Translations under genes and position numbers: made by a program
Source: an uncultured Bacteroides sp.
Lineage (GTDB): Bacteria; Bacillota; Clostridia; Oscillospirales; Acutalibacteraceae
Assembly: GCA_964535085.1 (NCBI GenBank)
Contig: CAZHSE010000001.1
Coordinates: forward strand, 230,956-294,955
Length of the DNA stretch: 64,000 bases
Direction of reading: 5' to 3'
Notes under the pieces: model-generated
Database searches by the model: none
Seen by the model: only the letters and a program-made list of their open reading frames with translations
What the model was told of the DNA's origin: nothing
Shown here: positions 1 to 64,000 of the stretch, in pieces
Position numbering within the stretch: position 1 is the first letter of the stretch
How the letters are laid out: every line of letters starts with the position of its first letter

Positions 1-5
1 TATAT

Positions 6-554
6 GTGTGCTATGATAACGGCGCATATATGAACACAGGTATTCAGCGTTCATCTGCAACTCCTATGTTTGCCGATACCACTACTACTCCCGTAGGCAG
101 ACAGTCGGCCGGCAAGCCTCAGTACAGAAAAGACCTTGCCGCTATTATTGCAGAGCATCAGGTTCCTTATGTTGCTCAGACTACTTTTGTTCAGAATTTC
201 CGTGACCTTCACGTAAAGTCTGAAAAAGCAATTTATACTCACGGTCCTGCATTTTTAAATATTATGGCTCCCTGTCCGAGAGGCTGGAGATATAATACTC
301 CTGATATTATGGAGATTTGCAGGCTGGCAGTTGAAACACGCTACTGGCCTCTTTTTGAGGTTGTTGACGGCAAGTGGATTCTTAACTATGAGCCGAAAAG
401 ATACGTTCCTGTTGAGGAATGGCTTTCAAAACAGGGACGTTTCAAGCATATGTTTAAGCCTGAAAACGAATGGATGATTGAAGCATTCCAAAAGGAAGTT
501 GACCGCAGGTGGTATGAGCTTCTTGACCGTTGTGTTGAGGTTCGCGGTGCATAA
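6..554 (+). CDS. porB: Pyruvate/2-oxoacid:ferredoxin oxidoreductase beta subunit, C-terminal part (5' truncated by window edge)
   Basis: TPP-binding region end (YDNGAYMNTGIQRSSATP) and PCPRGW motif typical of PFOR beta subunits. Confidence 0.85.
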   Translation: MCYDNGAYMNTGIQRSSATPMFADTTTTPVGRQSAGKPQYRKDLAAIIAEHQVPYVAQTTFVQNFRDLHVKSEKAIYTHGPAFLNIMAPCPRGWRYNTPDIMEICRLAVETRYWPLFEVVDGKWILNYEPKRYVPVEEWLSKQGRFKHMFKPENEWMIEAFQKEVDRRWYELLDRCVEVRGA

Positions 555-600
555 AAACAGTTTCATAAGTATTATAATTTGAGGCAGGATAACCTGCCTC

Positions 601-879
601 TTAGACTGTCGATAAAGTGGTCAGAACTGCGCCAAAATAAAAAATATGTTATGGTAATTATGTTACCTTAGGGTGCGGCGTCCTCGATGCACAGTCTTAC
701 AATAATATTATTAAAATCCCTCAGAAACATCGAATTTCTGAGGGATTTGGCGCTTTTTGCCTTTTGTTCAGTCGCAGTATCAACGTACAGCTTCCTTCTC
801 AAAATGCAAAATTCTGTTCCGTTTCTCGAAGTCTGCCAGCGTGTAGAAATTTATTATGTGGACTTTTTCTACACGCTGA
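601..879. mobile_element. Non-autonomous ~280-bp MITE/IS remnant inserted in the porB terminator
   Basis: Flanked by exact 21-bp direct repeat gaggcaggataacctgcctct (581-601, 880-900); imperfect terminal inverted repeats (ttagactgtcgataaagt vs revcomp tcagcgtgtagaaaaagt, 13/18); perfect internal IRs 714-727/735-748 and 837-849/866-878; no transposase ORF. Confidence 0.7.
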
Positions 880-907
880 GAGGCAGGATAACCTGCCTCT
901 TTTTTAT
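880..907 (+). terminator. Intrinsic terminator after porB (duplicated at 581-600)
   Basis: gaggcagg-ataa-cctgcctc hairpin followed by a T run. Confidence 0.75.
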
Positions 908-1034
908 ATTATCTGTCAGCTGATTTTTCTATAAAAATAAAGATATTGTGTATTTTTGTCTTGTTTTATATGTGTTTTTGCAAAATCTATTGAAAAAATA
1001 TTTTTGTGTGTTTAGATATAAGTGCACAGAAAAT

Positions 1035-1071
1035 TTTTCACAATTCAGCATTTTTCAGGGATATAGTATGT
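1035..1071 (+). promoter_or_regulatory. Putative ECF-sigma promoter, copy C
   Basis: ttttcacaa-N13-agggatatagtat; 29/37 identical to 43282-43318 (minus) and 27/37 to 44509-44545 (minus). Confidence 0.6.
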
Positions 1072-1085
1072 TGAATGTATTTGAA

Positions 1086-1107
1086 AGAGGTGTTTCCGAT
1101 GTTTTAA
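1086..1107 (+). other. SD + Met-Phe-stop mini-ORF in leader
   Basis: AGAGGTG-tttccg-ATG TTT TAA; near-identical copy at 42742-42721 (minus). Confidence 0.5.
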
Positions 1108-1182
1108 AAGTAAAGATTTATATAAAAGCAAAACAGTATAAGATTATTGATTTCAACATAAATATTAAGGAGAAAAATCATT

Positions 1183-2205
1183 ATGAAACTTATAAATAAT
1201 ATTTTAGCCATTTTAATGGGATTAGCTTTGATTTTATCCAGTGGAACAATTACCGCTTTCGCTAATGAAATTAAAAGTAATGATAACAAAATTCTAATTG
1301 AAAATGGTTTTCCAAGTGAACATATAGATGTTTTATCGACGAATCAAAAACAAGAATTGGTTGATGAATTAAAGAATAATCCCACTAATGTTACTATTAC
1401 AACTTCAATTTTAGAAGTAGATAATTTGGTAGAAGTAGAAAATTTTTTGAAATGTACAGATGAAGAACTTGTTAATATGGGTATGGATTTAGATAGTGTA
1501 ATTGAAACAAGGAAAGAATTAAATGGTCTAAATAAAAAGTCACCTGAACAAATATCAAAAGAAAAAAATGTTAGTTTAGCAGAAGCAACATATTATAAAA
1601 AAGCAATAGAAAAAGGGCTTTCAGGCGAGATAAATCAAACATATAAAGAAACTACAAATCCAGTTACTGCATCTGGTTCAATTTCTTCGTCGAAATTATC
1701 ATATTCTCAAACTGTGACACGCAAGTCTCCAGAGCTTCCAAATTATTCTGTATTTCTTTCATATACTTGGGCTTCACCTTTTACTGTAATTGGATTTAAT
1801 GATGAAATTGTTGTTGCATGGGGAGGCGGACTTAACACAAAAAACGAATCTGGATCATCAAGATATTATAACTGTGGAACAAGCTGGGGCTCATATTATG
1901 AAACTAATGATATGACTAAAAAGTACACCCCAAATGCTGGATTAGAATTTATATTTCCACAATCGGTAACAACACCTCAAACCATATCAAATGGTTCACG
2001 AGCACTTGCAAAAACGGGTGGTGCTAGTTTTATATTGTATCAAACTAAAAAGGAAGGTAAAGAAACTAAGATAATATCACATTATTGTCATCGTGTAATA
2101 AAAGTTGGCACTTCAATTGGAATAAGTACTAGTCCAAGCTTATCAATAAATATCGGAAGTGCTTGGGATAAAACCAACCAAGCTAGTAATAACATAGAAT
2201 ACTAA
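1183..2205 (+). CDS. Secreted hypothetical protein (340 aa)
   Basis: AAGGAG SD; Sec-type signal peptide ending AFA; Ser/Thr/Gly-rich, probably beta-rich C-terminal half; AT-rich. Confidence 0.75.
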   Translation: MKLINNILAILMGLALILSSGTITAFANEIKSNDNKILIENGFPSEHIDVLSTNQKQELVDELKNNPTNVTITTSILEVDNLVEVENFLKCTDEELVNMGMDLDSVIETRKELNGLNKKSPEQISKEKNVSLAEATYYKKAIEKGLSGEINQTYKETTNPVTASGSISSSKLSYSQTVTRKSPELPNYSVFLSYTWASPFTVIGFNDEIVVAWGGGLNTKNESGSSRYYNCGTSWGSYYETNDMTKKYTPNAGLEFIFPQSVTTPQTISNGSRALAKTGGASFILYQTKKEGKETKIISHYCHRVIKVGTSIGISTSPSLSINIGSAWDKTNQASNNIEY

Positions 2206-2237
2206 TGTTTATTATTATATAGTGATATGCATAAAAT

Positions 2238-3296
2238 ATGAAAAAAAAATATTTAGTATTAATTATTTTAATAATTTCTTTATTAGCCCCATCACTTTTT
2301 TTTATAAATAATAAAAATGATAAAGAAAAAGAACTATATCAAGATGATTGGGCAATATATAATTATGGTCAAAAAATTGAAAGCAATAGTGGGAAAGCAG
2401 GTATAGATATAAATATACGACCAATACTCAGTAATATTAGTAGCAAAGATAATGATAATTCTGTTATTGTTGCAGTAGTTGATACAGGTATTGATTTATC
2501 AAATGACATTATTAATCAAAATTTATTTATAAATATTAATGATAAAATTAATAATTGTGATGATGATGAAAATGGATTTATTGATGATTATTATGGTTGG
2601 AATTTTTTTGAAAATAATAACATTATATACGATGATGCAATATATGACTATCATGGAACATATATCGCGGCAACTATATTAAAAATTTCTCCTCATTCAA
2701 GAATTTTACCTGTAAAATTCTTGAATTCTACTTATGGCACAATTGAAGATTCCATTTCTGCAATAAAATACGCTATAGGTAGAGGGGCTAAAGTTGTTAA
2801 TTGCAGTTGGAATTTTAACAATGATAATAAAGAACTGTATGAATTGATTAAATCTCATCCTGAAATACTTTTTATTTGTTCAGCTGGAAATTCAAACATT
2901 GATTTAGACAAAGGTGATCTCTTTCCTTGCAGTTACAATTTAAATAACATAATCACTGTTATGGCTATAGACAGCAAAGGTTTACCATATGATTCAAGCG
3001 GTTATGGTAAAGATAGTGTTGATATTGCAGCACCTGGTGTTAATGTTAAAGTAATTTTACCTGATAACGAAGAAACATTGATAAGTGGTACCTCTGTTGC
3101 AAGTGCATATGTTTCCGGTGTTGCTTCACTCATGCTTTCCGAAAACTCTAATCTAAAGCCTGAAAATATAAAAGAAATTTTAATTAAAAATTCAAATAAA
3201 ATAGCAGGATTGAAAGCAAAGTGCAGATCAGAAGGCATTATTGATGTCAGTGCGAGCTATTTTGCCGCAAAGGAGTATGAGGAGGATAAAAAATGA
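2238..3296 (+). CDS. S8 subtilisin-like serine peptidase, N-terminally anchored or secreted
   Basis: Triad motifs VAVVDTG, YHGTYIA, SGTSVAS; oxyanion SAGN; N-terminal hydrophobic helix. Confidence 0.9.
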   Translation: MKKKYLVLIILIISLLAPSLFFINNKNDKEKELYQDDWAIYNYGQKIESNSGKAGIDINIRPILSNISSKDNDNSVIVAVVDTGIDLSNDIINQNLFININDKINNCDDDENGFIDDYYGWNFFENNNIIYDDAIYDYHGTYIAATILKISPHSRILPVKFLNSTYGTIEDSISAIKYAIGRGAKVVNCSWNFNNDNKELYELIKSHPEILFICSAGNSNIDLDKGDLFPCSYNLNNIITVMAIDSKGLPYDSSGYGKDSVDIAAPGVNVKVILPDNEETLISGTSVASAYVSGVASLMLSENSNLKPENIKEILIKNSNKIAGLKAKCRSEGIIDVSASYFAAKEYEEDKK

Positions 3297-3796
3297 TTAT
3301 AGATATTATACTTATTACATCTTCATTATTATTTTTTGCTGACTTCTTTTTGCTGAATTATCTCTGGTTAAATTTCTGCGATAAACTGTATGATATATTT
3401 TACGTTTTACTGCTTATATTACTTATTCTTACTGCTGTTTTCGGTATTATAAAAATCTTTGTTGTTATGTTTAAATCCAAAAGCAAAATAAGTATAAGAA
3501 TTATTTCGATTGGATTAATAATCGCTTTGTTTGTTGGAGCGGGAACTACGCTGTCTTCAATGACAAAATCAAAATATGTGGGAAGTTTTACGTATATCAG
3601 TGAAAAAGAGACTGATGAAAACGATAATTGTTTTTTAGTGATAATGGATTCGGAGCTGAATAAATATATCAGAGTTAAATGCGATAAAGATACTTATAAT
3701 AAAATTGAAACAGGAGAAAACAATCTTTATACCGTCGAATACAGAATCGGCTGTTTAAACAATGATTACGGAGTTTTGGAAAATATATCAAAATAA
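3293..3796 (+). CDS. Membrane protein (about 3 TM helices plus C-terminal soluble domain)
   Basis: ATGA overlap with peptidase stop; hydrophobic N-terminal half. Confidence 0.7.
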   Translation: MIIDIILITSSLLFFADFFLLNYLWLNFCDKLYDIFYVLLLILLILTAVFGIIKIFVVMFKSKSKISIRIISIGLIIALFVGAGTTLSSMTKSKYVGSFTYISEKETDENDNCFLVIMDSELNKYIRVKCDKDTYNKIETGENNLYTVEYRIGCLNNDYGVLENISK

Positions 3797-3811
3797 GTAC
3801 TTGATTAACTG

Positions 3812-3854
3812 AAATACACATTCTCGCTTTTATTATCGGGAATGTGTATTTTTT
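3812..3854 (+). terminator. Intrinsic terminator closing cassette 1
   Basis: aaatacacattctcg / cgggaatgtgtattt stem plus T run. Confidence 0.75.
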
Positions 3855-3930
3855 GTTTACAATTTATACACTTGTATATTGAAGAGTTTTATGTTAAAAT
3901 ATTTTATACAAACTGATAAAATTATACAAA

Positions 3931-4539
3931 GTGAGAAAAAATATGCCGAAGAATAACAAACTCGGTTGCTCATACGCAACTCAGCAAAAACTTGCCAAAT
4001 CTCTTAAAGAGTTAATGGAAAATGAGTCTTTTGAAAAACTTTCAGTTTCAGATATAACTTCCAACTGCAATTTGCACAGGCAAACTTTTTATTATCATTT
4101 TGAAGATAAATATGAACTTCTTGACTGGATAGTTTATGAAGAGCTGATTTTGCCGATTATAACTGAATTTAAAATTGACAATATTTATGAGAAGTTTTAT
4201 AATATTTTTGAAACTATGAGCAGAGAAAGAAAGTTTTATCAGAATTCTCTGAAGATTAATACGGAAGAGCTTTCAAGGTATATAAGCAAAATTGCTCATG
4301 AATATGTAAGACCTCTTGTAAAAAGCGTTAAAGCAGAAAATTTAATTAAGTTTTCCGATGAAAATAATGACAGCATTTTTTCGGAATTTTTATGCTATGG
4401 CATTTCGGGAGTAATAATTTCCTGGGTGCAAAGAGGAATGAAAGAGTCGCCGCAGGAAATGACAATGTGCATTAAAAGTGTTATTTCAGGCGTGAAAATC
4501 TTAATTACACAGAGAAAAAGTTTTGAGGATAGAATATGA
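3931..4539 (+). CDS. TetR/AcrR family transcriptional regulator (DhaS-like)
   Basis: N-terminal HTH (FEKLSVSDITSNCNLHRQTFYYHFEDKYELL). Confidence 0.9.
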   Translation: MRKNMPKNNKLGCSYATQQKLAKSLKELMENESFEKLSVSDITSNCNLHRQTFYYHFEDKYELLDWIVYEELILPIITEFKIDNIYEKFYNIFETMSRERKFYQNSLKINTEELSRYISKIAHEYVRPLVKSVKAENLIKFSDENNDSIFSEFLCYGISGVIISWVQRGMKESPQEMTMCIKSVISGVKILITQRKSFEDRI

Positions 4540-5951
4540 AAAAAAGAATTTTAATCAGAGCAAGTGTCTCTCCGTTTGAAGTCCACAAGCCCATTGATGT
4601 TATCTGCCAGAAGGTTATCGGAAATAATACAGGTAATCTTCTGTTTGCCTACAGTATGACAAGAACTCTTTATACCGAAGATACGGAAATTGATTTTCTT
4701 GCCGATAAAGAGGTCGCTCACGGTAAAGTAAAGGCAGAATATATTAATGAAAATTACGATTATCTTGTTCTGCCTATGGCAAACTCATTCAGAAAGCAGT
4801 TTATGCAGTGTATGGGTATGTGGACAAGTATAATTGAAAAATTGACTATTCCCGTTGTCATAACGGGTATCGGTATTCAGATGCCTTATGAGCCAGATGT
4901 TACCGAAAAACATGTTTATGACGAATGTGCCAAAAAGTTTATTACGGCAGTTCTTAATCATTCTGCATCTGTAGGTGTAAGAGGTACTATCACCGAGAGT
5001 TATCTTAAACATTTAGGCTTCGGAGGTAACGATATTGATGTTACAGGCTGTCCTTCCTTTGCAATGCTTGGTCCGGGACTTACCGTCAGAGAGAAAAAGC
5101 CGCTTACAGCCGAATCATCTGTCTGCGTAACAGGCTCTGTATCAAATCCCGTAAACTTTAAAGAATTTATGATAAGAAACAGGGAAGTACTGCCGAATTA
5201 TTATTTTATGCCTCAGTTTGTTGATGATTTAAGACTGATGTATCTCGGCATACCTCTTCCTATTACAAAGGATTCTCAGGTGCTTTATCCTCATTTAATC
5301 AATGATGAGGTCTTTGTAAATGACAAGGCGCGTTTCTTTATAAATTTCCCCAGTATTCTTGAATTTAATAAAGATATTGATTTTAACTACGGAACAAGAA
5401 TCCACGGAGCAGTAGGCGGCATTCTTGCTGGCGTGCCCAGCTTTTTGTTCCCGACAGATGCAAGAATCAGAGAGCTTGCGGAATATCATAATGTTCCTAA
5501 TATGCCTGCAAGTGCAGTTGATGAAGATACAAATATCTTTGATATTTATGAAAAGACGGATTTCTCTCAGGTTAATAACGGTCACGAGGAACGATTCTGG
5601 CATTTTGTTGATTTTCTTAATAACAACGGACTGCCGCATATTTATCAGGATAAAACCAGAACAACTGTTCCTTTTGATGAAAAAATCAGGAATATTGAAT
5701 TTGAAGGACCTATCCATTCTCTTACAACCTGTTCCAAGGAAGAAATGATTGAACGTATCGCTTTCGGAAATGGACTTCTCATGAAAGAGCAGAAAGCCAC
5801 CTGTGACATGCATGAAGAAGAAGCTAAAAAAATGAAGGCCGATATTAAAGCATTAAAGGTTAAGGAAAAGAAGCTTAACTGGTATGAGCGTTCATCTTCT
5901 GCAAGGATTGCCGCCTCAAGAGTAAAGCATAAAATAATTAAGGACAAATAA
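4536..5951 (+). CDS. Polysaccharide pyruvyl transferase family protein
   Basis: GNNTGNLLF, VGVRG, GCPS and GTRIHG motifs; ATGA overlap with TetR. Confidence 0.8.
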   Translation: MKKRILIRASVSPFEVHKPIDVICQKVIGNNTGNLLFAYSMTRTLYTEDTEIDFLADKEVAHGKVKAEYINENYDYLVLPMANSFRKQFMQCMGMWTSIIEKLTIPVVITGIGIQMPYEPDVTEKHVYDECAKKFITAVLNHSASVGVRGTITESYLKHLGFGGNDIDVTGCPSFAMLGPGLTVREKKPLTAESSVCVTGSVSNPVNFKEFMIRNREVLPNYYFMPQFVDDLRLMYLGIPLPITKDSQVLYPHLINDEVFVNDKARFFINFPSILEFNKDIDFNYGTRIHGAVGGILAGVPSFLFPTDARIRELAEYHNVPNMPASAVDEDTNIFDIYEKTDFSQVNNGHEERFWHFVDFLNNNGLPHIYQDKTRTTVPFDEKIRNIEFEGPIHSLTTCSKEEMIERIAFGNGLLMKEQKATCDMHEEEAKKMKADIKALKVKEKKLNWYERSSSARIAASRVKHKIIKDK

Positions 5952-5958
5952 ATATATG

Positions 5959-5999
5959 AAAAACAGGTGTTGTTCGTAATGAACAGCACCTGCTTTTTT
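5959..5999. terminator. Bidirectional terminator between convergent genes
   Basis: aaaaacaggtgttgttc-gtaat-gaacagcacctgcttttt. Confidence 0.75.
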
Positions 6000-7401
6000 A
6001 TTTCGTATTCTTTTGATTTTTTATGGGTTTTTGGTGAACTACATTTTCAATTTCACGTTCTGCCGCTTCAATTAGGCTTTGGGTGTCGTGAATTACCGTT
6101 TTATCATAGCAGGCGCTGATTGCCTGTGTGAGACCTAAAAGTATGAAGAGAAGAATAATCTGCTTCGGTGAATTAAAGATATAATCTGTCAGACCGAAGA
6201 TAAGATACAGCAGCATTGATGTAAATACGCAGAAAACCAAAGTGAATTTCTTACCGTTATTTGCGTTAATTTCAAGGAGCTTTCCAAATGCAGATATCAG
6301 CACGATAAACAGAATGACAACTCCGATAATTCCAAGCTCCATCCAGGTTTCTATAACAAAGTTATGACCGTGAGGTTTGTCAAGATTATACTGGCTTATC
6401 AGGACAAGTCCAGTTGATTCACAGCCAAAACCCAGCCCGGCAATAAATGTGTTTACGTGAGTCGTTATGTAGTCGATAAGACTGCCCCAAATCTGAAAAT
6501 GCGCTGCCGAAGATTTTTTCGCTTCTTCGCCTCCGCCTCTGACTTTAAATATAATTCCGTACCTCGTAAGCAAAGACGGAATTATAACGCATACGGTTGG
6601 TATGAATATCTGCAAAAGAGGTTTCCAGTACTGTTTAATAAGAATAACAAACATAAACAGCCAGCCTGCTATAGCTATAACACAGCCTGCACGTGTGAGT
6701 GTTGCACTGATTCCTCCGCTGATTAACACATTTGCCAAAAAGTACAGTATCTTGTGTTTTTTGCCTTTTGTGTTAAGAAAAAGGTAAATTGATATCGGAT
6801 AAACAATCAGTAAATATGTTGCAAGCAGATTCGGATTTGAAAAGAAACCGCTTGCTCTTGAATCCCACCACAATGTTGTATCAATATCAAAAGGAAGCCT
6901 GCTGTAAACAAACTTGTCGAAAGGTTTATAAAAAGGTGTTACAAAAACCTGAGACTTTTTGATATAGCCATATCTGTAAAGTGTATATGAACATATCTGA
7001 AGTATTGCAACAATTCCGTTAAAAGAGCCGGAGGCAGTCATTGTAGCAAGAATTCTGTCAATTTTTTTTCTCGTTCTGCACAGGTTATAAATCATAACCT
7101 CGACTAAAAACATTCCCCACCACAGCATAGCCGTTGCAAATGTTGTAAATTTTGTGTCGGACCATAATGTGCTTAAAACCGAAAAAGCCATAAAGACCAT
7201 CATCAATTTTCCGATAGTGCCGACCTTTGCTTTTTTACCTTCTCTTGTCCACTGACGTTTAAAAACAATGAATCCTATAAAAAGAATAAAAGGACTGACA
7301 TACTCCGGAAGTATAGGGAAAAGAAAAATAATTGCCAAGAGCCAGTAACCGCCGGGGTTACTTCGGTATTTTTCTTTAAAGCTCAGTATTGCTTCTTTCA
7401 T
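5998..7401 (-). CDS. O-antigen ligase (Wzy_C) family membrane protein
   Basis: Multi-TM; RASGFFSNPNLLA, TLTRAG, GLGFG and HGHN..IE..MELGIIG motifs. Confidence 0.85.
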   Translation of the reverse strand: MKEAILSFKEKYRSNPGGYWLLAIIFLFPILPEYVSPFILFIGFIVFKRQWTREGKKAKVGTIGKLMMVFMAFSVLSTLWSDTKFTTFATAMLWWGMFLVEVMIYNLCRTRKKIDRILATMTASGSFNGIVAILQICSYTLYRYGYIKKSQVFVTPFYKPFDKFVYSRLPFDIDTTLWWDSRASGFFSNPNLLATYLLIVYPISIYLFLNTKGKKHKILYFLANVLISGGISATLTRAGCVIAIAGWLFMFVILIKQYWKPLLQIFIPTVCVIIPSLLTRYGIIFKVRGGGEEAKKSSAAHFQIWGSLIDYITTHVNTFIAGLGFGCESTGLVLISQYNLDKPHGHNFVIETWMELGIIGVVILFIVLISAFGKLLEINANNGKKFTLVFCVFTSMLLYLIFGLTDYIFNSPKQIILLFILLGLTQAISACYDKTVIHDTQSLIEAAEREIENVVHQKPIKNQKNTK

Positions 7402-7610
7402 AAAAATACTTTAGCGCAGAATGCGCATCCTCCAAATTTGATTTTCAATACTATCTAATATATTTTTATACGTTTATAGAAAATGTAACATATATAATAC
7501 ACCTATCTATCAATTTTTGCAAGTATAATAATTTTTCGGATGATTTGGAGCGAAATGCACAGTTCATAACTGATTAATAGAAAATTTATATTATGCTTTT
7601 AATTATTTGG

Positions 7611-7639
7611 TTGCATTAATTTAAACATTATAGTATAAT
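7611..7639 (+). promoter_or_regulatory. Sigma-A promoter of PPIase 1
   Basis: TTGCAT-17-TATAAT. Confidence 0.65.
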
Positions 7640-7774
7640 TTATTAGTATTTATCTGCTTAGAATGATATAAGTGTTTATTTTGAAGCAGAATATTTATTC
7701 GCTTTACGCCTTGTATTGCTACACCAGGGCGGATTATTTTTATATTTTGTAGCGGAAAGGCAATGTGATTTTGT

Positions 7775-9739
7775 ATGGACGAAAAGGAAAAGAGCTTCGG
7801 TGAAAATGAATCTGCTCAGTCTCCTGCAGATGAAACAGAAATCAGTGCTTCGGCAGATTCCGATACAGCTTCTGATGAAGCATCTGTTACTCATGATGAA
7901 GATGAGAGCACTCTTGAGGAAATAGACGGTGTAAAATATGAAACAAACGACAATTGGGAGTTTGATGCAGATGCACCATCACTTGAAGACAGCATTGTTT
8001 TAGGTAATGATAATTTTGAAATTGATATTAACAATGTTTCTTCAAAGGAAAAGACGTCAGCTGAAACAATCGAGGGCAGCTACGATCCGTCAAAAGTTCA
8101 GCTGTCAGACGGTATTGCTGTAAAAAAAGCTAAGAATAATGAAGCTCTCAAATTTATTCCTATTGCTATATTTGTTGCGGCAGTAATTGCAGTTCTTTCT
8201 GTTTTGGGCGTTCGGTATTATACTGTACCGAATGGTAAAGAAGGGGATATGATGAATCCCGGTTCTGTTGTTGCCGAGATTGACGGTACAAAGGTCAGCA
8301 TAGGTATGTTTAACTATTACTACTCAAGCATAGTAAGCTATTATGAGCAATATGCAGCCTATGGTTATTTTGACCTTGATACTTCAAAAGATTATTCTCT
8401 TCAGTATACAACCGATGATGACGGCAATAAGGTAACCTGGGAGGATTTCTTTAAAAACGAGTGTCTTGAAGAAATTGAAACAACAACTGCATATTATACA
8501 GCCGGTAAGGCAGCAGGCGTAACGCTTACCAAGACGCAGCAGGAAACTCTTGATTCACAGATTGAATCCCTTAAGAAATCAGCCTCTGAATCCGAGGTTA
8601 CTCTGAACCAGTATATTTCTTCAAATTTCGGAGAATACTGTACCGAAGAAACTCTGAGATTAATGCTTGAACAGTATTATGTAACTGCAAATTACAGAGG
8701 AATGCTTGCCTGTGATTCCGATTTTACAGATGAAGAAATAGATAATTATTTTAAAGAAAATACAGATGATTTTAAACAAATCACATTTTCATATCTTGCT
8801 TTTGCTTATGACAAATCAGATGATGATGCAAAAAGCGAATCCCTTGAAACAGCAGAAAGCTATATGAAAAAAATGACTGACGAAAAGGCGGTTTTGGCTC
8901 TTGTTCCCGAGGTTTACGCCGATTTTATTTCCGAAGATGCCAAAGCTGCAATGGAGTCTGACAGCTCATTGTCAGAGAAGAATGCTGTTGCAGACGCTAC
9001 TAAAACCTATGAGCAAAATACCAAAGCCTCTATAACGGGCGGTGATTCACCTTTTGATGAAAATGTAACAAAATGGCTTTTCAGTGACGAAACGGCAGTC
9101 GGCTCAACAAATTATTATGTAGACGAAAGTTCGGGATATATCTATGTTGTTCTCAAAACGCAAAAAGCAGCGCTTCTTGAAGATAATACTTACTCAGTAA
9201 GACATATTCTCATAATGCCTGAATCCGACGAAAACGACGATTCCGACAGCAGCACTGAAACTGAATATACAGACGAGCAGTGGGATGCTGCGGAGAAGAA
9301 GGCAAAGAAAATTTTCGAAGATTATAATAAAGGTGAAAAAACAGAATATTCATTTGCTCTTCTTGCCGAAGAATACAGCGCTGATACAGCTTCAACATCT
9401 GCAAGTTCAAGCGATACCTTCGGAGGTCTTTATGAGGGTATAACTGAAGGTGAGATGGTTCCCGAATTTGAAAACTGGTCGCTGGATTCAAAAAGAAAAT
9501 ACGGTGATACCGAAATTGTGAAATCGGACTACGGCTATCATATTATGTTTTTCGTAAGCTCAGGACCTCAATATAAGTCGAATATCATAGTAGCTTTAAG
9601 AGATGAAAATCTTGAGAAAATTACTGAAGAAAGCGATGTAAAAATTCATAACTCTACAGTGAAAAATGCTATTGATATCTATAAAAACAGTAAGTCTTCC
9701 GAGTTGGATTCTGACAGTGAAGTTAATACGGAAGAATAA
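7775..9739 (+). CDS. Membrane-anchored peptidyl-prolyl isomerase (parvulin/PpiC, PrsA/SurA-like) with acidic N-terminal tail
   Basis: Single TM; VRHILI, GGLYE and SDYGYHIM parvulin motifs. Confidence 0.85.
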   Translation: MDEKEKSFGENESAQSPADETEISASADSDTASDEASVTHDEDESTLEEIDGVKYETNDNWEFDADAPSLEDSIVLGNDNFEIDINNVSSKEKTSAETIEGSYDPSKVQLSDGIAVKKAKNNEALKFIPIAIFVAAVIAVLSVLGVRYYTVPNGKEGDMMNPGSVVAEIDGTKVSIGMFNYYYSSIVSYYEQYAAYGYFDLDTSKDYSLQYTTDDDGNKVTWEDFFKNECLEEIETTTAYYTAGKAAGVTLTKTQQETLDSQIESLKKSASESEVTLNQYISSNFGEYCTEETLRLMLEQYYVTANYRGMLACDSDFTDEEIDNYFKENTDDFKQITFSYLAFAYDKSDDDAKSESLETAESYMKKMTDEKAVLALVPEVYADFISEDAKAAMESDSSLSEKNAVADATKTYEQNTKASITGGDSPFDENVTKWLFSDETAVGSTNYYVDESSGYIYVVLKTQKAALLEDNTYSVRHILIMPESDENDDSDSSTETEYTDEQWDAAEKKAKKIFEDYNKGEKTEYSFALLAEEYSADTASTSASSSDTFGGLYEGITEGEMVPEFENWSLDSKRKYGDTEIVKSDYGYHIMFFVSSGPQYKSNIIVALRDENLEKITEESDVKIHNSTVKNAIDIYKNSKSSELDSDSEVNTEE

Positions 9740-9853
9740 GTTTATGCCGAATAACATCGGCAAAAGTAAAATTAGTACTTGTAATATTGATAAAGATAGT
9801 GTAAAATAAAGTTTGTACTATTTTACTATTATGATATTAGGTAGGATGAAAAA

Positions 9854-11674
9854 ATGGCAAAGAAACAATTAGAAGATGATTTATTGACAGGAGGAACTCT
9901 TGGTTCCAAAGATGATAAATCAGCAAAAAAGGCAGAGAAAAAAGCTGCTAAGGCTGCAAAACAGCGTGAAAAGAATGACGCTAAAAGAGCGGCTATAAAA
10001 AAAGAAATTGATTCTTTAAAGGAGGCTAAGGCCTCTGAGACTGATGAAAAGAAGCTGGAGGCTATTAATTCAAAAATTAAAAAACTTTCAGATAAGTATT
10101 CTTCAGTCGGAAGTAACGGTGCGGGCGTTGCTCCGAGAACGGCAAAGATTATAAAATCTGTAATCTGTATTGTTGTTGTCGTTGCTCTGCTTGTAACTTA
10201 TGTTGCTACAGGTGCCGTACGTAAAGGCTTTGTAAGCTCTTTAGGCATTCCTGCACAGTATTTTACGGGAATGACTGTATCAAACGGTGAACAGAAGGCT
10301 AAGATTAAGGTTTCAACTTATAACTACTATTTTGCAATGCAGTATAACAGACTCAGAACAAATCAGGAACAGTATTCTCAGTACGGTCTTGATCTTAAAG
10401 AGTATGGACTTGACGTTGATTTTGATGAAAGGCTGTCCAAGCAGACAACTGAAAATCATGACGGAAAAGAAGTAACCTGGGCAGAGTATCTTCACGATGA
10501 GGTTCTTGAGTCTATTGAAGAGACATATACTTATTATCTTGCTGCCGTTGCGGCAAATGACGGCAAAGAGCCTGAAATTACCGACGAGCAGAAGAAGGAA
10601 ATTAAAGAAGCTCTTGATGAGTATAGATCTACTGCCGAAGGATACGGTTATACTTTAAGCGGTTATCTTGTTAAGGCTATGGGTAAGGGCGTAACAGAGA
10701 CTGTATTCAGAAATGAAGCAACTAAATCATATATTGCCGACAACTATAAGTCCGAGCTTGAGGAGAATATTTCTCAGACAGAGTATTCTCAGGATGATTA
10801 CGATAAATATAAGAGCGAGCACGAGGACGACCTCAGATCTGTTGATATCAAATTTTTTGAATGTGCAAGTGAAGACGAAGCTAAGGCATTCAAGAAAAAT
10901 CTTAAGGCAGACGCTTCTAATTTCACTGACCTCTGCGTTTCAAACAGCTCTGATAAATTTGACAAGAAATCATATGCTGAGGACGGCTATTCAACAATCT
11001 ACGGCGCAACAAAGTCAATCCTTAAGAATAAAGGACTTGCTATTGCTGTTGCCGATGATGACGATAAGACACCGGGTCTTGACTGGTTGTTCAGTAAGGA
11101 CAGAAAAGCAGGCGACTCTTATCAGTACAGCACAACAGTTGTTTATGTTATTTCACCTGCATCTCTCAGCGATATGAAGACAGCAAATGTTCGTCATATT
11201 CTTATTGCACCTGATACTGAAAATGAAGATGATAAAGCTGAGAATGCTTCAGAGACAGAGTGGAATAAGGCTAAAATCCAGGCTGAAAATCTTCTTGAGG
11301 AATTTAATAAAGATAAGTCCGAAGACAATTTTGCGGCCCTTGCAACTGAGCATACTGAGGATACAGGTTCTGCTGATAACGGCGGTCTTTATGAAAATGT
11401 TGTTCCCGGTCAGATGGTTGATTCTTTCTCGGCATGGTGCTTTGACCCGGCAAGAAAAGCAGGCGATACCGGAATAGTAAGGTCTGACTACGGCTATCAT
11501 ATTATGTATTATATAGGTGAAGGCGACCTTAAAATTTGGGAGAATACTGCAAAGCAGGCTCTTTCTTCCGATGATACTAATGATGCAAGTGAAAAACTTG
11601 AAAAAGAGTACACACTTAAGGAAAATTGGTTCGGTTCACGTTATTTTGAAAAAGACGTTGATATTGATAACTGA
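9854..11674 (+). CDS. Second paralogous PPIase (PrsA/SurA-like) with basic N-terminal tail
   Basis: Single TM; VRHILI, GGLYE and SDYGYHIM motifs. Confidence 0.85.
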   Translation: MAKKQLEDDLLTGGTLGSKDDKSAKKAEKKAAKAAKQREKNDAKRAAIKKEIDSLKEAKASETDEKKLEAINSKIKKLSDKYSSVGSNGAGVAPRTAKIIKSVICIVVVVALLVTYVATGAVRKGFVSSLGIPAQYFTGMTVSNGEQKAKIKVSTYNYYFAMQYNRLRTNQEQYSQYGLDLKEYGLDVDFDERLSKQTTENHDGKEVTWAEYLHDEVLESIEETYTYYLAAVAANDGKEPEITDEQKKEIKEALDEYRSTAEGYGYTLSGYLVKAMGKGVTETVFRNEATKSYIADNYKSELEENISQTEYSQDDYDKYKSEHEDDLRSVDIKFFECASEDEAKAFKKNLKADASNFTDLCVSNSSDKFDKKSYAEDGYSTIYGATKSILKNKGLAIAVADDDDKTPGLDWLFSKDRKAGDSYQYSTTVVYVISPASLSDMKTANVRHILIAPDTENEDDKAENASETEWNKAKIQAENLLEEFNKDKSEDNFAALATEHTEDTGSADNGGLYENVVPGQMVDSFSAWCFDPARKAGDTGIVRSDYGYHIMYYIGEGDLKIWENTAKQALSSDDTNDASEKLEKEYTLKENWFGSRYFEKDVDIDN

Positions 11675-11680
11675 TAATGC

Positions 11681-11711
11681 AAAAAAGAGGTTGTTTTATC
11701 AACCTCTTTTT
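11681..11711 (+). terminator. Intrinsic terminator
   Basis: aaaaagaggttg-ttttat-caacctcttttt. Confidence 0.75.
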
Positions 11712-11735
11712 GTCAATTTGTTTTCGGAAAGGTAA

Positions 11736-11972
11736 TTGATGAATAAGCTATCAGATATAAAAAAATTAACTGACGAAATATCAAGGCTTACCGCTGCTTT
11801 GGAGGACGTAAATTTTGAGTGTCAGAGATTAGAGATAATTAATTCAAATCTTGATTTTCAGCTCAAATCCGTCAGCAGGGAGCTTAAACAAAACATTGCA
11901 ATGCTTGAAGCTCTTGAAGAAGAAAATAAACTTCTTAAAGAACAGCTTAAGCAAAAGAATCAGTCTAACTGA
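11736..11972 (+). CDS. Small coiled-coil hypothetical protein
   Basis: GGAAAGG SD; heptad pattern; 3' end overlaps the sigK stop region by 13 nt. Confidence 0.6.
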   Translation: MMNKLSDIKKLTDEISRLTAALEDVNFECQRLEIINSNLDFQLKSVSRELKQNIAMLEALEEENKLLKEQLKQKNQSN

Positions 11973-12643
11973 TTTTTTATATCGTTAAGTACTTTTTTCT
12001 CAATTCTTGATACATAACTTCTGCTTATATTAAGCCTTTGCGCAACCTCTCGTTGTGTCAGAGGCTTTTTGTTATCAAGTCCGTATCTGAGTATTATAAT
12101 TTCTTTTTCCCTTTCGTCTTCCATATTTGATATTATTTTTGCCGCTTTTTCCCATTGTACCTTTTTCTCCAAATCTTCTGCCAAATCACTGGGACTGCTT
12201 AATGTATCTTCTATTGTTAATGGATTTCCGTCCTTGTCAACCTCCAAAGCATCGCTTAAATATATATCGTTTGAAAGCTTTTTACCTGCCCTGAAATGCA
12301 TAAGAATTTCATTTTCTATACATCTTGATGCATAGGTGGCAAGTTTTGTTCCTTTATCTGCGTTAAATGAGTCTATTGCTTTTATGAGTCCGATTGTTCC
12401 TATACTTATTAAATCGTCGGTGTCATTTGTTTTGGAATAATATTTTTTTACAATGTGACTCACGAGCCGCAGATTTCTTTCAATTAAAACAGCCCTTGCA
12501 TTTTTGTCACCGTCTTTCATTTTTTTCAGCATTTCTTTTTCCTCTTTCGGCGAAAGGGGTTTGGGAAAACTTGACGTATTCTGAATATGCAGAATAAAAT
12601 AAATAAGGTGTGCGCTTATAGCGGAAATTAGTGCACTGAACAT
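11960..12643 (-). CDS. sigK: Sporulation sigma factor pro-SigK, uninterrupted
   Basis: SFPKPLS, LIERNLRLVSHIVKKY, DDLISIGTIGLIKAI, TQREVAQRLNISRSYVSRIEKK; start taken at ATG 12643 (MFSALI...). Confidence 0.9.
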   Translation of the reverse strand: MFSALISAISAHLIYFILHIQNTSSFPKPLSPKEEKEMLKKMKDGDKNARAVLIERNLRLVSHIVKKYYSKTNDTDDLISIGTIGLIKAIDSFNADKGTKLATYASRCIENEILMHFRAGKKLSNDIYLSDALEVDKDGNPLTIEDTLSSPSDLAEDLEKKVQWEKAAKIISNMEDEREKEIIILRYGLDNKKPLTQREVAQRLNISRSYVSRIEKKVLNDIKNQLD

Positions 12644-12752
12644 TTTTATCACCCAATAATTTTTATTCCTGCCAATTTGATGTAATTCACTATTGACTTG
12701 TACTTTTTTTAATGTTAAAGTGTTTGTAGAATAATTAACACTTGAGAGGCAT

Positions 12753-14114
12753 TTGCATAACATAATGAAGACTGATTTACTTAATGGTAAGCCTGTAAAA
12801 AGTATCCTGTCCTTTGCCCTGCCTATTATGGCAAGCTCATTGCTGCAGTATAACTATAATCTTGTAGATAATATTATTGTAGGAAGATTTATCGGTACAG
12901 ATGCTTTGGCGGCTGTTGGTAATGTTGGCTCGATAAACAGCTTTATAATCGGCACCTCTTTGGGCTTGACTTCGGGATTTACAATTCCTGTCGCTCAATC
13001 CTTTGGTGCAGGAGACAGGAAAAAGATGAACAAGTATGCCGGAAACAGCATTTCACTTGCTTTGTTAGTAGGCGTTATTATAGTTTTTATTGCTCATTTC
13101 CTGTCGGCACCGCTTTTAAAAATTATTCACACTCCGGATGATATTGTTGAAATGTCATCACAGTACGTAAATATTCTTTACTATGCAGTACCTATACAGA
13201 TGTCTCTTAATAATTTTAATGCTATTTCAAGAGCAGTGGGGGACAGCAAAAAACCTTTGTATTTCCTTATTGTAAGTGTTATTGTGAATCTGTGCCTTGA
13301 TTTCCTTTTTGTCGGATATTTCAAATGGGGGGTCGTTGGAGCGGCATGGGCAACTTTTTTGTCTCAGCTTACAGCTGCTGTACTTTCCGCAATATCAGTG
13401 CTTAAACATAATAAGGAACTGAACATTTGCAGGTCCGATTTGCTTATTAATGTTAAAGTTTCTTGGAATCAGATTAAACTCGGTATACCGATTTCATTGC
13501 AGTTTACCATAACATCAATAGGCTCAATGGTGCTTCAAACGGCAGTAAACGGCTTTGGTTCAGATGTAATAGCCGGTTTTACAGCCGCAGGCAGAGTTGA
13601 ACAGCTTACAAATATTCCAATGTCGGGTCTGGGCGTAGGTACCATGACTTTTGTTTCTCAAAATTACGGAGCCGGAAAATACAGAAGAATTATTGACAGC
13701 GTTAAGAAAATATTGCTTCTTGATATTGCAGTGTCAGTGATTTGCAGTATTGTACTTTTGCTCGTAGGACCTCCTGTTGTTACTCTGTTTACGAGCGAAT
13801 ATGACGAACAAATAATGTTTGCTGCGAAGAGATATCTTTTGGCGATTGCAGAGTGTTACAGTCTTGTTGCTGTTTTGTTTGTATTTCGTAATACGCTTCA
13901 GGGGCTTGGATTTACTTATTCAAATATGATTGCCGGTGCAGGGGAACTTTTCGGCAGAATTGCGGTTGCACTGATATTTGCTCCTCTTATAGGATTTGAT
14001 GCCATTTGCTATGCAGGACCTGCAGCATGGCTTCTTGCAGATATTCCGCTTGTGATTATATATTTATCTAAACAAAAAAATTTTAAAAAATTAGCTATTG
14101 AAAAGGGTGAATGA
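12753..14114 (+). CDS. MATE family efflux transporter
   Basis: 12-TM pattern; LQYNYNLVD, GDSKKPL, GVVGAAWAT motifs; start may be ATG 12765. Confidence 0.9.
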   Translation: MHNIMKTDLLNGKPVKSILSFALPIMASSLLQYNYNLVDNIIVGRFIGTDALAAVGNVGSINSFIIGTSLGLTSGFTIPVAQSFGAGDRKKMNKYAGNSISLALLVGVIIVFIAHFLSAPLLKIIHTPDDIVEMSSQYVNILYYAVPIQMSLNNFNAISRAVGDSKKPLYFLIVSVIVNLCLDFLFVGYFKWGVVGAAWATFLSQLTAAVLSAISVLKHNKELNICRSDLLINVKVSWNQIKLGIPISLQFTITSIGSMVLQTAVNGFGSDVIAGFTAAGRVEQLTNIPMSGLGVGTMTFVSQNYGAGKYRRIIDSVKKILLLDIAVSVICSIVLLLVGPPVVTLFTSEYDEQIMFAAKRYLLAIAECYSLVAVLFVFRNTLQGLGFTYSNMIAGAGELFGRIAVALIFAPLIGFDAICYAGPAAWLLADIPLVIIYLSKQKNFKKLAIEKGE

Positions 14115-14115
14115 T

Positions 14116-14811
14116 ATGTTTTATTACGTAGTATTAGTAGTTGGGGTTATTGTTTCTTTAGTTTTTTGCTATCAGAGGAGTAAGGGCTTTAGTGTAAATA
14201 ACTTGCTGTTTAAATCCGTTTCAAGCCTATGTTATCTTCTGACTGCAGTTTTTGCTCTTATTAATAATAACGATGCATATACATACGGTTCGCTGATTAT
14301 TATGGGCGGAGCTCTGGGACTTGTGGGAGACATTCTTCTTGATTTAAAAGGTATTTATAAATCTGAGGAAAAAATATATCTTAAAGGCGGTTTTATTTTC
14401 TTTTTGGTAGGACATATTTTCTATACCTGCGCTGTTATTTATTCACTCAGAATAAAATGGTGGCTTGTACTTATTGCGGCAGTAGTTTCTGTTTTAATAG
14501 GTATAGGAACAGTTTTGTCAGCCAATATAATGAAAGTGCATTACGGTGCATACAGAAGAATTGTTGCAATATACGTAGCTTTTCTTGCTATGACAATGGT
14601 TATATCCGTAATTTCCGCTTTTGTAAGTCATTTCCAAAAAGGATATGTTCTTTTAATGATAGGTTCGGTACTTTTTCTGCTTTCGGATGCGGTTCTTTCA
14701 AATACATTTTTCGGCAGGGGAAAAGACAAACCGATACATCTGTTCATCAATCATTTCCTTTATTACGCAGGTCAGTATTTAATTGCGGCATCTGTAATGT
14801 TTGTTGAATAA
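14116..14811 (+). CDS. YhhN/lysoplasmalogenase-like membrane protein
   Basis: GDILL, FFLVGH, LFLLSD and YYAGQYLIA motifs. Confidence 0.8.
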   Translation: MFYYVVLVVGVIVSLVFCYQRSKGFSVNNLLFKSVSSLCYLLTAVFALINNNDAYTYGSLIIMGGALGLVGDILLDLKGIYKSEEKIYLKGGFIFFLVGHIFYTCAVIYSLRIKWWLVLIAAVVSVLIGIGTVLSANIMKVHYGAYRRIVAIYVAFLAMTMVISVISAFVSHFQKGYVLLMIGSVLFLLSDAVLSNTFFGRGKDKPIHLFINHFLYYAGQYLIAASVMFVE

Positions 14812-14816
14812 AAGTA

Positions 14817-14845
14817 TTGACATTAATGTATTTTGGTGGTATTAT
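14817..14845 (+). promoter_or_regulatory. Sigma-A promoter of tRNA operon
   Basis: TTGACA-17-TATTAT with TG extension. Confidence 0.8.
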
Positions 14846-14890
14846 ATCAAAGTCGCAAGTGGCGGAGAGCTGTTCTCCGCCTGACTATAT

Positions 14891-14967
14891 GGGCCATTAG
14901 CTCAGTTGGTCAGAGCCACCGGCTCATAACCGGTCGGTCCGGGGTTCGAGTCCCTGATGGCCCACCA
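14891..14967 (+). tRNA. tRNA-Ile2 (CAT, lysidine type)
   Basis: Cloverleaf with encoded CCA; CAT anticodon; body resembles Ile2 rather than elongator or initiator Met. Confidence 0.85.
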
Positions 14968-14975
14968 TATATTAT

Positions 14976-15052
14976 AGGGGTATAGTGTTCAACGGTTAGC
15001 ACGATGGTCTCCAAAACCACAAGTCAGGGTTCGAATCCTTGTACCCCTGCCA
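14976..15052 (+). tRNA. tRNA-Trp (CCA)
   Basis: AGGGGTA/TACCCCT acceptor stem; CTCCAAA loop; TTCGAAT T-loop; encoded CCA. Confidence 0.92.
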
Positions 15053-15057
15053 AAAGG

Positions 15058-15092
15058 AAATCCGTTCTCGTAAGAGGACGGATTTTTTTTTT
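15058..15092 (+). terminator. tRNA operon terminator
   Basis: aaatccgttctc-gtaa-gaggacggattt plus long T run. Confidence 0.85.
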
Positions 15093-15147
15093 ATAACATT
15101 CACTTTTCATTATTCAATATTCATCATTTATTAAAGCTAACAATTCA

Positions 15148-15176
15148 TTGACAAAGATAATAGATTTAGTTATTAT
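15148..15176 (+). promoter_or_regulatory. Sigma-A promoter of MFS-larEBC
   Basis: TTGACA-17-TATTAT. Confidence 0.75.
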
Positions 15177-15216
15177 ATATAATATAGGTATGTAATTATA
15201 TGACAGGGGAAAATTT

Positions 15217-16914
15217 ATGGAAGAAGCTAAGGAAAAAGAGACACTCAAAACCAAAATAGTAAACGGTGTTAATAAGTTTAAGTCTCACTGGAATAAGCCA
15301 CCCGAGGGTTACCAGGTTGCGTATAAAGAATTTGCATCTTTTGCCGTAGGATGCGGAAGTCCTAATATTCTTGGCGTTCTTGGTCAGTATACAACCATAG
15401 CTACAAGTGTACACCTGATGATTTCTTATTTCAGAATGTCAACAGGTTTAGCTTGGATTCTTACTATTCTTGCTTCGGTGATTGCAATAATCCGTTCACC
15501 TATCTTGTCAATGATGATTGATAATTCAAACGGAAAGAACGGAAAATTCAAGCCGTTTTTGCTTTGGTCCTCGATAGGTACTGCCGTAACATTTTCTTTT
15601 GTTCCGTACATACCGTCATCGTGGATGGATATTCACCTTTTCAGTATACCTCTTCCGGCTATACCGATTATGGGAATTTTTGAGGCGTCAACAATTGATT
15701 TTAATCTCGGTATCCTTTTGGCTTTTATCCTTATACAGATAGGACAGTTCTTTATCACACTTCTTAATCAGTCCATTTCGGGAATTGAGCAGACTATTTC
15801 AACTGTTGCACAGGAAAGAGCAAATATCGGCTCTGTAAAAGGTCTTGTTTCGGGACTGCCAAGCTCAATTGTTAATATTATACTTCCTATTCTTGCAGGA
15901 ACTTTTTTTGCAAAGCAAGGCGGCTGGAATGCCGTAGGAATGTACCGCATTATTTTCCCGGTTTGCGGAGTTATCGGCGTTTTGCTTGTACTTTTTCTTG
16001 TTAAAGGTGTTGAGGAAAGAACAGTCGTTAAGCAGGAATATGTTGCCAAGGTTAAGTTTTCAGAGGGTATGAAGCTGCTCAGCAAAAGCAAATATTTTTG
16101 GATTATAACTATTTTTAACGCATTTAATGCCATAAGGAATCTTGCTAATATTACAACATGGATAACTCAGTATAGTTTTGTTTCCGATACCTCCAAAACA
16201 GTAGTAGGTCTTTATTGCTCAACAATTCTTATGAATGCAATTGCCGTTGCACTTCTCGTAGGACCGTTTCTTATCAAGAAAATGGGAAAGAGAAATCTGA
16301 TGATACTGTCCTGTGTTGGCTATGTAATTATGATTGCACTTCAGGTTATTTTCCATAAGAGCCCTGTTTTGATTTTGGTTGTATCCTTCTTTGAACAGTT
16401 CTTCGGGGGCTTTTATTTCTTAACAGGTATAATGACCTCTGATATTATGGACGAAATCCAAATGAAAACAGGTAAGCGTCTTGAAGGCTTCTGGCAGAAT
16501 TATATGGCAATTATTACAACGGTTATAGGTATATTTACAGGTATGCTTACTCCTTTATTCCTTTCTTTTGCCGGAGTAGGTTTTTCCGACGATATTTCAA
16601 TTGCTTTGCAAAATACCGAGATGAGAAATAACATTTTCTTCTATCAGTCACTTCTTTCTCTTATCGGTGCAGTAATTGTTGCCGTTCCGTTTTTCTTCTA
16701 TGACCTTACAGAGAAGAAGCATGCTGATATTGTCCGTGTGCTCAGAATCAGAGCCGCTGTTGATAATTATAATGACAATGTACTGCAGCCTGAGGATGTT
16801 ACATATCTCAGAGAAGTTGTTGATTATGCAAATGAAACAAAAGAATCAATTGTTTCCGATGAGCTTGCAAAATACGACTGCATAGATATAATTTTGAAAA
16901 CGGAATTGAACTGA
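15217..16914 (+). CDS. MFS transporter, glycoside-pentoside-hexuronide (MFS_2)-like
   Basis: Multi-TM; GKFKPFLLW, QERA, GKRLEG and FFYDLTEKKH patterns. Confidence 0.75.
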   Translation: MEEAKEKETLKTKIVNGVNKFKSHWNKPPEGYQVAYKEFASFAVGCGSPNILGVLGQYTTIATSVHLMISYFRMSTGLAWILTILASVIAIIRSPILSMMIDNSNGKNGKFKPFLLWSSIGTAVTFSFVPYIPSSWMDIHLFSIPLPAIPIMGIFEASTIDFNLGILLAFILIQIGQFFITLLNQSISGIEQTISTVAQERANIGSVKGLVSGLPSSIVNIILPILAGTFFAKQGGWNAVGMYRIIFPVCGVIGVLLVLFLVKGVEERTVVKQEYVAKVKFSEGMKLLSKSKYFWIITIFNAFNAIRNLANITTWITQYSFVSDTSKTVVGLYCSTILMNAIAVALLVGPFLIKKMGKRNLMILSCVGYVIMIALQVIFHKSPVLILVVSFFEQFFGGFYFLTGIMTSDIMDEIQMKTGKRLEGFWQNYMAIITTVIGIFTGMLTPLFLSFAGVGFSDDISIALQNTEMRNNIFFYQSLLSLIGAVIVAVPFFFYDLTEKKHADIVRVLRIRAAVDNYNDNVLQPEDVTYLREVVDYANETKESIVSDELAKYDCIDIILKTELN

Positions 16915-16918
16915 CGAT

Positions 16919-17689
16919 ATGAACAGTATAAAAGAAGAAAAAATAATAAATTATTTCTCAAATTACAGCAGAGTCGCAATTGCTTTATCAGGCGGTGTTG
17001 ACTCTGCCGTACTTTTGAGTCTCGCAATGAGCAGTAAAGCGTATGTTAAAGCATATTTTGTAAAAAGTTCTTTTCAGCCTGAATTTGAGTTTATGGACGT
17101 TTTAAAAATATGCGGAAATATTATACCTTATACAATTATTGAAACGGATTTCCTTTCGGATAAGAAAATAGCATCTAATCCCGAAAACAGATGCTACTTC
17201 TGTAAGAAAAAAATTTTTTCCTTAATTAAAGAAGAGGCTGATAAAGACTGTTGTGATATTATTGCAGAAGGAACAAACAGTTCAGATGATGTTTCCGACA
17301 GACCCGGGTATAAAGCATTGCAGGAGCTTGATGTAGTTTCTCCGCTGAGGACTTTTGGGATTTCAAAAAAGGAAATCAGACAAATTGCTTTAGAAAGTAA
17401 TCTTTCTTTTTTTGATAAGCCCTCATATGCCTGTCTCGCTACCCGTATTCCGTACGGTACGGAAATAACGCATCAAATGCTTAAAAATACGGAAATATCC
17501 GAAAATGAGCTTTTTAAGATGGGATTTGCCGATTTCAGAATCAGATACAAAAACGGTGACGCCATACTCCAAGTCACCGAAAAAGATATGCCTCTTGTAT
17601 TGAAAAACAGAGAAAACCTTTTAAAAATCCTTGAAAGATATTATAATAATGTTTTGATTGATTTGAAGGCGAGGAACAGCAATGGATAA
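16919..17689 (+). CDS. larE: ATP-dependent sulfur transferase LarE
   Basis: PP-loop SGGVDS, RCYFCK, EGTNSSD..DRPG and ACLATRIPYG motifs. Confidence 0.9.
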   Translation: MNSIKEEKIINYFSNYSRVAIALSGGVDSAVLLSLAMSSKAYVKAYFVKSSFQPEFEFMDVLKICGNIIPYTIIETDFLSDKKIASNPENRCYFCKKKIFSLIKEEADKDCCDIIAEGTNSSDDVSDRPGYKALQELDVVSPLRTFGISKKEIRQIALESNLSFFDKPSYACLATRIPYGTEITHQMLKNTEISENELFKMGFADFRIRYKNGDAILQVTEKDMPLVLKNRENLLKILERYYNNVLIDLKARNSNG

Positions 17690-18428
17690 GACAGAGCTTA
17701 AAAGTATTCTTGAGCGGGTGGAAAAGGGCAGTTTATCTGTCGATGACGCTTTTATGAAAATCAAAACACAGCCCTATACAGATCTCGGTTTTGCAAAAAT
17801 TGATAATGAAAGAAAACTCAGACAGGGCAATGCAGAGGTTATTTTCGGGGAAGGAAAGACATCGGAGCAGATTTTAAAAATAGCACAGACTATGCTTGAA
17901 AACGGTGAAAAATCTGTTTTAATTACAAGAATGTCAAAAGCATCCGCAGAATATGTAAGTAACAGATTACCTTTGTTTTATGATGAAAAATCTAAAATCG
18001 GCATTTCAGGCGTTAAGCCTGAAAAAAGCAGTAACGGAAATATACTTATTGCCACAGGCGGTACAAGTGATATACCTGTTGCCGAGGAGGCAGCGCTGAC
18101 AGCCGAGTTTTACGAAAATAAAGTTGTAAGGCTTTATGATGTCGGTGTTGCAGGGATACACAGACTTCTTGATAATACTGAAGAAATTGCAGAAGCAAAG
18201 GTAATTATTGCAGTTGCAGGTATGGAGGGCGCTCTTGCCAGTGTAATAGGGGGTCTTGCCGATTGTCCTGTTATTGCAGTGCCTACAAGCGTGGGCTACG
18301 GTGCAAGTTTTAATGGACTGTCAGCACTTTTGTCTATGCTTAATTCCTGTGCAAGCGGTGTAAGCGTCGTAAATATTGATAATGGCTTTGGGGCAGGATA
18401 TCTTGCAAATATGATAAATAAAATTTAA
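17682..18428 (+). CDS. larB: Nickel-pincer cofactor biosynthesis carboxylase LarB
   Basis: DVGVAGIHRL, AGMEGAL, VPTSVGYG, MLNSCASG and VNIDNGFGA motifs. Confidence 0.95.
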   Translation: MDKTELKSILERVEKGSLSVDDAFMKIKTQPYTDLGFAKIDNERKLRQGNAEVIFGEGKTSEQILKIAQTMLENGEKSVLITRMSKASAEYVSNRLPLFYDEKSKIGISGVKPEKSSNGNILIATGGTSDIPVAEEAALTAEFYENKVVRLYDVGVAGIHRLLDNTEEIAEAKVIIAVAGMEGALASVIGGLADCPVIAVPTSVGYGASFNGLSALLSMLNSCASGVSVVNIDNGFGAGYLANMINKI

Positions 18429-18439
18429 CGGAGCATTAA

Positions 18440-19627
18440 ATGAAAACTCTTTATATAGAATGCAACATGGGTGCAGCAGGTGATATGCTTTGCGCAGCAC
18501 TTTATGATTTGATTGATGATAAAAAATCTCTTGAAAGAGAAATAGCTTCTATCGGACTGCCTTTAACTTCTGTCACTTTTGAAAATAGAAATAACGGGGG
18601 TATTTCGGGAACTTACTGCAGGGTTGTTTGCAGCGGAGAGATTGAAACTGAGGAAAATAGCAGACACTCAGACAGTCATCATAAATCCCGAGACATTTCC
18701 TCGGTGATATCAATAATTAACAGTCTTAATTTAAACGATAAAGTCAAAGCTGATGCGGTAAGCATCTACAATATTATTGCCGATGCGGAGAGTAGGGTTC
18801 ACGGTAAAACGGTTAGTGAAATACATTTTCATGAGCTTGGTATGCTTGACGCAATTGCCGATGTTGTTGTTTGTTCCTATTTGATAAATAAAATTTCACC
18901 GGATGAAATTTTAGTGTCCTCGGTAAATGTGGGCAATTCAACCGTAAAATGTGCCCACGGTATTTTGCCTGTTCCGGCGCCTGCAACAGCCGAGATATTA
19001 AAGGGGATACCTTTTTATAAAAGTGAATTCAATACCGAGCTTTGCACTCCAACTGGAGCTGCACTTTTAAAATATTTTGCTGATGAATTTACAGCTTTTC
19101 CGCGGATTAATGCCGAAAAAACAGGCATCGGACTGGGGTGCAAGGAACTGACTTCTCCAAATATTCTGAGAGTATTTTTGTCAAATCAGGAGAAAACAGA
19201 TAGCATTACAGAGCTTTCCTGTAATATAGACGATATGACAGGGGAGGAGCTTTCTTTTGCTTGTGACAGCATATTTGATGCAGGTGCTTTGGATGCTTTT
19301 ACCACTCCTGTGTTTATGAAGAAAAACAGACCTGCTTATATGCTCACCGTTATTTGTAAAATTTCGGATAAAGAAAAAATTGCAGAATGTATTTTTAAAA
19401 ATACAAAAACATTAGGTATAAGAGAATATAATTGTTCACGTTTAATACTTTCAAGAACCGTTAAAAAGGTTAATACTCCTTTGGGAGAAATTTCTGTAAA
19501 ATATAGCTATGGCTATGATACCGAAAATATTAAAATCGAATATGAAAGCATAAAAAATATTGCACTTGAAAATAATTTATCGTTTTCTCAAGCAGAAAAA
19601 TTGCTGTATAATTATCTGTCTGATTAA
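18440..19627 (+). CDS. larC: Nickel insertion protein LarC
   Basis: GAAGDML, IHFHELG..DAI.D, HGILPVPAPAT, TPTGAA and CNIDD motifs. Confidence 0.93.
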   Translation: MKTLYIECNMGAAGDMLCAALYDLIDDKKSLEREIASIGLPLTSVTFENRNNGGISGTYCRVVCSGEIETEENSRHSDSHHKSRDISSVISIINSLNLNDKVKADAVSIYNIIADAESRVHGKTVSEIHFHELGMLDAIADVVVCSYLINKISPDEILVSSVNVGNSTVKCAHGILPVPAPATAEILKGIPFYKSEFNTELCTPTGAALLKYFADEFTAFPRINAEKTGIGLGCKELTSPNILRVFLSNQEKTDSITELSCNIDDMTGEELSFACDSIFDAGALDAFTTPVFMKKNRPAYMLTVICKISDKEKIAECIFKNTKTLGIREYNCSRLILSRTVKKVNTPLGEISVKYSYGYDTENIKIEYESIKNIALENNLSFSQAEKLLYNYLSD

Positions 19628-19732
19628 TAGAAAATTAATATTTTTTGTTCTAATATTAATAAATTATACAGTATTTTGTGACAATGTTTACAGTTTGTTC
19701 ATAAAATATGGGCATTTCTGACGATTTTTTTG

Positions 19733-19761
19733 TTGAAATTTAATACTGATAATGGTATACT
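19733..19761 (+). promoter_or_regulatory. Sigma-A promoter
   Basis: TTGAAA-17-TATACT with TG extension. Confidence 0.7.
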
Positions 19762-19790
19762 ACTAATAGATTTATAAGGGGGTAACTGCC

Positions 19791-20672
19791 TTGAGTAAAG
19801 AAGTTAAAGATGCAAAAAAAACTGCCAAAAAAGAGGCTAAACTTGCTAAGAAGGAAGCTAAAGCTGAAAAGGCAAATGCTAAGTATAGGGCTAAGGCTGA
19901 TAAAAAACATGCTAAGGCTTATAACAGCTTTGTAAAAGACACCGAAAAGAAGAATGCAAAGCTTCAGGCTAAAGCTACAAGCGACGGTAAAGATTTCGTT
20001 CCGATTGCAATTCCTGCAATAGATGAATTCCAGACCAAGAAGGAAATCAAAGCAGCCAAGGCTACTAAAAAAGCATATGCTAAATATGTTAAAAAGATTG
20101 AAAAGAAAAATGCAAAGACTGAAAAGAAGTGTGCAAAGAAGGGTAAGCCTTATGTACCTATTCAGATTCCCGACGAAGAGGAATTTGCTAATTCAGCTGT
20201 AAATGAGAACAAGACAGGTAAGGTTATCCTTATGATAATCCTTCTTCTCCTTATCTGGTTCCTTATTTACTTTATGATTATGTACATAAATTATGAGTAT
20301 GTTGCTCCTACTTCAGTTGAGCCTGAGACCACTGCTTCAGAGGATGCAGGAGGTCCGGCAGGTGACTATGAGTTTTATACAAATCCTCATGAGATTACAA
20401 CTACACCTGATTATAATATTGCTGATGCCAAAAAGCTCCTTCAGCAGACACTTCAGGATAACTGGAAGCAGTGCGGATTTAAGGCTGACCCGTCTAACGA
20501 TGCTATTTCTTTCAACAACAGAGTTGAGACAATCAACAGCGGAGACTGCTTTATGTTTACCTGCGGCGGTAAGACTTTTGCTGTATCTGTTAAACTTGCA
20601 GCTGTATATTATTGCCATGATGGCGAATATACACCGCTTTCATTCAACGATACAAATATTCTCTTTGAATAA
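19791..20672 (+). CDS. Single-pass membrane protein with Lys/Ala-rich repeated N-terminal region
   Basis: TTG start after AAGGGGG; TM helix around aa 143-166; two internal repeats of about 45 aa. Confidence 0.8.
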   Translation: MSKEVKDAKKTAKKEAKLAKKEAKAEKANAKYRAKADKKHAKAYNSFVKDTEKKNAKLQAKATSDGKDFVPIAIPAIDEFQTKKEIKAAKATKKAYAKYVKKIEKKNAKTEKKCAKKGKPYVPIQIPDEEEFANSAVNENKTGKVILMIILLLLIWFLIYFMIMYINYEYVAPTSVEPETTASEDAGGPAGDYEFYTNPHEITTTPDYNIADAKKLLQQTLQDNWKQCGFKADPSNDAISFNNRVETINSGDCFMFTCGGKTFAVSVKLAAVYYCHDGEYTPLSFNDTNILFE

Positions 20673-20689
20673 GATTCGTTTATTATTTC

Positions 20690-20716
20690 AAAAGACCTTC
20701 TTTTTGAAGGTCTTTT
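20690..20716 (+). terminator. Intrinsic terminator
   Basis: aaaagaccttc-ttttt-gaaggtctttt. Confidence 0.8.
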
Positions 20717-20766
20717 GTTATTTTCCGAAAATTCGGTAATAAATATATTGTTTAAAAATAAAATTT

Positions 20767-20826
20767 ATTTCCTATTGACAAGGTAGGAAATAAGTGCTAT
20801 TATTTCCTATTGAAAAGGTAGGTATA
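20767..20826 (+). promoter_or_regulatory. Sigma-A promoter overlapped by two operator palindromes (Rrf2/IscR-like)
   Basis: TTGACA 20775-80, 17 nt, TATTAT 20798-803; atttcctattgacaaggtaggaaat and atttcctattgaaaaggtaggtata 35 bp apart. Confidence 0.75.
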
Positions 20827-20831
20827 TTGAT

Positions 20832-22007
20832 ATGAGAGTTTATGCTGATAATGCAGCCACAACAAAATTAAGTGACAGCGCATTAAAATCAATGATGCCG
20901 CTTCTTACTGATATTTACGGAAATCCGTCGTCTTTGCATTCAATCGGACAGACAGCAAAGGAATATCTTGAAGAGGCAAGGGAAAAGGTCGCCGAATCAA
21001 TCGGTGCCGACCCTAAAGAGATATATTTTACTTCGGGCGGAAGTGAAGCTGATAATCAGGCAATAAGATCTGCCGCTGCAATCGGTGCAAAAAAAGGAAA
21101 GATGCATATTATTTCCTCAAAGTTTGAGCACCATGCAGTTTTGCACACTTTGAATGCTCTTGAAAAGGAAGGCTTCAAGGTTACACTTCTTGATGTTTAT
21201 TCAAATGGAATTGTTAAGCCTGATGATGTTAAAAATGCCATAACAGACGAAACCTGTCTTGTTACAATTATGATGGCAAACAATGAAATAGGAACTATAC
21301 AGCCGATTGCCGAAATTGCCGATATATGCAGAGAAAAGGGTGTGCTTTTCCATACAGACGCCGTTCAGGCTGTAGGTCATATTCCTGTAAATGTAAAGAA
21401 TTTGAATGTTGATATGCTTTCCGTATCTGCTCATAAATTTCACGGACCTAAGGGCGTAGGCTTTCTTTATGCAAGAAAGGGACTTCTCCTCAGAAATATT
21501 ATTGAGGGCGGTGCACAGGAAAGAGGCAAGAGAGCCGGCACGGAAAATATGGCTTCAATAGTTGGTATGGCAGCGGCTTTAAAAGATGCTGTTGATAATC
21601 TTGAAGAAAATTCAAGAAAAGTTACAGCAATGAGAGACAGGCTTATTGACGGTCTTAAAGGAATTGAAAAAAGCAGGATTAACGGTGATCTTGAGCATCA
21701 TCTTCCCGGAACTCTTAATATGTGTTTTGAGGGAATTGAGGGCGAAAGTTTGCTTCTTCTTCTTGATCAGAAGGGCATTTGTGCATCAAGCGGTTCTGCC
21801 TGTACAAGCGGAAGCCTTGACCCGTCGCATGTACTGCTTGCTATTGGGGTTCCTGTTGAGATTGCTCACGGTTCTCTCCGTCTTTCAATAAGTGAATATA
21901 ACACTATGGAGGAAATGGATCATATTGTAAATTCCGTTCCTCAGGTTGTAGAATATCTTCGTTCAATTTCACCTGTCTGGGAAAAAATAGTTAAGCAAGT
22001 GAAATAA
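20832..22007 (+). CDS. nifS: Cysteine desulfurase NifS/IscS
   Basis: YADNAATT, GNPSS, HTDAVQ, SAHKFHGPKG and SSGSACTSG motifs. Confidence 0.95.
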   Translation: MRVYADNAATTKLSDSALKSMMPLLTDIYGNPSSLHSIGQTAKEYLEEAREKVAESIGADPKEIYFTSGGSEADNQAIRSAAAIGAKKGKMHIISSKFEHHAVLHTLNALEKEGFKVTLLDVYSNGIVKPDDVKNAITDETCLVTIMMANNEIGTIQPIAEIADICREKGVLFHTDAVQAVGHIPVNVKNLNVDMLSVSAHKFHGPKGVGFLYARKGLLLRNIIEGGAQERGKRAGTENMASIVGMAAALKDAVDNLEENSRKVTAMRDRLIDGLKGIEKSRINGDLEHHLPGTLNMCFEGIEGESLLLLLDQKGICASSGSACTSGSLDPSHVLLAIGVPVEIAHGSLRLSISEYNTMEEMDHIVNSVPQVVEYLRSISPVWEKIVKQVK

Positions 22008-22035
22008 ATCCAATGCTTAGGAGGAAAAATAAATT

Positions 22036-22473
22036 ATGGCTCTTTATTCAGAAAAAGTTATGGACCACTTTACAAATCCACGTAATGTTGGTAAAATAGA
22101 GGACGCAGACGGCGTCGGTGAGGTAGGCAACGCAAAATGCGGAGACATTATGAAAATGTATATTAAGGTAAACGACGACGGCATTATTGAGGATGTTAAG
22201 TTCAATACCTTTGGCTGCGCATCTGCTATTGCATCAAGCTCAATGGCTACGGAAATGATTAAAGGTCAGCCTATTGACAGAGCACTTGAGCTTACTAATA
22301 AGGCAGTTGTAGAAGCACTTGACGGTTTGCCGCCGGTAAAGGTTCACTGTTCCGTTCTTGCAGAAGAGGCTGTGAAAGCAGCTGTAAAGGATTATTATGA
22401 TAAGAAGGGGATTGCATACGATCCTGCTCAATTTTGCGGCGGAGACTGTGCACACTGCGGAGAACACGAATGA
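22036..22473 (+). CDS. nifU: Fe-S cluster scaffold NifU/IscU
   Basis: YSEKVMDHFTNPRNVG, CGD, FGCASA and KVHCSVLAE motifs. Confidence 0.95.
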   Translation: MALYSEKVMDHFTNPRNVGKIEDADGVGEVGNAKCGDIMKMYIKVNDDGIIEDVKFNTFGCASAIASSSMATEMIKGQPIDRALELTNKAVVEALDGLPPVKVHCSVLAEEAVKAAVKDYYDKKGIAYDPAQFCGGDCAHCGEHE

Positions 22474-23381
22474 TTAAAGACGTTCAACAAGAGATAATCA
22501 AGCTTAAAAAGGAAAAGGATATCTGTATCCTTTCACATTGCTATCAGTCGCCTGAAATTCTGGAGATTGCTGACTTTACAGGGGATTCCTTTGCACTTTC
22601 CGTTGAAGCATCAAAGGTTAAGAATAAAACCGTTATTATGTGCGGAGTAAGATTTATGGCAGAGACTGTTAAAATTCTTTCTCCCGAAAAAACCGTTTAT
22701 CTTGCCAACCCTGATGCAGGCTGTCCTATGGCAGAGATGATGGACAGGGAAGTAATTTCTCTTGTTAAGGAGCAGTATCCCGATTATACGGTTGTTGCTT
22801 ATATCAATACAACAAGCGAGCTGAAGACAGTCTGTGATGTTTGCGTAACATCTTCTTCAGCTTTGAAAATATGTAAAAAGATTGAAAATGATAATATTCT
22901 CTTTATTCCCGACTGTAATTTAGGCGATTGGGTTTCAAAACAGCTTCCTGAAAAGAATTTTAAGCTTTTGAACGGCGGCTGTCCTACTCATGCAAGAATG
23001 TCGGAAAAGGATGTTATAAATGCTAAAGAAAAGCATCCTGACGCACTTTTCCTTGTACATCCCGAATGTATACCTGACGTTGTTAAACACGCGGATTATG
23101 TCGGTTCAACAACGGGTATTATGAATTTTGCAAATGAAAGCAAGGCAAAAGAGTTTATAATCGGAACAGAAAACAGTATTGTAACTCATCTTCAGTTGTC
23201 TTGTCCCGATAAGCTCTTTTATCCGCTTTCAAAGGACTGTGTTTGCCATAATATGAAAGCAACAACTCTTGTTGATGTGCTCAACTGCTGTAAAGGCATT
23301 TTCGGCGAGGAAATTATCCTTAAGGAAGATGTTTATGAGAACGCAAAAAAATGTATTGATGAAATGATAAGGCTCGGTTAA
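22470..23381 (+). CDS. nadA: Quinolinate synthase
   Basis: HCYQ, GDS..LS, CGVRFMAE, AGCPMA, YINT, CPTH, HPEC and CHNMK motifs; start at ATG 22470 overlapping the nifU stop. Confidence 0.92.
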   Translation: MIKDVQQEIIKLKKEKDICILSHCYQSPEILEIADFTGDSFALSVEASKVKNKTVIMCGVRFMAETVKILSPEKTVYLANPDAGCPMAEMMDREVISLVKEQYPDYTVVAYINTTSELKTVCDVCVTSSSALKICKKIENDNILFIPDCNLGDWVSKQLPEKNFKLLNGGCPTHARMSEKDVINAKEKHPDALFLVHPECIPDVVKHADYVGSTTGIMNFANESKAKEFIIGTENSIVTHLQLSCPDKLFYPLSKDCVCHNMKATTLVDVLNCCKGIFGEEIILKEDVYENAKKCIDEMIRLG

Positions 23382-24446
23382 ATGAATAAAAAAGTTATAA
23401 TCGCTATGAGCGGTGGCGTTGATTCCAGCGTCGCTGCTTTTTTGATGAAAGAAAAAGGCTTTGATTGCATAGGCGCAACAATGAAGCTGTATGATAATGA
23501 TGAAATAGGGCTCAGTAAAGAAAAAACCTGCTGTTCTCTTGATGATATTGAGGATGCAAGAGCTGTTGCAAGACGGCTTTCAATGCCTTATTATGTCTTC
23601 AATTTCAAGGATGAATTTGAAGACAAGGTGATTTGCAAGTTTGTTTCTGCCTATGAAAACGGCTCAACCCCGAACCCTTGTATTGACTGCAACAGATATC
23701 TGAAATTTGAAAAACTTTTTCAGCGTATGAAAGAGCTTGAATTTGATTGTATCGTAACAGGGCACTATGCAAGAATTGAGGAAAAAGACGGCCGGTTTTA
23801 TTTAAAGAAAGCTGTTGACAGTTCAAAAGACCAAAGCTACGTTCTTTACTCTCTTACCCAGTATCAGCTTTCACATATACTTTTTCCCCTTGGAGATTAT
23901 ACAAAAAATGAAATAAGAGATATTGCCGAAAAGCAAGGATTTTTGAATGCAGGAAAAAAAGACAGCCAGGATATCTGTTTTGTTCCCGACGGTAATTATA
24001 CCGCTTTTATTGAAAAGTTCACCGGGAAAAAATATCCCCCCGGTGATTTTGTCGATATCAACGGCAAGCCTATCGGAAGGCATCAGGGAATTATCCGATA
24101 TACAAACGGACAGCGAAAAGGCTTGGGGGTTGCTTTCGGTCAGCCGATGTATGTTGCAGGGAAGGACGCAGAGAAGAATACAGTCACCCTCTGTACTAAT
24201 AATGAGCTGTTTTCGAGAGAACTTAAAGCTGTTGATTTTAACTGGATTATTCCGACCCCCGAAAAAGAAATTCATTGCTCGGCAAGAGTAAGATATAATA
24301 TGACGGAAAAGCCTGCGGAGGCTTATATCAATGATGATAACAGCGTAAGGGTTGTTTTTGACGAACCTCAAAGAGCAATTACAAAAGGACAGGCAGTGGT
24401 TTTATATGACGGTGATATTGTTCTGGGCGGAGGTACAATAGTTTAA
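23382..24446 (+). CDS. mnmA: tRNA 2-thiouridylase
   Basis: SGGVDS, TPNPCIDCN, TGHYAR, KDQSY, DSQDICF and GQRKGLG motifs. Confidence 0.95.
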   Translation: MNKKVIIAMSGGVDSSVAAFLMKEKGFDCIGATMKLYDNDEIGLSKEKTCCSLDDIEDARAVARRLSMPYYVFNFKDEFEDKVICKFVSAYENGSTPNPCIDCNRYLKFEKLFQRMKELEFDCIVTGHYARIEEKDGRFYLKKAVDSSKDQSYVLYSLTQYQLSHILFPLGDYTKNEIRDIAEKQGFLNAGKKDSQDICFVPDGNYTAFIEKFTGKKYPPGDFVDINGKPIGRHQGIIRYTNGQRKGLGVAFGQPMYVAGKDAEKNTVTLCTNNELFSRELKAVDFNWIIPTPEKEIHCSARVRYNMTEKPAEAYINDDNSVRVVFDEPQRAITKGQAVVLYDGDIVLGGGTIV

Positions 24447-24593
24447 ATTATATATAATGAAAACAGTGTAGTTATTATACAGCGTCATATTGAAAAAATA
24501 GCAGAATTTCTAAATAAAAAAGCATATATTCTCAACTATTTTTAATTAAATATGCTAAAATAACCTGAGAAAGTTTTTTTGAGAGGTAACCTT

Positions 24594-25487
24594 ATGTTCT
24601 CTAATAAAAAATATATTAATGCTGTAAATTCAAACGGAATATTCAATAATACCTATGAAACAAGAATACCTCAGACTGTTGCTTCAAAGGCAATACTCAG
24701 CCATTTTGAAAAAGCTCGGAAGAAACCAAAATGCCTTTTTATAGGCTGGGACGGATGCCGTGCCGACGCTATGAAGTATCTGATAAAAAGTGATAACAAG
24801 AAAGTCAGCGGTGCAAATGATACTGCCGTTTGCAGCGCAGTATCTGCCTTAAAGGATAACGGCGGCTTGTATATTACATACGTAGGCGGAGAAGAAAATG
24901 ACCCGCAGGAAACAAGTACGGCTCAGGGCTGGGCATCTGCACTTTGCGGTAAGTGGATGAAAAAGCCTTGGAAGCAGGGGATTGATTGGACACTTGATGA
25001 GGAATATCCCACAGTTCTCAAAACTTTATCACTTAAAGGATATAAAACCTCTTTTAGTGCAATTTGGCCCATACATTTTGACAATACATATAAAAATGAA
25101 ATTGAATATGCACAAAGCAAAAATTTAGATCAGTATTTCTATAAGTTTGAAACTGATTTGGAATTATGTGAAAATCTCAAAGATAGGATAATAAGCGGTG
25201 ACGATTTTATATTCGGTATTATTGAAAATCCCGATATGAACGGACACGGTACAGGCTTCGGTGACGATAATTACAGATACGTTTCAGGTGTTTGCAATAT
25301 AGACAGGCTTTCCTATAAATTAATTTTTGAAATCAAAAACAGAAAGACATTTGACAAAGAGGACTGGCTTGTTGTTATCGGTTCAGACCACGGCGGACAT
25401 TCCACAAGACACGGTACACAAAATATTCAGGACAGAACGACGTTTCTTGCTTTGTCAAAGCCTATTGAGGATTTAATCAATGATTAA
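24594..25487 (+). CDS. Alkaline phosphatase superfamily protein (nucleotide pyrophosphatase/phosphodiesterase-like), apparently cytoplasmic
   Basis: FIGWDG, TSTAQGW, PDMNGH and SDHGG metal/nucleophile motifs; no signal peptide. Confidence 0.75.
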   Translation: MFSNKKYINAVNSNGIFNNTYETRIPQTVASKAILSHFEKARKKPKCLFIGWDGCRADAMKYLIKSDNKKVSGANDTAVCSAVSALKDNGGLYITYVGGEENDPQETSTAQGWASALCGKWMKKPWKQGIDWTLDEEYPTVLKTLSLKGYKTSFSAIWPIHFDNTYKNEIEYAQSKNLDQYFYKFETDLELCENLKDRIISGDDFIFGIIENPDMNGHGTGFGDDNYRYVSGVCNIDRLSYKLIFEIKNRKTFDKEDWLVVIGSDHGGHSTRHGTQNIQDRTTFLALSKPIEDLIND

Positions 25488-26721
25488 GTATTCATTAAAT
25501 GATATCAAAAAGAGCAGACTGATTGTAATTGCCTTATGGCTTGTCTATGCATCGGCATATTTCGGAAGGACCTGTTATTCGGCTGCTATTGCTACCATTG
25601 TCAGCGAAGGAATTTATGAAAAAAGTCAGATAGGACTTGTCGGTACTGCATTTTTTATTTGTTACGGAGCAGGACAGATAATAAGCGGTATTGCAGGCGA
25701 CAGGGTTAATCCCTTTGCAATGGTGTTGCTGGGGGCACTCGGAAGCTCTGTCTGCTGTTTTTCCATGGCATTTTCAAAATCACTTTTGCTTATGGCTATG
25801 ATTTGGGGTATAAACGGTATTTTTCAGTCAATGCTTTGGGCTCCTCTTCTGCGTGTCTTTTCTCAAACGATAAACAGTAAACTCCGTGAAAAAGCAGTGC
25901 TCAATATTGCTCTTTCTTTGCCTTTTGGTACAGTATGTGCTTATCTTACTTCAACACTTATAATTAAATATTCAACCTGGAATAATATTTTTATATGCGG
26001 TTCAGCTGTTATTTTCGCAGCATTTTTGTTCGGGCTGGTATCGGTTCTTTATTCAAAAAAATCATTTACAAAAGATATTATAAAATCAGATAAGTCAGAT
26101 AAAAACGTCAAATCGGGATTTCTTCCCGTAATTGTGTCGTCAGGGCTTTTAATAATTATTATGCCGTCCTTCCTTCACGGAATGATGCGTGACGGTATAA
26201 CAAACTGGGTACCTACAATGATAACTGAGGAATACGGTGTTGTTACGTCATTTTCGGTATTTTTGACAGTGATTCTCCCTGTTTTTAATGCTTTTGGTGC
26301 ATACGTGATTACACCGCTGTACAAAAAGCTCGGATGCAACGAAATGAAAACAGCAGGAGTTTGTGCACTTTTTGCCCTTGTTCCGATGATTCTCTTGCTT
26401 TTAATCGGTAAAATTCCTGTTATTGTTTCAATTATTCTTTTGGCATTAACAACAATGTCGATGTATTCATTGAATTATCTTATTGTTTCACGTGTTCCTG
26501 TAAGGTTTGCAGAGTACGGTCACACCTCAAGCGTAACGGGAATATTAAATTCTTTCGCTTATGTTGGCTGTGCACTGTCATCATATGGCTTCGGCGCAGT
26601 TTCACAGAAAGCCGGCTGGAACGCAGTAATAATAATCTGGATTGTATCAGCGGTCTGCACCTCACTGTTTTCATTCATTTCAAACAAAAAATGGAAAAAT
26701 TTTATCAACCCTAATATTTAA
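25480..26721 (+). CDS. MFS transporter (OPA/GlpT-like)
   Basis: 12 TM; YGAGQIISGIAGDR, WGINGIFQSMLWAP and WVPT motifs; overlaps the upstream gene. Confidence 0.8.
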   Translation: MIKYSLNDIKKSRLIVIALWLVYASAYFGRTCYSAAIATIVSEGIYEKSQIGLVGTAFFICYGAGQIISGIAGDRVNPFAMVLLGALGSSVCCFSMAFSKSLLLMAMIWGINGIFQSMLWAPLLRVFSQTINSKLREKAVLNIALSLPFGTVCAYLTSTLIIKYSTWNNIFICGSAVIFAAFLFGLVSVLYSKKSFTKDIIKSDKSDKNVKSGFLPVIVSSGLLIIIMPSFLHGMMRDGITNWVPTMITEEYGVVTSFSVFLTVILPVFNAFGAYVITPLYKKLGCNEMKTAGVCALFALVPMILLLLIGKIPVIVSIILLALTTMSMYSLNYLIVSRVPVRFAEYGHTSSVTGILNSFAYVGCALSSYGFGAVSQKAGWNAVIIIWIVSAVCTSLFSFISNKKWKNFINPNI

Positions 26722-26776
26722 CTGACATTTGTCACAGATACGTTTGAAAAATAATTTAATAATATATTTTAATTAA

Positions 26777-26827
26777 AAAAACAACTCCTTCGCAGTAAAT
26801 AATAAATACCCTAAAGGAGCTGTTTTT
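26777..26827. terminator. Bidirectional hairpin with large loop between convergent genes
   Basis: aaaaacaactcctt ... aaggagctgttttt. Confidence 0.55.
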
Positions 26828-26842
26828 ATTTTGTATGTAAAT

Positions 26843-27523
26843 TTATGAACGGATTGCTTTCGGCGATTTTTCTCTGTCAATAAACATTAAGCAAAATGCG
26901 ATAATCAGTATTACACAGCAAATCAAAATTGCTTTTTCTTCAATCAAATTTTCAAAAAAATTCCCGACAATTGCACCTATTACAAAGAATACAATTATTC
27001 CGTAATAAAGCAATCCCTTTTTCAGCACTGTCTTCTTTTTAGTGCGCATATACAGACTTAAACATTCCGTACCGCTGCGTAGATTACCTATACACATTGT
27101 GGTTGCAATACTGTTGCCGTGAATTTTTCTAAAACTTTCGACCTGAATTCCACAGGCAAGTGAGGTGATTGAATTTGCGAAGAGATTAGCTTTCTGCGGT
27201 ATAAAAGCTACTGAAAAAAGAGTGATTATTTCAATGGCAATGCTGATTTGTCTCCAGTGGAAGAGCGAAGAATTTGTATTGCTTTTTACAAAAACCGAAA
27301 GTGCAATTCCTATCGCAAAAGATATTATCGGAATAAAATAGTGAAAAGCTGTTATAAAATTACCGGATGCCAGATTAATGCCCAGAAGGAGCATATTGCC
27401 TGTTTGTGCATTTGCGAAAACTTCACCTCTGCAAATATATGAATATGAATCCATGAATCCTCCGGCAAGAGCCAGAATAATTCCTATTTCAACCGATTCA
27501 CTTATCTGAAATTTTGATTTCAT
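26843..27523 (-). CDS. YoaK/DUF1275 family membrane protein
   Basis: GGFMDSYSY, VFANAQTGN, CGIQ and TTMCIGNLR motifs; start taken at ATG 27523 after a GAGGA SD. Confidence 0.85.
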   Translation of the reverse strand: MKSKFQISESVEIGIILALAGGFMDSYSYICRGEVFANAQTGNMLLLGINLASGNFITAFHYFIPIISFAIGIALSVFVKSNTNSSLFHWRQISIAIEIITLFSVAFIPQKANLFANSITSLACGIQVESFRKIHGNSIATTMCIGNLRSGTECLSLYMRTKKKTVLKKGLLYYGIIVFFVIGAIVGNFFENLIEEKAILICCVILIIAFCLMFIDREKSPKAIRS

Positions 27524-27533
27524 TGCCGTTTCC

Positions 27534-28844
27534 TCAAAGCTCGACATTCATAGGTTTTCCGTTCTTTTCTCTGGACTCATCGGCAAGATATACTGCAAGA
27601 TGACCTGCAACCGAATCAAAAATAGATGTGCAGGCAAGGCTTGGTTTTTCTCCCTGAAGGAATTTTACAAAATCAGCGGCAAGTCTTTCATCTCCTCCGC
27701 CGTGTCCTCCGTAGGCGCCGACCATATCTCCTTTAACATTGAGGTCAACCTCTTCAATGTCACATTCACCGTTATGTGCTTCGGGAGAAGGATTAATTTT
27801 TGAAACATAAAATTTCGACTCTTCAAAATTACCGTAAATTTCGCCCTTGGTGCCGATAATATGTATTCTTCTCATAGGTTCTGAAGAACCGCCTACCATA
27901 TTATGAGTACCTGTTGCACCGTTTGCAAAATTAATGAGTACAGACTGGTGGTCAACAATATTATTGTCACATTTATATATGCATCTTGCATAAGGGCTGT
28001 CGCTTTTCATCAATGCAATTTTGTCCTCTATTGTTGGATTTTCAATGCCTTCGAGTGCGTCCCATACATAGAAAGACCAGCGGTCGGGATGATCTATGTA
28101 AAGCCGTTTTGTGGAGAACAGGCAGGTGTCAACAAGAGGGCAATTTTTCATACAAATTGTGCCTGCTTCTTTTGGCGCATTTTCAGGCTTAAACTGATAT
28201 TTACTGCCAAATGAAGAAATCTGAACAGGCTTCGTATCAGCCATCATCCACATAATTATATCAAGGTCGTGACAGCATTTTGCAAGGAGCATTGAAGTGT
28301 GGCATTTATCCGAATTTGCCCATTTACCTCTGATGTAGGATGTTGACAGATGATGATATGATACATGCTCATTAGTCTGAATATTAATTATATCTCCGAT
28401 TTCGCCGTTTACAATTCTTTCTTTAATTCCGTAATAAAAGGGAGTATATCTGAGAACATGGCAAATCATAACCTTGGAGTTGTTTTTTCTTGCACATTCT
28501 ACAAGCTCTCTCATTTCTGTTTCATTAACGGCAAAGGGCTTTTCGAGGAGCATATCGTATCCGCAGTTTAAAAGAGGGATTGAAGTTTCAATATGCTGTT
28601 CGTCCATAGTGCCATTGATTATTGCGTCGGCAAGTTTGCCTTTTTTTGCAAGTTCCTGAGCATTTTCAAAACACATATCTTCTTTGAAATCAAAGTATTC
28701 CATACAGTGCTTTCTTCTGATAGGATTCGGGTCTGCAACGCCTACGATTTTAAGTTTGTCGGGGTCGGTTTTTGCCAGCTCACTGTAAACCATTGCTCTG
28801 TGACCTGCACCTACGATTATTGCTGTAACAGGTGAATTATTCAT
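27534..28844 (-). CDS. Gfo/Idh/MocA family oxidoreductase
   Basis: IVGAGHR, LLEKPFA, CHVLRY, KCCHDLD and GHGGGD motifs. Confidence 0.9.
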   Translation of the reverse strand: MNNSPVTAIIVGAGHRAMVYSELAKTDPDKLKIVGVADPNPIRRKHCMEYFDFKEDMCFENAQELAKKGKLADAIINGTMDEQHIETSIPLLNCGYDMLLEKPFAVNETEMRELVECARKNNSKVMICHVLRYTPFYYGIKERIVNGEIGDIINIQTNEHVSYHHLSTSYIRGKWANSDKCHTSMLLAKCCHDLDIIMWMMADTKPVQISSFGSKYQFKPENAPKEAGTICMKNCPLVDTCLFSTKRLYIDHPDRWSFYVWDALEGIENPTIEDKIALMKSDSPYARCIYKCDNNIVDHQSVLINFANGATGTHNMVGGSSEPMRRIHIIGTKGEIYGNFEESKFYVSKINPSPEAHNGECDIEEVDLNVKGDMVGAYGGHGGGDERLAADFVKFLQGEKPSLACTSIFDSVAGHLAVYLADESREKNGKPMNVEL

Positions 28845-28932
28845 AGATACTACCTCTTATATATAATTTTACATAATAATATACCAACAGCAGTAAAATG
28901 TAAAGTAAAAATATGATTTTATTTTTATTATG

Positions 28933-28961
28933 TTGACATGTTTTGTAAATCTATCTATAAT
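28933..28961 (+). promoter_or_regulatory. Sigma-A promoter of ABC pair
   Basis: TTGACA-17-TATAAT. Confidence 0.8.
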
Positions 28962-28993
28962 TAAATAAACTATTTATCAGTAAAGGTGAGATT

Positions 28994-30706
28994 TTGAAAA
29001 AACTTCTTTTTTATCTCAAAGGATACGTTAAAGAGTCAGTATTTGCTCCTCTTTTTAAATTGCTTGAAGCGTCATTTGAGCTTATTGTTCCTCTTGTCAT
29101 TGCTTCAATTATTGATAAGGGAATAAAAAATAATGACATAAATTATATAATCGGCAGAGGAGGAATATTAGTTGTTCTTGCTCTCGTGGGTATGACTGCC
29201 GCAATTACTGCCCAGTATTTTGCCGCAAAGGCCGCAACAGGCTTCGGAAGAGAACTAAGGCATTCCCTTTTTGAAAAAATACAGTCCCTTTCATTCAGTG
29301 AGCTTGACACTCTCGGTACGTCTTCTTTGATAACAAGAATGACAACTGATGTTAATCAGGTTCAAAACGGCGTAAATCTTATTTTAAGGCTGTTTCTGCG
29401 TTCACCGTTTATCGTTTTCGGCGCAATGGTTATGGCATTTTTTATTGATATAAAGTGTGCTCTTGTTTTTGTGGCGGCTATTGTCCTGCTTAGTGTAGTT
29501 ATTTTCGGTATCATGGCTTATACGATACCGAGGCACAGGAATGTTCAAAATAAACTTGACAGCGTTACACTTATTACAAGAGAAAATCTTGAAGGTGCAA
29601 GAGTTATAAGAGCTTTTACGGGAGAAGAAAATGAGATTAAAGAGTTTAACAGGAGGAATAATGCACTTTCTTCTTTTCAAAAGGCGGTAGGTAAGATTTC
29701 AGCCCTTTTAAATCCTGTAACCTATGTGATTATAAATTTAGCTATTGTCCTGCTTGTTTACACCGGTGCAGTTAAAGTAAATGCCGGTGATTTGTCTCAG
29801 GGACAGGTTGTAGCTTTATATAACTATATGAGCCAGATACTTGTTGAGCTCATTAAACTTGCGAACCTTATAGTTACGGTGACAAAGGCATTTGCCTCAG
29901 CTGACAGAATTAACGCTGTTTTTGAAAAGGAAAATACGCTTGAGCACAATAATAACAGAGATAAATCAGAAAGTTATATTGAATTTGATAATGTCGCACT
30001 TACTTATAAAGGAGCTTCCGGTGAGTCGCTGACAGATATATCCTTCAAGGCGAAAAGGGGAGACATCATAGGAATTATCGGCGGTACAGGCTCGGGAAAG
30101 TCAAGCCTTGTATCTCTGATACCTCATTTTTACGATGCGTCAAAGGGAACCGTTTTTGTTGACGGAAAGGATGTTAAATCCTGGGACGATGACGCATTGA
30201 GGCAAAAGGTCGGCTTCGTTCAGCAGAAAGCAGTATTATTTAAAGGTACGGTAAGAGATAACCTCAAATGGGGAAAAGAAAATGCAACTGATGATGAAAT
30301 TATTTCTGCCCTGAAATCAGCTCAGATTTATGATACCATTAAAGAAAAGGGCGGCCTTGATTTCTTTATCGAGCAAAACGGCTCTAACCTTTCAGGCGGT
30401 CAAAAACAACGAATTTCCGTTGCAAGAGCACTTGTCAGAGAGCCTGAAATTCTTATTCTTGATGATTCTTCGTCAGCCCTTGATTTTGCTACGGAGGCAA
30501 GAATGAGAGAAGTAATTTATTCTCTTAATTATAATCCTACGGTATTTATTGTTTCTCAGAGAGCATCGTCGGTTATGAGTGCGGATAAGATTATTGTTCT
30601 TGACGACGGAAAATGTGTTGGCTTCGCAAATCACAGCGAACTTCTTGAAAACTGTTGTGTATACCGTGAAATATACACTTCACAGTTTGGAAAGGAGAAA
30701 GCATAA
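28994..30706 (+). CDS. ABC exporter subunit (TMD+NBD), heterodimer half 1
   Basis: GGTGSGKS, LSGGQKQR and degenerate LILDD. Confidence 0.92.
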   Translation: MKKLLFYLKGYVKESVFAPLFKLLEASFELIVPLVIASIIDKGIKNNDINYIIGRGGILVVLALVGMTAAITAQYFAAKAATGFGRELRHSLFEKIQSLSFSELDTLGTSSLITRMTTDVNQVQNGVNLILRLFLRSPFIVFGAMVMAFFIDIKCALVFVAAIVLLSVVIFGIMAYTIPRHRNVQNKLDSVTLITRENLEGARVIRAFTGEENEIKEFNRRNNALSSFQKAVGKISALLNPVTYVIINLAIVLLVYTGAVKVNAGDLSQGQVVALYNYMSQILVELIKLANLIVTVTKAFASADRINAVFEKENTLEHNNNRDKSESYIEFDNVALTYKGASGESLTDISFKAKRGDIIGIIGGTGSGKSSLVSLIPHFYDASKGTVFVDGKDVKSWDDDALRQKVGFVQQKAVLFKGTVRDNLKWGKENATDDEIISALKSAQIYDTIKEKGGLDFFIEQNGSNLSGGQKQRISVARALVREPEILILDDSSSALDFATEARMREVIYSLNYNPTVFIVSQRASSVMSADKIIVLDDGKCVGFANHSELLENCCVYREIYTSQFGKEKA

Positions 30707-32448
30707 TGAATAATAAAAGTATATTAAAAAAAGTTTTCTCCTATATAGGAAAATATAAATATTACCTGCTGCTGTCTTTAGTTTTTGCAGCAGTAAGTGT
30801 CGGTATAACACTTTATATTCCTATTCTTATAGGCAATGCCATTGACTGCATAATCGGATTTAATGATGTTAATTTTGAAAAAATGATTTCAATTCTTGTT
30901 AAAGCAGTTATTCTTATCGGTATAACAGCTGTTATTCAGTGGCTTATGAATGTTTGCAATAACAAGATAACCTATAATGTGTCAAGAGATTTGAGACGTA
31001 AAGCATTTGAAAAGATAGAGATTTTGCCCTGCTCCTATCTTGACTCTCATCCTAAAGGTGATATTGTCAGCCGTGTTATAAGTGATGTTGACCAGCTTTC
31101 AGACGGACTTTTGATGGGATTTACTCAGTTTTTTACAGGTGTAATAACAATCCTCGGAACTTTGGCTTTTATGCTTTCCATTAATGTTTGGATAACACTT
31201 GTGGTAGTAATTGTTACACCTTTATCATTCTTCATTGCAAAATTTATTGCAAAGAAAACATATAAAATGTTCTCTCTTCAGTCCTCTGCAAGAGGAGAGC
31301 AGACTGCTTTTATTGACGAAATGATATCAAATCAAAAGGTTGCCGATGCCTATTCAATGGATGAAAAGAATCTTGAACGTTTTGATGAAATAAATGAACG
31401 CCTTGCCGATTATTCCTTAAAAGCAACATTCTATTCGTCTATAACAAATCCTGCAACAAGATTTGTAAACAGCATTGTATATGCAAGCGTGGCTATTTTC
31501 GGCGCAGTTATGGCAATTAAAGGCAATATAACGGTTGGTATTCTTTCCTGCTTTTTATCTTACGCAAATCAGTACACCAAGCCGTTTAATGAAATTAGCT
31601 CGGTAGTTACGGAGCTTCAGAATGCTTTTGCCTGTGCTTCAAGAATACTCAGCCTTATTGAAGAGGAAAGCGTTGAGCCGGATGATGAGAATGCAAAAGA
31701 GCTAAAAAATGTTTCGGGTAAGGTTGATATTGAAAATCTTAAATTTTCTTATACTCCCGAAAAGAGGCTTATTAAAAATCTTAACCTGTCGGTTAAACCC
31801 GGTATGACGGTCGCCATTGTCGGTCCCACCGGATGCGGAAAAACTACCTTGATAAATCTTCTTATGAGGTTTTACGAACCGCAAAATGGCGCAATTTTGG
31901 TTGACGGCGAAAATATTAAGGATTTTACAAAAAAATCTTTAAGGCAGAATTTCGGTATGGTTTTGCAGGATACTTGGCTTAAAAGCGGAACAATTGCTGA
32001 AAATATCAGACTTGCAAAGCCTGATGCAACAGATGAAGAAATTTTCGAAGCTGCAAAAAAAGCTCATTCCCATTCATTTATAAAAAAGCTCCCCGACGGT
32101 TATAACACTAAAATAGGGGAGGATGGCGGCTCAATTTCCCAGGGTCAGAAACAGCTTCTCTGTATTACGAGACTTATGCTTTCACCGCCGCCGATGCTGA
32201 TTCTTGATGAAGCAACATCGTCCATTGATACAAGAACGGAAATCAGAATCCAGCAGGCATTTGCTGTTTTAATGAAAGGAAGAACAACTTTCATTGTAGC
32301 TCACAGACTTTCAACAATTCAAAATGCCGATATCATTCTCGTAATGAAAAACGGAGACATAATAGAACAGGGAAATCACAAAGAGCTTTATGAAAAGAAA
32401 GGTTTTTACTACGATCTTTACAATTCCCAGTTTCCGAAGAAAGCATAA
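30706..32448 (+). CDS. ABC exporter subunit (TMD+NBD), heterodimer half 2
   Basis: GPTGCGKT, ISQGQKQ, LILDEATS and AHRLST motifs. Confidence 0.92.
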   Translation: MNNKSILKKVFSYIGKYKYYLLLSLVFAAVSVGITLYIPILIGNAIDCIIGFNDVNFEKMISILVKAVILIGITAVIQWLMNVCNNKITYNVSRDLRRKAFEKIEILPCSYLDSHPKGDIVSRVISDVDQLSDGLLMGFTQFFTGVITILGTLAFMLSINVWITLVVVIVTPLSFFIAKFIAKKTYKMFSLQSSARGEQTAFIDEMISNQKVADAYSMDEKNLERFDEINERLADYSLKATFYSSITNPATRFVNSIVYASVAIFGAVMAIKGNITVGILSCFLSYANQYTKPFNEISSVVTELQNAFACASRILSLIEEESVEPDDENAKELKNVSGKVDIENLKFSYTPEKRLIKNLNLSVKPGMTVAIVGPTGCGKTTLINLLMRFYEPQNGAILVDGENIKDFTKKSLRQNFGMVLQDTWLKSGTIAENIRLAKPDATDEEIFEAAKKAHSHSFIKKLPDGYNTKIGEDGGSISQGQKQLLCITRLMLSPPPMLILDEATSSIDTRTEIRIQQAFAVLMKGRTTFIVAHRLSTIQNADIILVMKNGDIIEQGNHKELYEKKGFYYDLYNSQFPKKA

Positions 32449-32479
32449 AAAACCACAGGTATTAGCCTGTGGTTTTTTT
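32447..32479. terminator. Bidirectional terminator
   Basis: aaaaaaccacagg-tattag-cctgtggtttttt. Confidence 0.85.
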
Positions 32480-32501
32480 ACAATAATTAAAGTATTTAAT
32501 T

Positions 32502-34028
32502 TTACTGATTGTTGCCCTGATCTTTAGCATTCTGCTCTGCGAGTCTTTCTGCTCTCTTGTCGGCAAGTTCAACAATCATCTGCTGCTGAAGGTCGCCGTG
32601 GATAGGATAGAGAATAAATGAAACGCCGTAAAGTCCTCTTGCAAGAGCAGGAAGGATACAGAACACTGCCCATATACCGTTAAGCATTGTTGTATCTGTC
32701 TGTGGAATAGCATTTCCGAGGGAGTCGGTAAGAGGTACATAATTAATCCATGTAAGTACCATACCTGAAAGCCAGCCTGTAACTGATGTGGCAAGTTTAC
32801 CGAAATATCCCTGAACGGTTGTAACAAGTGCTTCATTACGAAGACCGTGCTTCCATTCCATATAGTCAAGGGCTTCCGCAGTAACAATCTGACCGCTGAC
32901 ATTAAGAATTTTGTTAGGAAGTCCGCAGATTGTAAGAGCGAAGATTACCCAAATGAGATTGAGTATGTAGTGGTCGTGAAAATTCTGACCGAATGGGTGA
33001 TATCCGACAAAGAAAAGTCCCATATATGCAAAGAAACCAAATAAACCTGCGATTATGGATGTAGTTCTTGCACCAAGCTTCTTTACCATTTTAGCTGCAA
33101 GCGGAACCATAATGTAGTTAGGTATACCCGTGAACAGACCGCATATTGTCTGGTTCATAAGCGAACCTGTATTATTAAGCCAGAAATACTGTTCCGAAGA
33201 ACCGCCGACAGCTTTGAATGAGTTAAAGAAGTTAGCGAGAATAACAGCCAAAAGAGGTCTGTTTGTAATTATATTTTTAAGAGATTCAAGTACAGATGTT
33301 TCCCTGATTTCCTCACGGCTCATAAGCGGAACACGTTCACGCATATTGAAGAATCCGAAAACTGCAAATACTGCAGCGAGAATAAGCATAAAGTAAGCAA
33401 ATCCCGTATAAATACCGCGCATTGTAAACTTACTGCTGATTTTCGGAAGCAGAGTTACGAGCACAGGAACGAGAGAAGGCAGCCAAGTACCGAAAAGTTC
33501 AAAAAACTTAGTTGTAGTGATAAGGTTATTACGTTCATCGGTATTCGGAGTGATATTATAAATCATAAGTCCCCAGGCACCGAAGTAGCTCATTCCGAGA
33601 CCGTAAATTACAATAGCAACAGCCGCCCATATTACCTTTTGCGTAGCGTTAATATCGGGAGCAGAGAACATCATCGCTCCGCCTATAACCCACAAGGGAA
33701 GAGGAATTATAAAAAACGGTCTGATTCTGCCCCAACGTGTACGGGTACGGTCAATGATAAGTCCTGAAATTGTATCATCAACAGCATCATAGATTGAAGC
33801 AAAAAGGTTAATGTTTGCATAAGCAGTTGTATTCAGCTTAAGGAACTGAATCATAAAGAATTCCTTAAATGCGTCAACAAACTGTGTAAGGTTTTTTTGT
33901 CCGAAATTTACAAGCACATAAGCAGCAATTTCTTTTGGAGTAAGATAACGCTTATGAGTGTAGGCAAGCTTATCAAGCTCGTCCATTTCATCTTGAGTTA
34001 AATCTTCGGTAATAACATCTTCTGCCAA
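32502..34028 (-). CDS. MFS transporter, GPH (MFS_2) family
   Basis: YDAVDD..SG.IIDRTRTRWGRIRPF and WKHGLRNEA motifs. Confidence 0.88.
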   Translation of the reverse strand: MAEDVITEDLTQDEMDELDKLAYTHKRYLTPKEIAAYVLVNFGQKNLTQFVDAFKEFFMIQFLKLNTTAYANINLFASIYDAVDDTISGLIIDRTRTRWGRIRPFFIIPLPLWVIGGAMMFSAPDINATQKVIWAAVAIVIYGLGMSYFGAWGLMIYNITPNTDERNNLITTTKFFELFGTWLPSLVPVLVTLLPKISSKFTMRGIYTGFAYFMLILAAVFAVFGFFNMRERVPLMSREEIRETSVLESLKNIITNRPLLAVILANFFNSFKAVGGSSEQYFWLNNTGSLMNQTICGLFTGIPNYIMVPLAAKMVKKLGARTTSIIAGLFGFFAYMGLFFVGYHPFGQNFHDHYILNLIWVIFALTICGLPNKILNVSGQIVTAEALDYMEWKHGLRNEALVTTVQGYFGKLATSVTGWLSGMVLTWINYVPLTDSLGNAIPQTDTTMLNGIWAVFCILPALARGLYGVSFILYPIHGDLQQQMIVELADKRAERLAEQNAKDQGNNQ

Positions 34029-34220
34029 AAATATTCCCTCATTTCTTAGCCAATTACAGTGATAAAAAATTTAAATCAGCTTTGGCTTATTATATTGAAA
34101 ATAACAATAATTATAGTATCATATATCAAATTCTAAATCAATAGTTTTTAAAATTTAATTGTAAAAATTGATAATACACGAAATAATTTTTGTCAAAATA
34201 ATTATTATTTTGAAATTGTA

Positions 34221-34249
34221 TTGACAATGATAGAAAATAATTATAAAAT
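34221..34249 (+). promoter_or_regulatory. Sigma-A promoter
   Basis: TTGACA-17-TAAAAT. Confidence 0.7.
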
Positions 34250-34286
34250 AACTGAGTAAGTTATTTTTTGAAAGGGGTACAGTTTT

Positions 34287-35213
34287 ATGGCAAGTACCTG
34301 TCCTAATTGCGGAAAAAAATTACATATTTGGGATGTAAAAGCCGAATGTTCTGCATGCGGAGTGTCCATACCGAACTATAACTGGCAGGCAAGACTTGAA
34401 GAGGATAATATTAAGGCTGAAAAGCAGTTTGCTGTCTTTAACAAAACACTTAACAGAATTGCTTATTCGATTTGGGGTACTAAGCTCAGAATTGCAAGAC
34501 TTGTTCTAACTTTTCTTCCTGCTATCGGATTTATTCTTCCCTGGGCTACGATTAAGAGTGACGGAGAAAGCTTTGATTTAACTATCTATTCTTTATTTAA
34601 TGGTAATAAATCATTAATTGAGTTTTTCCAAAGCTTTTTCGGTGATACAAGTTTATTTTTTACAAATATGAAAATTGAGGGCTACAGCGGTGCTGTTACC
34701 TTTGGCTTTATAGGATATATCCTTTTTGTACTCAGTGCACTCTTTATAGTTATTGCATTTTTCCTGAATATCATTATGTGTAAGCATCCTAAAACAAAAT
34801 CAACCGTTGTTTTTGATGTTTTATCAATTTTGGCATCTGTTGCCTCTGTTGTAATATTTGTTGTGTCCGGCTCAATTAGTTCACAGCAGGTTGCTTATAA
34901 TTTCGGCGATATGGCGGTGTATAACGCATCTGCATCTGTTTCCTGGGGATATTTTGTTGCAATTGTTCTTCTTCTTACCGCTATGGGTATTAATATTGCC
35001 GTAGCTAAGGCTCCTGCAAAGAGTGATGAGCAGCTTGAAGAGGAAAGACTGGCAAGAAAAGCCGCTAAAGATGAAAAAGAACATCAGAAAGAAATAGAAA
35101 AAGAAAAAGCCCGTGAGGCTGCTGCAAAGGCTGATGAAGAAGAACAGAAGAAAACTGTTGAAGAAGCAAAAGCTAAGCTCGCTGCTAAGGCGGAAAAAAG
35201 AAAAAAGAAATAA
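34287..35213 (+). CDS. Membrane protein with N-terminal zinc ribbon and charged C-terminal tail
   Basis: CPNC-x13-CSAC; about 4 TM; E/K-rich tail; GAAAGGGG SD. Confidence 0.8.
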   Translation: MASTCPNCGKKLHIWDVKAECSACGVSIPNYNWQARLEEDNIKAEKQFAVFNKTLNRIAYSIWGTKLRIARLVLTFLPAIGFILPWATIKSDGESFDLTIYSLFNGNKSLIEFFQSFFGDTSLFFTNMKIEGYSGAVTFGFIGYILFVLSALFIVIAFFLNIIMCKHPKTKSTVVFDVLSILASVASVVIFVVSGSISSQQVAYNFGDMAVYNASASVSWGYFVAIVLLLTAMGINIAVAKAPAKSDEQLEEERLARKAAKDEKEHQKEIEKEKAREAAAKADEEEQKKTVEEAKAKLAAKAEKRKKK

Positions 35214-35223
35214 TAAACTCTTT

Positions 35224-35255
35224 GAGAAGCGATTTTTTAATCGCTTCTCTTTTTT
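35224..35255 (+). terminator. Intrinsic terminator
   Basis: gagaagcgatt-tttt-aatcgcttctc plus T run. Confidence 0.85.
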
Positions 35256-35304
35256 CTTGACCTGATGCTTGTGTTTTGATATAATGATTATTAGGTGATG
35301 AATA

Positions 35305-35892
35305 ATGGATAATAATACTGACATTGTTTCAAATAGAATTAGTAAAAAGAATAAATTGAGTAAAAATACTAAGGCAGTAATAATAATTTTAACCGTTGTT
35401 GCCGTAGTTGGAGTAATTATTGCAGTTTGTGCAGCTAATAAAACGGCACTTACTTCAGAGCTTACATATGCATTTATGCCGAAAGTTATTGACACAAGCG
35501 ATTATGATTCTAACTTGGATTTAGTTTTATATGTTGAAAAGAACAAGGATTTTGATGCCAAAAAAGATGCGAAAGAACCTTTGAAGGCATTCAAATATTA
35601 CTATTATGATGACAACGAAGAAAAGGTTTCTCTCAATTATGATGACGTGGTTTTCGAGGGTACGGATAATGAAATGATGGCCTGTGCCCAGTTTTATTAT
35701 GAAGCCGCCGAAGGCCTGAGCAGTTTTCTTAGAGTTGTTAAAATTATTGCAGCGGTGTTGGCGGTATTGCTTGTTATAGGCGGTTTGGTATTGTGGTTTA
35801 TTTTGTGGTCCAAAAAGTACGATAAAGAAAAAGAAGCCTATAATCAAAAGGTTAATCAGTCAGGCAAAAGCAAAAATAATAAGAAGAAATAA
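35305..35892 (+). CDS. Hypothetical membrane protein (2 TM flanking a soluble loop)
   Basis: Own promoter TTGACC-17-TATAAT; AGGTGA SD; two hydrophobic helices. Confidence 0.75.
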   Translation: MDNNTDIVSNRISKKNKLSKNTKAVIIILTVVAVVGVIIAVCAANKTALTSELTYAFMPKVIDTSDYDSNLDLVLYVEKNKDFDAKKDAKEPLKAFKYYYYDDNEEKVSLNYDDVVFEGTDNEMMACAQFYYEAAEGLSSFLRVVKIIAAVLAVLLVIGGLVLWFILWSKKYDKEKEAYNQKVNQSGKSKNNKKK

Positions 35893-35970
35893 CAGTCGAG
35901 AGCAGGCTTTTTGCTTGCTCTTAACTTTACTTTTAAATAATACTTAAACATTTTACAAGAGGTAAATTTT

Positions 35971-38043
35971 ATGAGTTATGATATGCTTTTTTCGCCTATG
36001 AAAATAGGAAATGTTGAAGTTAAAAACAGAGTTGTTATGGCACCTATGTGTATGGGCTTCGGGCAGTATAACGGTTGTGCAACTGAAACAATGATGGACT
36101 ATTATGAAGAACGTGCTAAAGGCGGAGTAGGTCTCATTTTTACTGAAATTACACGCGTAAACGACGTTACAGGTGCTTCCTCATTTGGCCAGCTCGGTAT
36201 GAGTCATGATTATCAGATTCCCGCACTTAAGGAAATGGCTGACAGAATACATAAGCACGGCTGTAAGATTATGGTTGAGCTTCATCATCCGGGAAGACAG
36301 AATCTCGGATTAATGATAGGTACTGTTCCTATTTGCAATGTAGGAAGCAGGATTATGGGAGATTTGTATACAAAGATTCTCACAGGCTGTGTTATTCCTC
36401 CCGGAAAGAAGCTTCAGGATAAAGATATTGTTCCGCGCGTAGTTGCTCCGAGCAAATGCGAAAAAAGTAAAATGAGTGAAAGTGTCAACAGACCGCTTTC
36501 CAATAAAGGCGTAAAGAAACTTATATGCCAGTTTATTGAAGGTGCTGTCAGAGTGCAGAAAGCAGGATGTGACGGAGTTGAGCTTCATGCCGCTCACGGA
36601 TATTTGATTCAGCAGTTTTTGTCTCCTAATACTAATCATCGTACAGATGAGTACGGAGGAAGTCTGGAGAACAGAATGAGATTTCTCCTTGAGATTATCA
36701 GAGGAATAAGAAAAAACTGCGGTAAAGATTTTCCTATAGTAGTTCGTCTTTCGGTTGATGAAATGTACAGCAGGATAGGCAAACCCCAAAAGGGTTACAA
36801 TCTTGACGAAGGTCTCAGAATGGCAAAAATTCTCAGCGATGAGGGAATAGATGCAATAGATGTTTCTTCTGCCACTTATGATACCTTTAACTACTGGCTT
36901 GAACCCACAACCTTTGATTGCGGATGGAGAAAGTATCTTGCAGAAGAAGTTAAAAAGGTTGTCGATGTTCCGGTAATTGCGGCAAATCTTATTCGTTCAC
37001 CTCAGCAGGCTGAGAAACAGCTTGAGGACGGTATTCAGGATTTCGTAGCTCTCGGAAGACCTCTTATCGCCGATCCACACTGGGTTGAAAAAGTCGAAAA
37101 GGGAAATGAGAATTTAATTAAGAGATGCGTCGGTTGTCTTTATTGCTTTGAAAGTATGATGCATAATGCTTATAACTACGACCACGGAAAATGCTCTGTA
37201 AATCCGTTTGTCGGCAGGGAAAAGACTACCTTTGCCAAAAACGGGAACGGAAGAAAAGCCGTAATTATCGGTGCAGGTTCGGCAGGTCTTACTGCCGCTG
37301 AGCTTCTTGCTGACAGAGGATTTAATGTTACTGTTCTTGAAAAAGAGAATAATGCGGGCGGTCAGTTAAATCTTGCCAGCAAACCGCCTCATAAGGAAAA
37401 ACTTAACTGGGTTTGTACCGATTTGCTTAGCAATGTACTTAATAAAAATGTTGAGGTCAAGTTTAATACAAAGGCTGATAAAGCTCTTATTGACAGTATG
37501 AAGCCTGATATTGTTATTAATGCAACAGGAGGAAATGCTATTCATCCAAAGGCCTTTGCGGGTGAAAATGTTTCAACTGTTACTGAAATTCTTGACGGTA
37601 CGGTTAAACTTGAAAATAAAAGGGTTGCCGTTATCGGTTCGGGTATGACAGGACTTGAAACAAGTGAGCTTCTTGTTTCACAGGGCAACAGGGTAACTAT
37701 TGTTGAAATGGCTGATGATATCGCTCCGGGTGCATGGTTTCAGCATGTTGATGATGCTATGCCGAAGCTGAATGAAGCAGAAACCGAATTTCTCACAGGT
37801 CATAAGCTGCTTGCTGTTAGACCGAATGGTATTGAGCTTGAAAAACTCATCAGCGGTACAAAGATTTTTGTTGAGGCTGATTATGTAGTTTTGTCACTCG
37901 GCGTAAGACCCGATACAGCTTTATTTGATGAAATTAAAGACTCAAAAGATTACAAAGTGTATAACATAGGTGACAGCGTTAAAATAGGCAGAATTGCAAA
38001 TGCCACCGAATCTGCTTATCAGCTTGTTTCACAGATTAATTAG
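35971..38043 (+). CDS. NADH:flavin oxidoreductase (Old Yellow Enzyme + Fe-S + FAD domains)
   Basis: NRVVMAPM, ELHAAHGYLIQQFLSP, RTDEYGGSLENR, CVGCLYC..CSVNP and IGAGSAG motifs. Confidence 0.92.
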   Translation: MSYDMLFSPMKIGNVEVKNRVVMAPMCMGFGQYNGCATETMMDYYEERAKGGVGLIFTEITRVNDVTGASSFGQLGMSHDYQIPALKEMADRIHKHGCKIMVELHHPGRQNLGLMIGTVPICNVGSRIMGDLYTKILTGCVIPPGKKLQDKDIVPRVVAPSKCEKSKMSESVNRPLSNKGVKKLICQFIEGAVRVQKAGCDGVELHAAHGYLIQQFLSPNTNHRTDEYGGSLENRMRFLLEIIRGIRKNCGKDFPIVVRLSVDEMYSRIGKPQKGYNLDEGLRMAKILSDEGIDAIDVSSATYDTFNYWLEPTTFDCGWRKYLAEEVKKVVDVPVIAANLIRSPQQAEKQLEDGIQDFVALGRPLIADPHWVEKVEKGNENLIKRCVGCLYCFESMMHNAYNYDHGKCSVNPFVGREKTTFAKNGNGRKAVIIGAGSAGLTAAELLADRGFNVTVLEKENNAGGQLNLASKPPHKEKLNWVCTDLLSNVLNKNVEVKFNTKADKALIDSMKPDIVINATGGNAIHPKAFAGENVSTVTEILDGTVKLENKRVAVIGSGMTGLETSELLVSQGNRVTIVEMADDIAPGAWFQHVDDAMPKLNEAETEFLTGHKLLAVRPNGIELEKLISGTKIFVEADYVVLSLGVRPDTALFDEIKDSKDYKVYNIGDSVKIGRIANATESAYQLVSQIN

Positions 38044-38058
38044 TTTTGAGAGGTTTTT

Positions 38059-39018
38059 ATGTTTTCGCCCAGAGAGAGCTTAAGAAAAAGATTAGATGAT
38101 TTAAATGAAAAAATCAGCGACAGTCTTGATTTTGATTTCAGTGCTGTAAGCAGAAATATCAATACTCTTGATGAATTTAACAATGAGATTTATTATAAGT
38201 TTTTAAGCGGAAGAAAGATTTATTTCAGGGGAGAAAGGACGAACAGCCGTTCGAGGCATCTTCTTCCCACAATGCTCAGAAATTCCGATATTCTTTTTTC
38301 AAATAACGACCTGGGAATTGTACACATTGATGCTGAATATATTTTCAGATTCTATTCTTCACTTGGCAGTTTTGTTGATGTGTTTCATAATACAATGGGC
38401 ATGGCTGACAGTGAACATCTTTATGATATCTGCGCTTTTGCGCAGCATTACTGCCATTTTTCGCCGCTTATTGATTTTTCAAAAAGTATATATCCTGCGC
38501 TTTCATTTGCTCTTAAAGACAGAAAAGAATATGACGAAGATATAGTTTTATATGTAGTTGAGCTCAAGGACGATAAGGATTATACTACCGATATAAACGT
38601 CGCTAATAGGTGGCTCAGTGAACTTGACGTTTATGCAAGCTGTTTTGATGAAGAAAATATAAGGACTGCCGTTAGAGAAATGCTCGAAAGCAGAAAAGTA
38701 CCTCAGGGTGATGAATTTAAAATTCACCTTGACCGTATGAGCTCAAGACCTGTTCCTACTGCAAAGCTCATTGATGTTCCGACAAATACACGTATGCGTT
38801 TTCAGCAGGGTGTCTTTCTGATGCTCAATAATTTTCAGCTTTTTAATGTCTCGTATTTTACTAAAAATATCCGTGACCATTTTTATATTACCAAGTATGT
38901 AATCAGCAAGGATATTTGTATCTCACTTCTTGATTTAATTGAGAAAGAAGCCCCGTGGTATTCTTATAAATATTTGACAGACGTTGAATCTGCATTTAAA
39001 ATAGCTATTGAAAGTTAA
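38059..39018 (+). CDS. FRG domain-containing protein
   Basis: YFRGE, AQHY...PLIDFS...ALSFA and RMRFQQGVF motifs. Confidence 0.8.
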   Translation: MFSPRESLRKRLDDLNEKISDSLDFDFSAVSRNINTLDEFNNEIYYKFLSGRKIYFRGERTNSRSRHLLPTMLRNSDILFSNNDLGIVHIDAEYIFRFYSSLGSFVDVFHNTMGMADSEHLYDICAFAQHYCHFSPLIDFSKSIYPALSFALKDRKEYDEDIVLYVVELKDDKDYTTDINVANRWLSELDVYASCFDEENIRTAVREMLESRKVPQGDEFKIHLDRMSSRPVPTAKLIDVPTNTRMRFQQGVFLMLNNFQLFNVSYFTKNIRDHFYITKYVISKDICISLLDLIEKEAPWYSYKYLTDVESAFKIAIES

Positions 39019-39021
39019 TAT

Positions 39022-39064
39022 AAAAAAGGCGTTGATCTTACAGAATAAGACCGATGCCTTTTTT
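39022..39064. terminator. Bidirectional terminator at left edge of cassette 2
   Basis: aaaaaaggcgttgatctta-cagaa-taagaccgatgcctttttt. Confidence 0.7.
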
Positions 39065-39188
39065 CGTTTTAAAATGCTTTTTTATTTAAAGTGTTTTGAT
39101 ATGCTTCATAGTAATTTCTCTTATCTAAAAATAAAGTAAACCTTATAAGGACGAAAACGGCGTTACAAGATATGCTGCTTATTAAACA

Positions 39189-39839
39189 CTATTGCAGATG
39201 ATTTTCTGTTTGTGAGATTATCTTCCCTTCAGAAATTTCAATAATTTCATCGCAGAGTAGAGAAAGATCCTCCTTGTTATGACTGGCGATTATAATAAGA
39301 GTGCCGTTATCTTTTGCATTAAGCAAAAGCTTGTGCACATCGGCAATGGTTTTTTCATCCAATGCATTTGTCGGTTCATCTAAAAGCATAAGCTTCGGAT
39401 TTTCCATTATTGCCTGCGCAATATTCAGCTTTTGTTTCATTCCGAGAGAATATGTTTTTACTTTCTTTTTGTCATTTGGATCAAGCCCGACAGAAATCAA
39501 AGTCTGCTTTATATCAGAGTCGTCTGTTTTTTTATTGATTTTTGCAAGCATTTTTAAATTATCAAAACCGCTGTATTCGGAAAGTAATGTCATATTCTCT
39601 ATTATTATTCCGACGCTTTCCGGAAATTCAATATCTTTTCCGACTGTTTTAGAGTCTATACAAACCTCTCCGTCTGTCGGCAAAATCAAGCCGCATATTG
39701 CTCTGAGAAGCATTGTTTTACCACTGCCGTTTCTTCCGTGAAGACCGTATATTTTCCCACTTTCAAATTCTAAATTTATATTATCAAGTATTCTCTTTTT
39801 TTTGATTTCTTTGCAATATGATTTTACTTCTATTTTCAT
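39189..39839 (-). CDS. ABC transporter ATP-binding protein
   Basis: GRNGSGKT, YSLGMKQK and LLDEPTN motifs. Confidence 0.92.
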   Translation of the reverse strand: MKIEVKSYCKEIKKKRILDNINLEFESGKIYGLHGRNGSGKTMLLRAICGLILPTDGEVCIDSKTVGKDIEFPESVGIIIENMTLLSEYSGFDNLKMLAKINKKTDDSDIKQTLISVGLDPNDKKKVKTYSLGMKQKLNIAQAIMENPKLMLLDEPTNALDEKTIADVHKLLLNAKDNGTLIIIASHNKEDLSLLCDEIIEISEGKIISQTENHLQ

Positions 39840-39842
39840 TTT

Positions 39843-40556
39843 TTACTCCTTTTGTAATATATCTTTTTTATGTATAAATACGAATGATAGAATAATCAGT
39901 ATTATATCTATCAAAAAAATAACAATTAACGGAATAAATATGTTTTTGCTTATTATTTCAGTTCTTGTGAAGCTTAAATAATTAATGAGATTAAATTTCA
40001 AAAAGTACATCATCAATTTTGAATCAGCTGTACCGTCAAGGTATTTTGCATATGCAAAGCTGCCTAGTATATTAAAAACAATATAGGATAAAGAAATTAT
40101 CAGAAAAGCAAAATTTTTTGTTAAATGCAACTCAATATTAAATTGAAACAGCATTAAACAGAATGACACAATAATTCCGTAAAGCAAATATATATATGTT
40201 TTTTTAAAATCAACGCTGCTGTAAAATATAAAATTAAAAAGAGATATAATTGCTGTTTGGACACTGTTGTACAGTATCGTTATTACAGCTGTTTTAATGA
40301 TTTCAATTTTCATTGCAGCACTTCTGGATTTTAAACGGGTTAACCTTACAATATTTTCATTATTATATAGGCAGCCGCTTCGTGCGTTTGTTAACAGTGA
40401 CAGAGTTACAAAGCTGACGGAAGAGAAAATAAGCGAGAGTATTTCAAAATTCATCGGCATACCGTAATATTGCTCGTCTAAACCGCTGTGAGCCTGCATT
40501 ACAGAGCATAAAAAAACAATGAATGCAGCAATAACAGATAATATCTTATTTTTCAT
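39843..40556 (-). CDS. Multi-pass membrane protein (putative ABC permease or immunity subunit)
   Basis: About 6 hydrophobic segments; coupled to neighbours; AT-rich. Confidence 0.7.
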   Translation of the reverse strand: MKNKILSVIAAFIVFLCSVMQAHSGLDEQYYGMPMNFEILSLIFSSVSFVTLSLLTNARSGCLYNNENIVRLTRLKSRSAAMKIEIIKTAVITILYNSVQTAIISLFNFIFYSSVDFKKTYIYLLYGIIVSFCLMLFQFNIELHLTKNFAFLIISLSYIVFNILGSFAYAKYLDGTADSKLMMYFLKFNLINYLSFTRTEIISKNIFIPLIVIFLIDIILIILSFVFIHKKDILQKE

Positions 40557-41262
40557 TTGTAATTATATCCTTTTTAATAAACAGGATTTTGGACAGAGTT
40601 ACTGCTATAAGTATTAGAATAACGCTCATTGCAGAGTTTATCAAATACGTGGGTGCATTGAATGATCCCGAATAGAGCCATTCATCCAAAAACATAGTGT
40701 AAAGCGCAGGTGTGATTCTTATATTCCAGTATTCCATTGCGGAAAGAACAACGAACAGCGCTGTCGAAATAATTATATATGTTTTTTTAAAACTGCAAAT
40801 TATTCCAATCAGCATTGTATATGTTCCTAAAATTAAAAAATACAGGAAAAGTATAAACACATATAACAGGGAAGCGATAAAAAAATTATGTTCTTTCATT
40901 AAACCGAAATCAACAAAAAGCAAAGCTAATATTATATTGCTTCCCCAAAATTCGGCAGCAGTAAGTAATGAATCAAGAGTAATGCCTATTATTCTCCTGT
41001 TAAGATATTTTATTTTTCCAAGCCTTGTGAGCCTATATACATCCATATTACCGAATAAAGAATAATGACCGATGATAAAAAACGCAGTGTATACAATTCC
41101 AATTAAAAGTATTGCGTTATTGAATCCAAAGGATGGTGCCATAATGTCACAAAACAGTTCATTATCATTTATTTTTTCGTTAAAGGAAATGTATTGGCCG
41201 TTAAATATAAACCACATAACAATAAAAAAGGCAGTTCTTGATAAATTATATTTAAATTGCAT
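40546..41262 (-). CDS. Multi-pass membrane protein (putative ABC permease subunit)
   Basis: About 6 hydrophobic segments; overlaps both neighbours. Confidence 0.7.
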   Translation of the reverse strand: MQFKYNLSRTAFFIVMWFIFNGQYISFNEKINDNELFCDIMAPSFGFNNAILLIGIVYTAFFIIGHYSLFGNMDVYRLTRLGKIKYLNRRIIGITLDSLLTAAEFWGSNIILALLFVDFGLMKEHNFFIASLLYVFILFLYFLILGTYTMLIGIICSFKKTYIIISTALFVVLSAMEYWNIRITPALYTMFLDEWLYSGSFNAPTYLINSAMSVILILIAVTLSKILFIKKDIITNEK

Positions 41263-42037
41263 CTTTTTTCCTCACAAATTTTATGTATGCTCCTATGAGG
41301 GCTGCAGACATAACGGCAAAAACCTCTAAAAAAGCGATTGTTCCGTAGAAATAATCGTATTCTGTAAACGGCTGAATAATCATAGAAATGTCATATTTTG
41401 TTGAATATAATGCCATCCATACCGCAAACGTTAAAATGGACGCAATCTTATTATTGTTAAATATAAAACAGACGCTTTGACAAAAAATTCCGCAAACGCC
41501 CGCTAATGCAAGCGCGCCGAAGAAATACATAAAATATGCAATATAAGGGTGATTTATTGAATAAGCCAAAAATGGTCCGCTGACATGCCCTGTGAGATGT
41601 GCTTGCGCAATATATTCTAATCCGCCAAAACCGCTTTTGCCGTGGTTTATAATACAGGATAAAAGGAAATCTCCCATAAGCGGAGCAGCTGTAACAGCAA
41701 TGCTGAAAACAAACGAGCACAAAATTTTTTTGTAAAAATATTTTTTTCTGCTCATTTTTACAAGATAAATGTTCAAAGCTCCCGTCTTTCTTTCTATGAC
41801 ATATTTATCGGCATAAAGCAGTATGAGAAGCAGCGGTAAAAGCCAGAATATCATTACAAACGGAATATATATATCTTTTAAATCTGCCAGCAGTGTTGAC
41901 CCCATTGGGTGAATTGAACTGCTTTTTGACATATTAATGTCAGTAATATTTTTTACGATTACTGCAATCCAAAAATAGAGCATAATAAATACTGATTTTT
42001 TGGATTTGATTAATTTGGTAAATTCCTGATTTATCAT
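41252..42037 (-). CDS. Multi-pass membrane protein (ABC-2-like permease, DUF2705-like)
   Basis: Start at ATG 42037 after GAGGT; D..V.ER..G...IYL...SRKKY..KK pattern typical of these permeases. Confidence 0.7.
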   Translation of the reverse strand: MINQEFTKLIKSKKSVFIMLYFWIAVIVKNITDINMSKSSSIHPMGSTLLADLKDIYIPFVMIFWLLPLLLILLYADKYVIERKTGALNIYLVKMSRKKYFYKKILCSFVFSIAVTAAPLMGDFLLSCIINHGKSGFGGLEYIAQAHLTGHVSGPFLAYSINHPYIAYFMYFFGALALAGVCGIFCQSVCFIFNNNKIASILTFAVWMALYSTKYDISMIIQPFTEYDYFYGTIAFLEVFAVMSAALIGAYIKFVRKKDAI

Positions 42038-42050
42038 ATCGACCTCATAA

Positions 42051-42086
42051 TATCTGTACAGATAATTTGATTTTATCTGTACAGAT
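42051..42086. repeat. Two copies of palindrome atctgtacagat, 23 bp apart
   Basis: 42052-42063 (extends to 14 bp, 42051-42064) and 42075-42086. Confidence 0.85.
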
Positions 42087-42120
42087 TTTTGTTTTAATTT
42101 ATAATGTGATTGGTATCGTA

Positions 42121-42621
42121 TTAATATGACTGAGTTTTCCACTCTCCCTGAATACGATAACTTTTGTCTGTTTTATTATTATTTTTTGCAGCAATCCATA
42201 CATTACCCGGGCTGGCGGATTGATATGCGTCAAAGCTTACCCAGCCGGTTCCCTGTGCAACCGGAAACCTTTGAGATCCCCATGTAGTTTCATCAAGAGC
42301 GAGTGCAAATTTCGCTATTGAACCTTTGCCTTCTTCAGACTCGTTCAAACAAACCCTCCATTGATTTGAAGTATTATCTGTAGAACGTCTTCTTTTACTT
42401 TCATTATTATGTCCGGTAACGCAATTTGCTTTAAGATAAAAGTCAAAACTGTAATTTTGCACTGCTGCAGATGACATAATAGGTATTGTAAGCGAAAACA
42501 TTAAAACAAAAGCAATCAGTAATGTTGTCAGTTTTCTTCTATACATGTTTAAAGATTTATTTTTATTCTTCATAGTTATAATTTGTATGATATAGTAGAT
42601 AACTAAATCATACCCTTTCAT
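42121..42621 (-). CDS. Small secreted protein, DUF2712-like
   Basis: Signal peptide; R.R.T....N.W.V.L..SEEGKG, V.QG, KNNN and Y.I.GEW pattern recalled for DUF2712; exact start uncertain. Confidence 0.65.
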   Translation of the reverse strand: MKGYDLVIYYIIQIITMKNKNKSLNMYRRKLTTLLIAFVLMFSLTIPIMSSAAVQNYSFDFYLKANCVTGHNNESKRRRSTDNTSNQWRVCLNESEEGKGSIAKFALALDETTWGSQRFPVAQGTGWVSFDAYQSASPGNVWIAAKNNNKTDKSYRIQGEWKTQSY

Positions 42622-42652
42622 AATATTTGTGCTTGTTTCACATTATTGCAAA

Positions 42653-42699
42653 AACATATCAAAGAGAAATAAGCGCAACGAATGAAGCTTTGATATGTT
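42653..42699 (-). terminator. Hairpin (12-bp perfect stem, 23-nt loop) in the leader of the DUF2712-like gene
   Basis: aacatatcaaag 42653-64 / ctttgatatgtt 42688-99; short U run on minus strand. Confidence 0.5.
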
Positions 42700-42720
42700 A
42701 ATTATGTTAAAAAGAAAAAA

Positions 42721-42742
42721 TCAAAACACCGGAAACACCTCT
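42721..42742 (-). other. SD + (f)Met-Phe-stop mini-ORF in leader, second copy
   Basis: AGAGGTG-tttccg-GTG TTT TGA. Confidence 0.5.
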
Positions 42743-42848
42743 TATCATAAATTTTAATAAAGCTTTATTAAGAGAAAATATTTTCTCATATTTATAGTGT
42801 CATTTTTTTGAGAAATGTGAATATATTTTTTAAATTAGTTAAAAATTT

Positions 42849-43253
42849 TTAATATTTATAAACAGTTTCTACTTCTGAGCCTGCGGTGAAGGTAACTTTT
42901 AATCTGTAGTTACATAAAATATTGATATTCCGTGACTCTGTCATAGCCAAAAGTGTGTCTGTCTTGCTGTCTGTCCATGTTGCAACAGTTTCATAACCTG
43001 TTGACTTTTCCTTTTGCAGTTCCATTTTTATTTTAAGATTTACAGAACTTTTTGATTGAAGAACAGCTGAACAACTTGCCTTTATTCCTGAAATGTTTAA
43101 ACTTACTGAACAGTTAAGAATATTTACATAACAGGGAACTATTTCATCATCATTTTTAACGTCAGCATTTGAAATTAATGTACTGCTGAAAATCATTAGA
43201 AATGATAAAAGGATGGAACAGATTTGCTTTAATCTTATATTTTTCTTTGTCAT
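42849..43253 (-). CDS. Small secreted protein (134 aa)
   Basis: GAGGAGGTG SD; signal peptide; IVPCY and ELQK....Y..V.TW pattern of proteins that accompany clostridial ECF/anti-sigma pairs. Confidence 0.8.
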   Translation of the reverse strand: MTKKNIRLKQICSILLSFLMIFSSTLISNADVKNDDEIVPCYVNILNCSVSLNISGIKASCSAVLQSKSSVNLKIKMELQKEKSTGYETVATWTDSKTDTLLAMTESRNINILCNYRLKVTFTAGSEVETVYKY

Positions 43254-43281
43254 TGTTACACCTCCTCTCTATTAATCTCTC

Positions 43282-43318
43282 ATATACTTAATCCCTAAAA
43301 ATTGCCGTTTTGTGAAAA
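43282..43318 (-). promoter_or_regulatory. Putative ECF-sigma promoter, copy A
   Basis: ttttcacaaaacggcaatttttagggattaagtatat; 30/37 identical to copy B. Confidence 0.6.
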
Positions 43319-43360
43319 AATTTTTTAAAAATTCAAAAATTTGGATTATTCTACAAATAT

Positions 43361-43993
43361 CTACCCGATATTTTGTGCAATATTAACAAGCTCTTTTTTG
43401 CTGATATTTCCGTTTATTATGAAAGTGTATTCTCCGTTGTTAAATATTACTCCATTAATTTCATTGTCTGAAGTATAATAAACAACATTCATACCATTAA
43501 TTTTTATTTCATTGCTGTTGTATTTTTCACTATCAAAATTTATACTTGTATTTACAATATATTTTTCAACATAAAAATATTTATCGGAATTTCTATAATT
43601 TTGGATATATATGTCATTTGAAGCATATTCTTTAACTTTTTCAAATCCTGTTGGAATATAATTCAACTTCAAAAATTTCACATTTTCAGTATCATCTGTA
43701 TCAACAACACTGTATTCCGAATGATTTGAAAACCTTTCAACAATGAATTTCCTGCTTGAAGGAACTGCAAATGCTGTTATCGTCAGTGAAAGCAGAATTG
43801 CGGCTATCAATATGAATTTAACAGTCTTCTTTGATAGCTTGTGCTCATTTTCCTTTAACTCCTTTTTGAAAATTTCTTCAATTTTTTCAGTATGCTTTTT
43901 ACTGAATTTATGCTTTGGTATTTCAGCGGGAAAGGAGTCAATCCATTTTTCGCAGGAGAGGGCACATGCCTCTTCAAAATTACCCATATTCAA
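43361..43993 (-). CDS. Putative anti-sigma factor, DUF4367-type
   Basis: HKFSKKH..KI N-terminus, single TM, extracellular LNYIP.GF / FDSE / I.GNISK.EL..IA; overlaps the sigma stop. Confidence 0.8.
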   Translation of the reverse strand: MNMGNFEEACALSCEKWIDSFPAEIPKHKFSKKHTEKIEEIFKKELKENEHKLSKKTVKFILIAAILLSLTITAFAVPSSRKFIVERFSNHSEYSVVDTDDTENVKFLKLNYIPTGFEKVKEYASNDIYIQNYRNSDKYFYVEKYIVNTSINFDSEKYNSNEIKINGMNVVYYTSDNEINGVIFNNGEYTFIINGNISKKELVNIAQNIG

Positions 43994-44508
43994 TTACCTT
44001 CTTCAAAATATTTTTTCATCTTTTCTTTGGCTAACTGTATTTTCTTGCGAACATAGGAATCTTTAATTTTGTATATTTCCGCTATTTCTCTGCTCTTATA
44101 TCCGTAAATATATTTGAGGTATAAAAAAACTTTGCTTTTCTCATCTAATACTTCATCAAAAGCAGATAATAATTCCACTTTTTCAAAATTTTCAAAATAC
44201 TCTAAATCATTATCATCTTCAAACATAACTGTGCTTATTTTCAAAGATTCATTATACATATCAACAGCAAATCCCGTAACAATAGTTGATAAGAATGATT
44301 TTGTATCTTTTGAATCGATATAACTGATTTGATTAAAATGCTTTGCAATGTAAAGAAAAGTCTCCTGTACACATTCCTCCGCATCATCTGTATTATTTGT
44401 CTTATTAAGAGCTATCCAGTATAACAAATCTTTATAAGTATCGTATAGCTCAATGAATCTGTCTTTTTCCGTCTGGGAGTCAAGCAGATTAAAAAAAAGT
44501 CCTGTCAT
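43990..44508 (-). CDS. ECF RNA polymerase sigma factor
   Basis: Region 2 DAEECVQETFL; region 4 YGYKSREIAEI; 172 aa. Confidence 0.9.
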   Translation of the reverse strand: MTGLFFNLLDSQTEKDRFIELYDTYKDLLYWIALNKTNNTDDAEECVQETFLYIAKHFNQISYIDSKDTKSFLSTIVTGFAVDMYNESLKISTVMFEDDNDLEYFENFEKVELLSAFDEVLDEKSKVFLYLKYIYGYKSREIAEIYKIKDSYVRKKIQLAKEKMKKYFEEGN

Positions 44509-44545
44509 ATATACTATATCCCTAAAAATTTTGTTTTTTTGAAAA
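44509..44545 (-). promoter_or_regulatory. Putative ECF-sigma promoter, copy B (autoregulatory, abuts the start codon)
   Basis: ttttcaaaaaaacaaaatttttagggatatagtatat immediately before ATG 44508. Confidence 0.6.
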
Positions 44546-44657
44546 CATCTTTATGAGAAATTTTAGAACATAAAAAATAAATTTTGTCAAGACGTTTTGC
44601 AAAAACGCACAAAATAATGACAAAAAAACAATACTTACTGTTTTTTTTACGCATAAG

Positions 44658-44693
44658 CAAAAATGAGGCAGGATAATCCCTACCTCATTTTTG
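44658..44693 (-). terminator. Terminator after copZ
   Basis: caaaaatgaggcagg-ataatc-cctacctcatttttg; related to the 581/880 hairpin. Confidence 0.75.
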
Positions 44694-44736
44694 TGTTAAT
44701 CTCTTTATAAGAATTTTTAACCGAAAATTTTTACGC

Positions 44737-44952
44737 TTATTTTTCGAAAATTTCCGTGGCAGAAAAGCCGGCATTTTCAATAGCTTTTGAAATTACTTCG
44801 TTGCTTACGTCATCTGAAAGTTTAACAACGGCTGTTTTCTTCTTTAAATCAACCTTTGCTGATTTTACACCGTCTAAACCTTCAATCGCAGTCTTTACGG
44901 CGTTGACGCAGTGATCACATGCCATTCCTTCAACTATAATAATTTTCTTCAT
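44737..44952 (-). CDS. copZ: Copper chaperone (HMA domain)
   Basis: EGMACDHC motif; 71 aa; TAATG overlap with copA. Confidence 0.9.
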   Translation of the reverse strand: MKKIIIVEGMACDHCVNAVKTAIEGLDGVKSAKVDLKKKTAVVKLSDDVSNEVISKAIENAGFSATEIFEK

Positions 44953-47063
44953 TATTTAAACCTCCTTAATCTTAATGCGTTTAAAACAACTGTTACCGAG
45001 CTTAAGCTCATACATGCGGCTGCTATCATGGGATTTAAGGTCCAACCGAAAATTCCGTAAAAGCACCCTGCAGCCAAAGGGATTCCCAGGCAGTTATAAA
45101 AGAATGCCCAGAAAAGGTTTTCTCTGATATTTTTCAGTGTCTTTTTAGAAAGTCTGATTGCTTTTGAAACGTCTGTCAGTCTGTCGGATACAAGCACAAT
45201 ATCAGCAGATTCAACTGCGATATCCGAGCCTGCTCCTATTGCAATTCCGACATTTGCACGTGTGAGGGCAGGGGAGTCGTTGATTCCGTCTCCTACCATT
45301 GCTACAGTTTTCCCGCTTTCAATAAGCTCTCTGACCTTTTCTTCCTTTTCCTGAGGCATTGCCGAGGCAATAAAGCTTTTGATACCTGCCTGCTGAGTTA
45401 TTGCGTATGCAGTAAGTTCGTTGTCTCCCGTAATCATAATTGTATCAGCGTGTATATTTTCAATAGCTTCTTTTGCATCATCTTTAATTTTATCAGCAAC
45501 TGCAACCGTAAACAGATATTCATTATCACAAGTGAAAATAATGGGCGTTTTACCCTCATAAGAATATTGATTGTCGCTGAATCCTGTCAGCTTTTCATTG
45601 CCTGCTTTATAGGTTTTACCGCCGATTTTTGCAACGATACCCTGACCGATAATATATTCGCCTTTTTCTAATTCGAGCAGCTTTGCTCCTTTTTCTTTAC
45701 AGAAACTGCAAATAGCATCAGATAAAGGATGGTCGGATATATTTTCAACAGTATAGGCAATGTCAAGATAATTTATATCGGTTATATCGGTGACATACAT
45801 TTTGCCCTGAGTAATTGTACCTGTTTTATCAAATACAATTGTATCGCATTTGCCGAGATTTTCAAGCGCGGAAGCGTCTTTAAAAAGAATACCGTTTTCT
45901 GCACCTTTTCCCGTTCCTATCATAATGGCACAGGGAGTTGCAAGACCCAAAGCACAGGGACAGCTTATGACAAGCACGGCAACACCGACCGAAAAAGCAA
46001 ATTCAAAACCTTTGCCCAGAATAAGCCATACAACAAAAGCAATAACTGCAATAATAATTACAACGGGAACAAATATTGACGCTACTTTGTCGGCAAGTCT
46101 CTGAGCAGGAGCTTTTGAAGAAGATGCCTCTTCAACAAGAGCAATTATCCTTGAAAGCGTTGAGTCCTCACCAACAGCAGTAGCTTTAAAAATAACATTT
46201 CCGTTTTTATTGACAGTACCGCTGACAACTTTATCACCGGCTGACAGGTCAACAGGTACGCTTTCACCTGTAACTGCACTTTGGTCAACAGAACAGCTGC
46301 CCTCGGTAATTATTCCGTCAACAGGTATTCTCATACCCGGTTTAATAACCACAAGGTCGTTTTCCTGAATGAGCGAAGATTCAATTTCGGTTTCTTCACC
46401 GTCTTTCAGGACTATGCTTTTTTCAGGGACTAAATCAATCAAAGCATTTACGGCGCCTTTTGTTTTGCCTTTGCTTATTGCTTCAAGGGTTTTTCCCACG
46501 GTAATTAAAGTCAGAATCATACCTGCCGATTCAAAATAATAGTGGCTGTGAGGAAAAAATATCAGAGTTGCAAGACTGTATATAAAGGATGCACCTGAAC
46601 CGACTGCGATAAGGCTGTCCATATTCGGATTGAATTTTATCAAAGATTTAAAGCCGTTAGAAAAAAACTTTCTGTTTATTACCATAATGGGTATTACAAA
46701 AATCAGCTGACCTATTCCGTTTGGTATATGCTCACCTAAAACCCAGGGCAGACTGTAATTAAGCATATGCGCCATTGAAAGATACATTAACGGAATCAGA
46801 AAGATAATTGATAAAATTACTCTTCTCTTCATTTCATTAATCTCTTCGGAATTATCGGCTTTTTTCAGTTTAAAGGGTTCACAGCCGTATCCTGCAGCTT
46901 TAACGGCATTTATGATTTCCTCCGTATCACAGGAGTATTCAGCTGTCATTGTACCTGCAAGCAGATTAACATTAACGCCTTCGGAAATAGGTGAAACAGC
47001 CTTTTCTACTCTTGCAGAGCAGGCGGCACAGCTCATTCCAGTAACATAAAATTTTTGTTTCAT
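44952..47063 (-). CDS. copA: Copper-translocating P1B-type ATPase
   Basis: GMSCAAC, TGES, CPC, DKTGT, GDGINDSPAL, YN and MSLSS motifs. Confidence 0.95.
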   Translation of the reverse strand: MKQKFYVTGMSCAACSARVEKAVSPISEGVNVNLLAGTMTAEYSCDTEEIINAVKAAGYGCEPFKLKKADNSEEINEMKRRVILSIIFLIPLMYLSMAHMLNYSLPWVLGEHIPNGIGQLIFVIPIMVINRKFFSNGFKSLIKFNPNMDSLIAVGSGASFIYSLATLIFFPHSHYYFESAGMILTLITVGKTLEAISKGKTKGAVNALIDLVPEKSIVLKDGEETEIESSLIQENDLVVIKPGMRIPVDGIITEGSCSVDQSAVTGESVPVDLSAGDKVVSGTVNKNGNVIFKATAVGEDSTLSRIIALVEEASSSKAPAQRLADKVASIFVPVVIIIAVIAFVVWLILGKGFEFAFSVGVAVLVISCPCALGLATPCAIMIGTGKGAENGILFKDASALENLGKCDTIVFDKTGTITQGKMYVTDITDINYLDIAYTVENISDHPLSDAICSFCKEKGAKLLELEKGEYIIGQGIVAKIGGKTYKAGNEKLTGFSDNQYSYEGKTPIIFTCDNEYLFTVAVADKIKDDAKEAIENIHADTIMITGDNELTAYAITQQAGIKSFIASAMPQEKEEKVRELIESGKTVAMVGDGINDSPALTRANVGIAIGAGSDIAVESADIVLVSDRLTDVSKAIRLSKKTLKNIRENLFWAFFYNCLGIPLAAGCFYGIFGWTLNPMIAAACMSLSSVTVVLNALRLRRFK

Positions 47064-47081
47064 ATATCAACCTCTTGTTTG

Positions 47082-47378
47082 TTATTTCATAAGTTTTTGC
47101 AGTGTGGCAAGTAAGTCGTCAACAGTTTCTTCTTTGCCTGCCTTAATATCTTCTGCAACGCAGGTCTTTATATGCGTTGAAAGCAGTTCTTTATTGAAAG
47201 AGTTAAGGGCGGCGTTTGCGGCGGCCACCTGTGTTATTATGTCTGTGCAGTAGGCATCCTGCTCCACCATCTTTTTAATCCCTCTAATCTGACCTTCGAT
47301 TCTGCTGAGCCTGTTTATAAGTGCTTTATGCTCTTCGGGTGTTCTTTCCTTCTTTTTATGGCAACAATTATTTTCCAT
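47082..47378 (-). CDS. csoR: Copper-sensing repressor CsoR
   Basis: RLSRIEGQIRGI, YC.DII.Q and HIKTCV motifs. Confidence 0.92.
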   Translation of the reverse strand: MENNCCHKKKERTPEEHKALINRLSRIEGQIRGIKKMVEQDAYCTDIITQVAAANAALNSFNKELLSTHIKTCVAEDIKAGKEETVDDLLATLQKLMK

Positions 47379-47390
47379 TGTATCGCTCCT

Positions 47391-47438
47391 TATACCCTGT
47401 ATGGGTATATTATATACCTATATGGGGTATATGTCAAT
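47391..47438 (-). promoter_or_regulatory. csoR-copAZ promoter with two CsoR operator palindromes
   Basis: tataccc-tgtat-gggtata (47391-409) and tatacc-tatatgg-ggtata (47413-431); minus-strand TTGACA-17-TATAAT. Confidence 0.88.
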
Positions 47439-47530
47439 TGTTATTTATTTCATTCTTACAAATTTGTAATGGAAAGAGTATGTATTTTATGTTATTATTC
47501 ATTGTATATAATATTTAATTTGGTGATAAT

Positions 47531-48214
47531 ATGGATATTTTTGTTTTAGAGGATGTTGACGCTATAGGTATCGGAATAACTTATTCCCTTGAAAATGAAG
47601 GATATACGGTTACTCTCGCAAAAACCGTTGAGGAAGCCTATAAAATTATTAACGAGAAAACATTTTCTCTCTATATTCTTGATCTGACCTTGCCCGACGG
47701 CAGCGGTTATGACGTATGCAAAAGGATAAAGGAGCAGGGAGATTTACCTGTGATTTTTCTTACAGCATATGATGATGAGGTCAATGTGGTAATGGGCTTT
47801 GAGCTTGGTGCCGATGATTACATTTCAAAGCCTTTCAGAGTTAAGGAGCTTTTACTGAGGATTAAAAGTGTTCTCAGGCGTTACAGCAAGGATTCTGTTG
47901 ACGGAATTATTAAAATTAAAAATCTTTCTATCAATACTAATGAAGCAAAGGTTTACAAAAACGGTGAAGAAATAATACTTACTGCTATGGAATACAGGCT
48001 TTTGCTGATACTTCTTAATAACAGAGGTATAGTTCTGACGAGAAATCAATTGCTTGAAAATATTTGGGACATTGACGGAGACTTTGTCGAGGATAACACT
48101 TTGACAGTCTATATTAAAAGACTGAGAGATAAAATTGAGGAGGATCCCGCAAAGCCTGTTTTTATTAAAACAGTCAGAGGTGTGGGGTATGTGATTGAAA
48201 ATGATGAACAGTAG
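47531..48214 (+). CDS. OmpR/PhoB family response regulator
   Basis: ILDLTLPDG, FLTA, GADDYISKPF, LTVYIKRLR and TVRGVGY motifs. Confidence 0.95.
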   Translation: MDIFVLEDVDAIGIGITYSLENEGYTVTLAKTVEEAYKIINEKTFSLYILDLTLPDGSGYDVCKRIKEQGDLPVIFLTAYDDEVNVVMGFELGADDYISKPFRVKELLLRIKSVLRRYSKDSVDGIIKIKNLSINTNEAKVYKNGEEIILTAMEYRLLLILLNNRGIVLTRNQLLENIWDIDGDFVEDNTLTVYIKRLRDKIEEDPAKPVFIKTVRGVGYVIENDEQ

Positions 48215-49196
48215 TAATGTAAAAAAAATAATTATCTCAGGTGTGGTATTGACTTTGATAAGTGCAGCTATCTGCCTGTTTATCAATCCTGTATGTGCCG
48301 TTGTTTGTCTTGTATGCGGAGGCTTGCAGGTTTGCTTATTTTACTTTTTCACCTTAAACAGATATAAAGAAATTAACGAGCTTAATAATTATCTTTCGAT
48401 TGTTTGCACAGGAAATTTTGACCTTGATATAGACAGCAATTCAGAAGGCGAGCTTTCTATACTTAAAAATAATCTGTATAAGGTTATTGTTCTTTTAAGA
48501 ACCCAGAATGAGCAGTTAATAAAAGAAAGACGGTATCTTTCCGATTCTCTTACAGATATTTCGCATCAGCTGAAGACACCATTGACCTCAATGATGGTTA
48601 TGACTGATTTAATCAAAGAGGACGTCAGCAAGGATAAGCAGAAGGAATTTATTTCAATAATAGAAAATCAGCTTGATAAAATGAAATGGCTTATTACAAA
48701 TTTGCTGAAGCTTTCCAAGCTTGATGCAGGAACGGCGGAATTTAAAATTGAAAATGTATCTGCAAAGAATGTTATTGATGATAGTATAAAGCCGTTTCTT
48801 GTTATTATGGAGCTTAAGGGAATTACCCTTAACAATCTTTCAGAAGATTTTATCTTTAAGGGTGACCGAAACTGGACTGACGAAGCTGTTTCAAATGTAA
48901 TTAAAAACTGCATTGAACATACAAAAAAGGGCGGAGAAATAACAATCTTCACCCAAAGTACGAATATATATGATTCTATATTTATTAAAGATAACGGATG
49001 CGGTATCTCCAAGGAAGAACTGCCTCATATTTTTGAAAGATTTTATCACGGTAAGAATTCCTCAAGCGACAGCGTCGGAATCGGTCTTGCTCTTGCAAAG
49101 ACAGTAATGGAAAAGGAAAAGGGAACAATCCTTATAAAAAGCATGGAAAATATCGGTACAGAGTTTGAAATGAGATTCTATAGATATATAGTTTAA
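48201..49196 (+). CDS. Sensor histidine kinase (intramembrane-sensing type)
   Basis: Two adjacent TMs; DISHQLKTP; N, G1 and G2 boxes. Confidence 0.92.
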   Translation: MMNSSNVKKIIISGVVLTLISAAICLFINPVCAVVCLVCGGLQVCLFYFFTLNRYKEINELNNYLSIVCTGNFDLDIDSNSEGELSILKNNLYKVIVLLRTQNEQLIKERRYLSDSLTDISHQLKTPLTSMMVMTDLIKEDVSKDKQKEFISIIENQLDKMKWLITNLLKLSKLDAGTAEFKIENVSAKNVIDDSIKPFLVIMELKGITLNNLSEDFIFKGDRNWTDEAVSNVIKNCIEHTKKGGEITIFTQSTNIYDSIFIKDNGCGISKEELPHIFERFYHGKNSSSDSVGIGLALAKTVMEKEKGTILIKSMENIGTEFEMRFYRYIV

Positions 49197-49211
49197 TTGA
49201 ATATTACTAAA

Positions 49212-49256
49212 CTGTAATATTTCTGTCACGGTAGTGTAAGTTTAAAATAATACGAT
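49212..49256 (+). promoter_or_regulatory. OmpR-type direct repeats and -10 upstream of ABC operon
   Basis: TGTAAT / TGTCAC / TGTAAG at 11-bp period (49213, 49224, 49235); TACGAT at 49251-56; no canonical -35. Confidence 0.65.
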
Positions 49257-49280
49257 ATAGTCACGAAAGGAGATAACAAT

Positions 49281-49964
49281 ATGAAAATTCTTGAGGTAAA
49301 AAATTTATCAAAAACATACGGAAAGGGAGACACTCTTGTTAAAGCTCTTGATAATGTTTCATTATCCGTTGAACAGGGTGAATTCGTGGCTATCATCGGA
49401 CCGTCTGGTTCAGGTAAATCAACATTGCTTCATATATTAGGCGGCGTTGATGTTCCTACAAGCGGACAGGTAATCATTAATGATACCGATATTTCCACCC
49501 TTGATGAAACGGCGCTTGCTATTTTCAGACGCAGACAGATAGGTCTTATTTATCAGTTTTATAATCTGATTCCTATTTTGACTGTTGAAGAAAATCTTAC
49601 TCTTCCCCTTCTTCTTGACGGCAGAAAGCCCGATGAAAGAGTTACTAAAAATCTTGTGGAAAAGCTTGGACTTTCACAAAGGCTCAATCATCTTCCGAGT
49701 CAGCTTTCAGGCGGTCAGCAGCAGAGGGTTTCAATCGGCAGAGCACTTATAAATAACCCTGCACTTATGCTTGCAGATGAGCCGACGGGTAATCTTGACA
49801 GCGAAAACAGCCGAGAGATAGTTGCACTTTTAAGACACTTCAATAAAGAGTACAAGCAGACAGTCATCATCATTACTCACGATGAGAAAATCGCAATGTC
49901 CGCAGACAGAATTATTTCTATTGAGGACGGAAAAATTACAAGAGATGAGGTGAGTATGGGTTGA
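49281..49964 (+). CDS. ABC ATP-binding protein (LolD/MacB type)
   Basis: GPSGSGKS, LSGGQQQR and ADEPTGNLD motifs. Confidence 0.95.
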   Translation: MKILEVKNLSKTYGKGDTLVKALDNVSLSVEQGEFVAIIGPSGSGKSTLLHILGGVDVPTSGQVIINDTDISTLDETALAIFRRRQIGLIYQFYNLIPILTVEENLTLPLLLDGRKPDERVTKNLVEKLGLSQRLNHLPSQLSGGQQQRVSIGRALINNPALMLADEPTGNLDSENSREIVALLRHFNKEYKQTVIIITHDEKIAMSADRIISIEDGKITRDEVSMG

Positions 49965-52522
49965 ACATCGTTAATAAATTAACCCTGCGCCACCTTAAAG
50001 AAAATAAAAGCAGAACGGTTGTTACTACACTCGGTATCTGCGTTTCGGTTGCAATGATTACAGCTGTATTTGTGGCAATGGCATCATTTCTTAACCTTTT
50101 CGGTGAGATAAGTATTATCGGAAGCGGTGATTATCACGCACAGTTTTATGATATCACGCAGGAGCAGTTAAATCATTTAAAAGAAGATGAAAGAATTAGA
50201 GAAACGGGAATTTATATCACACCTGAAAATTCTTCAATTACTCTTAAGGACAGAAAAACAGACAGGTTGGGTACCTGTGAAATTCTCATCGGTGACGAAG
50301 TATACCTGAAGCAGATGCTTACATCTGAGTGTGACGGTATTATGCCTCGAAACGAAACGGAGGTCGCCGTTGAGCAAAGTCTTCTTGATAAAAATGATCT
50401 TGACCTTAAAGTCGGCGACAAAATAACTTTTTCTCAGGGTATAAGATACATTAGTGAAAACGGGGATAATTTAACCGTATCAGGAGATTATTATTATCCT
50501 GAAGAAGAATTTCTTGCCGATGAATACAAGGAATATACTATAACTGCTATTCTTCACGATAATCCCGCAACTGCTTTTACTGATGTGTTCAGAGGTATGA
50601 GCGAAGAAGAAAAATCAGGAGTTGTCAGTGCAGCAATTCAGCTCAGCGACCTTAATTATAAGTCACTTGATACAGTTAAAAAAATTATCAAGGACTACAA
50701 AATTTCCGATTATAAAATTAATACCGACTATCTTCAAACAGTCCTTGCAATAGATGAGGACAGTGATATTGCCATATCTCTTATACCTATGGCAGGCATT
50801 ATTCTTATGATTATTATGATTGCATCGGTAGTTCTTATCTACAATGCCTTCGGTATGTCTCTTTCAGAGAGAATAAGATATCTTGGCATGCTTGCTTCTG
50901 TAGGTGCAACAAGAAAGCAAAAGAAAATGTCAGTCTACTATGAGGGCATAATTTTAGGCTGTGTCGGAATACCTGTGGGAATTATTTCCGGAATAATAGG
51001 TATAGGGATTACACTTAAATCGATTGGAAATAAAATCATTTCAACAGGTATGATAAACGGTGTTTCCGACAGTAATATGGAAATGAAAACGGTAGTTCCT
51101 CTCTGGGCAATTATCGGCATTGTACTGATAAGTATTTTAACAATTTTCATCTCTTGCTTTGTGCCATCCAGAAAGGCTTCAAAAATCACCCCTATTGACG
51201 CTATCAGACAAAGAAACGAGATTAAAGTTAAGGCTAAAAAGCTGAAATCACCTAAGATTATACGTAAAGTTTTCGGTTATGAAGGCGAGCTTGCTTATAA
51301 AAACTTAAAGAGAAACGGCAGAAAATCCAGAGTAATAACTACCTCAATAGCCCTTTCAATTATTTTGTTTTTATGCTGTAATTATTTCTGCTCAATGCTT
51401 ACCCAGGCAAATTCCCTTGAAATGGATATCCCTTATCAGGTGCAGGTAATGGTGGCAAGCAGCGATGTGGAAAAGTTTGAGAAAGATATAAAAAATATTA
51501 ACGGTATCGATAAATATTACACTGTTAATAAACAATATATTTATTGCGGCGGAAATGACAGCAATGTCGAGAAAAATTTTGAAAATTCCGAATATCTTAC
51601 GCAGGCTTACAAAAAGCTGTTCAGCTCCTCAATCAGCTTATATATCAATTCAATTGATGACAGTGATTTTAACGAAATCTGTAAAATAAACGGCATTGAT
51701 TATAATCAGTTTTACGGAGATAATTTAAAATGCCTTCTTCTTAATGACATAAGCCATAAAGGCTCGGGTAAAAAGGTATTTAATGATAAAATCATCGGTC
51801 AGCATATTATGTCAAATGATTCATACGGAGAGCCTTTCAATTATGAAATTGCAGGACTTGTAAATTATGATAAGGATAACTATGTTTGTCATCTTTCACA
51901 GAAAAATAATCTTGCTGTCTATATTCCTGTAAGTCAATATGAAAAAGAAAAAATGGCAGAGGTTGGAACCAGTGAGATAAGTCGATTGATCGGAATTGAG
52001 ACTGAAAAGCACACTGAGGTTGCAGAAGAGATTTCAAAGCTGTTTGAAGAAAATGAATACCGCGATACCTATGTCAGTGACTATGTAGAATTACTGCAAA
52101 CTATGGATACCCTCGTATTTGTTATTGAGGTATTTGTTTACGGCTTTATCGCTTTAATAAGCCTTATTACAATAGCTAATATAGTAAATACTATCTCAAC
52201 AAATATTCAGCTTCGAAGAAAAGAATTTGCAATGCTGAAATCTGTTGGTACGACCCCCAATGGATTCAGAAAGATAACAAGCCTTGAAAGTTTATTCTAC
52301 GGAATAAAGGCTGTAATTTTCGGAATACCAATAAGCGTGGTTATCAGTATAATTATGAACAAGACAATGTCATCAACAGCGATACCGTTTATCTGTGACT
52401 GGAAATTGTATCTGATTGTAATTGCAGTTGTATTTTTTGTTATCGGAATTACAATGCTGTTTTCGGTATCAAAGCTGAAGGATGACTCAATAGTAGAAAC
52501 GCTGAAAGAAGAAATTAACTAA
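49961..52522 (+). CDS. FtsX/MacB-like ABC permease
   Basis: Duplicated TM clusters with large extracellular domains; SERIRYLGMLASVGAT and RRKEFAMLKSVG motifs. Confidence 0.9.
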   Translation: MNIVNKLTLRHLKENKSRTVVTTLGICVSVAMITAVFVAMASFLNLFGEISIIGSGDYHAQFYDITQEQLNHLKEDERIRETGIYITPENSSITLKDRKTDRLGTCEILIGDEVYLKQMLTSECDGIMPRNETEVAVEQSLLDKNDLDLKVGDKITFSQGIRYISENGDNLTVSGDYYYPEEEFLADEYKEYTITAILHDNPATAFTDVFRGMSEEEKSGVVSAAIQLSDLNYKSLDTVKKIIKDYKISDYKINTDYLQTVLAIDEDSDIAISLIPMAGIILMIIMIASVVLIYNAFGMSLSERIRYLGMLASVGATRKQKKMSVYYEGIILGCVGIPVGIISGIIGIGITLKSIGNKIISTGMINGVSDSNMEMKTVVPLWAIIGIVLISILTIFISCFVPSRKASKITPIDAIRQRNEIKVKAKKLKSPKIIRKVFGYEGELAYKNLKRNGRKSRVITTSIALSIILFLCCNYFCSMLTQANSLEMDIPYQVQVMVASSDVEKFEKDIKNINGIDKYYTVNKQYIYCGGNDSNVEKNFENSEYLTQAYKKLFSSSISLYINSIDDSDFNEICKINGIDYNQFYGDNLKCLLLNDISHKGSGKKVFNDKIIGQHIMSNDSYGEPFNYEIAGLVNYDKDNYVCHLSQKNNLAVYIPVSQYEKEKMAEVGTSEISRLIGIETEKHTEVAEEISKLFEENEYRDTYVSDYVELLQTMDTLVFVIEVFVYGFIALISLITIANIVNTISTNIQLRRKEFAMLKSVGTTPNGFRKITSLESLFYGIKAVIFGIPISVVISIIMNKTMSSTAIPFICDWKLYLIVIAVVFFVIGITMLFSVSKLKDDSIVETLKEEIN

Positions 52523-52525
52523 TTA

Positions 52526-52565
52526 AAAAATACTCCCTGCCTGAAATAAGGCAAGGAGTATTTTG
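52526..52565. terminator. Bidirectional terminator
   Basis: aaaaatactccctgcct-gaaata-aggcaaggagtattttt. Confidence 0.85.
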
Positions 52566-52569
52566 AATT

Positions 52570-53640
52570 TTAGAGCATGATAAGCTCTTTTGTGACTTTT
52601 GAAAGATTTTCTCTTCCTCTCGGTGAAAGATAAAGCAAATCTTCAATTCTTATTCCGAATTTATCAGGGATATAAATACCAGGTTCTATGGATGTAACAT
52701 TTCCGGTTTCAAAAGTATCAGTACTTTTCGGAGATGCATTGTATCCCTCGTGAATGTCAAGTCCAACGCCGTGCCCTAAACCATGTCTAAAATATTCAGC
52801 CATACCTTTTTCGTTCAGAACATCATATGATGCCTTGTAAACATTTGCGCATTTTACACCGTCTGCAAGTGCTTTTATTCCTGCTTTCTGAGCTTTTAAT
52901 ACAAGGTTGTAATATTCAATCATTTCGTCTGTTGCATGACCTACGGCAACGGTTCTTGTCATATCCGAGTGATACCCCTGATATGTTGCACCGAAATCGA
53001 ACAGTACAAAATCTCCCTCTTTAATTTTTCTTTCGTCGGGAACGCCGTGGGGCATTGAAGTGTGGGCTCCTGTCAGAAGTATTGTGCTGAAGCTAACGCC
53101 GTCTGAACCGTTTTTTGCCATAATGTAGTCAAACAGTGCCGCCAACTCTTTTTCTGTTTTGCCTGCCTTAACCTCGGGAAGAAGCTCTAAAAATGATTTC
53201 TCTGCAATATTGTTCGCATCTTTCATAAGGTCGATTTCCCAGAGCTCTTTTTTGTTTCTTAGGTTCATAATTTTATTGTCGATACCTATAAATTCAATAT
53301 CACTGAGAGCTTCCTTATAAGCGTTATATTTTGCAAGTGATATTGTTTCGTTTTCAAAAAGCAGCTTTTTTATATTGTTTTCATTGCAGATTTTTTTTAC
53401 TTCTTCGGTAAATCTGCTTTGAATTTCAATTACCTTAAGTCCCGTTTTTTTTGCGTGATAAGTGGCAGTTTCGGTATATCTTGAATCAACAATATGATAT
53501 CCTGTTCCTTTGCCTGTAATAATAACTGTGCCTTCGCTTGGTGAAAATCCGCAGACATAATGCATATTGCTTTCATTCAGAAGCAATACGGCATCGCATT
53601 TATTTTCATTTACTAAATTAGCAATTTTTTCCGTGTTCAT
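52570..53640 (-). CDS. Xaa-Pro aminopeptidase (M24B)
   Basis: SMPHG, FDFGA, YHSDMTRT, HGLGHGVGLDIHE, EPGIY and GIRIED motifs; start may be 53658. Confidence 0.93.
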   Translation of the reverse strand: MNTEKIANLVNENKCDAVLLLNESNMHYVCGFSPSEGTVIITGKGTGYHIVDSRYTETATYHAKKTGLKVIEIQSRFTEEVKKICNENNIKKLLFENETISLAKYNAYKEALSDIEFIGIDNKIMNLRNKKELWEIDLMKDANNIAEKSFLELLPEVKAGKTEKELAALFDYIMAKNGSDGVSFSTILLTGAHTSMPHGVPDERKIKEGDFVLFDFGATYQGYHSDMTRTVAVGHATDEMIEYYNLVLKAQKAGIKALADGVKCANVYKASYDVLNEKGMAEYFRHGLGHGVGLDIHEGYNASPKSTDTFETGNVTSIEPGIYIPDKFGIRIEDLLYLSPRGRENLSKVTKELIML

Positions 53641-53724
53641 AAAATCAATTCCTATCAATATTATAGGATTAATATATCACTGTGTAATATTCTTGTCAAT
53701 ACACAATATTTTATTGTTATATTA

Positions 53725-53757
53725 TTGACATTTCAAAAGTGATGTGATACTGTTTCA
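53725..53757 (+). promoter_or_regulatory. Promoter of the GH51 gene with a LacI-like palindrome
   Basis: TTGACA-17-TACTGT; tgatac-t-gtttca at 53745-57. Confidence 0.5.
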
Positions 53758-53781
53758 TTAAAAAAAGCAACGGAGCAGAAT

Positions 53782-55266
53782 ATGGAAAAATATTTAATAA
53801 ATCCCAATCAGAAAATAAGCAAAATCAATAAGGATATCTACGGAAATTTTTCAGAGCATCTCGGCAGATGTATATATGAGGGGATATATGTCGGCGAGGA
53901 TTCCGCCATTGAAAATATAAACGGTATGAGATGTGATGTTGTAAATGCTTTGAAGGAAATGGGACTTCCCGTTCTCAGATGGCCGGGAGGCTGTTTTGCC
54001 GATGAGTATCACTGGAAGGACGGTATCGGTCCTAAGGAGTCAAGAAAGAAAATGGTAAATACCCACTGGGGCGGTGTTGTTGAGGATAATTCCTTCGGTA
54101 CTCACGAATATTTTGAGCTTTGCCGTCAGCTTGGCTGTGATACATATATTAACGGAAATGTAGGCTCAGGCACTGTTGCCGAAATGAACGAGTGGGTTGA
54201 GTATATGACCTTTGACGGAGTTTCTCCGATGGCAGAGCTTCGCGAGAAAAACGGTCAAGAAAAGCCGTGGAAAATTAAATATTTCGGTGTAGGAAATGAA
54301 TCCTGGGGCTGCGGCGGAAATATGGATCCCGAATTTTACGGCTGTCTTTTTAAGCAGTACAATACCTATGTCAGAGATTATGATTCCGACAATAAAATAG
54401 CCAGAATTGCCTGCGGACCTAACGGGGATGATTACCACTGGACAAGGGAAGTAATGGACAAAGTCAAGCATAAGGCTCAGGGCATAGCTCTTCATTACTA
54501 TACTGTTCCGGGTGATTCATGGGAGCATAAAGGCTCTGCCACTGATTTTACAGCTGAGGAATATTATAAGACAATCTGTAAAGCCTTCAGGATTGAAGAA
54601 ATTATTAAAAATCATATTGCAGTAATGGACAGCGTAAATCCGCAAAAATGGGTGAATTTAATTGTTGACGAGTGGGGAACATGGTATGATGTTGAGCCGG
54701 GAACTAACCCCGGATTTCTCTATCAGCAGAACACTATGAGAGACGCTGTTGTTGCGGCTCTTACTTTAAATATATTCAACAAGCATTCAGACAGAATTAT
54801 GATGGCAAATATTGCTCAGGCGGTTAATGTATTGCAATCGGTAATTCTTACCGACGGTGCCGATATGCTTCTGACTCCTACTTATCATGTTTTCAAAATG
54901 TATAAGGACCATCAGGAGAATACTCTTTTAGGTTCATTTATAACTACCGGCACTGTTAATACTTCTGACGGAAAAATAAGCTGTCCTCAGCTTATTGAGT
55001 CGGCTTCTGTTGATGATAACGGTGTGATTTATTCAACAATTACTAATACATCCGACAGTAAAAAAGTTGAAATTAAATGTCAGATTGCTGATACTGAAGT
55101 AAACGAAATCAAGGCTGAAATACTCACAGGTGACATTCACGATAAAAATGATTTTGACAGTAAAAACAATGTCACCGTTAAAGAGTTTAACGACTTTAAA
55201 ATTTCTGCAGATGGTTTTACGGCAGTTCTTCCTCCCTGCAGTGTAGTTAAGTTTACGATAAAATAA
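53782..55266 (+). CDS. Alpha-L-arabinofuranosidase (GH51)
   Basis: [21 protein letters not shown] (acid/base), DEWGTW (nucleophile) and MANIAQ motifs. Confidence 0.95.
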
Positions 55267-55547
55267 TGAAGGAAACCTGTAAAAGATGTTTGCTTCTTAA
55301 ATCGGGAGAAGCAGATGTTTATAAAACAGTTAAAGATTTTATTGAAAATCTTGATTCTGAGCTTAAAGTTGACGAAAGTGAATATAAAGAAAGATTGTCA
55401 TTTTGTAAAAACTGCGATTATTTGTTATCGGGTATGTGCTTAAAATGCGGATGCTATGTTGAAATAAGGGCGGTTTTGAAAGAAAAATCCTGTCCCGATA
55501 CAAATGACATAAAATGGAAAGCTTTGTTTCATCAGGAGGAGAAGTAA
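55266..55547 (+). CDS. Small Cys-rich protein (DUF6171-like)
   Basis: CKRC, CKNC, CLKCGC and CP..KW pattern; TAATG coupling. Confidence 0.75.
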   Translation: MKETCKRCLLLKSGEADVYKTVKDFIENLDSELKVDESEYKERLSFCKNCDYLLSGMCLKCGCYVEIRAVLKEKSCPDTNDIKWKALFHQEEK

Positions 55548-56239
55548 TGGGTGACATAAGCAGATACGGACACAGGCAGAGAATGAGAGATTTATATTTG
55601 TCGGGCGGTATGGAAGATGCTCCCGACCATAATTTGCTTGAGCTTTTTCTTTCTCTCGTAATTCCGCAGAAGGATGTAAAACCCCTTGCCTATGATTTGA
55701 TTAACAAGTTTGGTTCAATTGAAAATGTTGTCAATGCTGACCCGTATGAACTTATGAACGTTAAAGGGATAGGGGAGTCTGCAGCTGTTGCAATATCGCT
55801 GATAAGAAGTATTAATAAACGCATAGTAAAAAATAAAAACGAAAATGTCGTTATGATTAATTCTAAGAAAGCGGCTGTTGATTTTTGTAAAAACATTCTT
55901 CAGGAGGAAACTGTTGAAAAATTTTTGCTGATTACTCTTACAAACAGCGGTGCCGTTATTAATCATCATATTGTGTTTACAGGCAATGTGCAGTCAATTA
56001 AATTTGATATGAGAAGATTTTTGGAGTTGGTTCTTCGTGACAATGCCGCCGGTGTAATTATAGCCCATAATCATCCAAACGGAAGCTCAAAGCCATCTAT
56101 GGCAGATAATAAGATTACTTCCGATATTATAGGTTCACTTCGTCAGCTCGGCATATATGTAATCGAACATGTTATTGTGGGCAGTGAAGACTGCTCGTGT
56201 ATGACTGAATTGAAAGAAAGCAGAAACTGGTTTAAATAA
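55547..56239 (+). CDS. radC: RadC/JAB domain protein
   Basis: GHRQRMR, N-terminal HhH (VKGIGES) and AHNHPNG...PS.AD; start 55547 after GGAGGAG. Confidence 0.88.
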   Translation: MGDISRYGHRQRMRDLYLSGGMEDAPDHNLLELFLSLVIPQKDVKPLAYDLINKFGSIENVVNADPYELMNVKGIGESAAVAISLIRSINKRIVKNKNENVVMINSKKAAVDFCKNILQEETVEKFLLITLTNSGAVINHHIVFTGNVQSIKFDMRRFLELVLRDNAAGVIIAHNHPNGSSKPSMADNKITSDIIGSLRQLGIYVIEHVIVGSEDCSCMTELKESRNWFK

Positions 56240-56297
56240 TTGTATTTATTTTCGGATTATATGTTATATTTTACCTGCAGCTGTCAATAATCCTAAT

Positions 56298-57545
56298 ATG
56301 AAAATATTCAAATTATTTAATAAGTCCCATAAAGTATTATTAGTTCCGTTTGTTGTTTCTTCAATATTATTAGTGTTGTCGGAGCTGTTAAATCTGGCAC
56401 ACGGTATTTTAAATGAAGATTTTTCTTTATTAATGACGAATCTTTCCGAGCTTCTTAGCAGGGTGGTGCCTTTTATCTTTTGTTATTTCATTACGGATGT
56501 TATGAGCAAAGGAAAAAGGGAATTTAAAGCGTTTTGGAGTGTCTTATGCCTGTTTGTATTTTTTACCTGCGCAAAAGCCTTTGGAAGTTCAGGCTGTTCT
56601 GTATTGTTTTCTATACTGCTGTCACTGCTTTTTTTATACTGCTTTGACAGGCTTGAATCGTGGCTTGCACTGTTGATGACTGCGGTTTTGTCAGTATTGT
56701 CAGGTGTTTTGTTCGGATATTTAAGCGGAATATTTGATAATGCTGTAATGGCTGTTTCAAGGTTTGCTGCCGGTAAAGGTATTCTGTCGGCTGTTTTATT
56801 TTCAGCAGGAGATTCCTTGCTTTCTTTATTTGATATAAGCAGTTTCAGAGAGGCTTTTTTTCATAAAAGTTTCGGAGGATCACTTTTTTTAAACGGAGAA
56901 ATTGTCACAGGTGTAAAGGATTTATTTTCGGAGGGTTACAGCGGCGACCTTATATCAACCTATCTTTCGGGTCATTATTATATGCTGTTTGCCGTGGCAG
57001 GAATAGCAGGTGCACTGTTTTCTGAACTTAAAAGCATTCAAAGGATTACGTTAATAATAACTGCGGTTTGTGCAGTGCTGAGCGGAAATATTTTTGCATT
57101 TCTTATGTTTATTTTCCTGGAAAGTCCTTTTTTGTTTTTATTTGCATCTGCTGTAAATGTTCTGTCTTATGTATGCGCTTATGTCCTTAACCTCGATATG
57201 GGATATGTATATAACGGCTCTTTGTTTGAGATGATTATAAATATGAAAAACGGGATTTATCTTGTATCAGGCGGAATTGTTTTTATTTGTATAGGATTTT
57301 TTGTTACAAAGTATGTTGTTATGAAACACGGAATTTCCGACTGTCTTAATATCTATATTCCCGAGAGACTTAAAAGAATTACGGAAAATCTCGGCGGTAT
57401 AGCTAATATTATCAGATTTAAGGATGATAAACTGGAAGTCAGAAATCCGAAATTAATTAACACTCTTGAATTTGAATGTGAAATTGAAGAAAACGAAGTC
57501 AGCAGTAATGATGAACTATTTAACGAGCTTAAGGACTATATTTAG
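56298..57545 (+). CDS. Degenerate PTS EIIC(B)-like membrane protein
   Basis: Multi-TM with an FGG...G...G..F..G EIIC-like segment; C-terminal LGG..NI EIIB-like start without the C.TRLR motif. Confidence 0.55.
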   Translation: MKIFKLFNKSHKVLLVPFVVSSILLVLSELLNLAHGILNEDFSLLMTNLSELLSRVVPFIFCYFITDVMSKGKREFKAFWSVLCLFVFFTCAKAFGSSGCSVLFSILLSLLFLYCFDRLESWLALLMTAVLSVLSGVLFGYLSGIFDNAVMAVSRFAAGKGILSAVLFSAGDSLLSLFDISSFREAFFHKSFGGSLFLNGEIVTGVKDLFSEGYSGDLISTYLSGHYYMLFAVAGIAGALFSELKSIQRITLIITAVCAVLSGNIFAFLMFIFLESPFLFLFASAVNVLSYVCAYVLNLDMGYVYNGSLFEMIINMKNGIYLVSGGIVFICIGFFVTKYVVMKHGISDCLNIYIPERLKRITENLGGIANIIRFKDDKLEVRNPKLINTLEFECEIEENEVSSNDELFNELKDYI

Positions 57546-57555
57546 GTGAATAATT

Positions 57556-58221
57556 ATGAATGTAAGAGAAGAACTATTTGAAAACCGGGATTCTGAATAT
57601 GCGGATTTTCAAAGCAGGCTTGTACCTAATATTGAGCGTGAAAAAATAATCGGAGTACGTATACCTGTTTTGCGTAAAATTGCAAAAGCCTGTGCTGCCG
57701 AGGACTGTGAAATTTCAGATTACTATTATGAAGAAATTATGATAAGGGGTATGAAAATCGGCTATGAAAAATGCAGTATAGAAAAGCATTTGGAAGATTT
57801 GAAAAATTTTATTCCTCTTATTGATAACTGGGCAGTGTGCGACTGCTGCTGCGCTACGTATAAATTTACGCAAAAAAATATGACTGCAGTCTGGAATTTC
57901 ATTTTGCCTTATTTATCCGGCGGTGAATACGAAATACGCTTTGCAGTCGTTATGATGATGGATTATTTTCTGACAGACGATTATATTGATGAAGTTCTCG
58001 AAAATCTTGTTTCATTGAAATCCGATGAGTATTATGTCAATATGGCAATTGCTTGGGCATTATCCGTTGCGTTTGTTAAATACGAGCAAAAGGTTTATAA
58101 AATACTCAGAGAAAATCAACTTCCTTTATGGGTGCACAACAAGACTATTCAGAAAATTCGTGAGTCTAACAGAGTTACAAAAGAAATGAAAGAAGATTTA
58201 AAAACATTAAAAAGGAAATAA
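57556..58221 (+). CDS. DNA alkylation repair protein (AlkD-like)
   Basis: IIGVRIP.LRKIAK, IDNWAVCD, YYVNMAIAWALS and KTIQKIRES motifs. Confidence 0.88.
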   Translation: MNVREELFENRDSEYADFQSRLVPNIEREKIIGVRIPVLRKIAKACAAEDCEISDYYYEEIMIRGMKIGYEKCSIEKHLEDLKNFIPLIDNWAVCDCCCATYKFTQKNMTAVWNFILPYLSGGEYEIRFAVVMMMDYFLTDDYIDEVLENLVSLKSDEYYVNMAIAWALSVAFVKYEQKVYKILRENQLPLWVHNKTIQKIRESNRVTKEMKEDLKTLKRK

Positions 58222-58251
58222 AATAAGCACCGAGTAATCGGTGCTGTTTTT
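58221..58251. terminator. Bidirectional terminator
   Basis: agcaccga-gtaa-tcggtgct flanked by A/T runs. Confidence 0.75.
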
Positions 58252-58261
58252 ATGCGAAATA

Positions 58262-58447
58262 TTAAGCTCTTTCAACCTTACCTGAGCGAAGACATCTTGT
58301 GCAAACATAAACTCTTTTAGGAGAGCCGTTTACAATAGCCTTTACTTTTTTTATGTTAGGTTTCCAGGTTCTGTTTGATCTTCTGTGTGAGTGAGAAACC
58401 TTGATGCCGAAAGATACGTCTTTTCCGCAGTATTCACATTTTGCCAT
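58262..58447 (-). CDS. rpmB: 50S ribosomal protein L28 (zinc-binding form)
   Basis: CEYC, SHSHRRSNRTWKPN and CTRC motifs; GGAGGTG SD. Confidence 0.97.
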   Translation of the reverse strand: MAKCEYCGKDVSFGIKVSHSHRRSNRTWKPNIKKVKAIVNGSPKRVYVCTRCLRSGKVERA

Positions 58448-58559
58448 TTGCGAACACCTCCTTATATACTTTGAACGTTTGATATAATATCACAAGTGAA
58501 AACAAAATGCAAGTATTTTTTATTATTTTTTTCATAAAGAACTATTTTTGGTGCAGCTA

Positions 58560-58588
58560 TTGATTTTAAATACTATATTTAGTATAAT
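58560..58588 (+). promoter_or_regulatory. Sigma-A promoter of recA operon
   Basis: TTGATT-17-TATAAT. Confidence 0.7.
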
Positions 58589-58617
58589 AAAAAAGATAAA
58601 GTTTTGGAGGTTATTTT

Positions 58618-59742
58618 ATGGCATCAGATAAAAAAACGGCACTTGAAACCGCTATGAAAAATATTGAAAAGAAATTCGGTGCAGGTGCTATTATGCGCTT
58701 GGGTGAAAATTCAAGCCTGAAGGTTGACGCTATTTCAACAGGCTCTCTTACGCTTGATATTGCTACAGGAATCGGTGGCTTGCCCAGAGGAAGAATTATT
58801 GAGATTTACGGTCCTGAATCAAGCGGTAAAACAACGCTTGCTCTCCATTGCATTGCTGAGGCACAGAAAATCGGAGGTACTGCGGCATTTATTGACGCTG
58901 AGCATGCTCTTGACCCTGTTTATGCAAATAATTTAGGTGTTGACGTTGATTCTCTTCTTATTTCTCAGCCCGACTACGGTGAGCAGGCCCTTGAAATTGC
59001 AGAACAGCTTGTAAGCAGCGGTGCTATTGATATTGTCGTTGTTGACTCGGTTGCAGCTCTTGTTCCGAAAAGTGAAATTGAAGGCGATATGGGTGAAAGC
59101 CATGTAGGTCAGCATGCACGTCTAATGTCTCAGGCTCTCAGAAAACTTGCCGGTACTGTTAATAAGACTAATTGTATTATAATATTTATCAATCAGCTTC
59201 GTGAAAAAATCGGCGTTATGTACGGAAATCCTGAAGTTACTACCGGCGGACGTGCATTAAAATTCTATGCGTCAATGAGAATTGACGTCAGAAAAGCCGA
59301 TACAATTAAGACTTCTTCAACTGAGTTTATCGGTTCAAGAACAAGAGCTAAGATAGTTAAGAACAAGGTTGCACCGCCTTTTAAGACTGCGGAGTTTGAT
59401 ATTATGTACGGCACTGGTATAAGCAAAGTCGGTGAAATTCTTGATATGGCAGTGGATTTTGATATTATACATAAAGGCGGTTCATGGTTTTCCTACGGCG
59501 ACAGGCGTTTGGGTCAGGGCAGAGATAATGTTAAAGAAATAATTAAAAACGACTCGGAATTTGCTGATGAGCTTGAGCAGAAAATTAAAGAAAAAATGAA
59601 AGAAAATGCCGATTCCGTACAGCGGGAAAAAGCAGAGAAAGCCGCTTCAAAGACAAAGGAAAAGGAAGAGCCTAAGAAAAAAATCACCAAGGAAGAAGCA
59701 AGAGCAGAGCTTGACATTGCTTTTGACGATGACGACGATTAA
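58618..59742 (+). CDS. recA: Recombinase RecA
   Basis: [28 protein letters not shown] and KNKVAPPF motifs. Confidence 0.98.
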
Positions 59743-60350
59743 TGATTATTAAGCATCAAAAGGGCAGGGGAAGTAAAATTCATATTTTTCTTGATGATGA
59801 ATATGTTGTTACAACAGACGAGAATTTTTGGTTTGACAATTACATTTCCGACGGAACAGATATCACTGACGAAGAATGGCAGGAGCTCCTTATCAGGATG
59901 AATTATAAAAAAGCCCTTAACAAATGTGCTGATTTCCTGTCACGCAGAGACCATTCTGTAAAAGAGCTTAAAACAAAGCTGCTACGCACAGTTGATGAGG
60001 TAAGCGCCCAGAAGGCTATTGACAGATATATCGAAGCCGGATATCTTGATGATGAGAGATATTGTGAGAGACTTGTTGAATATCTTTTTGAAACAAAAAA
60101 GTATTCTTCTGCAAACGTCAGACAGGAATGTTTTAAGCGTGGTATTGACAGGGAAATAACAGACCGAGTAATGTCTGAATACGATGTCGATAATGTTTCA
60201 AATATTGTAGAATTGCTCAATACAAAATACAGGTCTAAAATTTTGCAGGAGGACGGTATAAGGAAAGTTATTGCTTCGCTGCAAAGAAAAGGCTTTCGAT
60301 ACTCCGATATAAAATCGGCTTTTTACAGGTTAGAGGATTATGACAAATAA
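59742..60350 (+). CDS. recX: Regulatory protein RecX
   Basis: LSRRDHS..EL, GYLDD..Y and LQRKGF motifs; directly after recA. Confidence 0.9.
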   Translation: MIIKHQKGRGSKIHIFLDDEYVVTTDENFWFDNYISDGTDITDEEWQELLIRMNYKKALNKCADFLSRRDHSVKELKTKLLRTVDEVSAQKAIDRYIEAGYLDDERYCERLVEYLFETKKYSSANVRQECFKRGIDREITDRVMSEYDVDNVSNIVELLNTKYRSKILQEDGIRKVIASLQRKGFRYSDIKSAFYRLEDYDK

Positions 60351-61659
60351 GGTTGGTATGATTTCGCTCGGCTGTCCGAAAAATCAGGTTGACGGCGAGC
60401 TTATGCTTGAAAAATTGAACAGAAGCGGTTTTGAAATAGCCCAAAGTATCGAGGATAGCGATGTTATGATAATTAACACCTGCGGATTTATTGAAGATGC
60501 AAAAAAGGAAGCTATTGAAACTATCCTGGAGGTTGCCGAATATAAAAAGGCAGGATTGATTTCCGCTATAGTCGTAACAGGCTGTCTCGCAGAAAGATAT
60601 CAGGACGAAATTATTAAAGAAATACCTGAGGTTGATTCTGTCATAGGCATAGGTGCAGATGGCGATATTGTAAAGGTTTGCCAAAAGGCTCTGTTAGGCG
60701 TCAGAACGAGCTTTTTCCCCAACAAGAAATATCTTCAGCTTGAGGGTGAAAGAATGCTTTCTACGCCGTCACACTGGGCTTATTTGAAGATAAGTGACGG
60801 CTGTGACAACAGATGCTCATACTGTGCAATTCCCCTTATCAGAGGCGGATATGCAGAAAGAAATACGGAGAATATCATCAATGAGGCAAAATCACTTGCC
60901 GAAAAGGGTATTAAAGAGCTTATTCTTATTGCACAGGATACAACAAAGTATGGCTTTAAAATCTACGGTGAATATAAACTTGCAGCACTCTTAAAGGAAC
61001 TTGTCAAAATTGACGGTATTGAATGGATAAGACTTTATTATTGCTATCCCGACAGGATAACTGATGAGCTTATTGATGTTATCGCAAATGAAGAGAAGAT
61101 TTGTTCCTATATTGATATACCTTTACAGCATTGTAACAGAGATATTCTGCACAGTATGAACAGATCGGGTTCGTATAACGAGCTTAAAGAGCTTATCAGT
61201 AAAATGAGAAACAGGATACCTGATTTAGCGCTCAGGACAACTTTTATGGTTGGTTTTCCCGGTGAAACAGAAGAACAGTTTGAAGAACTCTGTTCTTTTG
61301 TTAAAGAAATCGGATTTGATAAAATGGGATGTTTTACCTACTCACCTGAAGAGGACACTCCTGCATATGATTATGAAAATCAGATTGATGAGGATGTAAA
61401 GAAAAAAAGAGCCGAGGTTCTTATGGATATTCAGTACGGTGTAACTGAAAAATCCAATAAAGATAAAATCGGTAAATCTTATAAAGTTATTGTTGATGAA
61501 TATTCAGATGGTAAATATAACGGCAGAGCTTATTTCGATTCTCCCGAAATTGACAGCGGAATTATATTTACATCAGATAAAAAAATACAGGTCGGCGAAT
61601 TTGTAAATGTAAAAATAACAGATTTTAACGGCTATGATTTAATTGGAGTGAAAGTATGA
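60340..61659 (+). CDS. rimO: Ribosomal protein S12 methylthiotransferase
   Basis: SLGCPKN, NTCGFI, GC..RC.YC.IP, IPLQH and SPEID (TRAM) motifs. Confidence 0.95.
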   Translation: MTNKVGMISLGCPKNQVDGELMLEKLNRSGFEIAQSIEDSDVMIINTCGFIEDAKKEAIETILEVAEYKKAGLISAIVVTGCLAERYQDEIIKEIPEVDSVIGIGADGDIVKVCQKALLGVRTSFFPNKKYLQLEGERMLSTPSHWAYLKISDGCDNRCSYCAIPLIRGGYAERNTENIINEAKSLAEKGIKELILIAQDTTKYGFKIYGEYKLAALLKELVKIDGIEWIRLYYCYPDRITDELIDVIANEEKICSYIDIPLQHCNRDILHSMNRSGSYNELKELISKMRNRIPDLALRTTFMVGFPGETEEQFEELCSFVKEIGFDKMGCFTYSPEEDTPAYDYENQIDEDVKKKRAEVLMDIQYGVTEKSNKDKIGKSYKVIVDEYSDGKYNGRAYFDSPEIDSGIIFTSDKKIQVGEFVNVKITDFNGYDLIGVKV

Positions 61660-62222
61660 ATTTACCTAATAAAATTACTCTTTTCAGATTTTGCTGTATT
61701 CCGTTTCTTATGGCGTTTGCCTATATTGAATTTCCGTATCATTGGGTTGCAACACTGATTGTTTACTTTATTGCCTGTATGAGCGATAAGGTTGACGGAA
61801 TTATTGCAAGAAAAAGAAAACTTGTTACCGATTTCGGAAAACTTATGGATCCGCTTTCGGATAAGAGCCTTGTTTTTGCCGCATATTTGATACTCATTAA
61901 TATGGGATGGCATACGGATATTTGCGTTATGCTTATGCTTGCAAGAGAATTTCTTGTGGCAGGTATAAGAATGGCAGCCGCAACGACGGGAGAGGTAATT
62001 GCCGCTAATGCATTTGGTAAATGTAAAACATTTTTGCAGATGTCAACCACCGGTTTGACTTTTCTTCTTCTGGCAATAGGAGAAGGTGCCGCAGATATTG
62101 ATATGACAACACCTTGGCTTAATACATATTGCACTGTTGCTTTTTGGATTGTTGCAGTAGTAACAGTTTTAAGCGGTATTATTTATGCAAAAGACGGCTG
62201 GCATCTTATTAAAACAAAATAA
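61656..62222 (+). CDS. pgsA: CDP-diacylglycerol--glycerol-3-phosphate 3-phosphatidyltransferase
   Basis: MNLPN.IT; D..DG.IAR......FGK.MDP.SDK. Confidence 0.92.
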   Translation: MNLPNKITLFRFCCIPFLMAFAYIEFPYHWVATLIVYFIACMSDKVDGIIARKRKLVTDFGKLMDPLSDKSLVFAAYLILINMGWHTDICVMLMLAREFLVAGIRMAAATTGEVIAANAFGKCKTFLQMSTTGLTFLLLAIGEGAADIDMTTPWLNTYCTVAFWIVAVVTVLSGIIYAKDGWHLIKTK

Positions 62223-62269
62223 TTGTTGCAAATTTCAAAAAAATATATATAATAGTATTGATAGATAAA

Positions 62270-62505
62270 TACTGTGACAGAGAGAAGTAAGCAGGTCACA
62301 TTTAATTCAGAGAGCAGGTCCGTGTGCTGAAAGACTTGTATAAAATGTCTGCCAAAATGCACTCTTGAGTTGCCCGGAGGAAATTAAGTATGTCGGGTCG
62401 GTTAGCTCCGTTAAAGGCTTAAACTGTGATAATTTGCAGTTGAGAATAAAAAGAGTGGAACCGCAGTTTTTACATTGCCTCTGTCATTTGACAGGGGCAT
62501 TTTTT
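62270..62505 (+). promoter_or_regulatory. T-box riboswitch (Cys) leader
   Basis: AGAGA/GCTGAAA stem I apex; TGC specifier at 62358-60; T-box AAGAGTGGAACCGC at 62451-64; terminator 62476-62505; precedes cysE-cysS. Confidence 0.9.
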
Positions 62506-62530
62506 GTTATAGGAGTGAGTATATATAAAT

Positions 62531-63172
62531 ATGTTTGAATCTTATAAAGAGGATATAAAAAGTTTTATGGACCACGATCCTGCTGCAAGAAGTCCTATTG
62601 AAATTGTATTGCTCTATCCTGGTTTTAAAGCGCTTAGAAGTCACAGAAAGGCTCGCTGGTTTCTCGACCACAATATGCCCTTTATAGCAAGATATATCAG
62701 TCAGAGGTCGGCGCATAAAACGGGAATTGAAATTCATCCCGGTGCAACAATCGGAAGACGTGTTTGTATTGACCACGGCAACGGAATTGTAATCGGTGAA
62801 ACGACAGAAATAGGTGACGACGTTATGATTTATCAGGGCGTTACTCTCGGAGGTACAGGCAAGGACGTCGGAAAAAGGCATCCCACCATTGAAAGCGGCG
62901 TAATGATAGGCTCAGGTGCAAAGGTTCTCGGACCTATAACGATAGGCAGAAACGCCAAGGTTGCCGCAGGGGCTGTAGTTGTCAAAGATGTTGAGTCAAA
63001 CGCAACCGTTGTCGGTGTTCCGGGCGAAGTAGTAAGAATTGACGGTGAACGTGTTGATGATCTTGATCAGATAAATATTCCCGACCCGTTAATGAATGCC
63101 ATTAAAGAAAATGAGGCTAAAATAAAGTCTCTTGAAAATGAAATACAGAAATTAAAGGAGCAGATAAAATGA
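62531..63172 (+). CDS. cysE: Serine O-acetyltransferase
   Basis: [19 protein letters not shown]-like CIDHG, KRHPT and hexapeptide repeats. Confidence 0.95.
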
Positions 63173-64000
63173 AGATTTATAACACTATGACAAGGCAGAA
63201 GGAAGAATTTGTACCTGTAGATAAAAACGAGGTTAAAATTTATGCCTGCGGACCTACAGTTTATAATTTTATCCACATTGGAAATGCAAGGCCTCTTTGT
63301 GTTTTCGATGTTCTGCGCAAATATCTTGAATACAGAGGATATAATGTAAAATTTGTTCAGAACTTTACTGATGTTGACGATAAAATAATTAAACGTGCAA
63401 ATGAAGAGGGCTTAACCTTTGAGGAAGTTTCAAAAAAGTACATTGAAGAATTCTGGACTGACGCACACGGACTTAATTTCAAAGATGCCACCGTTCACCC
63501 TAAAGCAACGGAAAACATTGATGAGATTATTGACATAATTAAAACACTTGAAGAAAAAGGATTTGCATATGCTGTTGACGGTGATGTGTATTTCAGAACT
63601 CTGAAGTTTAATGAATACGGAAAGCTCAGCCATCAGCCTATTGAAGATTTACAGTCAGGTGCAAGAATTGCAGTAGGGGAGAAAAAAGAAGATCCACTTG
63701 ATTTTGCTCTGTGGAAAGCCGCAAAAGAAGGCGAACCTTACTGGGAATCACCCTGGGGCAAGGGCAGACCCGGCTGGCATATTGAGTGCTCTGCTATGAA
63801 CAGACGTTTTCTCGGTAAAACTATCGATATTCATTGCGGCGGTCAGGATCTTATTTTCCCTCATCATGAAAATGAAATTGCCCAGAGTGAGTGTGCAAAC
63901 GGCTGTACATTCTCAAAATACTGGATGCACAACGGTTATATAAATGTTGATAATGTAAAAATGAGTAAATCTCTCGGTAACTTTAAAACAGTAAGAGAAA
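63169..64000 (+). CDS. cysS: Cysteinyl-tRNA synthetase (3' truncated by window edge; not in the ORF track)
   Basis: ATG 63169 overlaps the cysE stop; translated MKIYNT..., [29 protein letters not shown] and KMSKS. Confidence 0.97.

What the first reader, a model, noticed from the sequence alone, without database searches (positions are those of the whole stretch)
1035..44545. Shared 37-bp promoter motif links two cassettes 40 kb apart: a candidate split ECF-sigma regulon
Seen, in transcription orientation: C 1035-1071(+) ttttcacaattcagcatttttcagggatatagtatgt; A 43318-43282(-) ttttcacaaaacggcaatttttagggattaagtatat; B 44545-44509(-) ttttcaaaaaaacaaaatttttagggatatagtatat. Pairwise identities are A/B 30/37, A/C 29/37 and B/C 27/37, with conserved ends (TTTTCA[C/A]AA; AGGGAT..AGTAT) at fixed spacing and a variable middle. 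A weaker copy D (42823-42787, minus) keeps TTCACA and TATA at the same spacing. B precedes the ECF sigma, A and D precede the two secreted-protein genes beside it, and C precedes the distant secreted protein/subtilase cassette, which has no regulator of its own. Established: ECF sigmas usually autoregulate through bipartite promoters. Inference: this sigma/anti-sigma pair controls both cassettes, forming one system of secreted proteins, protease and ABC/membrane proteins.
Basis: partly seen in the sequence, partly recalled or inferred. Interest (0 to 1): 0.78.

Follow-up and report, generated by a model that had tools for sequence, protein, structure and literature searches.

The report
Sigma-factor promoter shared by two islands
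Three copies of a 37-bp sequence are very probably the promoter read by one alternative sigma factor, so a secreted-protein/protease gene island 40 kb away answers to that factor; this is a well-supported but ordinary kind of bacterial gene switch.

Summary
Copies A, B and C are real and are the only three in the 2.03-Mb genome. Copy D is background. A matrix built only from relatives ranks A, B and C first, second and third of about 4 million positions.

In 80 metagenomic and several genomic loci with a 53-67% identical sigma, the motif sits at two fixed places. One abuts the sigma start codon. The other follows the DUF4367 anti-sigma gene, almost always just after a terminator. It is therefore a stand-alone promoter, not an RNA leader or a Shine-Dalgarno site.

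In the closest relatives, the sigma, anti-sigma, 134-aa protein, 340-aa protein, S8 protease and membrane protein genes form one contiguous block. Here they lie on two AT-rich islands, and same-genus genomes show an empty site for each. Island C has no regulator and carries about 140 bp homologous to the sigma gene's own promoter region.

The split-regulon reading is supported by comparative evidence. In kind, this is a new member of the autoregulated ECF-type sigma class. The likely leaderless sigma mRNA and the function of the secreted proteins remain open.

The parts
44509..44545 (-). Motif copy B: predicted autoregulatory promoter (P2) of the sigma gene. It abuts the ATG at 44508, so a leaderless or near-leaderless mRNA is predicted.
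   Evidence: Sequence. In 77 related sigma-proximal copies the ATG starts 0 (32 copies), -1 (44) or +2 (1) nt from the motif end.
43282..43318 (-). Motif copy A: predicted sigma-dependent promoter of the 134-aa secreted protein gene, and possibly of the genes downstream of it.
   Evidence: It occupies the same position after the anti-sigma gene as in 73 related loci.
1035..1071 (+). Motif copy C: predicted sigma-dependent promoter of the distant sec340/S8/membrane cassette. It is a weaker match: CACAATT instead of CACAAAA, and GTATG instead of GTATA.
   Evidence: It ranks third in the genome with a matrix built only from relatives (23.6 bits, next 10.9).
933..1074 (+). Regulatory region of cassette C, about 140 bp, homologous to the sigma gene's own upstream region (44645-44505, -). 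It includes TTTTTGCAAAA (975-985) and TTGAAA (990-995), which ends 39 nt before the motif.
   Evidence: 111 of 151 identities. The upstream-only score is 81 against shuffles of 39 +/- 6.5.
44585..44605 (-). Candidate housekeeping-type upstream promoter P1 of the sigma gene: TTTTTGCAAAA (44605-44595) plus TTGACA (44590-44585), which ends 39 nt before motif B.
   Evidence: TTGACA lies 34-38 nt upstream of the motif in 40 of 44 unique sigma-proximal upstream regions of relatives. The simple sigma-70 scan did not call it in this window.
43990..44508 (-). ECF-type sigma factor, 172 aa.
   Evidence: Sigma70_r2 and Sigma70_r4_2. TIGR02937 scores 58.9 bits against a cut-off of 42.9. Closest solved structure is B. 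subtilis SigW, E 4.9e-6. It is the only member of its family in the genome.
43361..43993 (-). Single-pass membrane protein with an extracytoplasmic DUF4367 domain, the presumed anti-sigma factor. Its start is tightly coupled to the sigma stop codon.
   Evidence: PF14285, E 2e-15. It always follows the sigma gene in relatives, at 44-57% identity.
42849..43253 (-). sec134: a secreted protein of about 100 aa with an Ig-like beta-sandwich. It is the conserved first target gene of the module.
   Evidence: 53-67% identity with long invariant stretches. AF2 pLDDT 84.6. Only generic Ig-fold matches were found.
39189..42621 (-). Genes for a DUF2712 secreted protein, three membrane proteins and an ABC ATPase. 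They lie downstream of sec134. Sigma control of these genes is not shown.
   Evidence: A similar set follows sec134 in L066 and L041. There is no motif in front of it.
1183..2205 (+). sec340: a secreted protein with an N-terminal helical domain and a C-terminal beta-sandwich. The family is rare.
   Evidence: 26 homologues among 5.8 billion clusters. AF2 pLDDT 80.6. Fold matches are weak, to adhesin Ig-like domains and beta-pore-former folds.
2238..3296 (+). S8 subtilase.
   Evidence: PF00082, E 1e-35. 73% identical to the S8 gene inside the contiguous operons of relatives.
3293..3796 (+). mem167: a membrane protein homologous to the membrane and outer part of a zf-HC2 anti-sigma factor that accompanies this cassette in other lineages.
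   Evidence: 29% identity over 161 aa to L034 residues 87-244, E 3e-15. Context.
555..3849 (.). Island C: a MITE, the promoter region and three genes, at 28-31% G+C. It is absent from same-genus genome G404, where the flanks are 33 bp apart.
39009..44778 (.). Sigma island, at 28-35% G+C. It is absent from same-genus genome G351, where the flanks are about 120 bp apart.
42787..42823 (-).

Best explanation
The 37-bp element, consensus TTrTCACAAAA-N6-TTTT-N-AGGGAT-N3-GTATA(A/T), is the cognate promoter of the ECF-type sigma factor at 43990-44508. TCACAA serves as the -35 box and GGGAT(A/T) as the -10 box.

The DUF4367 membrane protein encoded next to the sigma presumably holds it inactive until an unknown envelope signal arrives. 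Once free, the sigma transcribes three units:
- its own operon from B, starting at or next to the A of the ATG, so the mRNA would be leaderless; this gives positive feedback on top of a basal upstream promoter;
- sec134, and possibly the DUF2712/ABC genes, from A;
- in trans, the sec340/S8 protease/membrane-protein island 40 kb away, from C.

The two islands are the separated halves of a block that is one operon in the closest relatives.

Shown here: uniqueness of the motif, its conservation, its positions, the terminators in front of target copies, synteny, and the empty sites. Inferred: sigma binding, the transcription starts, anti-sigma action and the signal.
For: 1. Only three copies exist in the genome, and they are recovered by an independent matrix.
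2. In 80 metagenomic loci, 144 of 145 hits above 18 bits in 1.31 million positions lie at two places: -36/-37 from the sigma ATG, and +1187 to +1237, just after the anti-sigma gene.
3. Conservation is bipartite. Positions 1-11 and 18-28/32-36 are informative and the spacer between them is free.
4. A hairpin plus T-run lies directly in front of 37 of 39 unique target copies, against 3 of 44 sigma-proximal copies. The target copy must therefore start transcription itself.
5. No RNA structure (z = 0.14) and no Rfam match were found.
6. The motif co-occurs with this sigma family. It is present in 33 of 145 same-genus genomes, mostly as pairs 1.2 kb apart; the reversed-pattern control gives 2 hits. 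In 300 other genomes sampled from the family, only G237 carried the sigma module with it.
7. Contiguous operons occur in L133, L036 and L037 (sigma or sec134, then sec340, S8, mem167), with sec340 61-65% and S8 73% identical to the window's. L057 and L128 keep S8 and mem167 in the operon.
8. There is a single sigma of this family in the genome.
9. Both islands are AT-rich insertions with empty sites in the same genus.
10. Distal or orphan copies occur in other genomes, G237 and G407.
Against: - No transcription start, expression or binding data could be obtained.
- C is a weaker match than A and B (23.6 against 41-46 bits) and has a possible housekeeping-type promoter upstream, so it may be only partly sigma-dependent.
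- The boxes differ from the classical ECF AAC/CGT.
- In many relatives the 3' end of the motif reads TATAAT, so a contribution of the housekeeping sigma cannot be excluded.
- The anti-sigma role of the DUF4367 protein rests on gene position and topology only; no zf-HC2 or other anti-sigma domain was detected.
- The genome is 94% complete, so a fourth copy or a second sigma could lie in the missing part.
Confidence: 0.8

Rival explanations
1. Copy C is an orphan relic. Island C descends from a second sigma module that lost its sigma, anti-sigma and sec134 genes. Its partly decayed motif is no longer, or only weakly, used, and the cassette is expressed from the housekeeping-type promoter upstream.
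For: C carries the sigma-type regulatory region, about 140 bp homologous to B, with TTGAAA 39 nt upstream. Its score with the family matrix is about half that of A and B. Orphan, decayed modules exist, for example G407. Decayed cassettes are also seen in L052, L053, L060 and L041.
Against: C is still the third best site of 4 million, and both informative blocks (TCACAA, TTTT, AGGGAT, AGTAT) are intact. All three cassette genes are intact. The upstream hexamers are poor and are not called by the sigma-70 scan.
Confidence: 0.13
2. The motif is a binding site or promoter for another factor: the housekeeping sigma, or a DNA-binding regulator encoded elsewhere. It travels with the module simply because it is homologous regulatory DNA.
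For: The region is AT-rich with many promoter-like hexamers. Many relatives end the motif in TATAAT.
Against: The three window copies do not meet the sigma-70 consensus scan. Any TATAAT is 26 nt from the only -35-like hexamer. No other regulator is conserved in the loci. The motif is not palindromic. It is restricted to genomes carrying this sigma family.
Confidence: 0.05
3. The motif acts at the RNA level, as a leader element or Shine-Dalgarno region (AGGGA) within a transcript that starts further upstream.
For: For the sigma gene, AGGGA lies 10-11 nt before the ATG. A conserved upstream TTGACA promoter would put the motif in a 5' UTR of about 45 nt.
Against: Target copies sit directly behind terminators and have their own strong SD (GAGAGGAGG or GAAAGGAGG) 20-110 nt further on. 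No fold was found and no Rfam family matched. The conserved TCACAAAA block has no RNA rationale.
Confidence: 0.02

Closest known systems
Autoregulated ECF sigma/anti-sigma operons of Firmicutes, such as B. subtilis SigW-RsiW, SigM-YhdLK, and SigY-YxlCDEFG with its ABC transporter
   Same: A small sigma with only regions 2 and 4, and a membrane protein encoded immediately downstream. The same bipartite promoter stands in front of the sigma gene and of the target genes. There is a possible additional housekeeping promoter upstream, as known for sigM and sigX (my knowledge). ECF autoregulation as a basis for promoter prediction is stated in PMC7826278.
   Different: - The boxes are TCACAA / GGGAT, not AAC / CGT.
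- The partner protein has DUF4367 and no recognisable zf-HC2 anti-sigma domain.
- The sigma start codon abuts the promoter.
- The sigma matches no curated NCBIfam equivalog, and SigW is only a distant hit.
B. subtilis yybN-yybM-yybL-yybK-yybJ cassette (DUF2712 secreted protein, membrane proteins and an ABC ATPase; an AT-rich, Rok-bound region, PMC2978689)
   Same: The genes downstream of sec134 encode a DUF2712 protein (E 3.5e-11), three polytopic membrane proteins and a short ABC ATPase.
   Different: Here the cassette sits behind an ECF-type sigma module. The DUF2705 match is below Pfam's cut-off (19.0 against 22.4 bits). No motif copy precedes the cassette.
Spacer T-tract ECF promoters of B. 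subtilis (PMC5758882)
   Same: A homopolymeric tract inside the spacer is conserved together with the two boxes. Here an A4 tract follows the -35 box and a T4 tract precedes the -10 box.
   Different: The described T-tract is proximal to the -35 box (-26 to -29). Here the T-tract is proximal to the -10 box, and the tract next to the -35 box is A, not T.
sec340/S8 cassettes coupled to a zf-HC2 sigma/anti-sigma pair (L034, L134)
   Same: The same secreted protein and S8 protease are present, at 48-55% identity. The last gene is homologous to mem167.
   Different: Those cassettes carry their own, unrelated sigma, and a full anti-sigma with a zinc-finger domain. They lack the 37-bp motif.

Membership tests
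ECF-type (group 4) sigma-70 family factor | Only regions 2 and 4, with no region 1.1 or 3; about 170-200 aa | tested here: met
   172 aa. PF04542 scores 37.2 bits (cut-off 24) and PF08281 scores 24.8 bits, just below its cut-off of 25.7. TIGR02937 scores 58.9 bits against a cut-off of 42.9.
ECF-type (group 4) sigma-70 family factor | Regulator (anti-sigma) co-encoded next to the sigma gene | tested here: inconclusive
   A single-pass DUF4367 membrane protein always follows the sigma, tightly coupled to it. No known anti-sigma domain was detected and binding was not tested.
ECF-type (group 4) sigma-70 family factor | Autoregulatory promoter shared with target genes | tested here: met
   The conserved motif stands in front of the sigma gene and of target genes in more than 85 loci. 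Sigma dependence itself could not be tested.
ECF-type (group 4) sigma-70 family factor | Classical promoter boxes: AAC in the -35 and CGT in the -10 | tested here: not met
   The consensus is TCACAAAA ... AGGGAT. This feature is typical of ECF groups, not universal.
A named ECF group of the ECF classification 2.0 (PMC7826278) | Assignment by the group HMMs of that classification | not testable with these tools
   The group models and supplementary tables are not held. The main text does not mention DUF4367.
Class I (zf-HC2 / ASD) anti-sigma factors | N-terminal anti-sigma domain with an HxxxCxxC zinc motif | tested here: not met
   The 210-aa protein has no zf-HC2 hit and no match among solved structures. 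The L034 partner protein does have zf-HC2.
YybN-type DUF2712/ABC cassette | DUF2712 secreted protein followed by DUF2705-type membrane proteins and an ABC ATPase | tested here: inconclusive
   DUF2712 is met (44.2 bits against 22). DUF2705 is below its cut-off (19.0 against 22.4). The ATPase is present.
Known cis-regulatory RNA (Rfam) | Match to a covariance model at the gathering score | tested here: not met
   The window has only a T-box and two tRNAs elsewhere. The motif A region does not fold better than shuffles.

The most novel reading that the evidence does not exclude
The module may be more than a stress switch with cargo. The sigma gene would be made from a leaderless mRNA whose promoter is fused to its start codon. 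The invariably linked, highly conserved secreted Ig-like protein sec134 would be a signalling partner, either a ligand or a shield, of the DUF4367 sensor domain. The S8 protease with its anti-sigma-like membrane partner mem167 would feed back on the switch by proteolysis. Together these would form a secreted-protein and protease-driven autoinduction circuit spread by AT-rich islands among gut Clostridia.
Probability: 0.1. Interest if true: 0.65.

Novelty: new member of a known kind. Interest (0 to 1): 0.4.

Why it matters
The finding gives a concrete, testable regulon of three promoters for an uncharacterised sigma/DUF4367 family. That family is common in human-gut Oscillospirales: 33 of 145 genomes in the genus, and more than 80 metagenomic loci. 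It also supplies a non-classical promoter consensus that could be used to annotate the family's targets.

The case shows how a sigma-controlled operon can be broken into separate islands that stay wired in trans. It also links a rare secreted-protein/S8 protease cassette to sigma control in two independent ways. The kind of system, an autoregulated ECF-type sigma with local and distal targets, is well known, so the value lies in annotation and hypotheses rather than in a new principle.

Tried and rejected
- Copy D as a fourth site: rejected.
- AGGGA as a plain SD: rejected for the target copies, which have their own strong SD. A double role for the sigma gene remains possible.
- RNA element: no Rfam hit and no fold.
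- Sigma-70 consensus scans: uninformative in this AT-rich DNA, with counts equal to shuffles.
- Close homologues of sec340 among species-representative genomes: none found by pattern scan; they were found instead through the protein database.
- ECF group assignment from the literature: supplements not held, and DUF4367 is not mentioned.
- Function of sec340 and sec134 from structure: only generic beta-sandwich and Ig-like matches with low TM-scores. The hits to pore-forming toxins, collagen adhesins, CsgC/CsgH and a B. subtilis proteinase inhibitor are too weak to assign a function.
- Motif upstream of more distant sec340 cassettes (L034, L035, L134-L138): absent, so the motif belongs to the sigma family, not to the cassette.
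- The family-wide exact pattern with TCAMAA was too loose; most single hits were chance.


Full report
**Observation**

The three sequences A (43318-43282, minus), B (44545-44509, minus) and C (1035-1071, plus) are present exactly as written. Their pairwise identities are 30, 29 and 27 of 37. The window is C1:230956-294955 of a 2.03-Mb, 38.6% G+C draft genome.

A position weight matrix from the three sites finds only these three in the whole genome, at 46-50 bits; the next best is 17.8. When each site is left out of the matrix, it still ranks third of 4.05 million positions. A matrix built solely from 36 unique sites in other organisms ranks A (46.5), B (41.3) and C (23.6) as the three best sites of the genome; the next is 10.9.

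The fourth copy, D (42823-42787), is background. It has 13-15 of 37 identities and scores -17.6 and -51.9 bits, and 11% of window positions score as well.

**Genes**

B abuts the ATG of a 172-aa sigma factor with regions 2 and 4 only (Pfam; TIGR02937 above its cut-off). The closest solved structure is B. subtilis SigW, at a distance.

Directly downstream lies a 210-aa single-pass membrane protein with a DUF4367 domain. A follows that gene and precedes a 134-aa secreted protein (sec134). Further downstream come a DUF2712 protein, three membrane proteins and an ABC ATPase.

C precedes a 340-aa secreted protein (sec340), an S8 subtilase and a 167-aa membrane protein (mem167). The genome has only one sigma of this family; the other sigmas are at most 27% identical.

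**Conservation of the motif**

Sigma homologues at 53-67% identity were collected from species genomes (L001-L003), from a family genome (G237), from 80 metagenomic contigs and from the same genus.

I scanned the 80 metagenomic loci (1.31 million positions) with the matrix made only from the window's three sites. It gives 145 hits above 18 bits, and 144 of them lie at two places. One is 36-37 nt before the sigma start codon, so the motif ends at the ATG. The other is 1187-1237 nt after it, just behind the DUF4367 gene.

The consensus is TTrTCACAAAA-N6-TTTT-N-AGGGAT-N3-GTATA(A/T). Information is concentrated in positions 1-11, 18-28 and 32-36, and the spacer is free. In the same genus, 33 of 145 genomes carry it, mostly as pairs 1.2 kb apart, while the reversed-pattern control gives 2 hits in all. 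In a sample of 300 other genomes of the family, only G237 carried the sigma module with the motif; the other single hits looked like chance.

**Promoter or something else?**

Of the 39 unique target copies, 37 are directly preceded by a hairpin plus T-run that ends the sigma/anti-sigma transcript. Only 3 of 44 sigma-proximal copies have this (example). Transcription must therefore start anew at the target copy.

Target genes have their own strong SD 20-110 nt further on, so AGGGA is not their ribosome-binding site. The motif A region does not fold better than shuffles (z = 0.14), and nothing in Rfam matches. The three window copies do not satisfy a sigma-70 consensus scan, which is in any case uninformative in this AT-rich DNA.

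The geometry fits a promoter. If the start is placed at the base after the motif, TCACAA lies at about -34 to -29 and GGGAT at -14 to -10. For the sigma gene, the ATG begins 0, -1 or +2 nt from the motif end in 77 of 77 copies. That predicts a leaderless or nearly leaderless mRNA.

Of 44 unique sigma-proximal upstream regions, 40 also carry TTGACA 34-38 nt before the motif. This suggests a second, housekeeping-type promoter for basal expression. It is an inference, and the simple scan does not call it in this window.

**The link between the two cassettes**

sec340 belongs to a rare family, with 26 clusters among 5.8 billion. In its closest relatives the genes are contiguous.
- L036 and L037 read sigma (63%), DUF4367 protein (54%), motif, sec134 (66%), sec340 (65%, frameshifted there), S8 (73%), mem167 (45%).
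- L133 reads sec134, intact sec340 (61%), S8 and mem167.
- L057 and the same-genus genome G310 (L128) keep S8 and mem167 in the operon, with a VanZ-like gene in place of sec340.
- Other relatives (L066, L041) have a secreted protein plus ABC set behind sec134, as in this window.

The core is therefore sigma, anti-sigma, promoter and sec134, followed by exchangeable cargo. This genome holds both cargo types, one of them at a distance.

More remote sec340/S8 cassettes (at most 50% identity) lack the motif. They stand alone or next to a different sigma with a zf-HC2 anti-sigma whose membrane and outer part is homologous to mem167 (29% over 161 aa, E 3e-15).

**Both cassettes are islands**

They have 28-35% G+C, against 36-44% in the flanking genes. 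In same-genus genome G404, the genes flanking window 555-3849 are 33 bp apart. In G351, those flanking about 39009-44778 are about 120 bp apart.

Island C contains no regulator. The TetR gene at 3931 belongs to the conserved flank.

The similarity of C to B extends over about 140 bp, with 111 of 151 identities. The upstream-only score is 81, against 39 +/- 6.5 for shuffles. TTGAAA or TTGACA ends 39 nt before the motif in both. C therefore carries a sigma-type regulatory region, perhaps left over from a second module that lost its sigma genes. Orphan copies of this kind exist elsewhere:
- G407 has a target-type promoter behind a decayed anti-sigma gene end.
- G237 has a third copy, behind a terminator, in front of a 25-codon ORF and a large secreted protein.

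**Most likely mechanism (confidence 0.8)**

The motif is the promoter read by this sigma. The DUF4367 protein presumably sequesters the sigma until an unknown envelope signal arrives. The freed sigma then amplifies its own operon from B. It also switches on sec134 (and possibly the ABC set by read-through) from A, and the sec340/S8/mem167 island in trans from C.

The main reservation concerns C. It is a weaker match (CACAATT, GTATG) and may be partly or wholly driven by the upstream promoter (rival, 0.13). A different reader of the motif (0.05) and an RNA-level role (0.02) are unlikely for the reasons given above.

**What the products do** remains open.
- sec340 models as a helical domain plus a beta-sandwich (pLDDT 80.6), with only weak matches to adhesin Ig-like domains and beta-pore-former folds.
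- sec134 models as an Ig-like sandwich (pLDDT 84.6), with only generic matches.
- sec134 is the best conserved protein of the module, which hints at a role in the switch itself. This is speculation.

**Comparison with known systems and limits**

The system works like the autoregulated ECF sigma/anti-sigma operons of Firmicutes. ECF autoregulation is the accepted basis for predicting their promoters (PMC7826278).

It differs in its boxes, which are not AAC/CGT, and in the DUF4367 partner, which has no recognisable anti-sigma domain. It also differs in the promoter fused to the start codon. The conserved A- and T-tracts in its spacer also sit elsewhere than the -35-proximal T-tract described for B. 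subtilis (PMC5758882).

I could not assign an ECF group.

Transcription starts and sigma dependence are therefore untested.

**Verdict**

- The split-regulon interpretation is supported.
- The system is a new member of a known kind.
- Interest is moderate (0.4).

Noticed in passing
window 1086-1107 (+), 42742-42721 (-); own genome C5:11525: AGAGGTGTTTCCG(A/G)TG is a strong Shine-Dalgarno sequence plus a start codon opening a tiny ORF: MF-stop in the two window copies and MAYLL-stop at C5. It lies in the leaders of three secreted-protein genes. The copy upstream of DUF2712 and the C5 copy share about 62 nt, including the perfect palindromes GAGAAAATATTTTCTC and TTAATAAAGCTTTATTAA. It was not found in any of the other loci fetched. 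It could be a leader mini-ORF or an mRNA-stabilising SD, together with an operator.
   Followed up: partly
window 601-879: The MITE-like insert inside a duplicated terminator, just upstream of cassette C, has 81-85% identical copies in three other genomes of the genus (G321, G313, G336). It is therefore a repeated mobile element.
   Followed up: partly
window 3293-3796; L034 12681-13445; L134 3152-3931: mem167 is homologous to the membrane and outer part of a zf-HC2 anti-sigma factor that follows sec340, S8 and a sigma gene in other lineages. The sec340/S8 cassette is thus tied to sigma control in two unrelated ways.
   Followed up: partly
window 42849-43253 and homologues in L002-L131: sec134 is more conserved than the sigma or the anti-sigma (53-67% identity), with invariant stretches such as IKxELQK and TFTAG.
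   Followed up: partly
G407:C1:125295 (L158); G237:C1:307861 (L033): Orphan or distal motif copies occur behind terminators in other genomes. One sits next to a decayed anti-sigma gene end. The other stands before a 25-codon ORF and a large secreted protein.
   Followed up: partly
G310 (L128 and L131); G400: Some genomes carry two paralogous sigma modules with nearly the same motif. The modules differ mainly at position 3 of the motif (TTA/TTG/TTT before TCACAA), so cross-talk between them is possible.
   Followed up: no
L036 9720-10735; L037 2338-3353: The sec340 homologue is split into 84-aa and 244-aa ORFs by a frameshift in two independent assemblies. L133 has it intact.
   Followed up: no
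L138 460-2542 and 8001-10083: Two inverted copies of sec340, S8 and a 110-aa gene flank a pair of PBP-Tp47-like genes, next to an IS21 helper gene.
   Followed up: no
own genome, e.g. C2:118047, C7:52561, C9:45766: TTTTTGCAAAA lies 4-6 nt upstream of TTGACA-like hexamers at several promoters of this genome. It could be a UP-like element.
   Followed up: no
window 62265-62485; 14891-15046; 38059-39018: A T-box leader (108.9 bits), two tRNA genes, and an FRG-domain protein gene flanking the sigma island.
   Followed up: no

What the first reader, a model, noticed from the sequence alone, without database searches (positions are those of the whole stretch)
1086..42742. Conserved leader element encoding SD + Met-Phe-stop in both cassettes
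Seen: AGAGGTGTTTCCG-ATG-TTT-TAA (1086-1107, +) and AGAGGTGTTTCCG-GTG-TTT-TGA (42742-42721, -). The first 20 nt match at 19 positions, in leaders that are otherwise unalignable. Both differences over the 22 nt keep a start codon (ATG/GTG) and a stop codon (TAA/TGA) at canonical 6-nt spacing from a strong SD. Each copy lies downstream of an ECF-like promoter and 75-100 nt upstream of a secreted-protein gene. Inference: a conserved dipeptide uORF acting as a ribosome-loading, attenuation or mRNA-stabilising device. The alternative is a GTGTTT-N3-RTGTTT direct-repeat protein-binding site.
Basis: partly seen in the sequence, partly recalled or inferred. Interest (0 to 1): 0.7.

Follow-up and report, generated by a model that had tools for sequence, protein, structure and literature searches.

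The report
Orphan strong ribosome site, tiny leader ORF
A 21-base block found in front of several secreted-protein genes in one genus of gut Clostridia is an unusually strong ribosome-binding site with a start codon and an almost immediate stop, most likely a ribosome-docking device in the mRNA leader of a kind already known from a few single cases.

Summary
Both 22-mers sit where stated, and 0 of 100 shuffles give two matches. A third copy lies elsewhere in the same genome. About 30 homologous copies occur in roughly 30 of 145 genomes of the genus (Eubacterium sp. CAG:251 group) and in no other genus scanned.

The conserved unit is ATGAAAGAGGTGTTTCCG+ATG (-18 to +2). It pairs with almost the whole 16S 3' tail (GGAUCACCUCCUUUCUA) at -16.9 kcal/mol, stronger than over 99% of gene ribosome sites in this genome.

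- **Start codon:** kept in 28 of 30 distinct copies (ATG, GTG or TTG).
- **Second codon:** varies freely (TTT, GTT, ATT, TAT, TAC, AAT, GCT), so Met-Phe is not conserved.
- **Stop at codon 3:** present in 18 of 28 copies against 9.5% background, but lost about 9 times independently. Those ORFs then run 3-18 codons.

The direct-repeat DNA-site alternative is refuted. No conserved terminator was found, and no covarying pairing with the main ribosome site.

Best reading (about 0.55): an orphan translation-initiation site with a mini-ORF that holds a ribosome in the AU-rich leader. It would act in cis as an mRNA stabiliser or expression enhancer, as STAB-SD and the LEE1, LEE4 and axe-txe minigenes do. 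I rate it a new member of a known kind.

The parts
1081..1101 (+). Copy 1, conserved initiation block TTGAAAGAGGTGTTTCCGATG. Extended SD GAAAGAGGTG is 1083-1092, spacer TTTCCG 1093-1098, start ATG 1099-1101.
   Evidence: Predicted duplex with the 16S 3' tail is -16.9 kcal/mol.
1099..1107 (+). Copy 1 mini-ORF: ATG TTT TAA (Met-Phe-stop).
1037..1067 (+). Copy 1 promoter-like TTCACA-N17-GATATAGT, about 15 nt upstream of the block. It lies inside a 130-nt stretch (940-1069) that is paralogous to the region upstream of the ECF sigma gene (44495-44660, - strand).
   Evidence: local alignment score 77, against a maximum of 31 in 200 shuffles. Promoter function is inferred only.
1183..2205 (+). Downstream gene of copy 1: a 340-aa protein with a signal peptide and its own SD (AAGGAG, 1167-1172). 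An S8 peptidase gene follows (2238-3296).
42727..42747 (-). Copy 2, conserved initiation block TGATAAGAGGTGTTTCCGGTG. SD core GAGGTG is 42741-42736, spacer TTTCCG 42735-42730, start GTG 42729-42727.
   Evidence: Predicted duplex with the 16S tail is -14.7 kcal/mol.
42721..42729 (-). Copy 2 mini-ORF: GTG TTT TGA.
42754..42787 (-). Copy 2, two small AU-rich hairpins or palindromes upstream of the SD: GAGAAAATATTTTCTC (42787-42772) and TTAATAAAGCTTTATTAA (42771-42754).
   Evidence: on 20 homologues: 87% of cells paired against 84.4% in shuffles (2 of 500 reach it) and 47-63% when partners are slid. Four pairs of helix 2 change on both sides. Helix 1 uses many G-U pairs. Support is modest.
42793..42821 (-). 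Copy 2, conserved promoter-like module TTCACA (42821-42816) ... TGACACTATA (42802-42793). The genus consensus is TGTTCACATTTTTC-N8-TGACACTATA. An alternative sigma-A-like reading is ATGACA-17-TATTTT (42803-42775).
   Evidence: The promoter type and the transcription start are unresolved.
42121..42621 (-). Downstream gene of copy 2: a DUF2712 secreted protein, first gene of a DUF2712 / membrane-protein / ABC-ATPase cassette (down to 39189). The true start is uncertain (42621, 42573 or 42546) and no SD is recognisable.
43361..44508 (-). ECF-type sigma factor (43990-44508) and DUF4367 anti-sigma (43361-43993), upstream of copy 2. This is context and is not shown to drive the element.

Best explanation
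The element is a portable 'orphan' translation-initiation region in the 5' leader of secreted-protein operons.

Anatomy: an extended Shine-Dalgarno sequence complementary to nearly the whole single-stranded 3' tail of 16S rRNA, then a start codon 6 nt downstream, then an ORF that ends almost at once (modally after one sense codon).

Proposed mechanism (inferred): a 30S or 70S ribosome binds very tightly near the 5' end of an AU-rich leader. Because the stop is reached while the SD:anti-SD helix is probably still intact, the ribosome dwells there or re-initiates in place. The parked ribosome acts in cis. It shields the leader from RNase J 5'-exonuclease and from endonuclease entry, and so raises expression of the gene 45-105 nt downstream. 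This is how STAB-SD and the LEE4 and axe-txe mini-ORFs are reported to work.

Shown: the conservation pattern, the strength of the SD, the retention of the start codon, the shortness of the ORF, and the presence of RNase J in this genome.

Inferred: ribosome occupancy, the position relative to the transcription start, and any effect on stability or expression.
For: 1. The block -18 to +2 is the most conserved part of about 30 homologous leaders. The SD core shows 0-2 parsimony changes per site, against 8-13 at flanking sites. The sequence after +9 cannot be aligned between lineages.
2. A start-type codon is kept in 28 of 30 distinct copies as ATG, GTG or TTG. Start function was lost only twice in six codon changes. 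The background frequency of start-like triplets in the same leaders is 3.7%.
3. The predicted duplex with the genus 16S tail GGAUCACCUCCUUUCUA is -16.9 kcal/mol. It uses UGAAA + GAGGUG + UCC. It is stronger than the best candidate SD of 99.3% of 1338 long ORFs in this genome. This also explains why the 'spacer' TTTCC is conserved.
4. The same 15-mer, GAAAGAGGTGTTTCT, is the real ribosome-binding site of the SCIFF peptide gene in several genomes of the genus. It is therefore a working initiation region in these organisms.
5. The ORF has exactly 2 codons in 18 of 28 copies and 3 or fewer in 22 of 28. Background values are 9.5% and 28%. Stops occur as TAA, TGA and TAG, and the second codon varies freely.
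6. The module is independent of its surroundings. Copy 1 carries it behind a different promoter region and without the hairpins. In G358 it sits 29 nt after the stop codon of the upstream gene.
7. The main genes usually have their own SD 43-105 nt downstream, in mixed reading frames. Direct coupling or occlusion is therefore unlikely.
8. An RNase J gene is present in this genome (E = 2.9e-34).
9. Precedents. STAB-SD binds 30S and blocks RNase J1 (PMC4113751). Strong SDs and 5' roadblocks stabilise Bacillus mRNAs (PMC3997798, PMC5737220). The two-codon mini-ORFs of LEE1 and axe-txe and the LEE4 mini-ORF ribosome site act in cis, the latter two by protecting the mRNA (PMC8708949).
Against: - There is no expression, ribosome-footprint or transcription-start data.
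- The stop at codon 3 was lost about 9 times independently. Site +8 changes as fast as neutral sites, so 'exactly two codons' is not required.
- T(+5), T(+6) and A(+7) are more conserved than a stop codon alone would explain.
- The copies are related by descent, so the raw counts overstate independence.
- Changes at the start position are mostly A-to-G transitions, which are also the commonest neutral change.
- Copy 2's downstream gene lacks an SD, which does not fit a pure stabiliser model.
- In the classical STAB-SD no start codon is needed, so that model alone does not explain why the start is conserved here.
Confidence: 0.55

Rival explanations
1. Ribosome-dependent unmasking of the main ribosome-binding site. 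The conserved UUUCC just upstream of the mini-ORF start pairs with the GGAG(A) of the downstream gene's SD. A ribosome on the mini-ORF melts this pairing and switches on translation of the main gene.
For: In the minimum-energy folds of most leaders the UUUCC segment pairs with the main SD. In about half the leaders the spacer window is among the best partners of the main ribosome site.
Against: Cognate and non-cognate pairs have the same mean duplex energy (-4.9 against -4.8 kcal/mol), so there is no covariation. Any UUCC is complementary to any SD. The enclosed loop is 45-100 nt. TTTCC is equally well explained by pairing with the 16S tail, and the same spacer occurs at a real gene.
Confidence: 0.12
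2. A translation-stress or antibiotic sensor. A very short leader ORF on which ribosomes stall, as in the erm, cat and ABC-F leaders, controls a downstream attenuator or hairpin.
For: Very short leader ORFs are known to work as such sensors (background knowledge; erm and cat are summarised in PMC8708949). Copy 2's leader has an 11-bp inverted repeat followed by TTTTGC (42698-42654), which looks like a terminator.
Against: That hairpin is not conserved in other copies. No terminator passed the scan. No conserved alternative structures were found. The downstream genes are secreted proteins and transporters, not ribosome-protection genes.
Confidence: 0.08
3. A relic with no function of its own. 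A strong initiation region, perhaps copied from a real gene such as the SCIFF gene, was carried along with a duplicated promoter-and-leader module. The tiny ORF is simply what AT-rich sequence gives.
For: The same 15-mer serves a real gene. The stop is lost repeatedly. Some lineages lost the start, the stop and the UCC together (ATA ATT AAA with spacer TTTGAA).
Against: The block is far more conserved than both the promoter part and the downstream leader of the same copies. It persists behind unrelated upstream sequences (copy 1, G358). The start is retained in 28 of 30 copies.
Confidence: 0.1
4. A DNA-level protein-binding site. This is either the reader's direct repeat GTGTTT-N3-RTGTTT or the weak dyad GAAA-N6-TTTC.
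For: The block is conserved at every position, including positions that would be 'wobble' in any reading frame. GAAA...TTTC is a short inverted repeat.
Against: The second half of the direct repeat is not conserved. The core is an exact SD, and a start codon at 6-nt spacing is retained as ATG, GTG or TTG. The block always has the same orientation relative to the downstream gene.
Confidence: 0.05
5. The real ORF is longer. Either it is an 8-codon ORF from the in-frame ATG at -18 (M-K-E-V-F-P-M-X-stop), or in copy 1 it is the 43-codon ORF from ATG 1068.
For: A start-type codon (ATG, GTG or TTG) stands at -18 in 25 of 30 copies. The G/A variation at -1 would be synonymous (CCG/CCA) in that frame.
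Against: There is no SD upstream of -18. Copy 2 has TGA in frame at -18, and G202, G307 and G378 lack a start there. There is no synonymous variation elsewhere in the block. The 43-codon frame of copy 1 is closed in the other copies (TAA just before AGA in G202).
Confidence: 0.05

Closest known systems
Two-codon leader minigenes: EHEC LEE1 leader mini-ORF and the axe-txe mg2 mini-ORF (PMC8708949)
   Same: An SD, a start, one sense codon and a stop lie in the leader, tens of nucleotides upstream of the regulated gene. The reported action is in cis and depends on translation or ribosome binding. For mg2, protection of the mRNA is proposed.
   Different: Those are single, experimentally tested cases studied in E. 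coli. This one is a multi-copy family of about 30 copies conserved across one Clostridia genus. Its SD is complementary to almost the whole 16S tail, its ORF length is not strictly fixed, and it has no experimental data. For mg2 the frame and distance to the main gene matter. Here the frames are mixed and the distances are 43-105 nt.
STAB-SD of Bacillus thuringiensis cry3A and related 5' stabilisers of Firmicutes (ermC, aprE, hbs; PMC4113751, PMC3997798, PMC5737220)
   Same: A strong SD-like sequence lies far upstream of the gene's own ribosome site in an AU-rich leader of a Firmicute that has RNase J. It may be combined with a 5' hairpin, as in aprE.
   Different: STAB-SD does not direct initiation and needs no start codon. 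Here a start codon at canonical spacing is conserved. The position relative to the 5' end is unknown.
LEE4 six-codon mini-ORF, whose ribosome site protects espADB mRNA from RNase E (summarised in PMC8708949)
   Same: A strong ribosome site with a very short ORF lies in a long AU-rich leader, and occupancy shields the mRNA.
   Different: That case is in a Gram-negative host and concerns RNase E. It is a single locus with a 6-codon ORF.
Bacillus subtilis ycbK dipeptide mini-ORFs (summarised in PMC8708949)
   Same: Dipeptide ORFs in a Firmicute leader.
   Different: Those share the SD of the main gene, lie 5-10 nt from it, and repress it by competition. Here the mini-ORF has its own SD and lies at least 43 nt away.

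Membership tests
Two-codon leader minigene (LEE1 / axe-txe mg2 type) | SD + start + one sense codon + stop within the 5' leader of a downstream gene | tested here: met
   Both window copies fit, as do 18 of 28 homologues with a start. The other copies have 3-18 codons.
Two-codon leader minigene (LEE1 / axe-txe mg2 type) | The mini-ORF is actually translated or bound by ribosomes | not testable with these tools
Indirect support: the same initiation region serves a real gene, and the predicted SD strength is high.
Two-codon leader minigene (LEE1 / axe-txe mg2 type) | Acts in cis on expression of the downstream gene | not testable with these tools
   This needs reporter fusions.
STAB-SD type 5' mRNA stabiliser | An SD-like sequence complementary to the 16S 3' end, in the 5' UTR and well upstream of the gene's own ribosome site | tested here: met
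   Duplex of -16.9 kcal/mol with GGAUCACCUCCUUUCUA. The main start lies 43-105 nt beyond the mini-ORF stop and has its own SD.
STAB-SD type 5' mRNA stabiliser | Does not direct translation initiation (no start codon required) | tested here: not met
   A start codon at 6-nt spacing is conserved in 28 of 30 copies.
STAB-SD type 5' mRNA stabiliser | Lies close to the 5' end of the stable transcript and blocks RNase J1 | not testable with these tools
   The transcription start is unknown. RNase J is encoded in the genome.
Leader-peptide attenuators (erm, cat, trpL, ABC-F leaders) | Conserved alternative hairpins or a terminator, or an SD-sequestering helix coupled to the leader ORF | tested here: not met
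   No conserved terminator. The pairing between spacer and main SD shows no covariation.
Any Rfam cis-regulatory RNA family | A match to a curated covariance model | tested here: not met
   No hit at gathering score in the window apart from a T-box and tRNAs elsewhere. Around copy 2 only chance-level hits were found (E of 0.9 or more).
   The second unit varies at the positions of codon 2 (TTT, GTT, ATT, TAT, TAC, AAT, GCT).

The most novel reading that the evidence does not exclude
The module is a self-reloading ribosome trap. Its near full-length complement to the anti-SD keeps the 30S subunit tethered. The stop codon arrives before the SD helix has to melt, so the ribosome terminates and re-initiates on the spot. 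This would give a near-permanent roadblock at almost no translational cost. The genus would have spread this portable device, possibly derived from the initiation region of the SCIFF peptide gene, across a set of stress- or quorum-controlled secreted-protein cassettes.
Probability: 0.2. Interest if true: 0.6.

Novelty: new member of a known kind. Interest (0 to 1): 0.42.

Why it matters
Cis-acting mini-ORFs and STAB-SD-like stabilisers are known from a handful of single loci found by experiment. This case offers comparative-genomic evidence that such a device can be a conserved, portable, multi-copy module in uncultured gut Clostridia. About 30 diverged copies show which features are constrained (extended SD and start) and which are not (the peptide and the exact stop). 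That provides a natural mutational series for studying how ribosome docking in leaders controls mRNA fate in Firmicutes. It may also provide a compact expression-enhancing part for clostridial engineering. For annotation, it warns that a perfect ribosome site with a start codon need not mark a gene.

Tried and rejected
- **Family-wide pattern scan** (301 genomes, up to 1 mismatch). Hits were about as many as for the reversed-pattern control and were ordinary gene starts. Only one same-genus hit was homologous.
- **Consensus structure.** RNAalifold on the leaders gave no consensus structure. The hairpins I named have only modest support.
- **Anti-SD model for TTTCC.** It shows no covariation.
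- **A second promoter inside the element** (TG-N-TTTAAT or TAATAT). Rejected by inspection: the critical -11 A or the spacing is wrong. Sigma-70-like sites were scanned for directly only around the two copies, and they are not above the shuffle level.
- **Weak model hits next to the FtsL and SCIFF genes.** These are real gene starts, not homologues of the element.
- **Linkage to the window's ECF sigma.** Only 8 of about 21 element-bearing genomes have a close orthologue, and 18 genomes have the sigma without the element.
- **Genome-wide search for other 2-codon ORFs behind GAGGTG.** It found only these elements plus two chance TTG sites inside coding sequence.
- **Scans of genome contigs and metagenome contigs.** They added only same-lineage copies.
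- **16S gene.** It is absent from this assembly, so the tail was read from a genome of the same genus.
Full report
**1. Observation**

Allowing 3 mismatches, the 20-mer occurs only at these two sites in the 64-kb window. None of 100 dinucleotide-preserving shuffles gave two matches.

The window is C1:230956-294955 of a 2.03-Mb, 38.6% G+C assembly. A third copy lies on contig C5 (11525, +). It precedes a 398-aa secreted protein, with spoIIGA-sigE a little further downstream. There the ORF reads ATG GCT TAT TTA TTA TAA, so Met-Phe-stop is already broken within the genome. Copies 2 and 3 share about 45 further nucleotides upstream. Copy 1 does not.

**2. Distribution**

A scan of 301 genomes of the family with the 16-mer (up to 1 mismatch) gave about as many hits as the reversed-pattern control. 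Nearly all were ordinary SD+ATG gene starts, and only one hit, in the same genus, was homologous.

I then built a sequence model of the upstream part (promoter-like region, hairpins, SD). It deliberately ends before the start codon (A1, R1). It found the element in 31 of 145 genomes of the genus, often in 2-4 copies. Exact-pattern scans of 185,579 species genomes and of metagenome contigs added only copies from the same lineage. The record titles name Eubacterium sp. CAG:251 and Ruminococcaceae bacterium UBA3323 and UBA7080, and the source includes human-gut contigs. The element is therefore restricted to one genus of uncultured gut Clostridia.

**3. Anatomy from about 30 copies**

Anchored on the SD, 31 elements give 30 distinct 48-mers.

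- **Conserved block:** -18 to +2, consensus ATGAAAGAGGTGTTTCCG-ATG. The SD core is essentially invariant.
- **Rate of change:** parsimony counts on a tree built from the flanks give 0-2 changes per site in the SD core, 2-4 in the TTTCC spacer, and 8-13 at sites beyond +9. Downstream of +9 the lineages cannot be aligned.
- **Start:** a start-type codon stands at position 0 in 28 of 30 copies (ATG 23, GTG 4, TTG 1). One exception is ATA, in a lineage that also lost the stop and the UCC of the spacer. The other is GCG, in a copy whose SD is degenerate. The codon changed at least 6 times, but start function was lost only twice.
- **Codon 2:** the most variable part (TTT, GTT, ATT, TAT, TAC, AAT, GCT).
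- **Stop:** at codon 3 in 18 of 28 copies, as TAA, TGA or TAG. The remaining ORFs have 3, 3, 3, 3, 5, 5, 6, 9, 18 and 18 codons.
- **Background:** for random positions in the same leaders, a 2-codon ORF occurs at 9.5% and a start-like triplet at 3.7%.

The stop is only weakly constrained. It was lost or regained about 9 times, and site +8 changes as fast as neutral sites. T(+5), T(+6) and A(+7) are better conserved than a stop codon alone would explain. The firmly conserved feature is therefore SD + spacer + start. 'Exactly two codons' is the modal state, not a requirement.

**4. Why the 'spacer' is conserved**

This assembly has no 16S gene. In a genome of the same genus the 16S 3' end reads ...GGAUCACCUCCUUUCUA. 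The block pairs with nearly the whole tail, through UGAAA, GAGGUG and UCC, at a predicted -16.9 kcal/mol. That is stronger than the best candidate SD of 99.3% of 1338 long ORFs in the window's genome. The variants fit this reading. Changes at -6 and -5 fall in the unpaired dinucleotide. C-to-U at -3 keeps a G-U pair. The TTTGAA variants, which lose the UCC pairing, include the lineage that also lost start and stop.

The same 15-mer (GAAAGAGGTGTTTCT, then TTG) is the real ribosome site of the SCIFF peptide gene in several genomes of the genus. It is thus a working, strong initiation region in these organisms. Genome-wide, GAGGTG followed by a start codon precedes a real gene in 103 of 154 cases. 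The only intergenic 2-codon ORFs among the rest are the copies of this element.

**5. Context**

Upstream, most copies carry a conserved module, TGTTCACATTTTTC-N8-TGACACTATA, followed by two small AU-rich hairpins. The hairpins have modest support: 87% of cells paired against 84.4% in shuffles and 47-63% when partners are slid, some double changes, and many G-U pairs. The module can be read as a specialised promoter, or as a sigma-A-like (T/A)TGACA-17-TATTTT promoter. Promoter-like matches around the two copies do not exceed the shuffle level, and I could not place the transcription start.

The initiation block does not depend on this module. In copy 1 it sits about 15 nt behind a TTCACA-N17-GATATAGT motif. 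That motif lies inside a 130-nt stretch paralogous to the region upstream of the window's ECF sigma gene (score 77 against a shuffled maximum of 31). In G358 the block lies 29 nt after the stop codon of the preceding gene.

The downstream genes are diverse. They include 135-150-aa signal-peptide proteins, Amidase_6 proteins, a DUF2712 protein with membrane proteins and an ABC ATPase, and a 340-aa protein followed by an S8 peptidase. The neighbouring regulators differ too: ECF sigma with anti-sigma in some loci, and a LytTR response regulator with a GHKL kinase in another. Close orthologues of the window's sigma occur in only 8 of about 21 element-bearing genomes, and in 18 genomes that lack the element. 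'ECF-like promoter' is therefore not established.

The main genes nearly always have their own AAGGAG-type SD. They start 43-105 nt after the mini-ORF stop, in mixed frames.

**6. Mechanism**

The evidence fits a ribosome-engaging leader element, for these reasons:
- the SD is stronger than almost any gene's;
- the start codon is retained;
- the peptide is irrelevant;
- the ORF ends long before the main ribosome site;
- the leader is AU-rich;
- the organism encodes RNase J.

In Firmicutes, strong SDs and ribosomes parked near the 5' end stabilise long stretches of downstream mRNA. Examples are STAB-SD of cry3A, ermC, aprE and hbs (PMC4113751, PMC3997798, PMC5737220). Two- and six-codon mini-ORFs with strong ribosome sites act in cis on downstream genes in LEE1, LEE4 and axe-txe. 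The latter two are reported to work by shielding the mRNA from endonuclease (PMC8708949).

I therefore propose, at about 0.55, that the element parks a ribosome in the leader and raises mRNA stability and expression. The very short ORF would allow termination while the SD helix is still engaged. That last step is inference.

**7. Rivals**

- **Unmasking of the main ribosome site.** In most minimum-energy folds the UUUCC pairs with the main SD. Cognate and non-cognate pairs are equally stable, so there is no covariation.
- **Stalling sensor or attenuator.** Copy 2 has a terminator-like 11-bp inverted repeat (42698-42654). It is not conserved in other copies, and no terminator passed the scan.
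- **Relic with no function.** Repeated loss of the stop, and one lineage that lost start, stop and UCC together, point this way. The block is nevertheless far more conserved than both of its flanks.
- **DNA direct repeat.** Refuted by the variation in the second unit.
- **Longer ORF from the in-frame ATG at -18.** There is no SD upstream of it, and copy 2 has TGA at -18.
- **Known RNA family.** No Rfam family matches.

**8. Verdict**

It is a conserved orphan initiation site with a tiny ORF. It is not a conserved Met-Phe dipeptide, it is not tied to an ECF promoter, and its stop is not fixed.

The kind is known (leader minigenes, STAB-SD). This is a new, genus-wide, multi-copy member with an exceptionally extended SD. 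Function is untested because no transcript or ribosome data could be reached.

Noticed in passing
window 940-1069 (+) and 44495-44660 (-): The 130 nt upstream of copy 1 are a paralogue of the region upstream of the ECF sigma gene, ending at GGGATATAGTAT (score 77 against a shuffled maximum of 31). In the sigma gene this motif ends 4 nt before the ATG. If GATATA is a -10 box, the sigma mRNA would be leaderless.
   Followed up: partly
own genome, contig C5:11453-11545 (outside the window): This is the third copy of the element, with the full promoter and hairpin module and the ORF MAYLL*. It precedes a 398-aa secreted protein and a 163-aa protein. spoIIGA and pro-sigma-E lie just downstream of those.
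   Followed up: partly
L145, L146, L169 (same-genus genomes): The SCIFF (six-cysteine peptide) gene uses almost the same initiation region, GAAAGAGGTGTTTCT-T-TTG, behind a TTGACA-17-TAAAAT promoter. It is a possible evolutionary source of the orphan module.
   Followed up: no
window 42621-42603 (-): Inside copy 2's leader there is a second, shortened look-alike, ATGAAAGGGT-ATG-ATT-TAG. It resembles the element of genome G347 with 8 nt of the SD and spacer missing. It may be a decayed tandem copy or a chance match.
   Followed up: no
window 42698-42650 (-): An 11-bp perfect inverted repeat, ACATATCAAAG...CTTTGATATGT, has a 23-nt loop and is followed by TTTTGC. [quoted passage not shown] It is not conserved in other copies. 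The DUF2712 gene itself has no recognisable SD.
   Followed up: partly
genome G373, 14 sites, many near contig ends (e.g. L156); also G371 and G365: A repeated palindromic element, GGGGACATTCCTCTGAAAGAGGTGTGTCCCC, matched the search pattern by chance. It looks like a REP- or MITE-like repeat and is unrelated to the leader element.
   Followed up: no
L067 (G315, Eubacterium sp. CAG:251, contig C41): Two elements lie 2.7 kb apart in one cluster behind a LytTR regulator and a GHKL kinase. The first is intact (ATG ATT TAA). The second has lost start, stop and the UCC of the spacer together (ATA ATT AAA, spacer TTTGAA). The same double-loss haplotype recurs in metagenome contigs L230, L244 and L279.
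   Followed up: partly
positions +5 to +7 of the element (window 1104-1106 and 42724-42722): T-T-A is conserved (2-4 changes), while +3, +4 and +8 change 7-9 times. This is more than a stop codon explains, and it remains unexplained.
   Followed up: no
window 62265-62485 (+) and 14891-15046 (+): An ordinary T-box leader and two tRNA genes were found by Rfam. They are unrelated to the finding.
   Followed up: no

Follow-up and report, generated by a model that had tools for sequence, protein, structure and literature searches.

The cargo and its predicted control: a two-module locus

Eight co-oriented minus-strand genes span positions 39189-44508 of the window, the 64,000-nucleotide stretch of a gut Clostridia genome that was analysed here, and they raise the question of whether such a block constitutes a single system and what it might do for its host. 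An earlier note on this DNA had placed the genes, in the order sigma, anti-sigma, two small secreted proteins, three membrane proteins and an ATPase, in an AT-rich block bounded by two terminators. All eight ORFs were confirmed in that order, and the features of the block are as follows.

44658-44693, minus strand: intrinsic terminator that closes the upstream copA-copZ operon and forms the left block boundary
44510-44546, minus strand: predicted sigma-type (ECF-like) promoter of sigma, GTTTTCAAAAAA-N11-AGGGATATAGTATA, PWM score 25.6
43990-44508, minus strand: ECF-type sigma-70 family factor, 172 aa (Sigma70_r2, TIGR02937)
43361-43993, minus strand: single-pass anti-sigma, 210 aa (DUF4367, 57.6 bits, Pfam)
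43283-43319, minus strand: second predicted sigma-type promoter copy, TTTTTCACAAAA-N11-AGGGATTAAGTATA, PWM score 35.9, top site in the genome
42849-43253, minus strand: p134, secreted 134-aa protein of an unnamed family (signal peptide and Ig-like beta-sandwich)
42719-42806, minus strand: junction element between p134 and cargo, with the same ~75 nt in other loci
42121-42573, minus strand: secreted DUF2712 protein, 150 aa from the ATG at 42573 (DUF2712, 44.2 bits, Pfam)
42052-42086, no strand assigned: 12-bp palindrome ATCTGTACAGAT present twice, 23 bp apart, in the gap that separates DUF2712 from membrane protein 1
41252-42037, minus strand: membrane protein 1, 261 aa from the ATG at 42037 (GAGG before it)
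40546-41262, minus strand: membrane protein 2, 238 aa, WxPxxD-like (NF035952, WxPxxD_TM, 53.9 bits, below the 70-bit cut-off)
39843-40556, minus strand: membrane protein 3, 237 aa, DUF2705-like (PF10920, 19 bits, below the 22.4-bit cut-off)
39189-39839, minus strand: 216-aa ABC ATPase of ABC-2 / type V exporter type (ABC_tran, 111 bits)
39022-39064, bidirectional: terminator common to the block and the convergent FRG gene, right block boundary

An acquired island

The block (39065-44657, ~5.6 kb) has a G+C content of 30.4%, as against 37-38% in its flanks. Both bounding hairpins fold well: that of copA-copZ (-22.8 kcal/mol, z -5.8) is followed by UUUUU, and the bidirectional one (-17 kcal/mol, z -4.2) has U runs on both sides. 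In the congeners G349 and G448, copA-copZ is directly convergent on the FRG homologue, without the eight genes. These empty sites imply that the whole block is present or absent as one and, together with its low G+C, they identify it as an acquired, horizontally exchanged island, a composite of two modules. In a further genome, G442, the copZ/FRG site is occupied by a different insert. The gene order of the block is found again in G011/L049, L061 and L067, and this recurrence, with the empty sites, shows that the arrangement is not mere chance. The block is self-contained, as the earlier note had proposed, but it is not the single indivisible eight-gene system that was envisaged; instead, it joins a generic switch to one of many alternative cargoes.

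The sigma/anti-sigma/p134 trio

The sigma factor matches Sigma70_r2 (37.2 bits, Pfam) and TIGR02937 (58.9 bits against a cut-off of 42.9, NCBIfam), with Sigma70_r4_2 slightly under its cut-off at 24.8 bits, and its stop overlaps the anti-sigma start by 4 nt (TTGA). The anti-sigma possesses a short cytoplasmic N-terminus, a single transmembrane segment at 60-78 (hydropathy) and an extracytoplasmic DUF4367 (LolA-like) domain at 109-209. The topology suggested earlier thus holds, as does the secretion of both small proteins, each of which has an N-terminal signal-like segment by hydropathy, and the Pfam guesses of DUF4367, DUF2712 and DUF2705 proved right when the scan was run, albeit with DUF2705 below threshold.

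The trio, in the order ECF sigma, DUF4367 anti-sigma and p134, occurs in 38% of the genus's species and is recognisable in 35 related loci. What lies 3' of p134 differs from locus to locus: an RHS/YD giant protein in 15, VanZ proteins in eight, ABC cassettes in five, and in others an Amidase_6 protein or a subtilase or trypsin-like protease. The trio is a widespread, undescribed and generic envelope-signalling switch to which various cargoes are attached.

A promoter motif with the consensus TCACAAAA-N11-AGGGATwwAGTrTA is found before sigma and again before p134, and its spacing of 16 nt from TCAC to GGGAT fits ECF promoter geometry. In related loci, the motif TTTrTCACAAAA-N11-AGGGATwwAGTrTA has 32 distinct sites, nearly all directly 5' of sigma or p134, as against only two on the opposite strand in 712 kb. 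A PWM scan of the 2.03-Mb genome returned only three sites above background (35.9, 28.4 and 25.6), with the next best at 17.2. The promoters of p134 and sigma have an identical 22-mer in common, and motif variants are likewise common to both promoters within one locus. The p134-side copy, which lies 29 nt upstream of the ATG at 43253 with a GGAGG ribosome-binding site in between, is kept 5' of p134 homologues in related loci; among 32 loci, 10 rank their own p134 promoter first and 13 place it within the top three. A single nucleotide separates the sigma-side copy from the sigma ATG, which predicts a transcript with little or no leader; in at least 13 related loci, the same motif is located 7-10 nt 5' of the sigma ATG. 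The promoters are in silico predictions, as are leaderless initiation and read-through.

The remaining site above background lies elsewhere in the window, before a second AT-rich cassette.

1034-1070, plus strand: third predicted sigma-type promoter copy, PWM score 28.4, ~110 nt before the cassette
1183-3796, plus strand: 340-aa secreted protein, S8 subtilase and 167-aa three-TM protein, 28.9% GC

Upstream of this promoter, ~110 nt resemble the region upstream of sigma by alignment. The subtilase is well supported (Peptidase_S8, 123.8 bits), and homologues of the cassette's genes are found directly 3' of p134 in L014, L021 and L023. Judging from sequence, the cassette is a probable remote member of the regulon, by way of the third promoter copy.

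p134 and the anti-sigma ectodomain

The p134 family is large (920 clusters at 50% identity), yet none of its 351 close homologues has a Pfam match or a name, and a Pfam scan of 28 members gave no matches. Nonetheless, p134 is the best-conserved trio member in 29 of the 35 loci and is linked to the sigma/anti-sigma pair in nearly all of 54 related loci. Its AF2 model (pLDDT 86.6) has CsgH/CsgC and GH2 Ig domains as top Foldseek matches (TM 0.43-0.56), while that of the DUF2712 protein (pLDDT 81.9) is an eight-strand jelly-roll with matches to PirA, YPM and Ena2A (TM 0.4-0.5). As modelled, both folds are generic (TM 0.4-0.55) and yield no functional assignment.

A further clue comes from divergence. 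Distances among p134 proteins follow those of the anti-sigma ectodomain (partial Mantel r 0.56 given sigma, p 2e-4), compared with r 0.19 for the anti-sigma cytoplasmic N-terminus and 0.79 for the positive control of sigma versus that N-terminus. This tracking hints that p134 and the ectodomain are extracellular partners, although common extracellular rate shifts, instead of binding, could give the same mirror-tree signal. The earlier note had assigned a secreted protein either to the anti-sigma or to the ABC proteins, and each assignment finds its protein: p134 goes with the sigma/anti-sigma pair, by linkage, its own promoter copy and ectodomain co-divergence, and DUF2712 goes with the three membrane proteins and ATPase, a five-gene set kept with or without sigma.

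The DUF2712-ABC cassette and its junction

DUF2712, the three membrane proteins and the ATPase occur together at every locus seen. The DUF2712 ORF is open to 42621, and 42573 was picked as the likely start by homologue alignment; similarly, the ORF of membrane protein 1 covers 41252-42142, with a likely start at 42037. Each permease has 5-6 hydrophobic segments by hydropathy. Membrane protein 1 has no family match in Pfam or NCBIfam, and its homologues come after DUF2712 in L006, L007, L008 and L061; membrane protein 2 overlaps its neighbours by 11 nt; and positional counterparts of membrane protein 3 in L067 and L070 carry DUF2705. In the ATPase, Walker A, signature, Walker B and H-loop are all intact, and among PDB chains it comes nearest to ABCA nucleotide-binding domains, PmtC and NosF. 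The palindrome pair is unique in the genome and, as RNA, would form a 14-bp hairpin (-18.1 kcal/mol, z -7.7) with no U tract after it.

Four lineages (the window, G011, L061 and L067) have a cassette of this kind 3' of sigma and a DUF4367 anti-sigma, with p134 identity to the window copy falling as low as 36%, and G024, L069 and L070 have one without any sigma. In G011/L049, tight gaps of 16-31 nt separate p134, a 196-aa gene, DUF2712 and the permeases, and a sigma-type promoter precedes p134.

The junction element in the window consists of a short hairpin, the palindrome TTAATAAAGCTTTATTAA, TATGAT and then AGAGGTGTTTCCGGTG TTT TGA, an ending that reads as a ribosome-binding site plus a two-codon mini-ORF. 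Folding gave no significant RNA structure, and a promoter scan picked out TTAATA-16-TATGAT. The ~75-nt element is also present 3' of p134 in L016, L017 and L018, and it heads an amidase cassette on contig C5 of the same genome, a cassette that has no sigma promoter. The element may act as a leader, or else as a sigma-A-like promoter that carries operators; its resemblance to an independent sigma-A-type promoter means that the ABC cassette may have separate regulation.

Proposed function and alternatives

We consider it fairly likely that the block is a two-module island, in which the ECF/anti-sigma/p134 switch is coupled to a yybNMLKJ-type cargo with an inducible role in competition or defence; the block is probably a device of this sort. 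By analogy with established ECF systems, sigma would be kept at the membrane by the anti-sigma in the resting state, until it is freed by a cue from the envelope or a competitor that acts on the DUF4367 ectodomain; p134 most likely binds this ectodomain or modulates it. Freed sigma would then transcribe its own gene from the promoter abutting the ATG, p134 and whatever is downstream from the second copy and, in the present genome, the subtilase cassette from the third. The second module would provide a secreted DUF2712 effector or accessory paired with a dedicated exporter or self-protection pump and, if so read, would belong to a repertoire for cell-surface competition and defence that the cell can induce.

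A possible, if doubtful, alternative is that DUF2712 is a Sec-secreted proteinaceous antimicrobial and that the three membrane proteins and ATPase are its own self-immunity pump, much like LanFEG of lantibiotics or the lactococcin 972 ABC system. The best NCBIfam match of the ATPase is indeed the LanF-like, lantibiotic-protection TIGR03740 (3.5e-50), with the Lcn972-type TIGR03608 at 1e-34, but its 170.8 bits are far under the equivalog cut-off of 309.75, and neither LanE/LanG nor ABC-2 permease families were matched in Pfam or NCBIfam. Rapid divergence of DUF2712 and the permeases (25-33% identity within the genus), unlike the ATPase and p134, is consistent with such a role, as are the patchy distribution (4 of 25 genomes of the genus), the toxins among sister cargoes (RHS proteins, amidases) and, in B. 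subtilis, co-repression of the yybN operon by Rok with the sdp, sbo-alb, sunA and yydH operons (PMC2978689). However, DUF2712 is a jelly-roll without a Lactococcin_972 domain, and no killing activity was found reported in the literature for any DUF2712 protein. The strong hairpin 3' of the structural gene could favour an excess of DUF2712 mRNA, but it is absent in G011, where the DUF2712-permease gap is 16 nt. The bacteriocin/immunity resemblance drawn earlier is thus an analogy, with DUF2712 unlike lactococcin 972 and the ATPase well under both the LanF and Lcn972 equivalog cut-offs.

It is rather unlikely that the ABC-2 transporter clears an exogenous envelope-active compound, such as an antimicrobial peptide or a competitor's toxin, with DUF2712 as an extracellular capture accessory akin to a LanI-/LanH-type helper and the ECF switch sensing damage. 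Resistance transporters are common targets of ECF sigma induction, VanZ-family proteins are among the other cargoes behind the same switch, and the ATPase is of the LanF, PmtC or ABCA kind. In layout, the nearest system is sigY-yxlCDEFG of B. subtilis, whose YxlFG is a type V ABC (PMC4105308, PMC11466899). Nevertheless, many sister cargoes are offensive (RHS, amidase), no substrate clue emerged, and DUF2712 has a type-I signal peptide without lipobox or anchor, so that it would be released and not surface-held.

Improbable, too, is the idea that trio and cassette are functionally unrelated neighbours with separate promoters at a common integration hot spot. The presence of the junction's sigma-A-like promoter far from any sigma promoter, the sigma-less cassettes, the different insert in G442, and the presence in G015 of a p134 homologue and a DUF2712 cassette on separate contigs all lean this way. 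Against it, the pairing recurs in the four diverged lineages, the G011 genes form one tight operon behind a sigma-type promoter, no terminator was found between p134 and DUF2712 in the window (z -0.8), and the whole block is gained or lost as one. Finally, it is highly improbable that DUF2712 is a surface or fibre subunit like the Ena endospore-appendage proteins, exported or assembled via the ABC complex: there are Foldseek matches to Ena1/Ena2A fibres (7a02, 9i0y; TM 0.39-0.49), and spoIIGA and sigE, which adjoin one cargo cassette in the genome, suggest that the organism may form spores, but PirA, YPM, nucleoplasmin and viral capsids score equally well, marking a generic jelly-roll, no N-terminal connector with paired cysteines is conserved across the family, and export by a Sec-type signal peptide requires no ABC exporter.

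Comparison with known systems

In the favoured two-module reading, the cargo is of the yybNMLKJ type, in which a type-V ABC ATPase and three mutually dissimilar membrane proteins accompany the secreted DUF2712 jelly-roll, and among the control genomes only B. subtilis matches both DUF2712 and DUF2705. The earlier remark that no part has a citable function still stands, and no toxin, immunity or substrate evidence for the yybN type was found in the literature for any organism; what the earlier note missed is the known B. subtilis counterpart, the yybN operon. There, YybJ2KL has been predicted to form a type V exporter, with no function assigned (PMC11466899), and the operon, AT-rich and bound by Rok, is a horizontally acquired island that appears in one list with those same sdp, sbo-alb, sunA and yydH operons (PMC2978689).

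Gene Content and Boundaries of the Block

The minus strand does carry all eight ORFs of the block that had been claimed from the sequence (39189-44508), in the order sigma factor, single-TM anti-sigma, p134 (a secreted protein of 134 aa), DUF2712 protein, three membrane proteins (permeases) and ABC ATPase, and Pfam/NCBIfam scans bore out the family guesses made for them (Sigma70, DUF4367, DUF2712 and DUF2705, the last below threshold). By hydropathy, each permease has 5-6 hydrophobic segments, and both small proteins, p134 and the DUF2712 protein, have signal-like N-termini. The two terminators proposed as boundaries fold far better than shuffled sequence, and the AT-richness of the block is evident from its 30.4% GC against 37-38% in the flanks.

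The block is flanked by copA/copZ on one side and by an FRG/oxidoreductase pair on the other. The gene for the FRG-domain protein (38059-39018, plus strand; 56 bits) converges on that of the ATPase, lies outside the block and is kept in relatives without it, and copA is conserved across the genus. In two relatives, G349 and G448, copA-copZ directly meets the convergent FRG homologue, with gaps of ~55 and ~10 nt, and the flanking genes further out are syntenic; in a third, a CNNM/CorC transporter gene occupies the copZ/FRG junction (locus L073, G442:C20, 2613-3944). Since the site is empty in two genomes and holds another insert in the third, the 5.6-kb block was either inserted here or cleanly lost from the other genomes, the site being a variable one, and the CNNM/CorC-type gene marks it as a recurrent insertion point. 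The earlier note's idea of a self-contained unit thus holds in that the whole block is gained or lost together, while its parts form two modules rather than one. Similarly, its overall interpretation survives in that the sensor and the pump each appear to have a secreted protein of their own, but not as a single eight-gene system. The best reading is that the block would act as an inducible extracytoplasmic switch (sigma factor, anti-sigma and p134, hereafter the trio) coupled to a yybN-type secreted-protein/ABC cassette, and that this switch would belong to a family of switches driving varied antagonism or defence cargo, the cargo being the genes that follow p134.

The Sigma Factor, the Anti-Sigma and p134

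The sigma factor (172 aa) has the size and make-up of an ECF (group 4) protein, with sigma-2 and sigma-4 domains only and a length of about 170-200 aa: Sigma70_r2 scored 37.2 bits (cut-off 24), Sigma70_r4_2 a marginal 24.8 bits (cut-off 25.7) and the sigma70-ECF model TIGR02937 58.9 bits (cut-off 42.9). No equivalog-level NCBIfam match to a named ECF group was found, and the SigY model NF007216 reached 33.9 bits against a cut-off of 194. The predicted anti-sigma (210 aa; DUF4367, 57.6 bits) has one TM segment at 60-78, its gene overlaps the sigma stop by 4 nt, and the pairing is kept in 35 loci. In the literature searched, DUF4367 is mentioned only with GerS/SsdC, LolA-like, protein-binding regulators of an amidase that are unrelated to sigma factors. 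Profile searches of the PDB by sequence with the anti-sigma, DUF2712 protein and p134 returned no matches.

The gene for p134 comes directly after the sigma and anti-sigma genes. Its family consists of standalone secreted proteins of ~135 aa that share the aligned core MELQKEKSxGY..V.TW...YRLK.T..AG; the 351 close homologues all lack a Pfam domain or name, none of 28 family members matched Pfam, and a profile search extended the family to 920 clusters at 50% identity. What emerges is a large unnamed family, of ~900 such clusters, that constitutes a fixed third partner of DUF4367 anti-sigmas. An AF2 model (pLDDT 86.6) shows a signal helix followed by an Ig-like sandwich, which finds only generic matches in the PDB (CsgH/CsgC, GH2 Ig domains and Ipi; TM 0.43-0.56). 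The 173-aa third gene of locus L067 was considered as a distant p134, and hhalign detected no relationship.

In 29 of the 35 loci, p134 is the best-conserved gene of the trio. When distance matrices were compared across 32 trios, the positive control, sigma versus the cytoplasmic N-terminus of the anti-sigma, gave a partial r of 0.79; p134 versus the anti-sigma ectodomain gave 0.56 when conditioned on sigma and 0.57 when conditioned on the N-terminus (p 2e-4 in each case), and p134 versus the N-terminus 0.19. These sequence comparisons are suggestive, rather than conclusive, of p134 working with the DUF4367 ectodomain. Tentatively, and with some doubt, the trio could be viewed as an undescribed three-component ECF family of gut Oscillospirales, in which p134 would be the extracellular partner (a co-sensor or feedback ligand) of a LolA-like ectodomain, and in which the output promoter would drive interchangeable cassettes for antagonism or defence, namely RHS toxins, amidases, VanZ, subtilases and yybN-type ABC systems, with a conserved junction element as the point of exchange.

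A Promoter Motif Shared by Sigma and p134

Three predicted sites of the sigma-type promoter occur in the window:

44510-44546: site before the sigma gene
43283-43319: site before the p134 gene
1034-1070: third near-copy, before a subtilase cassette (1183-3796)

The first two regions have an exact 22-mer in common. A position weight matrix scan of the 2.03-Mb assembly found only these three sites above background, with scores of 35.9 for p134, 28.4 for the 1183 cassette and 25.6 for sigma, the next best being 17.2; the DUF2712/C5 promoter (C5 being a contig of the source genome) was also considered as a diverged sigma-type promoter and scored below background. Across species, the consensus TTTrTCACAAAA-N11-AGGGATwwAGTrTA fits 32 distinct sites; nearly all of these stand immediately ahead of a sigma or p134 gene, and only 2 sites were found on the opposite strand in 712 kb. 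The distance from TCAC to GGGAT, 16 nt, fits ECF promoter geometry. Moreover, clades in which the motif has drifted (L032, L039, L050, L055 and L058) carry the same variant at both promoters of a locus, as would be expected if each locus's sigma read its own sites; a locus's sigma promoter has its best match in the p134 promoter of the same locus in 10/32 loci, and has it among the top three in 13/32. Judged from sequence, a conserved, co-varying motif with ECF-like spacing before both genes would be compatible with autoregulation by the sigma factor.

In at least 13 loci, the sigma-side motif ends 7-10 nt from the ATG, so the predicted transcript would be leaderless or nearly so. Conceivably, AGGGA might double as a ribosome-binding site when transcription starts from a conserved upstream TTGACA box. 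Two loci (L022 and L052) belong to the same MAG, and one genome (G476) has three copies, the trios differing in promoter variant and cargo. Genomes with several trios point to switches that run in parallel, each insulated from the rest. From a practical standpoint, the motif permits regulon prediction straight from metagenomes.

Exchangeable Cargo Downstream of the Trio

Genomic contexts were drawn from p134 neighbourhoods, including 54 tabulated loci, in which the trio is a conserved unit and the genes after p134 change. The cargo includes giant RHS/YD proteins in 15 loci (RHS_repeat, DUF6531 and Amidase_6 C-termini), VanZ proteins in 8, ABC cassettes in 5 and, as a further type, a trypsin-like protease. 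Homologues of the window's subtilase cassette are found behind trios in L014, L021 and L023. The p134 family is present in 38/101 species of the genus, some with two or three copies, and in only 14/401 genomes sampled across the order. Taken together, these contexts suggest how abundant uncultured gut Clostridia might turn on contact-independent weapons and defences through one reusable sensor, with RHS toxins, amidases, VanZ proteins and ABC pumps as outputs.

Two cassettes of the source genome lie apart from a trio. Contig C5 (11464-13310; L001 3464-5310) encodes what resembles a toxin/immunity pair, namely a secreted Amidase_6 protein of 398 aa and a small membrane-anchored protein of 163 aa, with spoIIGA-like and sigE-like genes directly downstream. 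In L013 and L020, homologues of the pair are found within or next to trios. The second is the subtilase cassette, where ~110 nt upstream of the genes (940-1110, plus strand) resemble the entire sigma upstream region, covering a GTTTTTGCAAAA-N4-TTGAmA box as well as the ECF-type promoter. In the position that the sigma ATG would occupy, its leader reads AGAGGTGTTTCCG ATG TTT TAA, which forms a mini-ORF of two codons. From its sequence, the 1183-3796 cassette looks like relocated cargo that kept the switch's promoter.

A parallel cargo layout of small secreted protein, membrane proteins and ABC ATPase occurs in L017 (9562-13084), L016 and L031. In L016/L031, the products are of 136 aa, 643/662 aa, 285 aa (the ATPase) and 215/224 aa; the L017 ATPase is 46% identical to that of the window, and a Pfam search matched none of these cargo proteins. 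These cargoes may represent additional variants on the yybN-type theme.

Is the Cargo under Sigma Control?

Three observations count for sigma control of the cargo: the interval between p134 and the DUF2712 gene contains no terminator; in the relative G011, p134 and the genes after it, up to and including the permeases, lie behind a sigma-type promoter with tight gaps of 16-31 nt; and a DUF2712 cassette preceded by sigma and anti-sigma genes recurs in four lineages. Counted against it is the following feature:

42719-42806: junction element between p134 and the cargo, ~75 nt conserved

The element is composed of a short hairpin whose stem sequence differs by species, a palindrome TTAATAAAGCTTTATTAA, TATGAT, and AGAGGTGTTTCCGrTG, which opens a tiny ORF. 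It also follows p134 in L016, L017 and L018, and its 3' AGAGGTGTTTCCGATG core follows p134 in L011, L022 and L030 as well. The C5 amidase cassette is headed by the same element with no sigma promoter there, and its 3' part is present in the leader of the 1183 cassette. The element may act as a promoter of sigma-A type with operators, as a leader, or as a site that anchors recombination when cassettes are exchanged. RNAalifold detected no covariation in it, and neither the DUF2712 leader (z -0.96) nor the p134-DUF2712 spacer folds better than shuffles. A riboswitch or other known RNA in the intergenic regions was also considered, and Rfam returned one sub-threshold match only, inside a coding region.

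Within the cassette, a very stable hairpin at 42052-42086 was rejected as an intrinsic terminator, having no U tract and not being kept in G011. The palindrome ATCTGTACAGAT occurs in it twice, in exact copies 23 bp apart centre to centre, and nowhere else in the genome; the G011 homologue lacks it. This twin palindrome could be an operator for a dimeric regulator, no gene for which is encoded nearby, or an mRNA-stabilising hairpin.

The DUF2712/ABC Cassette

The DUF2712 protein (PF10916, 44.2 bits against a cut-off of 22) carries a signal peptide and is encoded by the first gene of the cassette. Alignment with homologues places its likely start at 42573. The ORF is open for 16 more codons upstream (42574-42621), neither candidate start has a clear Shine-Dalgarno sequence, and the closest homologue, P0121, is called at 166 aa, leaving the start codon uncertain. 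The model (pLDDT 81.9) is an eight-strand jelly-roll with best matches to PirA, YPM, Ena fibres, nucleoplasmin and capsids (TM 0.4-0.5). Permease 1 likely starts at 42037, with a GAGG site upstream. The last permease matches DUF2705 (PF10920) at 19 bits, below 22.4, the middle one WxPxxD_TM (NF035952) at 53.9 bits, below 70, and the first no family in Pfam or NCBIfam; positional homologues in L067 and L070 carry DUF2705. The three were also considered as paralogues, and no pairwise similarity was detected. The ATPase, the last gene, has intact motifs (ABC_tran, 111 bits) and is closest to LanF-like, PmtC and ABCA domains (type V/ABC-2; PmtC and ABCA are the nearest PDB chains), while falling below every equivalog cut-off.

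In every locus compared, genes for three membrane proteins and an ATPase come after the DUF2712 gene. Sigma and a DUF4367 anti-sigma stand ahead of it only in some lineages (the window, G011/L049, L061 and L067), whereas G024, L069 and L070 have no such pair in front of it.

Comparison with Known Systems

The closest counterpart of the cassette is yybN-yybM-yybL-yybK-yybJ of Bacillus subtilis, where a secreted DUF2712 protein likewise comes first, followed by three membrane proteins of DUF2705/WxPxxD type and a short ABC-2 ATPase; the block matches the N-M-L-K-J order taken from the literature (PMC2978689, PMC11466899), and B. subtilis alone among the control genomes matches both DUF2712 and DUF2705. 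The yybN-M-L-K(-J) operon is AT-rich, Rok-bound and horizontally acquired, and is listed with antimicrobial operons (PMC2978689), while YybJ2KL is predicted to form a type V exporter, with no function assigned (PMC11466899). The block too is an AT-rich, horizontally acquired island. On the other hand, the B. subtilis operon is reported to be Rok-silenced, with no ECF pair mentioned for yybN in the literature found; identity between the two is too low for word-based searches, and the permease family matches are sub-threshold. With the block, the orphan yybN-type cassette of B. subtilis (DUF2712, DUF2705) gains a testable regulatory context.

A second parallel is sigY-yxlCDEFG (ECF31) of B. subtilis, an autoregulated ECF operon with its own anti-sigma, in which the small YxlD at +2 is needed for regulation and YxlFG is a type V ABC system (PMC4105308; bioRxiv 10.1101/2019.12.11.873521; PMC11466899). 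The block shares the ECF operon with anti-sigma, the extra +2 protein and the type V ABC, and YxlD provides a precedent for a required "+2" protein. It differs in having a DUF4367-type anti-sigma, a secreted Ig-like +2 protein rather than a small membrane protein, three heterologous permeases and a DUF2712 protein.

Sec-dependent RHS/WapA toxin loci of Gram-positive bacteria resemble the relatives' loci, where the switch lies directly upstream of RHS/YD proteins with variable C-termini (e.g., Amidase_6) and small downstream genes, the cargo being exchanged at the conserved junction; the window itself has no RHS gene, and ECF sigma control of RHS toxins was not found in the literature searched.

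For the resemblance to bacteriocin/immunity modules drawn in the earlier note, the LanFEG and lactococcin 972 types were rejected: LanFEG(+LanI/LanH) and lactococcin 972 operons also place a small exported protein or peptide beside an ABC-2 ATPase with separate membrane subunits, and the block's ATPase has its best subfamily match in LanF-like proteins, but there are no lanthipeptide genes near the block, equivalog cut-offs are missed (TIGR03740, 170.8 bits against 309.75; TIGR03608 for lactococcin 972-type ABC immunity, 119.8 against 254.85), no MutE/MutG (LanE/LanG families) or ABC-2 membrane matches were found, and the Lcn972 domain and fold are absent, with no Lactococcin_972 Pfam match and no Lcn972 chain in the top 50 PDB matches of the jelly-roll model.

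Finally, the trio invites comparison with RpoE-RseA-RseB of Escherichia coli, where a sigma factor, a single-pass anti-sigma and a secreted third protein form one autoregulated operon. RseB binds the external domain of RseA and tunes RseA proteolysis, and a LolA-like fold takes part. The two systems have no homology, and the likeness is one of analogy only: the LolA-like fold is on the secreted partner in E. coli and on the anti-sigma (DUF4367) here, p134 has its own promoter, and the host here is Gram-positive. A trio with a secreted partner, its own promoter and modular cargo is not described in the literature searched. If p134 and the ectodomain really are partners, the trio would follow RseA/RseB logic in a Gram-positive setting, each fold sitting on the opposite partner.
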